A DNA stretch of 62,000 nucleotides, taken from Chiloscyllium plagiosum (lineage: Eukaryota). The position numbers and the translations under genes are program-made. The stretch is from positions 7,122,133 to 7,184,132 of the forward strand of contig NC_057751.1 in assembly GCF_004010195.1 (NCBI RefSeq), read 5' to 3'. Shown here piece after piece: positions 1 to 62,000 of the stretch (position 1 is the first letter of the stretch; every line of letters starts with the position of its first letter). The notes beneath the pieces are model-generated. The model did not search any database. It was not told the origin of the DNA and worked only from the letters and a program-made list of their open reading frames with translations.

Positions 1-75
1 TCCACTCAGACAGCCGCCTGAGGGTGGAATCAAACCCGAGGCAGCTCTGCTAACCACCAACCCACTGTGCCACTC
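1..75 (-). mobile_element. 5' end of HE1/V-SINE-type tRNA-derived SINE (truncated by window edge)
   Basis: Reverse complement reads gtggcacagtgggttggtggttagcagagctgcctc...gattccacc...ggcggctgtctgagtgga, matching the heads of the other SINE copies in the window. Confidence 0.65.
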
Positions 76-303
76 TGCTGATATCCTAATGCATTTTATC
101 TCCAGAAGGATTCCAGAGTTGGATGATCAGCCGTGATCATAATAAACAGGGAACAGCTCGAAGGGATGAATGGTGTTCTCCTGCACCTATTTTTATGTTT
201 CTATGGTTGAAGTATTTTGATGCTCTCCTGACCGGCATTCCTACTTTTCATATACTTCAGCTTATCCAAATTTCTGGAGTCAGTCATCGGAACTTGCAGC
301 AAT

Positions 304-508
304 GATGTGGAGATGCCAGTGTTGGATTGGCTTGGACAAAGTCAGAAGTCACACGACACCAGCTTATCGTCCATCAGGCTTACTTGAAATCACAAGCTTT
401 TGGAGCACTGCCGCTTCGCCAGGTGACCACCTGGAGCACTGCTCTGAAAGCTTATGATTTCAAATAAACCTGTTGGACTATAACCTGGTGTCATGTCATT
501 TTGAACTT
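304..508. mobile_element. Penelope-like (PLE)-derived fold-back repeat, family B
   Basis: Imperfect inverted arms (~340-410 vs ~433-508). Same family as 16638-16830, 22362-22402/23543-23604 and 25320-25408. Carries a decayed CTGANGAAGGAGC..GCTCCGAAAGCTT motif. Confidence 0.6.
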
Positions 509-519
509 AGAGCAAGTCC

Positions 520-885
520 AGATAACCCATCATCTCATGTTCACTGACTTCTCATTGGCTCCTCAGTTTTAAAATCCTCTTCCTCCCTCAATTTCAAATT
601 TCTCCACCCCAACCCATCCCTGTCTCCCTGATTTCTTCCAGCTGCTATTTCTCCGAGATCACTGTGGAACTCCAATTCCGGCCTTGTAGTCATTTCCAAT
701 TTTAGGTAATCCATAATAGTGCCATTGCATTCAGCTGTCCAGGCCCAAGGTTCCAGACTGACCTCCCTAAGGCTGTCTGCCTCTCTCTCTCTGTCCCTCC
801 CCTTACGTATATTTTGAAACCTATCATATGGACTAATCTTTCTGTCATCTGTGTCAATGTTTCCAAACCAAATCTAAGATGCTTC
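520..885 (+). mobile_element. Old L2/CR1-clade LINE 3' fragment
   Basis: Degenerate match to L2-type 3' ends (ccatc..ct.ac..cattggctcc..ttttaaaatcctc..gccttcagc..ggaa..ccctccct). A similar fragment lies at 60500-60930. Confidence 0.45.
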
Positions 886-889
886 TGAT

Positions 890-2020
890 AGAGTCATAAA
901 GATGTACAGCACAGAAACAGACTTCAGTTCATCTCGTCCATACTGACTAGATATCCTGGTTACAACACGGGGTAAACCCCTCTGCTAATTTAAATGAGCA
1001 ACACAGAAAAGATTCACCCTGTGCTGTAATCTGTTAAAATTCGAGAGGCAAAGAACTATCTCAAGAGTCACTATTTAAAGTAAAAATTAACAACTTTTTA
1101 AAAAATCTAACAGAGAATAATTAGCTGGCAACTATTTACAACTCCTTTCTCTAAACCTATCTATTACCTTCCCCTCTGTAATACTGGTCCGATAAAAAAA
1201 TCATGATTACGATTTACAAAAAATAGAATCACATTTCAAAACCAGCCAGCTTTGCCGAATATCCTCTGTAGGTTTTCCTCTGTCTTCTCTTCTCTGCTTC
1301 CCAGCTCTTTGATGGATAAAGGTACCTTTAAGCGAGCAGATCTTTCAGCAAGCAGCCTCTCCAGTTGTTGGTGCTGGCTGCTCTTTGCTGCACTGGGTAA
1401 CTGTTCAGAATGTCTGATATTTATACCCCAAAACATCAGATCATTTCATTGGTTTTAACATTATCAAAATACTAAATTCAACTTGATTGGATTTTGGTAA
1501 CTTGGGGCATAATTTGAACTGATTGGCCAAATCAAAATTTGTTATTGTATTCTAGAAACATAGCTCTTAGCTGTTTGACCAAATGTCACATTGTTACCCT
1601 GTTCCGGACTCTCTGTGCATCTCTAAGTCCTTGCTAGCTTTTCAACTCTCTTAAAGGTATATTACCCCTACATCTTCATAACATCCCAAATTAATCTAGT
1701 CCCATTTGCCAGCATTTAGCCCATATCACTGTAAATCCTTCCAAATCATAAGCCCTTCTGGATCCCTTTTAAATGTTGTAATTGTACCAGTCTCCACCAC
1801 CTCCTCTATCAGCTCATTCCATACATGCACCACTTTCTGCATGAAAACGTTACCCCTCAGGTCCCTTTTAAATCTTTTCGCTCTCACTTTTGCCTTCTAG
1901 TTTTGGACTCCCCAACCCTGGCATAAAGACCTTGTTTATTTAGCTTATTCATGCCCCTCTTGATTTTATAAACTTCTACAAGGGTACCATTCAGCCTCCG
2001 ACATTCCAGTGGAAATAGCA
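890..2020 (-). mobile_element. CR1/HER1-type LINE 3' end, interrupted by an LTR at 958-1683
   Basis: Typical tail (atagagtcat..gatgtacagcacagaaacagac). The sequence resumes at 1684 (tcccaaattaatctagtcccatttgccagc), colinear with uninterrupted copies such as 50020-50430. Confidence 0.85.
958..1683 (-). mobile_element. Probable solo LTR (~726 bp, ERV/Gypsy-like)
   Basis: On the - strand it begins TGTTATG and ends GTAACC (decayed TG..CA), with CCAAT boxes (~1486, ~1521) and GGGGTATAAATA (~1417-1428). Imperfect 4-bp TSD tcct/tccc. It cleanly splits a CR1 tail. Confidence 0.6.
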
Positions 2021-2401
2021 TGATGGAACCCTGAAATAACAACAGAGAATTCTCCAAGTACTTAGTATGTCAGGTAGCACGTTTGGAGAGAAACAGAGTT
2101 GATATTCAGCAGGAAAAAAGAAATCCCCTGCTTAACGTGTAAAATACCTGAAAATCTCCCTTTATAGTTATTCTTTAATCTGTACATTAAGTGGACGCTT
2201 TGTTCTCCAATGATACTGAGCTCCTTTTGCCTTTCCCAGCCAGGTAATTTATAATTACTGAATGGACTTGCACAATGTGTATTGTGTTGAAATTCCTCCC
2301 TCAAGCCAAATGTATGTGAAACTTCCAACTTCCAACCTTGAGGCCTCCCACTTATATTTTGTGTGGTGAATAATGAACTCTTGCTGCTGCTTTCTTTCTC
2401 T

Positions 2402-2925
2402 CATAGAGTCAGAGAGTCACACAGCATGGAAACAGACCCTTCGGTCCAACCAGTCCATGCCAACTATAATCCCAAACTAAACTAATCCCACCTGCCTGTG
2501 CATGGTCCATCTCCCAACAAACATGTTTTATTTATGTACTGATCTGAATGTCTTTCAAACAGTGTAACTGCACCCGTATCTACCGCTTCCTTTGGAAGTT
2601 CATTCCACACACGAACCACCCTCTGTGGGAATAAATTGCCACCATGTCTTGTTAAAATCTTTCTTCTCTCACCTTGAAAATATGCCCTCTCGACTTGAAA
2701 TCCTCACCCAAGGGAAAACACACTTGCCATTCACCTTATTTATCTGACCCCCCCTCCCCCCCCCCCCCATGCTCCAGTGGAAAATAAAAACTCAAAGTAT
2801 CCAGCCTATTCTTATAACTCAAAGCCTCCATTCCCAGCAACATCCCAGTGAGTCTCTTCTGAATCCTCTCCAGTTTAATAATAACACTGTGATTACAGGG
2901 TGACCAGAACTGAACACAGGACTCA
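2402..2925 (-). mobile_element. CR1-type LINE 3' fragment
   Basis: Minus-strand peptide CVQFWSP..IIKLERIQKRLTGML is the CR1 ORF2 C-terminus. Family tail at 2402-2440. Confidence 0.85.
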
Positions 2926-2982
2926 GAAAAAGCTTTCTTTCTCTTGGATTCCTTCACACTAAGCCTGTCTGTGACATTCACT

Positions 2983-3279
2983 GAATCATAGAATCTCTAC
3001 AGTGCAGATAGAGGCCATTCAGCCCATTAAGAGTGCACTGATCCTCTTAAAAAACGTCCCACACTATCCTCACATTAATGACTAACCCATCTAGCCTGCA
3101 CATGCCAATCCATTTAACCTGCATATCTTTGGACTGTGTGAGAAAGCCAGAGCACCCAGAGGAAACCCACACAGAGACATGGAGAGAACATGCAAACTCT
3201 ACACAGACAGTCACCCAAGGCTGGTATCAAACCTGGGTCCCAGGCACTGTGAGACAGCAGTGCTGGCCACTGTGCCACC
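2983..3279 (-). mobile_element. HE1/V-SINE-type SINE
   Basis: tRNA-like head (gtggcacagtggccagcactgctg..gggacccaggtt), central gggtttcctctgggtgctctggc domain and gattctatgattc tail. Confidence 0.8.
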
Positions 3280-5106
3280 CTTATAAAAAGGGAAGTTCAC
3301 AAGGTTATTTTGCAATGGCTTGCTGTGTACATTTCCCCAGTTTATGCCAACACGAATCTCATAAGTCTTGTATCTGCAGGGATGTGTGAATTAGTTATCC
3401 TCCAGAACCCTGTCCCCAACTCCATTTTATTTGGAATTAAATCGACAGTTTAAAGTGTAACCATTCTCAAATTCTGACATTCTTTGCACCTCGTTGTCAG
3501 CTGGAAAGAGTTAATCCAACATCAGCACAGCCGCTTGGGGCATTATTTGTAGGTATATATTCCATTTTGTTACTTATCAACCATAGATCCCTCCCACCTA
3601 ACGTTTTAATCAACCACACTACCGAGAGAATTCAAAACAGGTCATGTGATCGCTCGCATTCAACTATTGTCCCCTAATTTAATGACACAGTTCCAAAACA
3701 TAACAACCTTATAAAATCTTGCATTTGTCACAAAGGATCATTAACTCAAAATGTTAATATCTCCTTAAATGGCTTGGTGTCGCATTACTTTTTCATCACA
3801 CTGTTGTACATCTTGGGATGTTCTCCTACATAAAAGGTGACATTTAAATGCAAGTTATAACTAATCCCGAGTCTCCCATTGCTGATACAAAAGAGTTACT
3901 TCAGAGGATGGTTCCGAATCAACCATACTGGGAGCAGAATGGATCAATTACAGTTTCATGGTAAACAAATGTTGAGCAATCCAATTTTATGTGTGTTGTT
4001 ATTTCGAGATTTTATTTCCCACTCAACGTGAGTTCTAAAATTGTCATTTAAATTCACATTACTAAATTACTATTCCAAATCTATGGATCTCTGGTCCAGT
4101 GTCAAATCGACAATGAGACTGTACTCTTCAAGAATCATGATGGGATGGACACGTTTCCCTGGGGAACCATGTCCCGGACAGCCAACATACTGAGAAAAGA
4201 ACATTTGTCGTCAGGATTGCAGAAAACTCTTGGATTCACCAACATTCCTTTCTCAAGAGAAACTCCACTCGTTTCTGTAACAATGTGCCTTCTTTGTGAC
4301 CTTCCTTGTGGGGAGTTTATACAGATGTCATTGATTGTTGCCATAATCCGAATTGAAGAAGCGTAAACACTTCCCTCTCACTTGACTGGAGTTCCACAAG
4401 GAGACAAGCTTTGATGTTGCCATCTGCACAATCTCTTCATCATGAAATGTGCTGCCGAAGTCTAATAATCATCAGTAGTTAAAAACAATAGAAAGTCTCT
4501 GTGAGACATATCTCCTGGAGCATTTTTAGAAGGGATCAAATTGATTTTTTTCTTCCTTCCTTTGAGGAGCCTTCATAAGCACAATTGGAAATAATTTTTA
4601 AAATGCTCGACATTCTCCAATCTCTTTTGCATCAGCTTAATGCTTAAATCTTTCAGTAATTATTAGGACATGGGTTGAGAATTTATTGGAATGAGATATT
4701 CTTGTGAGATTTGGAACCAAGAATGCATGAATGAAAGCAGAGTATCCTGTCAACCTCATTGCAACTAGTGTGTATCTATGAGCTGATTGGAAGTGGTTCT
4801 GGCTAGAGGGACATGAGACAAATTTGGTACAAGACGGCATTTCCAACATCTCTTTCAGTCACCTGTACTTACTTTATTTGGAAGGATTGTTTGAGGTCTT
4901 AATGAACGCTTTATGCATTTCTCAAAGAATACATTACCATGAAGGTGGTCCTGCACCCTATTTCTGGAGTCACATTGAGAGAGGGAATAGCCTCCAGGTT
5001 TCCTGTGGGAAAAATTTGCAGTCAGTTTAAAAGTTGTCTTAATCATAATTTGACAGTTCCTTGGACTTGGAGATGAACTTTAAATGTACCCTATCTGCTC
5101 TTACAG

Positions 5107-5285
5107 GATGAGAGAGAAGCTGTTCACTTCTGTGCACAAGCAGCAAGTGATGTGGCCACGTTAGCAGGTCCCAAAGCATTTAAAATCCCATATTCCATCA
5201 GACAGAAGATCTGTACCACCTTTGATGTTCCCAGTGCTTCGGGCAAAGACTGGCGGCTCTTAGCACAAAAACTCCACATAGACAG
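5107..5285 (+). CDS. unc5d: UNC5D-like netrin receptor, penultimate coding exon (start of death domain)
   Basis: ttacag|GAT...GACAG|gtgagt, 179 nt. Translates DEREAVHFCAQAASDVATLAGPKAFKIPYSIRQKICTTFDVPSASGKDWRLLAQKLHIDR. GPKAFKIPYSIRQ and GKDW are UNC5D-like. Family assignment is secure; paralog assignment is less so. Confidence 0.9.
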
Positions 5286-6269
5286 GTGAGTCGAACCAAA
5301 GCAAATTAACCAGTGAATTAGTGATTTGTCTCCTTTCCAAAGGTTTTCATTGGTTTTCATTGAGGTCAAGTTTGCTTAATCTTGCCTGTAAAAAGAGCGA
5401 AGTATTCAGAGTGTCATGACGAAGTCTGTTTACAGCAGCCATATCACAGCATGCCAGGACCCAGATAAGTCCATCAGAGAAAGGCACTCACAAAGGCCTA
5501 GGTTTTACTGCTGTCAGCTACTGGTGTAGAATGACCTTGGGTGGAGCATTTTAAGAACCCGAGTGTGCACTGTCTCTCTGGTCATGTGAATTGACATGCT
5601 TTTACCGCCTGGCAACTAAAGAAGGTTGCTCCAAACCGTTTGCAGTGTTGCAACAATATCTGGCCACACAGCATCACCTGATCTGTCAAATTCCAGCTCT
5701 TTTTCAACCGAGATATTAAACTCTGGCAGGCCTTTCTAGTATGGAGGCATCATTGTCCACCTTGATCATGCCCTAGCCAGCAGCCGAATGTACTTAGTCC
5801 CAGCATATACCATGAAATGAGTTCTTCTGTAGTGCAGTGACAATGTCCCTACCTCTGGGCCAAGAGTCCACATTCAAGTTCCAACTGCCCCATTGGTGTA
5901 TCACAATGTGTCTGGGTAGTCTGATTAAAAATATGTGTGTATGCCATAGAAAGGTAGGATCATTAAGCAAAGGTCATTGCTATCAATTTTTGTGTAATGT
6001 GACAGATTGTAGGGATCTCAGTTCCCTCATATGTGAGATTTCTGAAGAGACCTTAAGTATTAATTTTGTTTTGGATAGTACAACAGAATGAGAGAAATTG
6101 GAAGCAAGCATCCACTGTCCATTTCTCCTCGTTCTCAACAATAGTTAAAATTGTCCTAGAAATTGCAGGCAAGTGGCCAGTTAGGATGTGTGCAGTGACT
6201 GGTGTCATCAGGCTGTGGAAATGCTCAATTCTTCTCAGTGTGGTCTTACTTTTTATTCTTGCTTTGTAG

Positions 6270-6462
6270 GAACCTGAGTTACTTTGCAGTTAAAAGCAGC
6301 CCCGCTGGTACAATCTTGGACATATGGGAGGCACAGCATCAAAATGACAGAGACCTTGACTCTCTGGCCAGTGCTCTCGAGGAAATAGGCAGGATCCAGT
6401 GTCCTGCCTCAATGACAGCTGAAGGCGACGGTGATGAATCAGACTACAACTACGGTGGATGA
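6270..6462 (+). CDS. unc5d: UNC5D-like netrin receptor, last coding exon (death domain C-terminus)
   Basis: ttgtag|G AAC CTG. The phase-2 junction matches the previous exon. Translates [63 protein letters not shown], with TGA at 6460-6462. Confidence 0.92.
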
Positions 6463-6497
6463 ATCAGAACCCCTTGCCATTATTCCAGGAGGACTCT

Positions 6498-6551
6498 GGG
6501 TCCAGCTCACCCCTGAGCGGGTTCAGCTCACCCCTGAGCAAGTTCAGCTCA
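6498..6551 (+). repeat. 21-bp tandem repeat, ~2.6 copies
   Basis: gggtccagctcacccctgagc / gggttcagctcacccctgagc / aagttcagctca. Confidence 0.9.
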
Positions 6552-6993
6552 GTCACAATATCGGAAAGATTTCTCAGGAAATGAAATATGGTTTACTGTC
6601 CAGATCTTTGGATGTGTATGTAAATAGAAATTTACTTGTAAATACTTTGAACAAGGGTGCACCAATTATAATTTATCAGACCAATTTAATCAACAGTTTG
6701 TTGATTGGCTACAAAAAAAAAGCATTCATAGTTTGACTGGAAAATCCCTGGAATTACACCCCGCTACATCCCGCTGTTACTTCAGAGGTGCATCCGAAAT
6801 CCTCTAAAGCTCTGAGGAATTTCCCAACTTAAATGATTGCATACTGCTGTTTATCGAAAGCAACCTTTCAGCCTCGCCCTGTGGCAGTGAAGAGAGCAAG
6901 CCGTTGTCAATAAGCAGTATTTTGAGTTCTTGGTTACTGTTGACTGCACTGGTACTGAAACATCAATTGTTGCCCTGGTGACTGTGAGTTAAG

Positions 6994-7229
6994 TGTAGTG
7001 ACTGTAACAAGGTCAGCCGGGTGGACCTCACAGAATCTGAGTTCCCCAATTGGGGCTATTAACCTGGTCCAATCAGGGAGCCCTGACTGACAGATATAAA
7101 CAGGAGTGTTAGGGATTCTGTTCACTCTGAGAGCTGGCTCTGTGGGAGCTGGATCGGTGTCAAGGATTCTCCATGTGTAAATAAAGAGTGATCTGTTGAT
7201 GGGATGTCGGTCTCCATGAAGTTATTTTA
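6994..7229 (+). mobile_element. Solo LTR (236 bp) with 5-bp TSD
   Basis: TGTAGTG...GTTATTTTA flanked by exact TTAAG (6989-6993, 7230-7234). Internal CCAAT, TATAAA (~7094-7099) and AATAAA (7180-7185). A second family member lies at 33187-33962. Confidence 0.85.
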
Positions 7230-10200
7230 TTAAGCAAGGGCAGTAATCCATTTATAAGCAAGTGATTCTCTGGTGCTGTAAAGCAGGGAGGTAATCAGTG
7301 ATATAAGCTTGTTAAATTACCTCAGAAACAAGTGGTTTTCAAACAGGTCGCGTGACCAACACTCTTTGAGTGGACCGCTGAAAAATTCATCACTTGACCA
7401 CCCACCTCCAAGTTCCTAGTTCAGTCAAACATCCTCTTCATTGAAAGATAAAAAAGAACACACCTCACTGACTCTGTAAGATCTGAAGACCTTATTTAGA
7501 AGCACACAACTAGCAGTGCACATTTTGTTGAACAGTCACATTGTGCACATCTGTGCAATTAGTAATGCACCCGGCCCTCCCCCACCAACCTTTCTGGGCT
7601 AGGGAATTAGCAGACTGCAGTCCTCTCTATCTGCAACAATCAAACTAATCCAAACAGAGCGAGAAAATTTGTGATGTACCCTTTAATGCTGAAGGAATGA
7701 ACTCTACACTCTGTCAGCTTTGGGCGTGAATGGCGATGGGGACTGGGGTCTGAGAGATTGGCGGCTACTTCAAAAAAAACAGCCTCTCTCAGCAGTAACC
7801 GTACCCCGAACGTGAATCACTTGTCTGTGTGTGATGTCCAGTGCACGTGGATGTGTAAACTTGTGTAGATGCTGATCTGTTGTGCAGACAAAACCAAACC
7901 AGGGTCAACCAGTTGTGGCCTCTTGTTTCTGAAGCAGAGCTTCACTGGTACAGCTATGCCATATTTTTACAATGTTGGTGACGGGTTGTTTAAACTGTGA
8001 AGCATGATTGTGCAGGAAGTTTTTGCCCTGCAAGTACTGCAGTTTCTTTGTTCTGTTTCCTTTATAAAACCTTACTTTTGTGAAGGATATTGAAAATGTC
8101 TAAAAGGGAAGAAAATCTATTTTAAGTGATCTGGTGGCGGAGCAGCAGGAGAGTCTCCTCTTCGACCCTGGTTCAAATTGGTTTAATCAATTGAAATAAT
8201 CATTGAAATAATTGTTGCACCCTTATACTTAAGCAATTCATCCATTCTCTCTGGTTCCTTGTGTATATTGTCTTGTTCACACACATCTGATGTATGTATA
8301 CCTGCTGAACTCTTGACAGATTTTGTAAGCTATTTACTGGTGCCTCCATTCTGCTCATCAATCAGCAAAGCCCTATTTCTATTGAAGTCCACATGTAAAG
8401 GGTTACTTCACAGACTGGTGGTCCCTTGTGGTTTTATTTGTGTACAAATGATCATAAAGTTTCTGTGGGTCTTGAACTTTCTCCTTGTCTTGATTGATGG
8501 ACCATTCCATCGTGTGTGGATTGACAAAATGGTTGCAGGAGCAAAACCATAGAACTGGAAGTGTGAACAGTTATTGTTCTGAGAATGCTGAGCTGTGTGT
8601 TTGATTTACATGTGCTACAGCCTTATCTCGCAACCCATTGTCAAACCTCCTTATGCCCCCCTCACCCCCCCCCCCCCCTCCCCAGCACTTCTTGTCCCAC
8701 ATTGTGTTGATTTCGCATTTCTCAGCATTGCTTACCAACCCTCTTCTGTGTCTGCCTGCATCCCAATTTGGCCCTTCTTTCCAAGTGTATGCATCTCCTG
8801 AACGTCTCTTATTCTTTTCCTCTCATTCAGAGGATGAGGGCATCACTAACCAGTATTTGCTTCTGCTCCCCGGTTGCCGTTGAGAAGGGTCAGTGAGCCA
8901 TCTTCTTGTCAGGCAGGGAGTTTTTTTTTCAGCCGATCCAACTGAATGGCTTGCTCACTCATTGTAGAGTTCAGCAAAGAACTTGATTACATTGATGAGG
9001 GTCTGCTGCTCTCCCTAACTCCACTCTTGTAGATGATTCTTCCACCTCTGTCCTTCCTGAAATACCACAATCTTCCCTCCCTCCTCGAAAGTTCTCCTCT
9101 TAGTTCCTTGCGAATACTTACACCAGCTCTTTCATCTGAACTGTGCTATTAGCCTCCCCCCACCCCCACCAAGCTGTCATTTTTTTTCCATTTCCTCTTG
9201 AGATATTTATCACTGAAAAGCATTGTAGTGATCAAAGATTGGTGGATGGTTTGTCAAGCATTCCACCAGCATCTTTGAGGCAATCTCTTTGGATTGCGTT
9301 GCATTAAATTTGTGACATTTAGTTTTGGACTTCACTAAACTCTTATTTAAACCATTTCTTTTTGCCTCTTTTATTTAAGGCTGCTTTAATGTCCAGTTGC
9401 AGTTAAAGGGATACATAAACAACCGTCAGCGAGTGATTCATGAGATAAAGATGGAGAGCAGGAGATATGAAAGGAATAGAATGCTGAGGTAGGTGTGAAG
9501 GAGAGTTTGAGGGAGAGAAAGAATTAGTTCATCGAAATAGAGTAAGATAAATTTAGTGACAATATAGTTGCTTGTAGTAATCTGCGTGGTGTGCATGTTA
9601 TTTACTCATGTGCATGTTTTGTATTCCCTGTTGGTCGTCCCCTTCTCATTTATAAGTTATCTCCAGGAGCTGCGGGGTCAGGCATGTGGCTTGTTTGCCA
9701 ACAGGGGGAAAAGACCAGAAAAAGGTGCACCGCAAGGAAAGATGGAGGACAGCCAATGTAACATCTAGCCACATTTCAATTATCCCAGGTGCCAGAGATC
9801 ATTGAACCAGGCCCACTGTTGGAAAGGGGATGATCTGTTCATCCACTCTATACCATGCCTGATTTTCACTACTTTATCTGGTTAATTATTTTGATATTCA
9901 AATGATCCTTTTAAATGGATTTTCATTCATTCAAATTGTGACTCTTCTGAATTATAGGAAGTAATATTTTGTATAGTCTTATTTATACTGCTTTATTTCT
10001 GTCAGTTTGGAGGCTCAATGAAATTACTTTGTGAATGGAAATGCCCTATTCCTATATTAACATCAGTCACTAAAAAAATGAGTTGCATCAAGGCTTTTCA
10101 TGAACAATGTAGGTGGCAGTCTCGGCTCAAAGAATGGTTCATGTACACTTTACAATTCCAATTAATTATTTTCAGTTTTAGGTCCCTCCACTGTCCTCTG

Positions 10201-11394
10201 GAGCAGTGAGTGTTGCCAAAAGGCTGCACAAATAAAATATAACCACTTCTCACCCCGCACTGAAACAACAATGGTCATCAGTGGGATTTGCAAAGTGGAC
10301 TGTGCCCATGATTAATGGACCCCTTTTAGCCTTGAAACATGGAACAGAAATTCAAGTCCTTCGGTTCACACAGGGATGTCCACAACTGTTCTCGTGCATC
10401 AAAAAACAAGGGCCAGGTCTTGAATGACAATTGAGCCCGCATAAGGCATTTCCTGATTCCAAGGTTGCAATTCAACAGATCCCAGGACCTGTGAGGGAGT
10501 CTCTGGTGGCTTATTGTGTGTGAGAACATGGCAGTCATGTGGCTGAAAAACTGATTGCAGGTTTTAAAGCAGTGATTATAGGGATCAACAACTGCTATGA
10601 TGCAGAAAATATTTCTCACTTTCCTCATGGTGCATGCTCTCGGGGGCTAAGACCTTGTAGACAAAGAGGTCAAAATTGAAAGGGAATCAATGGCCTCAAT
10701 TTCCCATAAGAATTACCACTGCAAATATATTAGTGAAGTGCTGCTCAAACTGATTGCTGAAGACTGCCTCTAAATGGATCAGTAATCAAAGACTCCCTTT
10801 TAAATTATAATATGATAAAACCACTTGGAATATCTGAGTGAATTTGCACTTTCATGACCATTTTTGAATTTAATTGCTTAAATATTGATTAAGTTCCCCC
10901 CTTTTGAAAAAGTTAAACTTGCCTGCCTCCGACCTTAGTAACAGTGGGTAATTTTCCTTGCTTTTCACATTGCTCCTCTGTGTGCCTTCCCCTCTGATCT
11001 GAGGCAGCTGGCTCACTCTGCAAGTCATAAATGAGCCTTGACCCTCAACGTCTCCCTCACTTTTGCATACTGCTTGACTGTTTTGCTTGTCCACGCATGC
11101 ATAAAGTTTAAGGCCCAGCCTATATGCCTTTCCATAGACCTGTGTGTGTATTGACCTCATCCATCTCAAAAACCCTGTGTGTGCACTGGACTCCTCCTCC
11201 TCTGCTGTCCCAGGCCCTGCCTAAAGACGAGAATCCTGATCCCACAGAGCCCATCGGCTGTAGCTTTCCAAAGTTGTACTGCATTGACCCTGTTCTCAAG
11301 ACTTGGAAATGGTCACGACCCCTCAGTCAGACCTGTGATCGCAGAGATGAGGGATGACCTTTTGGTGGATGGGAGCGTGGATTAGATGGATTGG

Positions 11395-11546
11395 CCATCG
11401 TGCCCAGGGATGTGCACGCCGGATGAATTAGCTAGGTGGGAAATGTGGGGTTACGGGTATAGGGTGGGTGTGGGTGGATTGGTGTGGACTCAATGGGCCA
11501 AATGACCTGCTTCCACACTGCAGGGAGACTGTGATTCTGTGAATCT
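11395..11546 (+). mobile_element. HE1/V-SINE 3' half
   Basis: ggattggccat...ggactcaatgggccaaatgacctgcttccacactgcaggga..gattct tail, shared with the other copies. Confidence 0.7.
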
Positions 11547-12107
11547 TGAAAGAGTCGGGAATGCAGGCAACAGCTGCCATACAATTGCTGGAAAATTGCA
11601 AAAGGACACAAGAACATGGGACGAAAGTCACCCGTTAATGAGAACACAGACCTTGAACAGAATAATTGGACATCAGCGCCTGAATTACCTTAACCCTTGC
11701 ATTCATAGATACATTGAGGTGCTGTTAATGAAATAATAGAACAGAACAGCATAATATCTAGGAGCAGGAATAGGTCATTCAGCTGTTACAGCTGGCTATT
11801 CCATTCAGTGAGATCATGGCTGATCTTCCACACCCAACTCCATTCTTGTGCACTATCCCATAACCCTTCATGTTTTTAGTATGTTGATATCTATTGACCT
11901 CTGTCCAAACAGATTCAATAACTGAGCTTCCACAGCCCTGTAGGGTGGACAGTTGTAAAGATTCAACCACTGAGTGAGGAAACTCAAGTGCCTAGAAACA
12001 GATGAGGAGATTTATTGTTTAAAGAACATCTTTGAATGTTCAACACAGTGGATTATGTTTGCCATGTCAGTGAGCTTAGAGCGAAGGTGGCAGCCTCCCA
12101 ACATGTT

Positions 12108-12445
12108 TGATTTGATTTATTATTGTCACATGTACCAAAGTGCAGTGAAAACTTTTGTTTTGCATGCAGTACAGCAGATCATAACATACAAAGACACATC
12201 GATCAGAGGGTGATCGAATAGAGTAAGGAATACAAGGCTGCGGCTCCAAAGAAAGCGTACAAAAAGCAAGATCGATATTTCATTTGAAATGTGAGATGTC
12301 TATTAACAGCGGGGAAGGAGCTGTTCTTGAATGTATTGATATGTGTATTCAAACTTTTGTATCTTCTGCCTGGTGGAAGAGGTTGAAGAGATTATGACTG
12401 GGGTAGGAGGGGCCTTTGATGATGTTGGCTGCCTTTCGGTGGCAA
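12108..12445 (-). mobile_element. Rex1/Babar-like LINE 3' fragment
   Basis: Minus-strand peptide CCHRKAANIIKGPSYPSHNLFNLF resembles the Rex/Babar RT C-terminal motif (KAxxIIKDPSHPxHxLF). Ends ...catgtgacaataataaatcaaatcaaa. Confidence 0.65.
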
Positions 12446-13920
12446 CAAGAAATGTACATATAATAAGTATTTTCTGAATCTACAATCACTCTTCCAACAC
12501 AGTAAGGAAGTATCCTTTTGCACCTACGATATACTTGGTTCGAGATTGATAAAAACTGAATCCCCTTCATCTCTCTCTCTGTTCAAACCCTCCGCTGACC
12601 CCACATCAACCCCCCCCCCAACCACTGACACTATCCATCTTGTGATCATGAGGTACATATTGATGCAGAAAAAGCTCTTTTCCTCCAGGCTATTCTTTTT
12701 GCTCCCACTGGTGAGGGTGATGGGAGGAGCACTCATGAGGAAGCTCAGTGAGGTTTCAGTCCACCATCAAAGTCAAGACAGAACAACAAGGGGACTTACT
12801 CATGAAACAAGAATTGAAAATGCTGGAAATACTCAGCAGGTGAGTTGCGCATCTCGAGTTGAAGATGACTTCTTCTGAAGACCGCTCAACGCTGGCTTCA
12901 CAATTTCTTTCTGGTGCAGTGGAGTAGGGTTGGATGTCAGGTGAAACGGCATGTAGTGTCTGTAAGTGAACAGTTTCATTAAATCCGCCTGCTGAGTGCA
13001 GAAGATGTGGTTATCATGCCTCGTTGTGAAATGTACGAGCTCAGCAGTTAGCCTGCTCCTGCAGAGTGGCTGTTGCAGCAGTGAATTCAAATTCACTGTC
13101 TATCCAATGCAGACCGGACAACTCAGTGGTTCTTTGGATGTCTCGTTGTGTGAGTGGGTTAATCCATTCAACATAAAAGAGCTTAAAATCTCTCCATTTG
13201 ACAAGCTGGGAAATAGTTTAATGCACTGAATTTCCACACAGGGGTAAAACACAGCATCAGTTCCAGGCTATTTTGCTTTGTGATTTTATCAAAAAGCTTT
13301 TCGGGAATGTATACTGTACACTGCAGCTGATTCTGATGTGAAGTCTAACTTCACAGAAATGCACACGCCAGAGAGGCAGAGTCGAGGAGAGGTAGTTGGT
13401 GAAAAATAAAGCAGGTGTCTCCACTCAGTACTTTTCAGGCAATTCCTCTTTTCAGTTTTCACTGAAGGTAAAATCCAACAGCTTCTCATACTCATTAGCA
13501 GGATCCTACCTCCCCCTGTTGGCTTGAGATGATAATTGCAGCCATGTACCAGTACAATGCTTGGGCCGACCTTACTTAGCACACGGGAGTTTACCATCTC
13601 AATCATAACCTGGTAGTGCAATTTAAGATGTTTTATTGAAACACAATATGTGGTTCCTGATTCAGCAGGAATTAGGCTAGTGCATAGGCATGATAACACA
13701 GTGTGCTATTGTTGAGGGTAAAAATCATTTGCTGCAGTAAAGCCAAATTCTTTTAAGGGCTGATGACTGATCGAAATTTAGAGAATTCACACTGCTTCAA
13801 TAACACAAGATCTTCTCAGCCGTGTGGTGCTCTGTGTAATTTATTCCGTATTTGTCCAAGGGGTGCGCACATCCCTGGCAAGGCCAACATTTCTTGCCAT
13901 TGCTGACTGCCTTTGTCAAG

Positions 13921-15005
13921 GTCATACAGTATATACATACAGATGTACAGCACAGAAACAGACCCTTCGGTCCAACTTGTCCATACTGACCAGATATCTT
14001 AAACTAATCGAGTCCCGTTTGACAGCACTTGGCCCACATTCCTCTAAACCCTTCCGATTCATATATCTATCCACAGGCCCTTTAAATGTTGTAATTGTAC
14101 CAGCCTCCACCAGTTCCTCTCGCAGTTTGATTGATACACACAGAATGTGAAGAGATCCTTCAGTCCAACATCTACATGCCGGGCAATTTCCCAAACTAAA
14201 TTCGTCCTACTTGTCTGCGTTTGCCCCATATCCCTCTGAACCTTTCCTATTCATGCACCTGTTCAAAAGTCTTTTAGATGTTGTAACTGGATCTGCATCT
14301 ATCACTTCCTCTGGGAGTTCATTTGATATATGAGCCACCATCTGTGTGAATGTTTTGCCCGTCAGGTCCCTTCTAAATCTTTCTCCTCTCACCTTAAAAA
14401 TATACACCCTAGTTTTGAATTCCCCCACCCTATGAAAAAGACCTTTTGTAAGGTCACCCCTCAACTTCCTCTGCTCCAGCAAAAACACCCCAGCCTCGCC
14501 TTATAACTTAAACCTTCCAGTCTCGGCAACATCATGGTAATTTTTTCTGAACCATCTCTAATTTAATAATATCCTTCCTATACTAGGGCAACCAGAATGA
14601 GATAAAGTACTTCAAAAGTGGCCTCACCGACATCCTGTACAACCTCACCATGGCGTCCCAACTCCTATATTCACTGGTCTGAGCAATGAAGGCAAGTGTG
14701 TTGAATGCCTTCTTAACCACCCTGTCCACCTATGACATAAACTTCAATGAATTATGTACCTGAACCCCAGGTTCTCTCCGTTTAACGCCAATATTACTCA
14801 GGGCCCTACCATTAACAGTACAAGTCCTACCCCTGTTCATTTTAACAAAATGCACTATATCTTGCATTTATCCAAATTAAAGACCACCTGCCACTCCTCA
14901 GCCCTTTGGCCCAATTGACCAAGGTCCTTTTGTAATCTTAGGTAACATTTTTCATTGTAGAAAATACCATCAATTTTGGCATCATCTGCAAACTTGCTAA
15001 CCATT
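13921..15005 (-). mobile_element. Two adjacent CR1-type LINE 3' fragments (~13921-14120 and ~14140-15005)
   Basis: Peptides EELVEAGTITTFK..YMNRKGLE and FLLEQRKLRGDL..VRGERFRRDL. The FADD motif (gtttgcagatgatgcc on -) lies at ~14978-14993. Confidence 0.85.
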
Positions 15006-15562
15006 CCTCGTAAATTCTGGTTGTGGTCTCAACTCTATTCACTATTTCATTGACTAATGACACTCTGAAAGAAAATATTTCTGATCATCTCCATCTTATC
15101 CGGAACTGTAATTTGTCCCTCCGTTACTCTCAGTATGTATTTGTTGACCATCTTCTGCTATTCATCTTCAATTCACCTTTTACAAGTTTGGAGCTGTACC
15201 CATCCAGCAGGTTGTATAAATAGAAAGAAATGTGCTTTCATTCAGTCAAAACTTTTAAATCCATCAGAAAAAGAAGTGTCTCGAATTCTCATTGCCAAAA
15301 ATCACTGTTTTCAATATTTTCCACAAGCCTGTTTGGCTATATTAAAATGTGGCTGGAAGTGTTCTCTATCCCTCTAGCTCTATTTCATTCCATTCCTCCT
15401 CAGACAACTGATCAGTGACTGTAAGAATCGCTGCAAATTAATATGAAAGGAAATATTTTGTTGAGGTGATCCAGTTTGTATCCAGATACTGAAGATTGGT
15501 GATCCTTTGCCTGCACCACATCTTTTTCATGTTCATGCTTTGCACCGGTCTTTAGAATGAAA

Positions 15563-15900
15563 TTGTAGAATATCTACAGTGTGGAAGCGGGCCATTCAGC
15601 CCATCAAGTCCACAATGACCCTCTGAAGAGTGTCCCATTCAAGCCAATCACATCCCTGCAGCCCTGCATTTCCTATAGCTTATTCACCTTGCCCGCACAT
15701 CCTTGGACACTTTGGGCAATTTAGCAAGGCCAATCTACCTGAGCTCCACATCTTTGTACTGTGGGAGAAAACCAGAGCACCTGGAGAAAACCCATGCAGA
15801 CAGGGGAGAATGTGCAAACTCCATACAGACTGTTGCACGAGGTGGAATTGAACCCGGGTCCCTGGTGCAGTGAGGCAGCAGTGCTAACCACTGAGCCACC
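15563..15900 (-). mobile_element. HE1/V-SINE-type SINE, near full length
   Basis: ggtggctcagtggttagcactgctgcctca..gggacccgggttcaattcc (Pol III A and B boxes), followed by the conserved central domain. Confidence 0.85.
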
Positions 15901-16329
15901 CAGGAAATAACCAGGATTGTTAGGAGGAATAGGAGAGGAGGACACACACAAGGAAAATACTTGGTTTGCAGCTGTTCAGAGTTAGACTGTCAAAAGGTGT
16001 TGGTCTATTCCCCATACATGGGCACACGTTTGCGAGGGATGATAGACCAAGAAGTTCTCAGACAACTTGTGCATCCTCACACCTATAGGAGGATGAAAAA
16101 GTTGGAGAGAAAGAGGAATAATTCACCCAGTGACTAGAGCAAGGGAAGATAAAGGAACATGCAGTATATATGAAGGGAAGGGAGTCACCAAATGAGGAAG
16201 GGGGTCACACCTGCCTCTTCTCTGGCCTTGTGCCCTCAAAAAGACCTTGCTGTCCAAGGCTTCATTCATAACACAGGACTAAGCCTTTTCACAACTGTTG
16301 TGCAACCCCAGATGTTGCAGGTGTGTGTC

Positions 16330-16630
16330 CTGAAGTGGTGATCTCAGTGTCAGTCTGCAACATTCTGTCTGAGTCAGTTTGTGTTCTAGCTCTCCCAGAG
16401 ACTTAAGCACTCAAATGTACATGCTGTTTCTCAAGAGAAGTATTAAAACAAGACTCCAAAGGCTTTCTCCACTGATATCCATGGTACAATTTTGAAGAAG
16501 AGATGGGGAATCCTTTTCAATATCAAGGCAAATATTTCTCCCTCAGTTGAAAAATAAATTGCTTTGTCATTGTCACCGTGTCAAACGGCAGAACATACTT
16601 TGTGTGCACTAGCTACCATACTTCCTACAC
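16330..16630 (+). mobile_element. Degenerate Deu-domain SINE remnant
   Basis: gatatccatggtacaattttgaagaagagatgggga..gcaaatatttctccctca resembles the Deu domain and the better-preserved copy at 32890-33135. Confidence 0.4.
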
Positions 16631-16637
16631 CGAAGTA

Positions 16638-16830
16638 TGATGTGGAGGTGCCGATGTTGGACTGGGGTGGACAAAGTTAAAAATCACACGACACCAGGTG
16701 ATAGTCCAACAGGTTTATTTGGAGGTACAAGCTTTCAGAGCACTGGCTACGTAATGAAGGATTAATACTCCGAAAGCTTGTACTTCCAAATAACCCTCTT
16801 GGACCATAACCTGGTGGTGTGTGACTTCCA
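16638..16830. mobile_element. PLE-derived fold-back repeat, family B
   Basis: Inverted arms cacacgacaccaggtgatagtccaacaggtttatttggaggtacaagctttc / gaaagcttgtacttccaaataaccctcttggaccataacctggtggtgtgtg. Confidence 0.65.
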
Positions 16831-19404
16831 AAGTATGTCATTGAAGTGCTGACGAACATCTTCAGCACAGTGAAAGATGATTTAGGAATGCAATCTTCTT
16901 AAATACAAGCGCTTTTCTGTCTTTCAAATTTGCAGACCACATGAGTGTAAAGTGTGCCCTATGAAACCTTATGAGGGGTGCACACTCTCTCCCTTTGGCT
17001 GTGCATCCAGATGGTCTAAGCAAGGACAATGTTGAATCCAGTGGGCTTGGAGCATATAAAATGAAATAGCAAAGTGTGTTGGATATTTGCAGCTTTGTCT
17101 CTGGGCACTGATTCTTGTGATGCTTGGATTATTCTTCTGTTTTGTAAAGGACAATTAGATGTACTCACAGGAGAAGCTTGTCTCCTGATATTGCCAACAG
17201 TTTGGCTAGAAGGAGTGAAAGTATTTTGCTGACAACGCTGTGAAGTAATTATTGCAGTTTGTTCATGGCTGACTCTGATAATGGCAATCCAATCCAAGAT
17301 CCTTGGATGGTCATGTCAAACAGCACACATTAGGAAGTCTTTGCCTCAATACATGTAAAACATCCCAGTTAGCTTCATGAGTGTTCGTAAGCTGAAGTGC
17401 GTCAAGGAATATTTCCCTTTGTCTGCACATGAAGAGTAACTCAAAGCAGATGAGGTGGAGAGAGCTCCTTTCGTTGATTCTAAGGTCAGAAAAAGGAGTC
17501 CATACAGCCCCTTGGGTCAGGTCTTCTGTTCAGTCAAAGCATGGCCACTCTGTATCTTGACTCCATGTTTTTCTTCTTTATTCTTTCATGGGATGTGAGT
17601 GTCAGTGGCATGGCCAGCATGTATGGTCCCAATTGCTCTTGAACTTGAGTGACTTGCAAAGCCATTTCAGAGGATAATTAAGAGTTAACCATGGTGTTGC
17701 TCTGCAGTCACGTGTGGGCCAGACTGTGAGAAGTTGACACAGTTTCTTTCCTCAAAGGCATTATTGAACCAGGCTGATTTTTGTGATAGTCAATGATATT
17801 GTCTTGGCGCAATAATCGAGGCTCACTTCATTTCTTCTTTTTCCCTTTTTATCCAGAAGTCCTCTTAGACATAACTGCACTTCTGTTTTCCCCAGCATTA
17901 AATCACTTGTGATATTTTCGCGTCTGTTAACAACCACTGTGTTTTGATTAAATTCATTAAATTACATGCAAAATGCATGAAGTGCAATGCAGACAACCAG
18001 GGAGGGGAGGTAGAGAGACAATGACGGAGAGGTAGAGAGACAGGGAGAGGACAACACCAACCCTTAAGCATTGAGTATCAGGGGCCCTCTATTAACTCTG
18101 GAGCACGTCCAGATTCATTCATAACGGGACCGTCATTTGTGATATTGTCACCCTGCCTCAAACAAGGACTGAGTGGGACACCCAAGGTTGATGAAAGGAC
18201 GGCACTTCAGCGGGGGTGCAAGTAAAATCCTGTGGAGAAAAGACAATCAAGACACAAAAAAAGAAATCCCACTGCAGAAGTGATACGTGAGGGCTACAAC
18301 AGACCGACAATCTAACAACATCTTCTAATTCACCCTTTCAGTTTGGTAACATGCCAACTGCTGTTTCATAAGATATCCTGGATTCACAACGCCAACCATC
18401 CAGTGTTGCACTTTGGCCTGCTGCATGAAGCCTTCCTTCTGCCAAGTGTCTCACTTCATTGTGCTGCTCAGTCTTGTTTTGTCACATGCTCCTGTAACAA
18501 GGAGCAGGCTGAAAAGCTGGGTCCTCTGGGTCTGAAGTTGTATTCCTGGCCAGACTGATGGTAAAATCACCCTCCTCTCTCAGACAGTCATGATTATCGG
18601 GCTGTTCTGTCCCCTTCCCACTCTGGCAAACACCCAGTGTTGAACTCACATTATTTATTATTTCAAGGAGACAACCTCAATCCTTCTGTTGGGCCAGCAG
18701 ATTCTAAGCAGAAATCAGCTTTTAGCTCAACTACTAGCTGAAAGACCAATTTCACAGGTCACTTTGAGGCCTGAATGGTGCTACCTTAACTCACAACATG
18801 CCAAAAGGAGTTGAAACACTCCAGTCTCATTTCCTCTCCTCCGTCTTCTGAATCTCGACTGAAGCTTTTTGTTCCAAATTTGTTTGACATTCCAAGCACA
18901 TCAAAGAAAGTTAATTTTGCAAGAAGTAAAATGCTCTTTATCCCAGCATCAGTAACTGATGTGCAAACTGTGTGCATTATGAAGAAATGTGTTCTGTTTG
19001 TCAATAGTCTGTAAATAAAAGATCTATCACAAAAAGTAACTGTTTCAGAGAAGACCGTATAAACCCATTTCTATTAAATTCCTGAAGCAGGCAAATCGTG
19101 TTAATCATGCCTGCTTTAAATGGTAGGGATTGCTTTAGAAAGTAACATTTGCAGAGCTTTTTAAAAAAAGGGGAGGGGAAATAAGATGATGAGACTGCTA
19201 TGTTGGAGAATAGGGCACAATGGAGAGAATGTCTGTCTCCTGTGCTATGTAATCCTATGAGCGGCCAACTATTTAATGGAATTGGTGTTAACATGATCGG
19301 TGAACTGTCCTTTCAAAGAACTTTGGTGTACCACACTGCTAAGGTGGCAAACAGTGCCTCATGCAGAACTGAGACCTGAAGACTGGAAAAGGCTTCCTTT
19401 TAGG

Positions 19405-19750
19405 GTGCTTTTCTGGGCACTGCTGAAGTGGTTGGGCATTGATAAGGTGAAAAACAAAAGATCTTCTCCCGAGGGTGAGTGAGTTCAGAACTAGAGGCCT
19501 TATTTTTAAGGTGAGAGGAAAAAGATTTAAAAGGGGCAACTTGTCTCCTTGATTCGTTTGTGTAATGAACTTCCCAGGGAGGTTCAGGTACAGTTACAAA
19601 ATTGAAGAGACATTTAGATAGGTATATATGAACAGGCAAGGTTGAGAGGAATATGGGTCAAACGCAGGCTGGTAGGACTAGTTTAGTTTGGGAAACTTGG
19701 ACGAGTTTGACCAAAGGGTCTGTTTCCATGTTGTATGACTCTATGACTAT
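19405..19750 (+). mobile_element. CR1-type LINE 3' end
   Basis: tttaaggtgagaggaaaaagattt... ending in the tandem tail tatgactctatgactat. Confidence 0.85.
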
Positions 19751-19869
19751 ACGGAAAAGTTAGTGTCAGGTATACCAAGTCCCAGACTACTCAGGCAGTT
19801 TCTTAAAGTGGTTGAGCAAAACCAACCATGACAATCATGACTGAACAAGAAGGACCTCCAAAGGTACTA

Positions 19870-20130
19870 ATTGCCAGGTTACCCCCACTGCTTTGTGGGA
19901 GTGAGTACAGAAACAGGAAATGAAGATAGATGAATGCATGGCTGGAAAGACGGTGCATAAGGGAGAGTTTTAGATTCCTGGGGCACTGTGGCTGGTTCTC
20001 GGATATATGGGACGTACACAGACTGGATGGGTTGCATCTGAACGGAGCCAGGACTCAGTTCCTTGTCAGGCACTTTGTAAATGTTGTTGGGGAGAGTTTC
20101 AAGCAGGGGAGGGTGAACCACGAGAGGATG
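19870..20130 (+). mobile_element. CR1 ORF1 fragment (SGNH esterase-like domain)
   Basis: MNAWLERRCIRESFRFLGHCGWFSDIWDVHRLDGLHLN. NxWL..F.F..HW and DGLHL are hallmarks of the CR1 ORF1 esterase. Confidence 0.75.
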
Positions 20131-20222
20131 TCAGAAAGTAATATTCGGGCACACAAAATGCTGGGGGAGGCAGACAGCACCACAATAAAATAGAATGAGT
20201 TAACAGGTAGGAGTTGGGTAGG

Positions 20223-20461
20223 TAAAAACAATGACTGCAGATGCTTGAAACCAGATTCTGGAGTAGAGTGGTGCTGGAAAAGCACAGCAGTTCAGGCAGC
20301 ATCCGAGGAGCAGTAAAATCGATGTTTTGGGCAAAAGCCCTTCATCAGGAATGCAGGGCTTCCTGTACACCTGATGAAGGGCTTTTGCCCGAAACGTCGA
20401 TTTTACTGCTCCTCGGATGCTGCCTGAACTGCTGTGCTTTTCCAGCACCACTAATCCAGAA
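20223..20461. mobile_element. PLE terminal repeat (family A) as an inverted pair
   Basis: 83-bp arms 20267-20349 and 20370-20452 with 2 mismatches and a 20-nt spacer. The same sequence terminates the GIY-YIG-bearing element at 34615-35162. Confidence 0.85.
20367..20404 (+). ncRNA. Minimal type I hammerhead ribozyme motif (PLE-type)
   Basis: CTGATGA-A-GGGC TTTT GCCC-GAAA-C-GTC. Intact core, 4-bp helix II, palindromic ACGT in place of helix III, predicted cleavage after C20398. Helix I is weak in this copy. Confidence 0.65.
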
Positions 20462-20519
20462 GGTGGAGATGGAGTAAGGGAGAAAGTTATTATGTCCTGA
20501 CGTATGTTTAAATGATCTG

Positions 20520-21800
20520 TCTTGGTGTGCAGGGGACAATTTCATCATCTGCAGGTGACCCAAAACTTGGGTCAATTGTAATCTGCAAGATGGACGGTGT
20601 AAAACTTTAAAGGACAATGAGATATTGGTGGAGTGTAGGTGGGTAGATGAAGTTCATGACAGGGAACTGTGAGGTGATGCACTTTGATACAAAGAACGTG
20701 GAGAGACAGTACAAAATAAGGGACGCTTTTCTAAAGGATGTGCAGCAGCAGAGAACTTGAGGGTGTTTGTACATAAATCATAAAAGATGGCAGGACAGAC
20801 AAAGAGAGCTGTTAATTATGCACACAGTATCCTCGGCTTCATAAAGGATAGGCAGAGAATAGGACAGCAAGGAGGTTATGATGCTTTCCATATGATACAT
20901 TTGACCTCACCTGAACTGAGTAGTTGCAGGTGCCATGTTTTACGAAGGACATGCATGCAATGGAGAGAGTGCAGATGAGGTCTGCAGCTGTGGAGGAGAG
21001 TTAGAGTTAATGTTTCAGGTCAGGTGACCATCCTCACAACTCAGGCCTGCTGAGCTTTTCCAGCAATTTCTGTTTTTGTATCTGACTTATGGGGCATCCG
21101 CAGTTCTCTCAATCTTTGCAAGAATGGTTCCAGTGATGAGAATCTTCAGTGATGGGGCCTGGTTGGCAAGACTGGGGATGATTACCTTGGAGAGGAGAAG
21201 GCCCAGAGGAGGTTTGATAGAAGTTTGCAAAATCGTAAACCAGGGCGAATCAGAACCATAGAATTCCGACAGTGGGGAATGATTCGGCCCATCGAGCACA
21301 CACTGACTGTCCAAAGAACAGCCCACCCAGACCCACCCTATCCTTGTAACGCTGCATTTACTGTCCCAAATCCATATATCCTGCACATATCCCTACACCA
21401 CGGACAATTTAGCACGGCCAATCCGTCTAACCTGTTTGGATTGTGGGAGGAAAGCGGAGCACCTGAAGGAAACCCACACAGACATGGGGAGAATGCGCAA
21501 ACTCCAGGCAGACTGCCACCCCAGAGTGGAATTGAACCCAGGTCCCTGGCATGATGATGCTGCAGTGCTAACTACTGAGCTTCCATGCTGCTCTCCCTTC
21601 TTCCTGGATCAAGAACCAGAGGGGACAGTTGTAAAGTGTTTTGCAAAAGAAGGAAATGCGACCAGAGAAAAATCTTTTTATTACAATTCGTAACTACATT
21701 CTGGAATGCAGTACCTGCATGTGTCATGAACACAGGCTCAGTTGAGGTACTCAAGAGGGCATTGAATGATTATTTCAACACTAATAATCTGTAGGATTCG
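20520..21800 (+). mobile_element. Older CR1-type LINE remnant with nested PLE-derived repeat (~20980-21115) and SINE (~21250-21590)
   Basis: Peptides RAVNYAHSILGFIK and RLGMITLERRRPRGGLIEVCKI. The LINE resumes at ~21600 after the SINE. Confidence 0.7.
21250..21590 (-). mobile_element. HE1/V-SINE-type SINE
   Basis: gctcagtagttagcactgcagcatca..gggacctgggttcaattcc head, central domain and tail. Confidence 0.8.
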
Positions 21801-22402
21801 AGGAAAAGACAAAACATTGACATTGTTAAAATGCATCTGCAGTCTTCACTTTCTACTGTTAAATTGCGTAATGGTTCAAATGGCTTCCTTCTGCATCATT
21901 GTCATTTTGTTATTAAAAAATGGTGATCGCTTTTCTGATCTCCCAGCACAGTAGTTCTGTTTTACTGATAAACAAACAGGACTTGCAGCGTCTGTTCTTA
22001 TAATAGCGTTCCTTTATCTGTGATCTCTGGCAAGTTTTCCCAAAGCAGTTGTGCATTGATTGGACAATGTCCAAATGGTTGCTTAGTTTTTCAGAACTGC
22101 TAGCCTGTTGAGATTTAGTCTTGGCTGCTGGTGGCGGAAGGGGCTTCACGGAGTACGATTCTCAACAGAAATTCTTGCCGAACTCTGCCCAGGGTGAAGA
22201 ATGAGCTACTGCACTTGCTTGGTTCTACATAACTGGAGTATTGCTATAAAAAGGCATCTGGTTAAAGCTTCTGGTCTTGTGCTTATTTTGTAAAAAAATA
22301 CAAATGTAAGGGGAAAATAGCATTGACACTTACGAGAGTCCCGCTTGTTTGGCAATGATAGCCATGCTGTTGGACTGGGGTGAACAAAGTCAGAAGTCAC
22401 AG

Positions 22403-23542
22403 TACAGGAGACTGTTTAGCAAGGTTAGATCACACAGAATAGAGGGAAAACTAGTTATTTGGATACAGAACTGGCTCAAAGTTAGAAAACAGAGAGCGGT
22501 AGCAGAGGATAGCTTTTCAGACTCTCGGCCTGTCACCAGCAGTGTGTCATAAGGATCGGTTGCTGGGTCCACCGCTTTTCGTCATTTATATAAATGATTT
22601 GGACTTAAAAACACAGGAGGTACGATTAGTAAGTTTGCAGATGACACCAAAATTGGAAGTGTGGTGGACAGCAAAAAGAAGCTTACCTCAGAATACAACA
22701 GGACCTTCCTCAGATGGGTTGAGAAGTGGCCGATGGAGTTTAACTTAGATAAATGTGAGATGCTGTATTTCGGAAAGGCAAATCAAGGCAGGACTTGTGC
22801 ACGTAATGGTAAGGTCCTGGGGAGTGTTGGTGAACCAAGGGACCTTAGAGTGCAGGTTCATAGTTCCTTGAAAGTGGAGTTGCAGGTGGATTGGATAATG
22901 AAGAAAGCATTTGGTATGCTTGGCTTTATTAATCAGTGCACTGAGTACAGGAGTTGAGGTGTCTTGTTGCAGCTGTACTGGACATTGGTTAGGCCACTAT
23001 TGGAATACCGCAAGCAACTGTAGTCTTTCTCCCATAGGAAGGATGTTGTGAAACTAGGTAGTGTTCAGAAAATATTGACAAGGATGTTTGCCAGGGTTGG
23101 AGGGATTGACCTATACAGAGGGACTGAATAGGCTGGGGCTGTTTTCCCTCAGAGACTGAGGGGCGACCTTATAGCAGCTTATAACACAATGAGAGCATGG
23201 ATACGGTGAAGAGGCAAGGTCTTTTGCCTGGGGTGGGGGAGTCCACAACTAGAGGGCATACATTTAAGGTGAGAGGGGAAAGGTTCAAAAGAGGCCTAAG
23301 GGGTCCACACAGACAGTGGTGCATGTTTGGAATGAGCTGCCAGAGGAAGTGGTGAAGGCTGGTACAATTGCAGCATTTAAAAGGCATCTGAATGGGTATA
23401 TGAATAGGAAGCTCTGGAGGGATATGGACGAAATGCTGGTAAATGGTACTAGATTTCTTTAGGATATCTGGTTAGCTTGGACACGTTAGACCAAAGGATC
23501 TGTTTCAGTCCTGTACATCTCTAAGATTCTATGACTGTATGA
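22403..23542 (+). mobile_element. 5'-truncated CR1-type LINE inserted into a family B PLE repeat
   Basis: RT peptides (WIQNWLKVRKQR, LLGPPLFVIYINDLD, WPMEFNLDKCEMLYFG) and tail. The host repeat is split at 22402/23543. Confidence 0.9.
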
Positions 23543-23687
23543 CCAGATTATAGTTCAACAGGTTGAACTCACAAACGTTTGGACCGCTGCTCCTTTGTCA
23601 GGTGCAGGACTTCTGACTTTGTTTGGCAATGGGCTCCAATGAGGAGAGGTTTAACAAGGGGAATACATTTAGGAACATGTGCACACA

Positions 23688-24325
23688 GAAATTTTTTTCA
23701 AGCAGTCAAGTTGACATTGATCAGTCAAGGCATTGACTGGACACATATCCCAGGATATGACTGTCATCTGCTTTGCTGAGTTGAAACGGGTAAGAGGTGC
23801 ATTCATTTTTAAAAAAAAACTAAAATCTGAAACAAAAACAGAAACTGCTGACGAAACTCATTGTCAAGTGTCATGGAGGCAGTAACCTCAATTACATTGC
23901 ATAACAGATACTGGCCAACACAAGAACAGAGTTAGCTCTGGCCACAGTCTACTTTATCTTCACAACCACCCTGTTTGACTGGAGAAAGTTAGTGAATAGG
24001 AAGGAGAGCAAAGACAGCCTCAACAGGCCTGGCAGCATCTGCGGAGAAAAAAAAAGAGTTCACCTTTCAAGTCCAGTGACTATTCAGAAGAAGGGTCACT
24101 GGACTCAAAATGTTACTACTTCTTTCCCTCTACAGAAGATGCCAGACCTACTGAGTTTCTCCAGCAGTTTTTGTTTTTGTTTCAGATTTTTGTTTTTTTA
24201 TTTAAATGAATGCACCTCTTACCCGTTTCAACTCAGCAAAGCAGATGACAGTCATATCCTGGGATATGTGTCCAGTCAATGCCTTGACTGATCAATGTCA
24301 ACTTGACTGCTTGAAAAAAAATTTC
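23688..24325. repeat. Inverted duplication, arms 23688-23860 and 24152-24325, enclosing a family C PLE-like fold-back (~24018-24155)
   Basis: The outer ~120 bp are essentially exact reverse complements (caagcagtcaagttgacattgatcagtcaaggcattgactggacacatatcccagg...). Confidence 0.92.
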
Positions 24326-24954
24326 GAAGCCAGGAAATTAACTGCCAGTCAACATCTGATGTAATGACATTTTAAGCAAAGTGGAAGGAATTGCCCTGAC
24401 AAATTTTGGGGATCCAACACTCTGTGCGTTCAGGGGAGATTGCACCCAACCGTGAGGGAAGACTATCTTTGCTCCCCTTCCTGTTCCCCACCTTTCTCCA
24501 CGCAAACATGGTGGTTGCAAAGTTAAGGTAGACTGTGGCCAGAGCTGACTCTGTGCTCCTGTTGCCCTGTATCTGTAATGCAATTTAATTGGGGTTGCTG
24601 CCGCAGTGGTATTTGACAAATCAGTTGTTATACCAACCTTGCAAGTTCAAGCAAGGATGGACGTCTGAGCAGGTTGGGAGTCAAAATTGCTTGACTCAGT
24701 TAGTGAACTTTTGCTGGTGAATTAGGAGGTGGATGGGGGCTTCAGCCCTACTTCAGGACTGAGATCAGACACCTCCAAGTTGCGGTACTGCTTGGCACGA
24801 TCTGTTGCAAAAAGTGTCCATTTGCTGTCTCTCCATTACTCAGGACAGGTGAATGGATCACTTGCTACATTAAACCACCTGTCGTTTGTTCACATGAAAG
24901 CAGTGTGGGATAAGCTTGGCGACTTATTGGTTATTGTCTTAATTCAAAAACTGC

Positions 24955-25110
24955 AAGTACTGCAGATGCAGTACATCAAAAACAAAAGCAGAAATGGTTG
25001 GAAAATCTCAGTGGTCTGGCAGCATCTGTGAAGTCGGTCCAGTGACCCTTCCTCAGAACGGAGGAACAGATGCCACTAGACCTGCTGAGATTTTCCAGCA
25101 ATTTCTGTTA
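24955..25110. mobile_element. PLE-like fold-back repeat, family C
   Basis: agaaatggttggaaaatctcagtggtctggcagcatctg / cagatgccactagacctgctgagattttccagcaatttct. Relatives at ~2030-2100, ~12800-12880, ~20980-21115 and ~54325-54525. Confidence 0.55.
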
Positions 25111-25319
25111 TTGTCTTCATTTGTCAGCAGAGACATCAAACCCACGACGATGGGGCTGCAAACAAATGACTTTGTTGATCTGTGCTTTTTCACGATCGAG
25201 GGCGTGAAACGAAAGCCTCGAGTTAAAGCAGTCAAATTTTGCTTGGTTCCCAAGTTATAGCATTGATTTAAATGCCAGTCTAACGAGTCAATATGTTTGA
25301 GCTATACCTCATTAAAAAT

Positions 25320-25408
25320 ATGATGTGGAGGTACCGGTGTTGGACTGGGGTGGACAAATTTTAAAATCATAACACCAGGGTTATAGTCCAACAGGTTTAT
25401 TTGGAATC
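25320..25408. mobile_element. Family B PLE terminal fragment
   Basis: tgatgtggaggtaccggtgttggactggggtggacaaa...ttatagtccaacaggtttatttgg. Confidence 0.6.
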
Positions 25409-26109
25409 ATTAAACATGTTCAGGGAGCTGGCAGAACATAATCAAGGGATGAACTGTCCAGCTTCAGCTCATCTCTGATCAGTTGGAGAAAAAAAACCAA
25501 ATGCCTACAATTGTTTATATGTTGCACATATCAGAGATTCAATCAATGTTATTTGCACAAAGCATTCATATTAATGTTTGCAATCCAATTAAGTGATCTA
25601 ATGGTTCATCGCGTCTTGCGAACTCTGTCCAATGTTGGCCTTGAGTAACATATCTGTCGAGCAACGAGGTGTATTTATTTAGAAAAAATGGTCAACTGCT
25701 TCGATCTGCTTCTGCGGCAGGTCATTGTTGTGATGTTAATGTTTTCCTAAGTGACCAAGTCACACAAGACATTCTGTCCCTACAGTAAGCTCGCTGGTGT
25801 CACTTTGTAATTATTTTTTAACTGGGCGCCTCTTCATGGATTGCAAACATGTCACTTTTGACAAGCTCTGTGTGGAGAAGGTAGACCTTTGGACCTGCAG
25901 CGTATGGATCAATGTTGAAAAATGAACCAAGTAATTTCTTATATATTCATAACTAAGGATGCAACTTGACTTCTTCCCCTCCCCCAGAAAGCAGCATCCA
26001 AACCAAAGCCACTGTTTTTCCAGTGCATTTGTCTCACCTCTAAGATCATACACTTGTTCAACTTCCTGAAGAACAATGGTGATTTGCATTTATACAGTTC
26101 AAAATACCA

Positions 26110-26620
26110 GTGCAACGTCACGGGAACACGAATTGAGAACTTTGGGCCACGATTTTAGCATTTGAAAGCCAGAGATGTCAGCAGCCGTGATCAGATGAGT
26201 GATCAAAGAGGCAGGTATTCAGGAGCATCCTCGGAAGTGGAGAGGTGGAGGTGATGAGGGAGGGAGTTTCAAAACTCAGAGCGGAGGTTGCTGAAGGCGT
26301 GGTCATCATTGATGCTGTGGTGATAAATAGGAGGGACGCACAAGAGGAGGAACAGATCTCCAGAGAGTTGGAGGAAGTTAGAGTCTGCAAGGGGCATGAA
26401 GGGATTTGAGAACAATGACAAGAATTTGAAATTTGAGGGACTGCCTGCCTGGGACCCAATGCAGGCCAGTGAGCACAGGCCTGATGGGCAAATGGGGTGT
26501 GGTGGGCCTCGCGACACAGAGTGTGTTTCGGAGGGGCTGGAGTTCATGACACTCAGAATGTCAGAGGCAGACCAGGAGCTTATCAGAATAATGGATTGAA
26601 AGAAAGGCGTCTTGTTAACT
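26110..26620 (-). mobile_element. Old L2/CR1-clade LINE fragment
   Basis: Reverse complement of the L2-like 3' region (gaggcaggtattcaggagcatc..agggagtttcaaa..gctgaaggc). Similar pieces at ~45290-45900 and ~48990-49620. Confidence 0.45.
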
Positions 26621-26889
26621 CTGAATGTTTGGTTACCCACTGCCCAACCCAACCAAAACATGAGCAGCATGGCCACTTCTGATAGGTCTTTGCAGAAATA
26701 GACAGGCCCAAATACATATCCAATATAAATGATATGGATAAAACTCAATCAACGCAATGGCATATAATGTCTACAACTTGCCGAGACTTACCTTGCTTTG
26801 TATCTTCCTAAAGTCTTCAAGCGAGAATACAAATGTACACACAGCAGGAAGAAAGTGTACTGAAGGACATTTCTCACAGAAATCAAGCG

Positions 26890-26895
26890 TTTATT
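26890..26895 (-). terminator. Polyadenylation signal of the CPEB gene
   Basis: AATAAA on the - strand at the end of an AU-rich block, with downstream ctttcttcctgctgtgtgtacatttgt. Confidence 0.65.
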
Positions 26896-26967
26896 TGGCA
26901 AATTCTCATTGTCAAACAATATACCTCAGACCTCATACATTTTTAATTTTACAGTGTGCATACTGTT

Positions 26968-26968
26968 T

Positions 26969-26999
<31 letters not shown>

Positions 27000-27006
27000 T
27001 TATATA
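26968..27006. repeat. (TA)n microsatellite, interrupted
   Basis: tatatatatatatatatatatttatatatatttatata. Confidence 0.9.
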
Positions 27007-28384
27007 GGTTATCTCCCAACTAAACTAAAAGATAAATTATCTGTCAGTCTTTGCAGAACCGAAATATACTTATTTTAGAGAAAAAAAATAAGATTTTAAA
27101 ATTGAAAAAAAAACTGAGGTATCTACTAGATATCTACAGAGTCACATGTCCATGTTTAACATTACATACAAGCATTAGTAATAGAAAACATCACTGGACA
27201 TTAAAGTTGCGATACAAAAATACAAAAATCATGTGACTCTTTAGTAGAAAAAGCAGCATCTCATTTTTTTGATTTATATCTTTTCTTTACAAAACTGCTA
27301 AAATCTAGTTCAAGTGTCAATTATACCAAACACTGGTAGTTCAGTTAAGGGGCGGGGTGGGGGGAGGAGGGTTTGAATTATTACATTAATGCAAGAGCAG
27401 ATACACCAGTTGTTGTACAAAAAGAAAATTACACTTTCCCTGTTCCCTTCTAAGCGTCCTCCCCGAAATTTCCCAATGGCTTTTCAATCCTTCTCCTCCA
27501 GACCACACCACAATTTATGATACTTCTGCCTCATCACCTCAGAACCACCATCACTTACCTGCTCCTTCAACCAGATTCCCCACAACCGCGAGATCACAGA
27601 ACATGCCTCACAGAAGCCAGTCAACACATTGCCACAAATGTGTCCACCAGCCCTCTGCAGACTCAACATGACGACCCACTCTTGGCAACTGTCTTCTGTG
27701 ACAATTTTTCACATCCCTTCAATACGTTGGGTGAGACTGCATCTCGTTCAGCCTCATTTTCTGCTCATCCCCTCTGCCACATGTTCAGCCACACCGGCAC
27801 TCAGGAGGGAAGCCCTGGCTGGCTGACTCATCACCTCCTCCGTGATCTGCAGCTGCCTCATCTGAGACTAGAAATGCTCAACAAATGTACCAAGTCTCAG
27901 TGTTTCCACTGCTTAGTCTAATCTGTTGCTTCCTGAAGTTCTTCCATCTCAACAGACCAAGGTGGGGGGGGAGGGGGGGGGGGGGGGGGGAAGGGGAAAA
28001 GAAAGTCAGAGGTGAGGAAACTCTCACTGCCCACCTCGAAAAATCTCTCAAACTAAATCTCATTTGGGGCTATCATTTATCTCAGATGGATACATACTGC
28101 AGAGCGCTTGGAACCACCTTATCTGAAGGTGTCTCTCAAATCTCTTTTCTAAATAAGAAAACACCTTTTCTAATCAGATGAAACTAAAAAGGAAAATCAA
28201 TAAACAAATGAACTCTCGGCCTCAGTGGCCACTGCCTGGCATCCCTGTTTCTCTCTCTCTCTGTCAGGAGTTCGATCAGAAACTTCCAACAAGAAACTTT
28301 GGTGTCTGTGAATGTCCAAGGGACAAAACTGTACAGTTACCATGGTCTGTTTTTTTTGGGGTGGGGGGGGAAAAGAGAGGAGCA

Positions 28385-28420
28385 GAGAGAGAGAGAGAGA
28401 GTGTGTGTGTGTGTGCGCGC
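28385..28420. repeat. (GA)n(GT)n(GC)n compound microsatellite
   Basis: gagagagagagagagagtgtgtgtgtgtgtgcgcgc. Confidence 0.9.
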
Positions 28421-31400
28421 GTGTCTGAGAGAGGGAAGGGGAGAGACAAAGAAAATGCACTCACAGTTGCCACAGTGCAGAGGTTAGTGTGCTGCATTGA
28501 GCAGAGGCTGACTGTTGAATAGAGGCATTGGTAGTGGCTTGTCAAGGGCTTGTGCAACAGGGAAAGCTAAACAATAGAATGGAGACATAATCAAGTAACT
28601 GCTCCCATCACTCTCTCTATATTGGCAGTGATCAGATAGCCTAAGGGACATAACATGGATTAGTGAAGAACAAAAAACAAATGAACCAAGGAATAAGTTA
28701 ACAAACAGCATGCATGTCTTTGCACTCAGACAAAGAGTAAGGTGGCTTTCATTGTGTTACTATTTAGTGTTGAGGTGTGGTGTGGTGATGGGAGGTGGTG
28801 GTAAAAGGTTGTCTGTGCAAAGTGAAATCAATGTGACATTTGGTTCCTAACAGCTGCAGCCAACTTCTGGACTGATGCTCCTTCTGCTTCCAACAACGTG
28901 TCCATGAGGGTGATCTTCTAATGATCCAATGAATAAACAATCTACAACATGCTATTCAACCACACAGCTGTACTGTGGCCACCCTTCCTTCAATCCAGAC
29001 ACAAAGGGCCCGTGGACAGAAGGAATACCCTTGACTTGTCTCTCACCTTCCGATATGCAGGGTGCACTCTGAATACAATCTCAGATCGACAGACTTAAGC
29101 CAGGCTTTCGATGATCGACTCATCAATGGTTATGCACTGGGAAACATGACGAGCACTGCTCAAATAAATCCAAGCCCAGGAAGGTTCAGTTCTCCTGGCT
29201 GCAGGATGCACACCGGGCATTGAGAATGAGCAATGCATGCGGGACTGAGAGAGAGAGAGACAGGGTGCACTCATTTGGGTCAAAACCAAAATAAGGAATA
29301 GCACAATTCTTACAGATAGCTTGGGCTGGGAGGTGTGATTCAGCAGGTGCTAACATGTGCTGCACTATCTCCCCATGGACACAATGCATTGGACACACCA
29401 CCAACCAGAGGATGTGGTTCAGGGAATACCCATCTATATCCACACTCCACATGAAGTACAAAGTGAAGTTTCAGTACAAGGACAGGCTACGGCTCATCCC
29501 ATGTTGAGGCAGCAAAGTGCAGTGTCCGAGATGGGATTGACCAATAACCCAGTGAAAGGCACAAGAAGTAGTACCATCTGGTGAACGGGAGAGATGGGAG
29601 AAAGGTTTGTCTGTGCTGCTAAAGACCAGCCCAGGGATTTGTAAGGAATTCTTCAAGTAACATTCAATACTGTCGCAGGAATTGTGCCTGAAGGCTGAGA
29701 ACTCTTGTCCCCAAGACTTGGAGAAAGCATCAAAAATCCAGCCGGGAAACTCAAACTGTGCACAATGAAGAGGTGATGGACTGGGTAGCAGACATCCGTT
29801 TCTCACTGCGAAATTGAGAGTAAGCTAAGAAAACAAAATTGCCCCAATAGGACTAAAAATGGGCAATTGCACAAAAATGTTTCACCTGGATGTCATGCAC
29901 CAGCTTCCATGGCAATCTCCTTCTCCCATCCTGCACCAGTGTCCTAGCTTCACACTTCCACATGTGACCCAGATCTTGTATGTCTTTTGGTACAGTTTCC
30001 CTATCCTATGGGACAATCATGCTATGACAATGACTTGGTTGGAATAGGAGTTGTGACAGAGTGCACAGGTACTAAGCACTCACCAAGTAAGTGGAGACTA
30101 TTCTGGTAAAACTTCTGTTGCACAGTTTTTAAATGTAGATAGATATTGCTCCAATTGCCAGCCCAAGCTGAGGTCAAGAGGTCAACGCTTGTCCCAAGAT
30201 GACATTACAGGCAAAGACCAGCTGAGTGATTGCATGAAGGCGCCAAATCTCCCAGAACAAGGGAGCACAAAGCTGTGCACTCCCCAAAGAACTAATCTGT
30301 GATTGTCACAGAGTCTTGCGTTTGTGTGTGTTCCCAGAGGAGCTTTATTCACACTGACCATCCAAGAATACCTCAGCAAAGGGAAAGATGCTAACTGATG
30401 AGGAACAAACAATGCCCATTTCAGATGCTGAGCATCAGCAGCAACCATAGTCTGGTGGCAAATCCCTGGAATGAAATGCCCCCTCTTATGCCCCAGTAGT
30501 GTGTTTCAGGCTCCAAACCCATTTCAACTGAGTGCCACAATTGCAGAGATGTGGTCTGTGCTCAAGTCTACTTGGATTTGAACTGAGATCGTCCTCCAAC
30601 TCAGTCTGTGCAGGAGCCTCATTACCAAATAAAACTGTCAAGATACATTGCACATACGAACATAATACAATCGGACATCCAGTTCCCTTCAAATTAAGAT
30701 TTGATTTACTTTTCTTACAAGTGCTACTTCCTATCCTGGACACCAGTGCCTTTGAGAAGAGGATTCGAGATGGTCAACAGACAACACTAGCTCACGGGAC
30801 AAACTGCTCAAGTAACGTCAATATCTCCCATCAATGCTGAATACATTCAAAATTCTGGATTTTTTTAAAAATCAGGCAAGTGGCCCTCGTAAGACAACCA
30901 GAGGTACATAAGTTTCAATCATTAAACCAGAAGTTGCAAACACAAGATGCAGAGACTCCCCATCACGCTACATATCCTGAGTCTTGAACATGTTTTGACA
31001 ACCCCACCAAAGCAGACATTTGTCATGCCTGCATCTGGAAACGATGTCGCTCGCAATCCTATTCCCAGACCCTATACGGCAGTTGTCTCCAGCAACTACC
31101 AGAAACCTCAACTCGTGACACTGCTTCCGAATTCCTGCGACAGAGCCATCAAAATGAGAGTCGCTCACTCAGCAGAAACCAGCGGAAGGCTAAGTGTGTG
31201 AGAGAGGATCAGTGACACACAGGTTGTGCTTGTACAGCCATGGGCTGTCAGATCCGTCACACAGGAGGAAAGGGGTCTCCATCTTTGCCCAGCTCAGCCA
31301 TCCTGGCTGTCAACAATTACCCAAGCACTGCAGCATCCCGGCACACTCCACTGATGTATTTCCACACCACTTTGATCAATGCATGCACTCTGCCATTGCT

Positions 31401-31894
31401 GCCCCCTCACTCAACAGCACAATTCATTCCCACCACATTCTCCCCCAGCCCACTACCCCAGCACACTCAATACCTCACACTGTTGCCCACACCATCAATC
31501 CCTGTACCCAGAATCACACTGCTTGGTGCATTCAATTAAAGCCCCCTCCCCACCCCTACTCGCCCCAAAATAAAAAGATGAAAACAATTTGATAGGTGGA
31601 GGACTGCAAAAAAAAAACACTATTACACCTTCATTTTTATACATCTGCACTAACAAAATGAGTGAACAGGCAAAGCCAGATTTGTTTCTTGTTTTTAAAA
31701 AAAAAACAAATATATACTGGGTTGGAAATTCTGTGCTCAAACACTTCTAGATAAAGGAACGGCAGGTTAACAAGTAGCCACTAAATATTGATTGGCGGGT
31801 CCCACAAATTGGTGCCCTCCTTTCCCAAAAAGGGGTGGGTGGGGTGTGGGTGAGGAGGTTGTGGGGGAGTGGGAGACAGGAGACAGGGCCACGC

Positions 31895-32122
31895 TCAGCT
31901 CCAGTGGAACGGGAGCTGTCGCAGCCTCTCCCCGCCCTCCTTCACCAGTGGCTTGTGGTATTCACGACCAGCCTGGGAATGGATGCTCGTCCAGCAGTAG
32001 TCACAGTAGTACTGCAGGCATGTGATGTTGGCGCAGAAGAAAGGGGCAAACTTGCCGTTGCAGTGGGCGCCCTGGCATTCATCGCACAGCTGGTCCACCA
32101 AGACGTAGGGCTTCACCTCCAC
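31895..32122 (-). CDS. CPEB2/3/4-subfamily protein, last coding exon (ZZ zinc finger)
   Basis: ccag|GTG GAG, 228 nt. VEVKPYVLVDQLCDECQGAHCNGKFAPFFCANITCLQYYCDYCWTSIHSQAGREYHKPLVKEGGERLRQLPFHWS*. The Cys/His zinc ligands are intact. Confidence 0.96.
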   Translation of the reverse strand: MEVKPYVLVDQLCDECQGAHCNGKFAPFFCANITCLQYYCDYCWTSIHSQAGREYHKPLVKEGGERLRQLPFHWS

Positions 32123-32889
32123 CTGGCCAGTGACAGAAAGCAAAGACAGTCAGCAACATGTCTCCTTGCCCGTTCCCCCAACCTGACCGCCCCTTCGATC
32201 CAAAGACACCACCTCTGGTCATTATTGTTTTGAGAGGGGAAAACAAAAAGAATGGCGACAGGACGTGATGTCTCCAATTGCACTCTGGAAGGTCGTGCTG
32301 AGTTGCCTTCTGGAATGCAATAGAAGCCACCTCAGAGGGCAGTGAAGTGGGGGTCAACCTTATAAATGTGGGTCAGACAGGTTAAGGATGGGACACCCCT
32401 CCCCCGTCTCTTTCTGGGCAATGTTGAATTAGATGGGGTTATTTTGTTTCCTGACAACCTAGTTTATTTGGTCACCATTTCAATGCTTTGGTTCTTGCTT
32501 TCACTTGTGGGATGTGAATATCGCTGGCTTGCCCTGGAGAAGATGGTGGTGAATTCACACCCATAGTGCTGATGGCTAATATACTTCCAAGTTAGCATGG
32601 AGGGGGGAGTCGCGGGTGAGGATGTTCTCATGTATTTTCTGCCCTGTCCTTCCAGATGGAAATGATTGCGGGTTTGGAAGATGCTGTTTGAGCAGCCTTG
32701 ATGAAAAAGAATATCGGTAATGTTGACCATAAAATGAATCCGATTGTCCTAAAATGGTCACGAGATGGCGTTTTAACTTTCAATTCCAAATGTATTTAAT
32801 TTCAATTCGCAGCTGGTGTGGTGAGACTTAAAGTTTTGACTCATCACCCTCAATCAGGCCTCTGGATTAAGTTTCCAGGTTCAGTCACA

Positions 32890-33135
32890 TTCTGAGGTTT
32901 GAGTGTCTAAGATCAAGGCTGATCAACTTACGAGTGGGCAGGACTGAGAGAGAACTGCACTGTCAGAGATGCTGCCTTTCAGTGGAGACATTAAACTGAG
33001 GTCCTGTTGTCCTCATCAGGTGAACGTTAAACTTGGTACAGTACCATTTTGTAGAAAAGCAGTCGAGTTATCCCTGGTCTCCTCACCGATACCTATCCCT
33101 TAATCAACATTACAAAAATACTTTATCTTGTCATT
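32890..33135 (+). mobile_element. Deu-domain SINE (SacSINE1/AmnSINE1-related)
   Basis: ctgcactgtcagagatgctgcctttcagtggagacattaaactgaggtcctg..tcaggtgaacgttaaa..tatcccttaatcaacat matches the Deu central domain as I recall it. Confidence 0.7.
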
Positions 33136-33186
33136 GTTTATGATATGTCTGAATGTCACCAGCCTTTGATCTGACCACGACCAAGG

Positions 33187-33962
33187 TGAAATAACTCTAA
33201 GGAGTCAGGTATCGTGTCACGAAGCCACCCTTTTCTTTATATGTGGTTAGCCAGCACAGAGCCGGTCCCTAGAATCAGGAGACTCTTTGAATCCCTGTTT
33301 ATTTTATTTTATTTTATTTTATTTTCAGGATTTTAAATTTTGTTTATTAAATGAATACACCCACCTTAAGTTTCCTCACAAACTTGAATGGGAAACAGTC
33401 TTCTCAAATACAGCAAATTGATGAGACAACTCATATGAGAAAGTAAACTTCAGATAGTATACTCTACCTGATTATTTTTCTGACACGATCTTTAGCAGCT
33501 TTTAGTCTGAGAGAATTAACATTTTCCCATAAGATTCTAAAGGGAAAATCTGAGCCTAGCATATTAACTAGCCAGGTCACTTTGCCCTCCAGAAGTAAGA
33601 TAAGTTTGAAAGGCAAAGATGAATGTTTTCGCTTACACGTGCGAAATCAATAAGTTCCCAACCAGTAACCACTTGAATGATTTTACCACTACCTTTTTTT
33701 AAAAATACATTTGGTCAAACAGTATCACCCAATTCAATGAAAAACATCTCACTGCACCTTATTCACATCTTCAAGACGAGCTTTTATTTTAGGAAGTCCT
33801 AACTATACACCAATATTCTTTTCTCGCAAATTCAAATGCATGTTTTGAATTCTTGTTTATAGCTATCAGCCAGGGCTCCCTGATAGGACCAGGGTTAATA
33901 ATCCCAATGAGTGAACTCAGTCAGTCAATGAGATCCACCTGGCCTTGGATCCAATCACTACA
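33187..33962 (-). mobile_element. Solo LTR (same family as 6994-7229), split by a ~540-bp insertion
   Basis: On the - strand TGTAGTGATTG...GTTATTTCA. Exact TSD CAAGG at 33182-33186 and 33963-33967. Confidence 0.85.
33301..33843 (-). mobile_element. Retroposed polyadenylated fragment of unknown source
   Basis: On the - strand: AATAAA (33348-33343), 17 nt, then an (AAAAT)5 tail. Flanking direct repeats 33286-33302 and 33844-33860 match at 15 of 17 positions. Confidence 0.75.
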
Positions 33963-34614
33963 CAAGGCCCACGCACTAAGTGCATGTCTGACCCTGTGTA
34001 ATGATCTAGTCTTTGAACCCCAGATAGCACAGGGCTGTTCCAACAGCAATCCATGAATTTTCTGTGCATGGATAATTTGCGTGACTGCTCTCCTTGAACC
34101 AGTAAAGAGGTGAAGTCATTGTGTACGCCAGACTCTCCACAAAATGAGCAAGAGTACAGCCGGAAATCATCAGAGCGTGAAGATTTTGCCACATAAATTA
34201 CTGAATCAGATGGAACTGAACATGGTCAGTATGTGTTGCTGTGCACAAATAACTTGGTTTCTACTGGGAAAATACTTCCCCCACAAATCAGTTTCCTTTC
34301 CACTGTTGTCCTTCTGATTTGAGCACATGACTGTACTCCAACACAAACGAGGAGTGCACCGGTTCCTGTGACCAGTCAAAGATTAATACCTCAAGACACA
34401 AGAATGTGCAGTTCTGGTCTCCCTCTTATCAGGAGGATGTTGTGAAACTTGGAAGGGTTCAGGAAAGATTTACAAGGATGTTGCCAAGGTTGGACAGGTT
34501 AAACTATAGGGAGAGGCTTAATAGACTGGGGCTGTTATCTCTGGAGCGTCAGAGGCTGAGGGGTGACCTTATAGAGATTTATAAAATCATGGATAGGATA
34601 AATAGACAAGGTCT

Positions 34615-35162
34615 AGATTAGAGTGGTGCTGGAAAAGCACAGCAGGTCAGGTGAAGCAGGAAAATCGACGTTTCCGGCAAAGGCCCTTCATCAGGAATAG
34701 AGGCAGGGAGCCTGCAGAGTGGAGAGATAAATGAGAGAAGGGTGGGGAGAAAGTAGCATAGAGTACAATGGGTGAATGGGGTTGGGGATGGAGGTGATAG
34801 GGTGGAGTGGATAGGTGGAAAGGAAGATAGGCAGGTAGGACAGGTCATGAGGGCAGTGCTGAGCTGGAAGGTTGGAGCTGGGATGAGGTGAGGGAAGGGG
34901 AAATGAGGAAACTGGTGAAATCCACATTGATGCAATAGTGTTGAAGTGTTCCGAGGCGCAAGATGAGGCGTTCTTCCTCCAGCCGCTGGGTGGTGAGGGA
35001 GCAGCGGTGGAGGAGGCCCAGGACCTGCGTGTCCTCGGCTGAGTGGAGGGGGAGTTGAAATGTTGGGCCACAGGGTGGTGGAGTTGATTGGTGTGGGTGT
35101 CCCGGAGATGTTCCCGAAAGCGCTCTGCTAGGAGATGTCCAGTCTCCCCAGTGCAGAGGAGA
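34615..35162 (-). mobile_element. Penelope-like element 3' fragment: GIY-YIG endonuclease remnant plus terminal repeat (family A)
   Basis: LLCTGETGHLLAERFREHLRD...PVAQHFNSPS is the decayed YIGET..RFxEH motif of the PLE GIY-YIG domain. It is followed by a pyrimidine-rich tract and the hammerhead-bearing end. Confidence 0.88.
34661..34698 (-). ncRNA. Minimal type I hammerhead ribozyme motif (PLE-type)
   Basis: attc-CTGATGA-A-GGGCCTTTGCCG-GAAA-C-GTC-gatt. Core intact, the closing pair of helix II is mutated, short helix I (ATTC/GATT). Confidence 0.6.
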
Positions 35163-36705
35163 CTTCCCTGCGTTGGGGGGAGCCCAAAACTAGAGGACAT
35201 AGGCATAGGGTGCAAGAGGAGAGATTTGCAAGGAACTTAAGGGACAACTTTTTCACACAAGAGGGTGGTCAGTGTATGGAATGAGCTGCGAGAGGAAGTG
35301 GTGGAGACTGGTACAATTACAACATTTTAAAGGCATCTGGATGGGTATATGATAAGGAAGGGTTTAGAGGGATACAGGCCAAATGCTGACAAATGGAACG
35401 AGATTAGGTTAGGATATGGATCAAAGGGTTGGTCTATGTGCTATACATCACCAGAACTCTCTTAATTCCTCAAAATATAGGAACATAAACAGAGGCTTTT
35501 CTACAAGTACCCACCAGAGGGCAGCCTGTACCAGCAAAAAACTCCCAAACGTTTGTGCTAATTTTGACTGACAATTCTTTCGCATAACTAGTTCCTTACA
35601 GCACCATATCTAGAGTCTCAAAATTTCAGGGTGCTTCAATATTGAGTTTCAGTGAATTGTAAGCAAAGAGCAGCCATCATCATCACAGTCACAGCCCACC
35701 ATTAAGCAAAAAAATCCCTAATTTTGATCAACGCTCTTTTGAAAAATGAGGCCTGAGGGATTTACATCTCCCATTTGCCAAATTCACACACACTGTCTTT
35801 ACCAAACACTGTAACCTGTGGATCAGCATCTTGACAAAAGTGCAAGTCACCACAGAAGTGCCTGCACTCTCTGCTGCCCTCTCATGGCAGCCTGCAGTGG
35901 ACCTGGCCAGAGAATCTCAACCCTTTCAGCTCTGAGGACTCAAGGAGTTGGTCACAGAACCAGGCTGATGGCGAGCGGAGAGCAAGGGCAAAATGAGAGA
36001 CAGAGGATTCAGGACTCCATACGGTTCAGTTTTTAAGCTATGATGTAATTTACAAGTTTAACAACAGCTGCAACTTGACTGACATTTCCTACCTCACCCG
36101 CCCAAAAAAAAAACAAATCGTTTGTTTGGCAAATTGACCGATTTGCGAACGATCATAGAATCTCGCAGGACTTGAAGGAGGTCAATCAACACATCACATC
36201 TGTGTCAGCTCTTTGGAAGAGACATCCAGTTAATCTCAGTCACACTGTCTTCGTGCACAATCCTGCCCTTTCTGACTTCTTCAAGTTTAAATCCTGTCCA
36301 CTTTTGAACCAAGTAATTTCCACTTGCTCAGGCCGTGCACTCAGCCAGTGCCTTCCAGATCGTTATTCAGCAAAGGATTTTAAAAGAAACGCAGTCAAGC
36401 TACTGAGCCTACATTCAAGAAGCTAAGTCATAATTGGCTCAGATCACATACAGAGTCTGGATTTGTCAGGCTGCAGATAGGATATCCAATCTTACCATCC
36501 CCCTGTATACAGCTAAGTTCAATAAAGCCTGCTGCTGTTCTCCCACCTAAATGTGGATCTTACCTTACTACTTTCACACTTCTTTATCTGTCACGATATT
36601 CTCAGTTGCTCACCACCTATATTTTCAATGGGGCTTTTGTCACTGTTGGTTTCTGCCTTGACTGAATTAAAAATGTACTAATTTAGTACCTCTGCCATAG
36701 CCTTT

Positions 36706-37075
36706 GCAACACAGTAGCTCAGTGGTTAGCTCTGCTGCCTCAGGGACCCACCTTCAATTCCACCCTCTGGCGACTGTCTGTGTGGAATTTGCAAATGCTC
36801 CCCATGTCTGCATGGGTTTCCTCTGGGTGCTCCAGATTCCTCCCGCAGTCAAAAGATGCGCAGGTTAGGTGGACTGGCCACGCTAAATTTCCCCATAATG
36901 TCCAGGGTTGTGCAGGCTAGGTAGTTTGCCCATTGGAAATGCAGGGCTTCAGGGATGGGGTGGGGGAGGGCGGAGGTGGTGTCTGGATGGGATGGTCTTT
37001 GGAGGGTCACTATGGACTTGTTGGGCCAAATGGCCTGCTTCCACACTGCAGGGATTCAATTAATTTATGATTCTA
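36706..37075 (+). mobile_element. HE1/V-SINE-type SINE
   Basis: gtagctcagtggttagctctgctgcctcagggaccca..ttcaattcc head, central domain and gattcta tail. Confidence 0.85.
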
Positions 37076-37269
37076 CTTGAACAGAAAAATCCTCATTGCC
37101 CCATCTGGACTTTTTGTCAATTGCATTAAACGTGCAGTCTGTGGTCAGTGACTCACCACTTGGGTGGAACCTGTTCCCCTAACCCTCTTTCCCCATTATT
37201 TTCTCTCTCAGAATCTATGCCATTCAATTGGGTTCCCACCTATCCTCAGGTAGGCATAATTGATCCAGT

Positions 37270-40025
37270 ATTCAAAACTGTAACAGAGGGATTCCATTCC
37301 ATAAGATTCAATATTAAGTTGATAAAGGATAAAAATCAGTCAAGGATTCAGACCCCAGATTGGAAAAGGGCAGATTTTAGGGGTCTGAAGGTTGAACAGT
37401 AGCAGGTTGATTGTAAACGCATTTTGGGAGATAATACAGTGGATGGAAAATGGGAGATTTCCAAAAGAGAGATGAACTGGATGTAAGCTTGGTACATACC
37501 CATGGGAAATAAATAAAGGACATCCATAGCTAGCAAAGGAAGAAAAGAAGAGGTTGGAATACTGGAAAAATAACACCAAAAGTAGTCAAGAGGTGTATCT
37601 CAAATCCTGGCTAGAAGCTCAGGTTAAAGTAAGGCAGCTAATCAGAGTACAGGGTTTGGGAAGTCATGTTGATGTTGTATAGGACATTGGTGAGGCCTCT
37701 TCTGGAATACCGTGTCCAATTCTGGTTACCAAATTATAGTAAGGATATTATGAAGCTGGATAGAGTTCAGAAGAGATCAGGATTTTGTTGGGTATGGAAT
37801 GGCTGGAAAGGCGGGGACTTTTTTCACTGGGAGCTGAGGAGGTTGAGAGGTGACCCTATATAAGAGGTTTATGAAATCATGAGGGTTATGGACAGGGTTA
37901 TAATGGTAGGTGACATTTTACTAGGATTAGGAATTTCAAGACTAGGTGTATATTTTTAAGGTGAGAGGAGAGAGATTTTAAAAAAGACATGGGCACTTTT
38001 TTTCTAATAAAAACTGGTTCGCGTGTGCAATGAACTTCCAGAGGAAGTATTGCATATGGGTACAGTTACAACATTTAAACGACATTTGGATAAGTACATG
38101 AATAGGAAATGTTTGGAGCGATATGGGCCAAGAGCAGGCAGGTGGGACTAATTAAGTTTGGGATTACTGTTGGCATGGACTGGTTGGTCTGTTTCCATGC
38201 TCTATAACTCCATGAGCAAAGGATAGTAGGCTACTCTAGAACAGATTGTGAAATGTTCTTCAAACATATTGATAGCATAAGATTAGTGAAGGAAAGAGTG
38301 CGGCCCAAAAGGAACAAGCAAGGTGAGCTGCTCACTGAAGCAAAGGCTGTGGTAGAGGTACTTAATTAGTACAGTTCTAATTTAGTCAAGACAGAAGCCA
38401 TCAGTGACACTGGCCAGTTGAAAATGTGAGAGGTGAACAACTGAGAAATGTAGTGACAGATAAAGACCAAGTGCTCAAATGGCTGGCAGCACTCCAAGTG
38501 GAGAAGTCACTGGGCTCAAATCGGATGCATTCCAAATCACCGAGAGGGTAAGGTAGCAAATGAAGGAGCTGTTGGCAGAAATTTTCCAGGCCTCCCTGAA
38601 CACAGGATTAGTCCCAAAGACTGGAGGATTACAAATGTGATGCAGTTGTTTAAAAAAGGGACAAAGGATAAGTGCAGACCTATCAGCTTGACACCAACAG
38701 CGGGCAAATGGATGGAGGCCATAACACAGGATATAGAATTACAGCAAAATCAGTTAAGACTAGATAGTTAACATGGCTTTGTCAAGGGCAGGTCTTGTCT
38801 CATAAATGTAATTGAGTTCTTTGAAGAGGTGACGCAGGCAGTAGATTTGAGGGTACTGCTGTGGATACACATTTGGACTTCAGAAAGCGTTTGATACAAT
38901 GCTCCATGGCAGGATGGTTGGAAAATTAGACATGTCTGGGATTGCTGGGTCTTTGACAGCATGGATTCACAGCTGACTCAACCGTAAGAAACAGAGGGTT
39001 GGCAGAGATGGCATTTCTCAGACTGGGACGGGTTCAAAGTTGTGTTCACCAGAGATCGGTTTTGGGACCCTGACTTTTTCTGCTCTGCACGAACAATTTG
39101 GAGCTGGGTCTTGCAAGCAAAATCTCATGTCTTAAATTTGCAGGTGATTACTAACCTCGGGAGAGCAGTCAATTATGAGAATGATAGTGAGCAACTTCAG
39201 AGGGACATCGACAGGTTGATCAAATGAATGGACATCTGACAGATTAATTTCCATGTAGAAAAATGTGAAGTTATGCATTTTGGTAGAAGGAACATGGAGA
39301 AATGATACAGTCTCAATGATACAACTTAGAATAAACCAGAGTGACCTCAGGATTCAAGTCCATAATTCTTGGAAGGTGGCCAGGCAAGTTGAAATAGTTG
39401 TTATGAAGGCTTACACGATCCTTGTATTTATAAATTTGAGGAATAGCGTATAACAAGGAAGCAATGCTACACTTTTACAAATTATTGGGGAGATCATATT
39501 TGCAGGATTGTTCTGGGCACTTCATTGAAGGAAGGGTTTCAAAGCCCTGAAGAGACTGCAAATGAAATTTACTACAATGATACAAGGAACGAAGGATCTT
39601 AAATAAAAGGAAACATTAGAGAAATTGGGCTTATTCTTCTTGGAGCAGAGAAGATTAAGAGGTGATCTTAATGAGGTGTTCAAAATTATTAACAGGGGAA
39701 ATAAGGATATTTTGTTTCCACTAGTTGCTATGTCATTAAGTACAGTTTACAAACTGAAGACTGTCAGCAAGGAAGCTAGGAACAAGATGAGGAGAAACAT
39801 CTTTACTCAGAGGTGTTAGGATTTGGAACAGACTGCCTGTGAGTGTGGTGGAGTTGGATTATATCAGAGGTTTGTGAAGAGAGCTGGATATATCTTTGAA
39901 AGTGATGAATTGAGGGGGCTATGGAGATATGGCTGAACAACACGACAAAGCTGGGTAACTCTTTCAAGAGCTGGCACAAACGTAACGAGTTGAATGGCCT
40001 CCCTCTGCACTGTAAAATTCTTTGA
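37270..40025 (+). mobile_element. Old, decayed CR1-type LINE ORF2 with a younger CR1 3' end nested at ~37648-38215
   Basis: DWKRADFRGL and RT motifs (catggctttgtcaagggcaggtcttgtctcataaat; GLFFLEQRRLRGDLNEVFKII). The nested copy has YRTLVRPLLEYRVQFW and its own tail. Confidence 0.8.
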
Positions 40026-40315
40026 TTCTGTGGTGTCCTGGGTCAAGATTTACTCAACAAACAAAACAAAAGGAAAAATGGACAAGTGGTCATAATAACA
40101 TGGCTATTTGTGGGAGCTTGCTGTGCACAGATTGGCTGCTGCCATTCCTACATTATGACATGGAACAAACTCCACGAGAACCTCGTTAAGACATTCTGAA
40201 AAGGTGCAGTGTCGAGGCAAGCTTCCTTCATGCTTTCGAACGCCTACGTTTTAAATTGTCCATTTGCTTTCTCTGTTCTAACCACGCCAAGACTGGTTGC
40301 ACAAATAGGACTTAC

Positions 40316-40497
40316 CCGTTTGTCGATGTCCCGATGCTGTAGCTGGATGAAGCGAGCACTGATCGCCGCAATGTAGCTCTGTTGATTGGCAAATGCCACC
40401 CTGCCTGCTCCTTTTGGGTATTTCAGCTCAGGGTCGGTGTCGATGCCAGCATAGCAAACTCCTCCATACAGTTGGTCCATTATCATGGCCAGCTCCA
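40316..40497 (-). CDS. CPEB2/3/4-subfamily protein, RRM2 exon
   Basis: tgcag|TG GAG ... AAA CGG|gtaagt, 182 nt. VELAMIMDQLYGGVCYAGIDTDPELKYPKGAGRVAFANQQSYIAAISARFIQLQHRDIDKR. Confidence 0.97.
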
Positions 40498-41619
40498 CTG
40501 CAACAACAAACTCTCAGCATTACACAGCTAGTTGCAAAGTCTGCTGAGCATCTCCCGACCTCCCAACCAACACCCTCAAACCATGTCCCTTGGCCCAGAA
40601 TGAAAAATATAATGCACAAAAAGTTAAATTTGTGTTGCAGACAATGTGGAAAAAGATTTCACAGTGTGCACGTCAACATTATTACCTATTGTCAAGACAC
40701 AATGTTTCCCCATTTACGGAACAGGGATTAGCAAACCAGTTATCCTTGTGTTTGAGCCATGTCAAGACCATTCCTGCCAGTGCCGACAAATCCTGGAGTG
40801 GGTCTTGAACACAGAAGCTCCTCGTTCAGGGGCAAGACCTCCTGCTCCAAAACTGGGTGCAAAGGAAGGTTCAGACAGTCCAATTATTGACTTGCTTCTG
40901 TGATTGGGAGGGGGAGGGATTATTGACATAAAATATCTGGGATGGCAAAAACTCAACAAGCTTGCTGTTTCACTGACCACCCCCACCACTTCGGTGACCT
41001 CTCCCCTCACAAGGACCAACAGCAAGATTCTAACACCATGGTTTGCACAACATCAATAGTTAACCACGCTTTGTCTCTCCTTTGTCTTGACTACAACAGC
41101 ATCTTTCCTATACCGTTTGCAGGAGTTAGTCCAGAAGCAGAGGTTGGGATGGGATGGTCTTATCCAGTGACTGAGCTTCCAGTTAAAAGGTCAAGGCAGG
41201 GATGCTTTAGAGTTTCTGAAAAGGCTTTTCCAAGCTCTAATTATGAAAGCTATTGGAAGACACTACTTTAGACTAAACACATTGCCTGAGGATTTGATTT
41301 CATGACATATTCCAGGTTTCCACTTAATTTTGATTGCTCGATTTATATAGTGCTGAGAAATTGTTCAGTGATTCAAGCTATTAATTTTCCAGGGTATTTC
41401 AGGGTTTCAGTGGTTAGTTAGCACATACATCGCAGATATAGGCTACTGGGTCCAATTGATATTGCTTATGGTCCACACAAGCCTCCTCCCATCATGGGAT
41501 ATAAAACTAATGTAGACATTCTTTGATTCCTTTCTCTGTCATGCCTTATCTGGCTTTCCCTTAGATGAAGCTTTAATGTTCACTCAGCCATATTCCGTGA
41601 AGTACGGAGTTTCATGTTC

Positions 41620-42450
41620 TCAGAGTCATATAGCATGGAAACAGACCCTTTGGTTCAACCAGTCCCCACCAATCATAATACCAAACTAAACTAGTCCCAA
41701 CTGCCTGCGCTTGGCCCTTCTCCCTCCAAACCCTTCCTATTCATATACTCATCCAAGTGTCTTTTAAACATTCTAACTGTATCTGCATCCATTACTTTTC
41801 TCTTGACAGTTCATTCCACACACGAGCCACTCCGTGGAAAAAGTTGCCCCCTCATATCTTTTTTAAATCTTTCTCCTCTCACCATAGAAATATGCCCCCT
41901 CGCCTTGAAACCCCCCACTCTAAGGAAAAGATATTGGTATCCCTCATGATTACACTAACTTCTGTAAGGTCACCTCTCACCCTAGAGTCAAAAAAATTCA
42001 TCCTCCGCTTGTAACTCAAACCCTCCATTCCTGGCAACATTCTGGTAAATCTCTTCAGAGCCCTCTCCAGCTTAGTAATATAATTCATAATATCTCTCCT
42101 ATAACACCAAACTCTGGATGAAGACATTTCACCTGAATTCCCTGATTGGATTTATTGCTAACTACCATATTCATAGCTCCTGATTTTGCTCTCTGTTACA
42201 AGTGGAAATGCCTTTGGTATGACTAAGGGAACAAACCATTTTAAAATCTTCAAGACCTTTACCAGGTCACCTCTCAGGTTTCTCCTTTCTGGTGAAAGGA
42301 ATTTGTTCAGTCTTTCCTGATATGAATAACTTGGCAGTTCTAACTTAATGACGGTCACTTTTTTGGCAACTTGTCTAATACCTTCTCGGAATATGGAGAT
42401 GCTGTGCATGGTACTCCAGGTGTTTTCCAGCAAAGATTCTGCACAACTTC
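41620..42450 (-). mobile_element. CR1-type LINE 3' fragments (~41620-42110 and an older piece ~42130-42450)
   Basis: KLERALKRFTRMLPGMEGLSY and SPERRNLRGDLVKVLKILK peptides. Family tail at ~41620-41660. Confidence 0.8.
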
Positions 42451-43524
42451 GATGCACCTTTGCTGCTTATCCATCCTGTAACACGTAAAACAAACTCCCA
42501 ACAAATCAGAGTGCAATTTTGCTGATGGCACACATGGTCTCTCATTAGAGTTGCAGGATACGCTAATTTATTCTTTTTGAGTGTGTCAATGCATTATAAG
42601 AAGTAATAGCAGTTGGTCTTGAAGTAGGAAACAGAATTGGGTTCAAGATAATTTAATTAAAGACTTGGCAGTTAAAAAGTTGACAGAACTACATCATTTA
42701 TGGTTGATGTGCAGAATGTTCTCATCAACAACAACACTTGCAAAGACCCCATGATTTTGTTTCCTGTATTTTAGACTGAGGACCCCACAAGGAAATGAAA
42801 ACATTGGGGAATGCTGCACTTTTCAAAACTCAGTGTGACGTTTACACTGTTGTTTTGTTCAGGACGTTGCAGGAGAGACAATTGTAGATTACACAGTGCA
42901 CGGCCGACGTGTATACAGAGTTAAATCTGGACAGCAATAAGTAGCGGACTGGTTTGGGACGACTCACAGGGGCCACAAGTCATTAGCCCGGCAACAACTC
43001 CAATTGATTCTTGCAAAGCTGTGGGTGTGAATAATTCTGTAAAGAATTATTGAGAAGCCTTCACACTGTTGGAAGAACAGGTTTTCTAACACACTCACTC
43101 TCTCTCGTGTACTCATGTTGTACCTCCGGCAAAAGAAGTGAACAAACTCAGACAAAGACGACTTAAGAACAAAAAGTCTTCACAAGCAAAACAAACACCT
43201 CAATAGACTCTCCACTCAAAAAATCATTGCTTTCTTTCATTTGTCTGTGTCCACATGTGTATTTGGAATTGTAAAACGAAATCTACAGTCTTAACTTAGT
43301 GAGCCACGCCTGAGTAGTTCATAGTGATTGCCTTATTATTGCCTGTTACTGATTTGTGATCAACACTTGTTCTTGTTTAATGCAGGAACCTGATCAGTCT
43401 TTTGTGTTAAATTAATTCCAACAAACAGATAAAGTTTGTGTGCTCTGATTACATCATGGACTTTTGTGGAGATCCTAAAAGCACTAGGTCTCAAGAATCA
43501 GTGCACTTTACCAAATTTTAAAAA

Positions 43525-43875
43525 TTCATTTTTGGGATGACGGTGTCACTGGCTAGGCCAGCGTTTATTGCCTGTTTCTAATTGCCCAAAGGAGGGCAAT
43601 TCAGAGTCATCCACATGACTGTAGGGCTGGAGTCACATGTACGCCAGACCAGGTAAAGAAAGCAGTTTCCTTCCCTGCAAGGACATCAGCAAACCAGTTG
43701 GGGTTTTTTTTCCCAACAATCAATAATGGTGATCATTAGATTCTTAATCCCAGATTTTTGGTGAATTAAAATTCGCCCTATGTCATGGCAGGATTCAAAC
43801 CCCGGTCCCCAGAATTTTACCTGGGTCTCTGGATTAACAGTCTGGCAACAATACCACTTGACCATTGGCTCTCTG
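43525..43875 (-). mobile_element. Unclassified retroelement 3' end, multicopy
   Basis: ggccagcgtttattgcc..taattgccc..gagtcacatgta.gccagaccaggtaa..ctgggtctctggatta. Related pieces at ~8830-9010, ~17575-17810, ~32330-32890, ~48120-48340 and ~59490-59900. Strand is tentative. Confidence 0.5.
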
Positions 43876-44316
43876 TTGAGGGTGGGCCACAACGTACTAG
43901 TCAGACATAATGAATGATCTGGGAGTGTGTGTAACTAGGGACCGAGAAAGGTGGCAGCCTCTCCTCACCAACTGCTTAAAGAGACAAGACATGAATACTG
44001 ATGTAGGTTTGTCCAGAAAGGGAGATAAAAACAACACGACTGCATTTATTGCTCTGCAACACTGCTTTGAGACACCGGGCAAAAATGTGATCAGATGCAG
44101 TTAAATAGCAAGACCAGATTTGGTGTCAGATTCAAATTCACTGTGTTTACCAAACCCTGTTAGCAAATTATGTCCCACATTCCTATCTTTTCCACTTCTT
44201 ACCCAAGCAGCAAGACTTGAAACCTCTCACTGTATCTGACCAGTTCCTCAGCAAAAGCCCAAAAGACTTCTTGTATCCTCCCTCTGAGCTAACAACAACT
44301 TGTCTCTCTCTCTTTG

Positions 44317-44323
<7 letters not shown>

Positions 44324-44369
<46 letters not shown>
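44324..44369. repeat. (CA)23 microsatellite
   Basis: Perfect dinucleotide run starting 33 nt into the intron after the 44403 donor site. Confidence 0.95.
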
Positions 44370-44370
<1 letters not shown>

Positions 44371-44402
44371 CCTGCTGGGCTCAACAGTGTCCAGTTACTT
44401 AC

Positions 44403-44517
44403 CAGCCTTTAGGGGTCTTGGTACACCTCCCACAAAGACAGTTTTCCTGGGATCTAGAGGCTGCGAGCCATCCAGCACAAAGTCACTATCACTCAGACTC
44501 CAGGGTCTGATCTGTAC
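44403..44517 (-). CDS. CPEB2/3/4-subfamily protein, RRM1-RRM2 linker exon
   Basis: ttcag|GTA CAG ... GCT G|gtaagt, 115 nt. VQIRPWSLSDSDFVLDGSQPLDPRKTVFVGGVPRPLKA. Not in the ORF track. Confidence 0.96.
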
Positions 44518-47500
44518 CTGAATCCAGAAGGAAAGCAAATCTGATAAACCACCAGTAAGATGCAGATTAGATTTGCAGATGATGCAGATTCAGGGCTTGA
44601 GTCCAGAGTTATCTGTTTCCCATTAACTACAACAGGTCCAGAGTACAAGCAGATACTGCTCAGCCAACAGTTGACTAACTTGCCCCTTTCACTGGAGCAA
44701 TTAAAATCTATTTACTGGTCCAGTGGAGGCAGGGAATGCTACAAATGATCCCAGTGCACAAGGGTGGGAGTGAAGCAAGTGAGAGAGGCAGAAGAAGGGG
44801 AATGGGGAACGAAGGTAAGGTACAAAGTGGAGGGAGTGGTGTGGGAAGGACGTCTGTAAATCAAATCAGCACATGGCTATATTAAATGCCCTCTCTAGGG
44901 TCTGGCTTCTTTTCAGTCACTTTCAATGTTCATGGTATAGGGTGAGGACAAGCAGTGCTTAGTGGAGCTCTTCGAAGGTGTGGCTATTCCCAGTCTACAC
45001 TATAAAAAGGCAGTGAAAAACAGCTGAACACTGCAGGTTCCTGACAAAACGCGGTGAACACATTTTGCTTCGAAACAAGCCTGTGAGCATTCAGAGTTTC
45101 ACATTCCATAACATCCCAATCTATATTCTGCTGCTAGAGTGCCCACGTTATGAACACTGTTACCCCCAATCTCAAGACAAAAGACTACTTATCTGTGAAG
45201 GGTCAGCTGCCTGATCGCAAATGCATTTTCCAATGCCACATCCAGCTCGTCCTCCAATCTATTTTTCTCAACAACTTGTGTTTACACAACACTTTGAAGA
45301 GAGTAGAATGTCCCAGGGTGTTTTTCAAAAGGAACAGCTGCCAAAATGAACTTGACACTCTGCCATATGCAGAAGACAGGTGACCAAAAACTAGTTTGGA
45401 ACTAACCTTCAAATGCGCAGTTAAAACGTTCAGACAGACACAGAGATGTCAGCTGCTTGGTGAAGATATTTCTGAATTTGGGGTCCAGGTACCTGACGTC
45501 ACAGCCACCAATGGTCGGGCAATGAAAACCAAAGATAGAAGAAAAAGACAAAATTCGGAGGAGCCCTGCAATCTCGGGGAGGTTTGGAGAAGATGACAGA
45601 GGGGCGATCACAGACAAGTTTGAGAACAAGGAAGAGAACATAAAACTCACGCAGCGCTAGTATCAGCGCCAAGCGTAACTAACTTGGCACAAGTTAAGGT
45701 TCTTGAAATTGTTGACAATGTGAAGTGTGCAAAGTGCCAAGTGGGCCAGTTAAGCTTTAGAACAGTCAACAGTGGAGGAAACAATGTCATGGATGAGGGA
45801 TTTTCAACAGCAAATGAGCCAGGTCAAGGGCAGAGACTATGTTTGAGGTGGATGTCAGCATGGTTTCAGGTGTCAAAAACCAGAGTCAAAAAGGTCACCA
45901 CATCCTGAGCAGTCTGGTTCAATCGCAGTCAGTAATCAAGTACAAGGATGGAGTACCTGGCTGGGGAATAGTTTCACTTTTTAACGGGAACCTAAGTCTG
46001 TGCCTTCAGTCTACACAGCATTTAGTTAGGAAAAATTTCTGGTCAACATCACAAGTGCTGATATCCTCATTTGGACGCCAGCTGTCTTTTGGTGGAGAAC
46101 ACTATTTCAAGACCAATTCATGGCCTCGGCACAGAAGTCTATGCTGAGACTACTTTTCAGTACTGAGAGATTGCTACACTTTCAGAAGTGAACATTTTGA
46201 TGAATAGCAGGGAGCTAGGTAGTATTTCTTAGCTCTCTCTGGTAGTCGACTTTGCGAAAGGTGGCAGATGCGTTTCGATCTTTGCAACAAAAACAGCACT
46301 TTTGAAAGTACTTCATCGGCCATGAAACAGACCAGCCTGTGGACCTAAAAAGGTCTACAATTGCAATGTTTACTTGTTTAAAGGGGGGGAGAACAAGAAA
46401 AATCAGTGAAATTGCCCTTAATTTCTTCATCTCAATCAGTGTTGCAGGTTAGGAGAAATGGATCCAACACCAACTCCAGGTTCAGCCACAACCTCAGTTC
46501 TCCACAGCTCATTCCCTGCTTCCTATCCAAAGGATGAAACAAACCCAACTCTCATCTCAAGCGCTAAGCACTTTCTAACCTCCGAACTCACTCAAATACC
46601 AGTCCATTTTCACGTTGATAAGCAACTTCTGTCTCAGATTGTAACCAATTGCTTCCCCTCAGCTCATGGACACAACCAACCCCTGACAAGATTACACATT
46701 ACTGAGGGCTCAGAGGCCCTGCCACACAGAACATAACCAAATAGTAACAGTCAAACAAAGTGGCAATGGGTATTCCTCAAAGAAAGATTACTCACTCAAA
46801 ATACAAATGAAAACATAGAGGCTACCCGAAGGAGAGGAGGAGGCTTCCAAATCACATATCCCAAGCTCGTGCACCTCGACAGCCTAAGGAATTGGAACAA
46901 GTGCAATGTCAAATATTGCACAGAACAACTCACCCTCCAGAAGATCATCATGTGAAATTGGAGGAGGAGGAGGCTGTTTTGCTCCTCAATGCTGTTCTGG
47001 CATTCAAGATCGTAACTGATCTGATTGTGGCCTTGACTTCACTTTGCTGTAAGTGCCCCATAACCCCTCAACTCCCGTATCAACCAAATATCTGTCCGTC
47101 TTGATCATAGTCAATGACACAGCCTCCAGTGCTTTGTAGGGAACGGAATTCCAATGACTAACCACCCCCGGGGTAAGAAAGTCCTCCTCACCTTCGTCTC
47201 AAATAGGACACTCCTTATTTCCATACTGCGTCTGCTTAAAATCAGGTTAAAAAACTGATCAGAGTCTGAAGAATCCAATGCAAACTAATGAAGACATCAG
47301 TATCTTTACAATTCCCACAACCATTAGTCACATTATCAACTTGGCACTGAGTGGACTGGAGCCCAAAACAGCAAGATGCATCTCATTCGACAATCTTACA
47401 TGATGACAGATGTGGTTAAGAGGGAACACACCTGTCTCTAATAAAAACACCATAAATCTCTACCAGGATGGGGCATTGCAGAAGGGCCTTCAAAATACAC

Positions 47501-47699
47501 TGAACCTGTGCCCTAATGGAACTGGAAGTTGGTACAGAGTATCTGAAATGGAAACTATCCTAATCCCCAGCAGTAACATCTCAGTTTGTGGAGGGTGAAA
47601 TTCATTTCTATGAAGGTGTTATAATTGGAACAGCTTGCCCAGCTCAGAACTCCACAGGCACAGAGCACATGACGAAGAATTAGCAACTCTCATGCTCAC

Positions 47700-47818
47700 C
47701 GGCTTGTCCTTGACTGTGCGGCTAGAGACGCACAAATAGAGTTTACCATCATCCTGAAAGCAGGCATCAATCAGAACCTGAACCGAACACTCCTCCTGAA
47801 ACAACAGGAAGGCGTAAC
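47700..47818 (-). CDS. CPEB2/3/4-subfamily protein, RRM1 exon containing RNP1
   Basis: tgcag|GT TAC ... AAG CCG|gtgagc, 119 nt. GYAFLLFQEECSVQVLIDACFQDDGKLYLCVSSRTVKDKP. Confidence 0.96.
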
Positions 47819-48339
47819 CTGCAAAAACAAGAGACCCAGTCAACGGCAAATAAAACTCTGACCGAACTCACTCAAACATGTCAACTCTTTAAATATTATG
47901 AAGACAGACCGCTAACCCGAACCCCTGCAGTCTTCTCTTTCTACAATGTACAAAAAAAGAAAGATATTGGCAGAAGTATAATGCTTGGATTCCCGTGAGA
48001 GTTGCAGCATAAGGCAGTCAAGTTTTGGATGACCTCACATTGACAGAGGGCAGGCTGTAGGAACCTTGGCCAGCAAAGCACTGGAATGTTCAAGTCAATA
48101 AAGTTGTTCAAAAATTTAGAAATGGGATTCGGGCATTAATTGCGCAGGGGGCGAACAAGAGTGAACCATACTGCTATGGATCCAGACAGACGAGAGGGCA
48201 GACCAGGTAAAGACAGCAGATTTTCTTCCCAAAAGGGCATGAGTTAACCAGATTGAATTTTACAACAATCAACAGTATTTATGGTGGCCACTGGGCTCAC
48301 TCTTTACCCCCGATATTAGGCAAATTCAAATTTGACTGT

Positions 48340-48875
48340 GTCACAGAGTCAGAGATATACGCATTGAAACAAACCCTTCGGTCCAACTCATCCAGGCCAC
48401 CCAGATATCCTCAATTAATCTAAGTCCCAATTGCCAGCATTTGGCCCATATCCCTCTAAACCTTTACTATTCATGTACCTATGTCGATGCCTTTTAAACG
48501 TTGGCATTGTACCAGCCTCCATCACTCCCTCTGGCAGCTCATTCCATTAATACACTAGCCTCTGTGTGAAAGAATTGCCTCTTAGGTTCCTTTTAAATCT
48601 TTCACCTCTCACCTTCAGCTGATGCCCTCTGGTTTTGGACTCCTCCATCCTGGTGGAAAGACCTTGACTTTTCAACCCATCCATGCCCCTCGTGATTTCA
48701 TAAGCATCTATAAGGTTACGCCTCAGCCTCCAACACTCCAGGGAAAATAGCCCCAGAATATTCAGCCTGTCCCTGCAGTTCAAATCCTCCAATGCAGGCA
48801 ACTATCTTTGTAAATCTTTTTTGAATCCTTGCAAGTTTCACAACAACCTTCCTGTAGCACAGAGACCGAAATTCA
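48340..48875 (-). mobile_element. CR1-type LINE 3' fragment
   Basis: DRLNILGLFSLECWRLRRNLIDAYEITRG..KVRGERFKRNLRG plus the family tail. Confidence 0.85.
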
Positions 48876-49639
48876 AACCCACATCCCCAAACATTATCCC
48901 AGGGTTCTGATTACTAGCCCAGTGACATTTCCACTGAGCCACCACCTCCCTTTGTAACAAAAAAAGATCAAAGATGAGGGTTTGAGTATGAACAAGTTCT
49001 ATTTATACAGAGCTTTTTAAATTCAAACAACATGGAGGGGCACGTCATTGGAGTTATTTATAACAAAATCTTATCCTGAGTCATTGGAGATATTTAGCCA
49101 GATGACCAAAACCTTGCTGAAGAAATAGATTTTTAGAAGACTCTTAAAAGCACAGAAGAGACACAGGAGAGGTTTTGCACGGAAACCCGAGAGCTCAGAA
49201 TGTTTTTAGCTGAAGGCATGACCACCAACTGAGCAGCGATCAAATTTCAAATGCTGAAGAGGCAATAATTGGGAGCACAGAGATCTCTGGGAAGTTCTAG
49301 TGCTGGAGAAGTTAACTGAGATGTGAAGGAGTGAACCCATGGGGAGATTTGAAAATAAAGACGCTTACTTTTAAAATAGAGCAAGGAATTACTTCAACAG
49401 AAGGCAATGCAGTCAGCCAGCACAGGTACGATAGGGGAAGGAGACTTATTCAAAGTTTGGAAAAGGGCAGTATTTTGGATAAGCCTCACCTTATTGCAGA
49501 GTTTTGTACCTAATGTAGTGTTGGAGTGCAGACAGGATATTTACTGGAATAGAAAGTCAGGAGGTCACAATTGCATTGATGAGAGTTTCAGCAGGAGTTA
49601 AGAGGAGGAAAGGTCAGGTGATGTTACCAAGCTAGAATA

Positions 49640-51905
49640 TGGTGATTCAGTAATAGTGCTAATGTATGCTTGTAAACTTGGCTCAGGGTAAAACAGGAGT
49701 ACCCCATGAATGGCAGGACACTAAGAAGCTCAGAGGAACAGAAGGAGCTAGTGGTGTTTGTCCACAAATCCCAAAAGGTGATTAATAAATTAATAAGGCA
49801 GGTATGAAATCCAATTGCATTTATCTGTTGTGGCACAGATTACAATAGCTGGGAGATTATGTTGGAGTTGGACCGAACTTTCATATGACCGCTGCTGGAG
49901 TACTGTGGTCACCGCACTGTCTGATAGATGTCATATGGAGGGGGCGCAGAGGAGTTACCTCAGCATGTTGCTTGGCTTGCAGCATTTTGGCTATCAAGAG
50001 AGACCAGATAAGCTTAGGTTACAGAGTCTTACAGACGTACAGCACAGAAACAGACCCTTCGGTCCAACTCATCCATGCCAACCAGATATCCTAAATTAAT
50101 CTAGTCCCATTTGCCAGCATTTAGCCCATATCCCTCTAAACCTTTCCTACTCATGGACCTATCCAGATTCCTTTTAAATGTCTTAACTGTACCAGCCTCC
50201 AACACTTCCTCTGTCAGCTCATTCCATACACGCACCACCCTCTTCATGAAAATGTTGCCCCTTCTGTCCCTCTTAAATTTTTCCCCTTTCACCTGAAATC
50301 TATACCCTCTAGTTCTGGACTCTCCCACTTCAGGGAAAAGGTTTTGTCTATTTACCCTATCTTTGCCCCTCATGATTTTATAAACCTCTGTAAGGTCACC
50401 CCACAGGCTTCGTTGCTCCAGGGAAAACAGGGTTCTTTTCAGCAGAGAAGATTGAGCGAGGACTGAGAGAGGTGTAGAAAGTTGAGGAGGAAATGGATGC
50501 ATGGAATCAAGTGCGAGCTGGCAAATTAGATACACAATTGGCTTGATGGTAGAAAGCAGAGGGTAATAGTGGAATGATGCTTGTTGGACTGGAAGCCTGT
50601 GACTAGAGGAGTACCTCAGGGTCGGTGCTGGGCCCATTGCTGTTTGTTATCAATATCAATAATTTGGATGAGAATGTACAAGACAGGATTACTAAGTTTG
50701 TTTATGACACTAAAATAGGCAGTATTTTGGACAGTGAGGAGGGTTCGCAGAAATTGCAGCAGGACCTTGATCAGCTGGGGAAGTGGGCTGAGAAATGACA
50801 AATGAAGGGTAATAAGTGTGAGGTCTTGCATTTTGGAAAGTCAAACCAAGGTCAACTTTCATGGTGAATAGTAGGGCCTTAAGGAGTGCAGTGGAACAGA
50901 GGGATCTTGGAATTCAGGCTCACAGTTTTCTGAAAGTGGAGTTACAGGTAGACAGTACAGTGAAGGCAGCTTTTGGCACACTGGCCTACATCAGTCAGGG
51001 CACTGAGTATAGAAGTTGGGAAGTTACGTTGCAGTTGTACAGGACGTTGGTGAGATTGCACTTGAGAGTATTGTGTGCAGTTTTGGTCACCTTGCTATAG
51101 GAAGGGTGTTAATAAACTGGAAAAATTTATAAGGATGTTGCCTGGACTCAATGGTCTGAGTTTTCAGGAGAGGTTGGACAAGCTAGGACTTCTTGCTTTC
51201 GAGCACAGGAAACTGAAGGGGGTCCTTACCAAGGTGTATAAGACCATGAGAGGCATGGATAGGGTGAATGCACTCAGTATTTTTCCCAGGGTTAGGGAAT
51301 CGAGGACTTGAGGGCATCAGTTAAAGGTTAGTGGGGAAAGAACAAAAGGAACCTGCGGGGCAACTTTTTTTTTTAACATGGAGAGTGGTATGCATATGCT
51401 GGTGGAATTGGTTGAGGTGAGTACATTAACAACATTTAAAAGGCATTTGGACACATACATGGATAGGAAAGGATTAGAAGGATATGGGTCAACTGTAGGG
51501 AAAAGGGGTTAGTGTGGATAGACGTTTTGGTCAGCCTCAACCAGTTTGGGCCAAAGGGCCTACCTCTATGCTATAGGACTTTGTGACTCTATGGATAGGA
51601 TAGATAGAAACCTGCTGTTCCCCTTAGTCAAAGCGTCAATACCAAGGGGCCATAATTTTAAGGTCAAAGGCAAGATCTGAGGATAAGATCTTTCACCCAG
51701 AGCTGGATGGGAGTCTGGAATGCACTGCCTGTGTGGATAGGTTGAGGGGGAGTTATCTCGCAACCTTTAAAAAGCACTTGGACGAGAACATCAAATGTCA
51801 TAACATTCAAAGCTATGGACCTACCACTGGAAAGTGGGACCTTGTAGACTTGGTGATATAGACTTGATGGGCCGAAGGGCCTCTTCAGTACCGTCCCATT
51901 CAATG
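49640..51905. mobile_element. Nested cluster of CR1-type LINE fragments: + ~49640-50015, - ~50020-50430, + ~50490-51592, + ~51590-51905
   Basis: RT and C-terminal peptides in ORFs 50101-50637(-), 50861-51100(+) and 51075-51311(+). GVPQG..LGPLLF motif at ~50608-50645. Confidence 0.85.
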
Positions 51906-52684
51906 ACTTCAATGGGTTGTGAAGAGTCTGGTAGAACAGTGGACAGGGTTCATGACTGTTACAAAGGGAAGTGCCTTTCATTTTCGTAATACTGAGTTGG
52001 AGTAAATTTCCATTTATTCAGGACAAGATGACAGACAAGCAGCATGACAAATCTAAGACTAAGGAGAAGTCAGGACAAGTGGCAGGTAAAGTACATTTGG
52101 GATCTGGCATGTGATTTCATGACAGAGCAACATGTAGATTAACAGACAGGAGACAGAAAGATAGATCCTTGGGAAACATCAGAAATACAAGTCGGAAGGG
52201 AAGCCATTGCAACTGAGAGTCTATCTATCTAAAATTAGACGGGTCAGAAAGGAGAAATAAAGATGTTTGGAGATGCCAGGTATTCAGCAGTCCAGAGAGA
52301 AATTGCTACCTTTTGTGGGGAATTCAGAATCGGAGACATGACCTTTCAACAATAGCCTGACCCTTCAACAGTCAAACTGTGAAGCAATTTCCTCTTTACA
52401 AAAAAAGTCTTGCAAGCTGTGACGAGTTGAAGACCAAATGAAATATTCAAGACAGACATAGGTCAGGCATTTGTTGGATGAAGGGGATCAAGGGAGTTGA
52501 ACTCAGCCGAGCAAACAATGTTGAGGTGCTCATCAGCCATTGTCGAACTCAATTGCACGGCAGACCTCAGACCCACAATGGCTGCTATGAAGACACATAT
52601 GAGCAAGAGTGAACCGGAGCTGACTTGTGTGCAATCCTGTCCAAGGTGTTCAGGCCAGTGCGACTTTCCAACACACGTACATTA

Positions 52685-53005
52685 TAGAGTCACACAGCAC
52701 GGAAACAGAGCCATCAGTCCAACTCGTCCATGCCGACCAAGCTTCCCAAACTCAACTTGTCCAATTTGCCTGCATTCCCGTATCCTTCCAAACCTTTCCT
52801 ATTCGTGTATCTGTCCAATAGTCTTTTAAATACTGTATCTGCATCAACCACTTCCTCTGGTAGTTCATTCCACATACGAACCACCCCGTGTGGGAAACAT
52901 TTGCCCCTCTGGTCCCTTTTATATCTTTCTCCTCTCAATTTAAAAGTATGCCCCCACGTTTTCAACGAGGGAAATTCTAGGGAAAACTCTATTCACCCTA
53001 TCTAT
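52685..53005 (-). mobile_element. CR1-type LINE 3' end
   Basis: GHTFKLRGERYKRDQRG..VVRMWNELPEEVV plus the family tail. Confidence 0.85.
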
Positions 53006-53173
53006 GCCCAACCGATTCAGCAGTGGCTAGAAAAAGATCCCATCAACGCGTTCTCTAGTCTTCAGGTCTCAGTCTCCATGTTCACCAAGTTAGCAGTGTG
53101 GTACACTCAAATTCTTTAAAAGGACACTTTGCCAATCATGCTAACACCAATTTCATGAAATAGAACTGCTCAC

Positions 53174-53263
53174 CTTTGGGTGGAAAATAGGATTTACTTC
53201 CAGACTTGTGAGGCCAGTCTACCATGAGCTGTCCAAAACAGCAGAAAGTAGCAATTATCTCAT
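53174..53263 (-). CDS. CPEB2/3/4-subfamily protein, RRM1 exon
   Basis: tttag|AT GAG ... AAA G|gtgagc, 90 nt. DEIIATFCCFGQLMVDWPHKSGSKSYFPPK. Not in the ORF track; phases match both neighbouring exons. Confidence 0.95.
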
Positions 53264-54924
53264 CTAAACAAAATAAATATTGAAACAATCAGAAAATCAA
53301 ACATATTTAACTCTAATTTCCATTACTCAAATGAACACACAGGGTTCTGACTTAGACAACTAACAGCTGATGAAATTTGGAACACTTCACCATATAGCAA
53401 TTGATGCCAAGACAGTATTAATGTTCAAGTCTCAAACTGACCTAAGTCAGTTCAGCAAGGGTTATGAAGAGGATGTGGGACAACAGCAAATATTTGGAGT
53501 TTGGTCGCAGATCAGCCATGAGTTTAGTGAATTGTCAAAAGAGACTGAAGGGCTAAATGCCTCCACTACACCTATGCCACTATTATATCACAAAGGAATC
53601 ACCAGACATCAATATGCATCCTGTGTGGGCTTCCTGGTAATAAGTTTAAGGGCATACAAGTTTAATTTTAATCATGCATATTATGGTCCGCTGTAGCAGA
53701 CAGCATTCAGCCAAAGGTACCTTCTGAAATGGCACCTCCACTCAGAAAGCCACTTGCTCAGGTTTTCAACAGCTTGTGACGCATCACGAGTGTGATATGG
53801 TCTCCCAAGTATCACACTTGGAAACAGTCATGTGAAAAAGGAGCATGACGTCAACTCAGGACAATTTTCAATTCGCTCATCAGGTTAACTAAAACTATCA
53901 GTGACGCAAAAGAAAATGTTGCCGGGGGTAGAGCTCCCAAATGCCTCAAGAGTGGCCATCAGTTGGGAACAGTAGTGGGAAAGCAAGGTCTTAATGTTAC
54001 CAGTGGGGTGGACTGTTGTTGAGGACATCATGAGGACGGTGGATGACACTATCCTGAGTATTCTATCTCTTTGTTTCCAAGATGCAATTTTGTCCTGGTG
54101 CTGTCAGACATTGCAAGCTAAGTTGAAGTCCTGTGGGGTTTCTGAGCAGGAACGTGAAAAAAATCTTTCAGCAGTCCAACAGGCCAGAAGCTCTTTTTAA
54201 TGGTTGTGATTCTGCATGAGGTTCTGATGAATGGTGGAGTCGCACAGGGACCCATGTTGGGATAACGCTGCTAAAACATTTGAAAATAAAGCATTGGATT
54301 ACTATTGAGGATGAGGCAAGAAATGAAAATCACACACTGCTGCAGGAACTCAGCAGGACCAGCAGCATTTGTGGAGAGAGAAACGGAATTTACTTTGAGT
54401 GCAGAATCACAGTTCTTTGGAACTGCAGAGCAGAGCAAGTGTTCTGCCGTCAAAATATTAACAGTGATTGTCCCTCCACACATGCTGCTAGACCTGCTGA
54501 GTTCCAGAACTGCTGTTTTCATTTCATCTTCCAGCACCAGCAGTGTTTTACTTGTACACACATGAGACAAAGTTATCTATGAATGATGAAATACCACATT
54601 CCCCATATCCTAATGCTTGTTCAAGCTTCAGTTAGAGAACTTGGTGTGCATTTACTTCCCCTTGCATGGTGGGTGATGGAGAAGGTACTGTAATACTGTC
54701 CAGCTTTCATGTCGTTGTGACCAACATGGACTACTACAAAGTGTGTTGACATAAGAGTAGCTTTACTAAAATGTACTAAGCACTTCGGTTCACAGAGAGT
54801 GGGCCACCTGTGGAACATGTGATGATGCTGCTCCTTTAAGACATTGAGCTTGCCCTTGGTTTTTCTTTTCCCCCCCCAGAGTGGTTGTAAATGCATAGAT
54901 TCTGAAATATCCGAGTTTATCCAA

Positions 54925-57900
54925 TTAGAGCCATGGAGATGTACAGTATGAAAACGATTCAACTCATCCATGCCGACAAGATATCCTAACCCAATCGAGT
55001 CCCATTTTTCCAGCATTTGACCCATATCCCTCTAAACCCTTCCTATTCATATATACCCATCCAGATACCTTTTCAACATTGTCTTTGTACCAGCCCCAGC
55101 CACTTCCTCTGGCAGATCATTCCACACATGCATCCTCTGCATGAAAAATTTGCCCCTTAGATGCCTTTTAAACCTTACCCACTCACCCTCAAACCTCTAG
55201 TTCTGGACTCCCCCACCCCAGGGAAAAGACTTTGTCTATTTATCCTATCCATGCTCATGATTTTATAAACCTCTAAAAGGTCACCCCACAGCCTGTGATG
55301 CTCCAGGGAAAACAGGGAAAACAGCCCCAACCTATTCAGCCTTTCCCTGTATCTCAAAGTCTCCAACCCTGGCAACATCTTCCAACTCTTTCAAGTTTCA
55401 CAACATCCTTCCGATAGGAAGGAGACCATAATTGCACGCAATATTCCAAAAGTGGCCTAACCAATGTCCTGTACAGCTGCAACATGACCTTCCAACTCTT
55501 ATACTCAATGCTTTGGCCAATAAAAGAAAGTACACTGAACGCCTTCTTCACTATCCTATCTACCTGCTACTTCACTTCCAAGGAACTATGAACCAAGGTC
55601 TCCTTGTTCAGCAATACTCCCCAGGACCTTACCATCAAGTCTTGCTCTGATTTGCCTTTCCAAAATGCAGCACCTCACATTTACCTAAGTAAACTCCTCA
55701 GGCCATTGGCCCATCTGGTCAAGATCCTGTTGTAATCTGAGGTAACGTTCTTCGTTGTCCAATACACCTCCAATTTTGGTGTCATCTGCAAACTTACTAA
55801 CCAGACCTCCATGTTCACATGCAAATCATTTATACAAATGACGAAAAGTAGTGGACCGAGCACACCACTGGTCATAGGCCTCCAGTCTGAAAAGCAACCC
55901 TCCACCACCATCACTACCATCTGTCTTCTACCTTCAAGCCAGTTGTACATCCAACTGGCAAGTTCTCCCTGTATTCCAGGAGACCTAATCTTGCTAACCA
56001 GCCTACTGTGAAGAAACTTGTCAAACTACTTTCTCAAGTCCATATAGATTATGTCCACTGCTCTACCCTCAGTAATCCCCTTTGTTACTTCTTCAACAAA
56101 CTCAATCAAGTTCATAAGACTTGATTTCCCAAATACAAGGCCATGCTGATTACCCCTAATCAGTCCTTGCCTTTCCAAATACATGTAACCCCTGTCCCTC
56201 AGGATTGCCTGCAACAACCCTTCCACCACCAATGTCAGGCTCACCAGTCTTTAGTTCCCTGGCTTTTCTTTACCACCTTTCTTAAATAAGGTTGGCAACA
56301 CATTAGCCAACCTGTAGTCTTCCAGCACCTCACCCATGACTCTTGATGGTACAAATATCTCAGCAATCACTTCCCTAGCTTCCCACAGAGTTCAAAGGAT
56401 CCACCTGATCAGATCCTGGGGATTTATCCACTTTTATGCATTTTAAGACATCCAGCATCATCTCCTTTATAATACAGATATTTTTCAGGATGTCACCATC
56501 TATTTCTCCACATTCTGTATCTTCCATGTCCTTCTCCACAGTAAACACCGATGCAAAATACTCATTCAGTATCTCCCCCATCTCCTGTGGCTCCACACAA
56601 AGGCCACCTTGCTGATCTTTGAGGGACCCTATTCTCTCCCTAGTTACCCTTTTGTCCTTAATGTATTTGTAAAAACCCTTTGGATTCTCCTTAATCCTAT
56701 TTGCCAAAGCTATCTCATGTCCTCTTTCTGCCCTCCTGATTTCCCTCTTCAGTACACTCCTACTGGCTTTTGCTCTGCTAAGGATTCACTTGCTCTCTTG
56801 CTGTCAATACCTGATATATGCTTCCTTCTTTTCCTTAACCAAAACCTCAATTTCTCTACTCATCCAGCATTTCCTAAACTTACCAGCGTTCCCTTTCACC
56901 CTATCAGGCCTATATTTTCTCTCGTTATTTCATTTCTGAAGGCTTCCATTTTCCAGCTGCCCCTTTACCTGCGAACATCTGCCCCCAGTCAGCTTTTGAA
57001 AGTTCTTGCCTAATACTGTCAAAATTGGCCTTCCCCCATTTTAGAACTTCAACTTTTAGATCTGGTCTATTCTTTTCCATCACTATTTTACAACTAATAG
57101 AATTATGGTCGCTGGCCCCGAAGTGCTCCCCCACTGACACCTCGGTCATCTGCCCTGTCTTATTTCCCAGGAGTAGGTCGGGTTTTGCACCTTCCCTAGT
57201 ATGTATATCCACACAATGAAACAGGAAATTGTCTTGTGGACACAACAAATTCCTCTCCGTCTAAACCCTCAACACTGCGACAGTCCCAGTCTATGTTTGA
57301 AATTTTACAATCTCCAACCATAACCACCCTATTATTCTTACAGATAACTGAGATCTCCTTATAAAATTGGTTCTCAATTTCTCTCCGACTCTTAGGGGGG
57401 TCGATAATACAATCCCAATAAGGTGATCATCCCTTTCTTCTTTTTCAGTTCCATCCAAATAACTTCCCTGGATGTATCCCAGAAATATCTTCCCTGAGTA
57501 CAGCAGAAATGCTATCCCTGATCAAAAATACCACTCCCCCTCCTCACCATATATCCTTCCTATAGCATTTATATTTTGGACATTAAGCTGCCAGTTCTGT
57601 CCATCACTGAGCCACGTTTCTGTAATTGCTGTGATACCCCAGTCCCATGTTACTAACCATGCCCGGAGTTCATCTGCCTTCCCTGTTAGGCCTCGCATTG
57701 AAATAAAGGCAGTTTAATTTCATTTATCAGTCCTACCTTGATCTCTGCTTTCCTCCTGCCTGCTTTGACTGTTTGACTCGCTCGCTTTCCCAACTGTACC
57801 AGTCCCAGATTGATCTCTTTCCTCACTATGTCTCTGGTCCCACCCACCCCCCCCCCCCCCCCCCACCCAAAACGTACTTGTTTAAACCCTCCTAAGCAGC

Positions 57901-58012
57901 TCTAGCAAATCTCCCTGCCAGTACATAAGTCCCCTTCAAATTCAGATGTAATCGGTCCTTCTTATGCAGGTCACTCCCATTCCAGAAGAGATTCCAATGA
58001 TCCAAACATGTG
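54925..58012 (-). mobile_element. Long decayed CR1/HER1-type LINE (end of ORF1, endonuclease, RT, 3' tail)
   Basis: Frameshifted peptides in order: PTREG..DLLLGN..SDHN (APE endonuclease), IKENPKGFYKYIK, NQHG....KS.L.NL, LGPLLFVICINDL, YRTLVRPLLEYCVQLW. ORF1 esterase remnant at ~57900-58010. Confidence 0.93.
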
Positions 58013-60272
58013 TCCTGTTCTCTTTTGTTTGTGTTTCATTCTGTAAATAAATTCTGTTTCGTTTAAAACAGAGGGGTTTTGACCAGCTGCATCACTCCTC
58101 GAATATCCACTCTACACCTGCTGAAAACAACTAGAGAAGTTAGGGTCTGGGCTACCTTCTTGAAATGTTTTGAGGGGGTCTGACCTGGTCCATAATAAAT
58201 AACAGGCAAGAGGAGAAAGGGCAAATGCTCTTTTCTCTCTCTCAATCAGTCAGATGCATCACTGCACACGTCCACTTGAGAACCAGGAATTTCTGAACTT
58301 TGGATTCACGGTCAAGCTGTCCCTCTCCAGCTCCAACAAGGCAACTAGATATACACATTCAAGTGTAACCTTGCATGCTCCATCATCCTATGAACTGCCC
58401 AAGGCAGAGCACATAATGGGCTTTATTTTTAACCAAATCAGGCGTTGGTTCAGCAAAGCCCTGTACTGAAAGAGCAGCTTTGCCACTGCTGGGAAGCTCT
58501 GCCATGATGGAAACACAGCTGCAAGTGGGATGGATTTATGTTAAATATTTTACATCTGGGGTTACCCAAAATTTAAGAACCTTCATATTGTCAGTGGACA
58601 GCAAGGATTCCTATGCGTTCCACGGCACTCCATCGCTGACAAGTCCAGGATTTCGCTGTCAATCAGTTTTAAAAGCAGCTAAATGCACTGGTTTTGATTA
58701 CAGGCTCGGAAAACCATGTTTTTCCGCACAATTGTGACGTAAAAATTGACTCTCTCTTTTACAGTTGCTTGCAATATTGAACTGCTTGCTGAACAAAGTC
58801 TCTTCAAGTGGTCAGATATCGCCAACGGTGAGTAAATTCCTTTCGGGAGCACTGCACAAATAAGATATGGATGCAATCCAATTTGGCAAGTGTTTGGTAA
58901 TATATTTTTGAGAAAATAAACATGTAATGGGAGTCGACACTCAATGGAGAGACGTGGCTGGTCAGAAAACTGAAGGACCACTGCAACAACGTGGCCATTG
59001 ACGAGAACTCCCATGACATATTAGGTTTTGCAGAGCAGAGAAAAGAATGTCATAATAATCATCAACAAATGTTCACCACCAATTCAAGCTGTGCCATTTT
59101 ACAAAGCTAGAAAGTATACATTTAGTGGGTCGGTGTCTGTGATGGGGAAACCAATCATGAGAACAAAAACTGTGGCTAAGAGGAAATTTTGTTTTTGAAA
59201 TTACGTTGAATTTTGAGAAGAGTATTTCACTTTAAAAATGATTGTTTCTTATGAAATTTGTTGACACAAGCAGAAACTATGTTGATGTTTCCTAGTGAAT
59301 TTTATAATGAGTTGAAGCAGAAAAGGATAGAGGATTGGACAAAGACAATAGAGTACTTTTAGATTGCTTCAGCAGGGGGGCGGATTCGCTCTCGTCAAGT
59401 TGTTCATTCAACACTCTGCATTGTGCTCATGACAGGAGGCATTCTGTTTTTTGAAGGACGTAACTTGCCTCTTAATTACTGAAGCAGTCATTTCACTGAT
59501 TGCCCTTGAAAAGGTATTGGTGGATCATCTTCTGGAGCTGCTCCATTGCAGTCCATGTGGTGTAGGTACATCCACTGTGCTGTTCAGGACAAAGTCCAGG
59601 ATTGTAACCAAGGGGCAGTGAATGCACAGTGATTTGGAGGCTATGCCAAATGCAGTTTGGTTTCCCCAAGTCCAGAGACACGTATGGTCCTGTCCAGCTA
59701 AGGAGGGCAGGATTCCTCTGCCAAAGGAAATTGACGAACCACTGGGATTGGGAGTTGCAAAAATCATCTGATCTCCAGGTTACATTTTATCGCAGATCTA
59801 TTTTATTAGCTGTACTTGAATTCATGAACGGCTCGAGAAGGCTTTGAATTTATGACAGAGTGTTATTTGTTCAGGCTGGGGGATTAGTGGTCCAGTCAGG
59901 AATCATGGTGCTCCCTTAACACCGTCATTTACAATGTCAGAGGTTGGACATCCTACCCTACACATTCCAACACATTCCCATTATCTGTATGAAGGAACAG
60001 TCAACTTCTGGAGACAGTGTTAGTGAGCTATTCTTTCAAATGTAGTAGTGATCAATACAGTGACATTTTGTACGTTTTCACATGGGTGATGCTCATCTCT
60101 TGAACTAGTAGCAGAGAAGAGTAAACAAGGAGAGCACAAAACTGATATTCAACAGATCAACAGTGAGCAGTTTCAGCCAGAGAAATATTTACACTTAATT
60201 TACTATCCTTCAGGACATACAAAGAAGGTCCAATCACAATAGGTTCCCTCACGCACAAGAATCTTAACTCAC

Positions 60273-60440
60273 CTTCATCAATATCAGGTGGCAAACCGCC
60301 AACAAAAACCTTTCGGGAATATCGCTCTCCTGATTTCCCATTCTGGCTGAGAGCCGGGGAGTTCAAGCCTGAAGATAAAGACTGATCACCCTGGCTGTTG
60401 TCAAGGAAGCCATCTTCAACAGGGAACAAAGCCGATCGAC
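60273..60440 (-). CDS. CPEB2/3/4-subfamily protein, exon entering RRM1 (upstream exons lie beyond the window)
   Basis: tgcag|GT CGA ... GAA G|gtgagt, 168 nt. GRSALFPVEDGFLDNSQGDQSLSSGLNSPALSQNGKSGERYSRKVFVGGLPPDIDE. Confidence 0.96.
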
Positions 60441-60499
60441 CTGCACGATGAGAGAGACAGGCAGCTATTGAACTTCGCACAGATTATTCAGCATTAAAT

Positions 60500-60930
60500 C
60501 CTTGGCTCCCAGTGATATAATGCCTCAACTTACTTAAAAATATTTAGCCATTTTTAAATCCCTCTCTGACCTGGTTTCTCCCCGCCTCTGTAATCTCAAG
60601 TCCACAATACTGAGATAAGAAACAAAAGTAGGTGTAGAGCATTCTGCTCTGCCATTCTATCACATCACGACTGATTTGCCCTATGCCTAACTTGCCTTTT
60701 GTGCCAACTCCTAGCTCTGAACTCCTTAGAATTTCTAAAATCTGTGCTTCATTCATTCTGGCTTTTCATGCATTCCTTCCACCACTAGCAGAAATGTCTC
60801 AACCTGCTGGGGCCTTAAGCTCTGAAATTCCCTCCCTAAACTGTTCTGTTTCATTGCCCTCTGTCTGCAGCTTTCAGACTGCTCCTTAAAACGGATATCT
60901 TCAATTGTGCTTTTGGCCACCTTCCCCGAG
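60500..60930 (+). mobile_element. Old L2/CR1-clade fragment with a small nested repeat
   Basis: tttaaatccctctctgacctgg...ggccttaagctctgaaattccctccctaaac...ttttggccacc. Confidence 0.45.
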
Positions 60931-62000
60931 GGTTTGGGAGAAAAAAAAGTGTGATCATTTTCTTAAAGCAGCTTAAAGAGGGGGAACCAAATAGAGGGAA
61001 GAAAAACAAGGGGTTTTTATACAGACTCGGCAAGCAGAAACTGTTTCCTTTCAAAGTGATTGGTCAATGGTCAGTGTCTAAAAGCCACTGGATGTGGTCT
61101 CAAAATAAGAGGCCACTTAGTAGTAAGATGAGCAGGATTTCATGAGTATTAGGAATTCTTCACTATGGAGAGTTGTGGAAACTTAGTCATCAATGAGATT
61201 CGAGGCAGGGGGTGATAAACTTCTCGACATGTGGCAGCCTACGACTTCACAGGTTCAATGACCTGTTCATGCCTCCTATTTTTTGTAAATTCCAGAGGTC
61301 TCAGATTAGAAGCAGAGAGGAAATCAGGACATGATCTTTAACAAATCAAAACCAACACCAGGATGGTACAGTGCAATCAGGTTCCACTGGAACTCTTGGG
61401 AGACAACTGAAATGTACACCTGGAAGCAAGACTAATCTTCTGGACTCCAGAAGAAGCTGACGTGCCAGTCTAAATTGAGCAGTGTTTGTTGAAAAAAAAG
61501 ATTCAGGAGGCTGGATGGACTCTTGTCTCTGAATGTGCACTAACTATGGCTACAATTAATCTGACAACACAGATTTGCCAGGCTACTTCATGATTTTGGC
61601 AGAGCCAAGTGCCACCTCAAAGAGATGAGGGAATTGGCAAGAAAAGTGTTCCTTGTAAAGCAGACGTTCAGGTTGACCAACCAGTTGGCAGCGTTCAAAG
61701 GAAATGTGGCAAGTTTATAATGTTACAAAACCATATAACTACTTGGAACGTCATTATACTGGCTAGAGGTTTGAAAGGCAGAGGTCACTGTCTGAGGATA
61801 CGGAGTCAGCTATCCAGGGTTGAAAGGAAGGGAAATTTCCACAGTCGGAGGGTCATAAATCAACAGAGCTCTACCCCGAAGAGCTGCAGAAGTGAATTAA
61901 AGCCAGATAATAGATTTTGGATATCAACAGATATGGCACATAAAAGTGTCATGAAATTAGAAAAATGAGCCATGATCTTACTCAATGGTGTAAGAGACTC

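Follow-up and report, generated by a model that had tools for sequence, protein, structure and literature searches.

A fifth CPEB gene beside UNC5D in sharks and rays, very likely a fourth ohnolog of the CPEB2/3/4 type

The presence of a CPEB2/3/4-type gene beside UNC5D in the bamboo shark Chiloscyllium plagiosum raises the question of whether it is a divergent form of a known paralog or a further member of the family. CPEB proteins are regulators of mRNA translation, and CPEB3 is linked to memory. Vertebrates are stated to have four CPEBs (PMC9465852, PMC11965684, PMC12415542). No fifth or shark-specific CPEB was found in the literature, with subscription journals largely outside that search and published ohnolog lists possibly already including the gene; the name 'CPEB5' occurred only in a myeloma paper, and the literature examined does not treat the shark gene as a separate paralog. 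The locus was found to be an intact eight-exon gene of sharks and rays, an additional member of a known family whose function is predicted here from sequence, and very likely the fourth CPEB2/3/4-type ohnolog.

Within the window, i.e. the whole stretch of 62,000 nucleotides that was analysed, six coding exons carry an AG acceptor each and a GT donor on the first five, and are spliced into a single open frame of 299 residues plus a stop (Table 1). An earlier note on this DNA had described the same six exons with GT-AG sites and one frame, which stands except for its length of 300 residues. Two coding exons lying just outside the window were absent from that gene model. The full gene has 8 coding exons with 1719 nt and encodes a protein of 572 amino acids identical to RefSeq XP_043537208.1 (P0001; Chiloscyllium plagiosum), named 'CPEB2-like', to whose C-terminus the in-window residues match at 299/299. 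The architecture is that of the CPEB family, in which two RRMs in tandem precede a ZZ domain containing six Cys and two His, and the Pfam models RRM_7, RRM_1 and CEBP_ZZ each score above cut-off. As the earlier note held for its motifs, all 8 zinc ligands, in 22/22 sequences of this paralog, are preserved, as are the aromatic residues of the RNP motifs. Intron positions agree with those of the three paralogs of the same genome, two CPEB3 exons falling outside the stretch compared, which has gaps. Pfam domains above cut-off and intron positions common to paralogs together argue that the six-exon gene is not a product of chance. Contigs assembled from three runs, presumed to be RNA, cease aligning at the exon 8 acceptor, and a raw single-cell run (about 2% sampled) gave a depth below 1 over the gene. 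For one related organism, the contig lists a single, synonymous change over 228 coding bases as against 13 over 595 UTR bases, numbers too small to test. The RNA-binding region is closer to CPEB4 (397 bits) than to CPEB1 (183) and about 85% identical to CPEB2/3/4, and it is virtually certain that this is a genuine gene of the CPEB2-4 subfamily.

Table 1. Coordinates of the CPEB and UNC5D features (window positions unless a sequence is named)
Feature	Position	Strand	Remarks
CPEB coding exon 1	ATG at G000:C42:7203379		726 nt; beyond the right end of the window
CPEB coding exon 2	C42:7186462-7186372		91 nt; LENSL export motif; beyond the right end of the window
CPEB coding exon 3 of 8	60273..60440	-	168 nt; pre-RRM segment and RNP2 of RRM1
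CPEB coding exon 4	53174..53263	-	90 nt; RRM1 helix 1 and loop; fixed changes T334, C336, C337, S349, G350
CPEB coding exon 5	47700..47818	-	119 nt; RNP1, helix 2, inserted strands of RRM1; D381 and V394, both altered RNA contacts
CPEB coding exon 6	44403..44517	-	115 nt; RRM1 end, linker, RRM2 start
CPEB coding exon 7	40316..40497	-	182 nt; RRM2
CPEB coding exon 8	31895..32122	-	228 nt; RRM2 end, ZZ zinc domain, stop
CPEB partial 3' UTR	31300..31894	-	joined to exon 8 in assembled contigs; runs on below 31300
UNC5D penultimate coding exon	5098..5286	+	bounds approximate (tblastn)
UNC5D last coding exon	6271..6462	+	death domain, stop; tail-to-tail, ~25 kb from CPEB stop codon

The ZZ exon occurs at four places in the genome, namely on C42 (this gene), C22, C14 and C1. 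The C22 locus is CPEB3, since over 259 residues of the N-terminus it is 94% identical to a named CPEB3 of catshark, the C14 locus is CPEB4, its pre-RRM exon being 95% identical to that of a named Mustelus CPEB4, and the C1 locus groups inside the CPEB2 clade; hence separate CPEB2, CPEB3 and CPEB4 loci are all present alongside the fifth gene. Its paralog group comprises 27 sequences from 18 named shark and ray species. Among annotated proteins, no ortholog was found outside elasmobranchs (bony fishes, tetrapods), nor one in chimaera, though chimaera CPEB3, CPEB4 and UNC5D were found. RefSeq models such as XP_043537208.1, XP_041065669.1 and XP_055518229.1 correspond to the fifth CPEB and its orthologs, labelled by similarity only, so that shark entries called 'CPEB2-like' and 'CPEB3-like' are neither CPEB2 nor CPEB3. 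XP_043537208 and XP_041065669 are missing from the sequence table of a 571-species CPEB survey. The label 'Cpeb4-3' in the skate-paper supplement hints at extra CPEB copies auto-named there.

In the main tree (21 rows, 540 columns; like the other trees, with only one shark CPEB2 and without cyclostome or amphioxus sequences) four clades were resolved, of which the fifth CPEB forms its own. The CPEB3 sequences from sharks, from chimaera and from bony vertebrates unite at 97/95 to its exclusion, and an Ameiurus 'hypothetical protein' falls within this CPEB3 clade. All four nestings tested were rejected by AU (p 0.0001-0.028), namely a place within the CPEB2 clade next to shark CPEB2 (p 0.0001), a grouping with elasmobranch CPEB3 (p 0.00055), a place within the CPEB4 clade next to chondrichthyan CPEB4 (p 0.005) and a grouping with chondrichthyan CPEB3 (p 0.028), the last being the weakest test, with a long branch. 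Nesting within a known clade as the only such copy, the outcome that the earlier note had named as fatal to its reading, is thus contradicted by both the tests and the three other loci. Lying outside all three gnathostome-wide clades places the duplication before the shark/bony-fish split, with the weakest p value and the long stem as qualifications. The fifth CPEB in ray-finned fishes that the earlier note mentioned could be traced neither in the literature nor among annotated proteins, so tree and synteny, rather than a fish ortholog, are the basis for the age of the gene.

The neighbouring gene is UNC5D, as originally proposed, and not UNC5A, B or C; a protein-atlas search with an UNC5 exon gave no match above 0.9. 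Judged from equal contig sizes and locus tags, the linkage of UNC5D and the fifth CPEB recurs across species, with contigs of equal size in 6 other species and the consecutive locus tags scyTo_0002107/0002108. The UNC5/CPEB pairing that the earlier note described for human did not hold throughout, since only two of four pairs are found in this assembly (C14, C42), the other two UNC5 genes being on C38 and C32, apart from CPEB3 (C22) and CPEB2 (C1). A RING exon 23 kb upstream of the fifth CPEB has just one other close copy, which lies on C22 at a distance of 37 kb from CPEB3; the RING gene is head-to-head with CPEB3 but in tandem with the fifth CPEB, a difference that counts against the favoured origin. 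An exon of an actin-related gene, the second upstream neighbour, likewise has close copies on C42 and C22 only, the C22 copy lying 35 Mb from CPEB3. Stanniocalcin genes occur on C42, C14 and C1. In the supplement of PMC12019251, cpeb is present at three of four NK loci and none at the stc1 locus, and C42, which carries stanniocalcin, matches this sole published NK-cluster paralogon without a CPEB. The supplement of PMC10115646 pairs the segments as 1-alpha/1-beta, with March5-1 and March5-2 on them, and by the supplements of PMC12019251 and PMC10115646 CPEB2 and CPEB4 already fill the 2-alpha and 2-beta segments.

Three other loci, a separate clade and paralogon synteny support the proposal that this gene is the missing fourth ohnolog, and an origin by whole-genome duplication before the gnathostomes is highly probable. 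Its closest relative is probably CPEB3. Since the trees leave this sisterhood open, it rests on synteny: the best unrooted split pairs the fifth CPEB with CPEB3 at 71/58, while in both rooted trees it falls next to CPEB2+CPEB4, weakly supported (83; 64/72), and the symmetric rooted arrangement ((CPEB3, fifth CPEB),(CPEB2, CPEB4)) is not the best but is not rejected either, with an AU p of 0.27. The sisterhood suggested in the earlier note therefore gains from synteny, from a pre-RRM segment of 55 residues, which is the CPEB3 length (58 in CPEB2 of this shark and 57 in Mustelus CPEB4), and from shark CPEB3 being the best N-terminal match in 4/4 queries, but not from the trees. The gene would be the 1-beta copy from the second vertebrate genome doubling, with a burst of change on the stem (0.52 changes per site) that would have been followed by a near freeze, and in bony vertebrates it would have been lost or gone undetected.

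Other origins have to be weighed against this one. That the gene is a pseudogene, a mis-assembly or the sole divergent CPEB2/3/4 ortholog of the genome, as its database names could imply, is refuted by the three other loci and by conservation across 18 species, and is opposed by the open frame, the canonical splice sites and the contigs that depart from the genome at the exon 8 acceptor; its probability is negligible. A segmental copy of CPEB3 confined to cartilaginous fishes, inserted together with the RING gene near UNC5D and fast-evolving thereafter, would agree with orthologs being found, among annotated proteins, in elasmobranchs only and with the shark CPEB3 matches of the N-terminus, and a long stem could drag such a gene out of the CPEB3 clade. 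Nevertheless, AU rejects both groupings with CPEB3 of these fishes, the gene occupies precisely the paralogon expected to hold a fourth copy, and the actin-related gene is also paired between C42 and C22 but on C22 lies too far from CPEB3 to have come along in a small segmental copy; this origin is very unlikely. An ohnolog whose sister is either CPEB2 or CPEB4, or a duplicate that predates and lies outside the three known paralogs, draws on the rooted trees and on a database N-terminal search in which tetrapod CPEB2 ranked above CPEB3; against these stand the 2-alpha and 2-beta segments already taken, the paired RING and actin-related neighbours that indicate C22, and the pre-RRM segment that agrees with CPEB3 in length and sequence, and this reading is likewise very unlikely. 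Pre-gnathostome ohnology, with CPEB3 as the likely sister, is retained.

One of the structural features of the fifth CPEB is the pattern of its substitutions. Of 240 columns with an invariance of 90% or more among 29 CPEB2/3/4 sequences, it deviates at 29, close to the 'roughly 30' first estimated, and 26 of these changes are fixed in all 22 shark and ray sequences compared. RRM1 and the ZZ domain also bind proteins, and 22/29 changes fall in these two, the excess outside RRM2 not being significant (p 0.06). At the same time, 20/22 RNA-contact or hinge residues are kept with two conservative changes, as are 13/13 alanine-scanned residues. Several changes equal invertebrate residues, e.g. D381 in 4/5 outgroups. 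The RNA-binding region of the bamboo shark is 97-99% identical to that of skate, electric ray and sevengill shark; shark CPEB2/3/4 are mutually 96-98% identical over this region, and shark CPEB3 and octopus 90.8%. The 26 fixed changes sparing RNA contacts would point to RRM1 and ZZ surfaces that serve partners rather than RNA, and the gene amounts to a set of natural mutants of a domain with 96-99% invariance between shark and ape.

The N-terminal domain differs in its regulatory sites. CPEB2-4 carry 12-20 proline-directed phosphorylation sites there (PMC9465852), and CPEB2, 3 and 4 have in common a 24-nt neuronal microexon (PMC11711090). As a sequence proxy in a domain that is also shorter and proline-poorer, Ser/Thr-Pro sites have a median of 4 in the fifth CPEB (range 2-6, 19 sequences; observed/expected 0.88), about one third of the 12 and 15 of shark CPEB3 and CPEB4 (observed/expected 1.5); being a regulatory trait, the low count marks a variant and does not exclude the gene from the CPEB2-4 subfamily. 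The microexon is absent in 26/26 models spanning its site (27 in total), and tblastn and a splice-site scan gave no trace of it in the 3,799-nt intron, though short exons can escape such searches. The LENSL export motif is present in 25/27 sequences. No Rfam match, and hence no CPEB3-type ribozyme, was found in the window and 50 kb upstream.

The fifth CPEB is predicted with good confidence to bind CPEs. Its targets would be U-rich CPE elements in mRNA 3' ends, whose translation would likely be repressed; going by homology, stacking of the U-run would fall to RRM1 and that of the final A to RRM2, in the manner of CPEB4, nuclear export would be driven by LENSL, and CCR4-NOT would be recruited as with CPEB1-4. 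Few Ser/Thr-Pro sites, the lack of the microexon and the concentration of changes in RRM1 and ZZ suggest that ERK/Cdk1-driven condensate release is likely weaker and the partner set likely altered; a phospho-switch weaker than in CPEB2-4, taken singly, has slightly less than an even chance. With RNA-gripping residues nearly all kept and few on/off switch sites, a repressor that is harder to release may be envisaged. The overall explanation, of an eight-exon fifth CPEB that is the likely sister of CPEB3 and a CPE-binding, likely repressor with a weaker release switch, appears likely. More tentatively, the protein may be a switch-poor CPEB that kept CPE occupancy, shed the ERK/Cdk1 array and the microexon, and had RRM1/ZZ re-surfaced, acting as a standing repressor or as a competitor of CPEB1-4 on the same mRNAs. 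If true, this would be a third regulatory mode in the CPEB family, retained since the shark/ray split. A redundant CPEB2-4 with narrower expression, whose changes are mostly neutral leftovers of relaxed selection, is a serious possibility, if short of an even one: RNA-contact residues and zinc ligands are kept, beta-segment genes are generally faster-evolving (PMC10115646), and some changes equal the invertebrate residues. It is opposed by the 26 changes held in 22/22 sequences at near-invariant positions and by the absence of the microexon and most Ser/Thr-Pro sites. Redundancy of this kind bears on function alone and does not conflict with an ohnolog origin. Lacking the microexon and most phospho-sites, this copy provides a test of how CPEB condensates switch.

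Among known systems, the best solved relative is CPEB4, whose tandem RRMs with RNA (PDB 2mki/2mkj; Afroz et al., PMC4083092; E 1e-117) have the listed contact and hinge residues identical at all but two, E131 to D and I144 to V in the numbering of the CPEB4 construct, which both concern the first two nucleotides, with the adjoining P142 changed to R. Shark CPEB3 (P0030/P0155; vertebrate CPEB3 RRM1 structures PDB 2dnl, 2rug) is 85.8% identical over the 260-residue RNA-binding region, and vertebrate CPEB3 shares RRM1-RRM2-ZZ, intron positions of the compared exons, pre-RRM segment length, LENSL and the paired RING-gene neighbour; in contrast, N-terminal identity to CPEB3 is about 32-36%, and the fifth CPEB lacks a stretch of 44-64 residues, the microexon among them, that in CPEB3 separates the export-motif exon from the pre-RRM exon. 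As a locus, it completes the CPEB2/3/4 quartet and fills the vacant slot of the published paralogon map. Ohnologs that cartilaginous fishes retain but bony fishes have lost, with 19 cases in PMC10115646 and nkx2.5l of the same paralogon (PMC12019251), follow the same pattern and, as an already known class, cap the surprise; compared with these, the fifth CPEB is distinguished by its position on a beta segment and by the number of fixed changes in a domain that elsewhere hardly varies.

The gene on the minus strand of the window belongs to the known CPEB family, with an unusual substitution pattern, and is a real gene additional to CPEB2, CPEB3 and CPEB4. The window occupies G000:C42:7122133-7184132 of the Chiloscyllium plagiosum genome, in which the ZZ exon has four matches, on C42, C22 (80%), C14 (79%) and C1 (76%). 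Identity to named shark proteins marks the C22 locus as CPEB3 and the C14 locus as CPEB4, and the C1 copy groups inside the CPEB2 clade, hence separate CPEB2, CPEB3 and CPEB4 loci exist besides C42. A weaker match on C40 has a CPEB1-type linker, labelled from the motif in PMC4083092 (excerpt). Two expected CPEB3 exons were not found in the 70 kb of C22 examined, which holds N runs at their places. The six window exons have AG/GT sites and the sizes given in the earlier note, and their spliced product is 299 residues plus a stop, not 300, identical (299/299) to the C-terminus of XP_043537208.1 ('CPEB2-like'). With two further coding exons outside the window, the eight exons (726/91/168/90/119/115/182/228 nt) translate exactly into this 572-residue protein, which matches Pfam RRM_7, RRM_1 and CEBP_ZZ and whose intron positions are common to its relatives in the same genome. 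Contigs of three sequencing runs (X1, X5 and X7, each from a different study and under a different organism label; RNA nature guessed) span the 3' UTR and last exon, with alignment ending at 32123, past which they carry 2,044, 1,510 and 1,547 letters, respectively, absent from the window; the coding length upstream of exon 8 is 1,491 bases, and the first bins of the last intron next to exon 8 have zero depth. Departure of contigs from the genome at the exon 8 acceptor, seen on the acceptor side in putative RNA runs, is consistent with spliced mRNA. The last intron also contains a short retroposed copy of the 3' end of an mRNA; differences common to the reads and contigs aligned there make its C4 parent their likely source.

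Coordinates of features in the window and elsewhere in the C. plagiosum genome (G000; L-handles, stretches outside the window)
Feature	Location	Strand	Observation
UNC5D death-domain exon	window 6271-6462	+	best named matches UNC5D
Retrocopy in last CPEB intron	window 33292-33847	-	AATAAA, then (AAAAT)n tail
Parent of retrocopy	G000:C4:60857171-60857678		96% identity to retrocopy
RRM1 helix 1	window 53174-53263		two adjacent arginines replaced by cysteines (22/22 sequences)
N runs inside CPEB3	G000:C22, L040:1359-3971 and L043:108-607		places of two expected exons
RING-CH gene exon	L050:2400-2600 (G000:C42:7226400-7226600)	-	85% identity to C22 copy
GC-rich stretch	L050:8000-9000 (G000:C42:7232000-7233000)		between divergently oriented RING and actin-related genes
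Third stanniocalcin gene	G000:C1:115.94-115.96 Mb		near CPEB2
UNC5B-like gene	L006 (C38:24.95 Mb)		not on CPEB3 chromosome
Another UNC5 gene	L007 (C32:36.09 Mb)		not on CPEB2 chromosome

Among 1,647 proteins from a ZZ-exon search, the best 120 comprise five elasmobranch-only clusters at 95-99%, followed by vertebrate CPEB2/3/4 at <=80%. Together the clusters contain 27 sequences, with 18 species named (10 sharks, 8 rays and skates), already in databases under automatic names ('2-like', '3-like' or hypothetical). A search with the N-terminal region gave 54 matches out of 3,434 candidates, its close relatives all lying in the same clusters, and among the best 150 of 2,512 representatives clustered at 50% identity the one addition was a fragment from whale shark. 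Diagnostic residues occur in 27/401 CPEB-like proteins, 24 of them with 23/23, the next best protein reaching 8/23. No chimaera or bony-vertebrate ortholog was found among the best-matching annotated proteins listed, where a slower-evolving copy could escape. Vertebrates are given four CPEBs in excerpts of PMC9465852, PMC11965684 and PMC12415542. No description of the paralog was found in the literature searched, and the ohnolog list supplementing PMC10115646 or the supplement of PMC11979771 may include it; the sole match to 'CPEB5' there is an unrelated paper. The ray-finned CPEB5 mentioned earlier found no confirmation.

Over 260 residues of the RNA-binding region, identity of the paralog to shark CPEB2/3/4 is 85-86%, against 96-98% among those three; shark CPEB3 is nearer to octopus (90.8%) than to the paralog. 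The roughly 30 changes at invariant positions counted earlier correspond to 29/240 near-invariant columns, 26 of them fixed in 22/22 sequences compared (22 chosen from the 27, partial and duplicate isoforms excluded). Together with 97-99% identity within the clade, this points to change in a burst that then stopped. By our domain bounds the changes fall in RRM1 (11), linker (2), RRM2 (5) and ZZ (11), with p 0.06 for RRM2 against the rest. The adjacent RRM1 cysteines could conceivably form a redox- or lipid-sensitive pair.

Descent from within CPEB2, CPEB3 or CPEB4 was weighed using trees. In a quick tree of 44 rows the paralog is a clade (support 100) with a stem of 0.51. A careful tree (21 of these rows, 540 columns; outgroups, partial, long-branch and redundant rows excluded) resolves the paralog (100/100), CPEB2 (100/99), CPEB4 (100/100) and CPEB3 (97/95), the last uniting chimaera, sharks and bony vertebrates without the paralog. 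Forced placement within chondrichthyan CPEB3 (AU p 0.028), elasmobranch CPEB3 (p 0.00055) or chondrichthyan CPEB4 (p 0.005), or with this shark's CPEB2 (p 0.0001), is rejected. On the proposed sisterhood to CPEB3 the trees differ: the best unrooted split sets (CPEB2, CPEB4) against (CPEB3, paralog) at 71/58, the best rooted tree (19 rows, two invertebrate outgroups) places the paralog beside CPEB2+CPEB4 (64/72), and CPEB3+paralog is not rejected there (AU p 0.27).

The neighbouring genes and published segments favour that sisterhood. A RING-CH exon lies 23 kb upstream of the start codon and an actin-related exon 35 kb upstream. Each has a single close second copy, and both of these copies are on C22: that of the RING-CH exon sits 37 kb from CPEB3, that of the actin-related exon (91%) 35 Mb from it. 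The C42 RING-CH gene, which we take to be a second MARCHF5-type gene, is a probable ohnolog of the C22 copy, their orientations relative to CPEB being unlike; the actin-related gene is presumably ACTR1A/B. The GC-rich stretch between them is possibly a shared promoter. The neighbour is UNC5D, as claimed: its exon has 113 matches, the best named ones being UNC5D from sharks, chimaera (71%), salamanders and fishes, and named UNC5D from four lineages each score highest on it among the genome's four UNC5 exons. UNC5D and the paralog are indirectly linked, on equal-sized contigs, in Stegostoma, Heterodontus, Mobula birostris, Scyliorhinus torazame, Leucoraja and Amblyraja; in S. torazame their locus tags are consecutive. 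The suggested UNC5/CPEB pairing holds on C42 and C14 and fails for the UNC5B-like exon on C38 (76 bits to solved UNC5B vs 65, 59 and 49) and for the UNC5 gene on C32, where chromosome fission or assembly split may be responsible; the labels UNC5A and UNC5C in this genome are our assumption.

A stanniocalcin gene occurs 2.4 Mb from the paralog on C42, another 0.8 Mb from CPEB4 on C14 and a third 1.3 Mb from CPEB2 on C1, with none found on C22; the C1 gene matches zebra shark chr1 'stcl' of PMC12019251 (excerpt). Excerpts of that paper trace the four NK4/NK3 loci to two genome doublings and list cpeb on three, with none on the stc1-nkx3.1 locus (zebra shark chr40/thorny skate chr39). In PMC10115646 (excerpt), the ancestral segment concerned gave 1-alpha (LER15+LER34; chicken 6), 1-beta (LER35; chicken 22), 2-alpha (LER1) and 2-beta (LER11), with March5-1 on 15C, March5-2 on 35C, Cpeb2 on 1C and a Cpeb4 on 11C; this assignment predicts a CPEB3 sister exactly on the small chromosome, and the split of 1-alpha would explain the UNC5B-like exon off C22. 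Given the three other loci, the separate clade, rejected nesting and paralogon synteny, the paralog is very probably the fourth ohnolog of the CPEB2/3/4 set, as the earlier note proposed.

Mapped on the CPEB4-RNA structure (PMC4083092, excerpt), 20/22 contact and hinge residues are identical and 13/13 alanine-scan residues are kept, while E131D and I144V contact the first two nucleotides; the zinc ligands are intact (8/8), as had been stated. As to function, the chief alternative is simple redundancy with CPEB2-4 under narrower expression. Excerpted sources report that CPEB3 RRM1 binds importin 5 and LENSL is its export signal (PMC3458550), and that the Orb2 ZZ domain binds co-repressors (10.1101/2025.08.22.671863); LENSL is present in 25/27 paralog sequences and LEDSL in one, the exon missing from one model. 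Multiple proline-directed phosphorylations act as the switch of CPEB2-4, and their number matters (PMC9465852, excerpt); the median of such sites is 4 in the paralog, without excess over shuffles, vs 12 in shark CPEB3 and 15 in shark CPEB4. The neuronal microexon common to CPEB2-4, which keeps condensates reversible (PMC11711090, excerpt), is present in shark CPEB3 and CPEB4 models and absent from the 26 of 27 paralog models that cover its site, with no trace in the intron. Most likely, the paralog would act as a CPE-binding translational repressor through CCR4-NOT, by homology to CPEB2-4, and, judging from its sequence, would be less readily released by ERK/Cdk1 and present altered partner surfaces.
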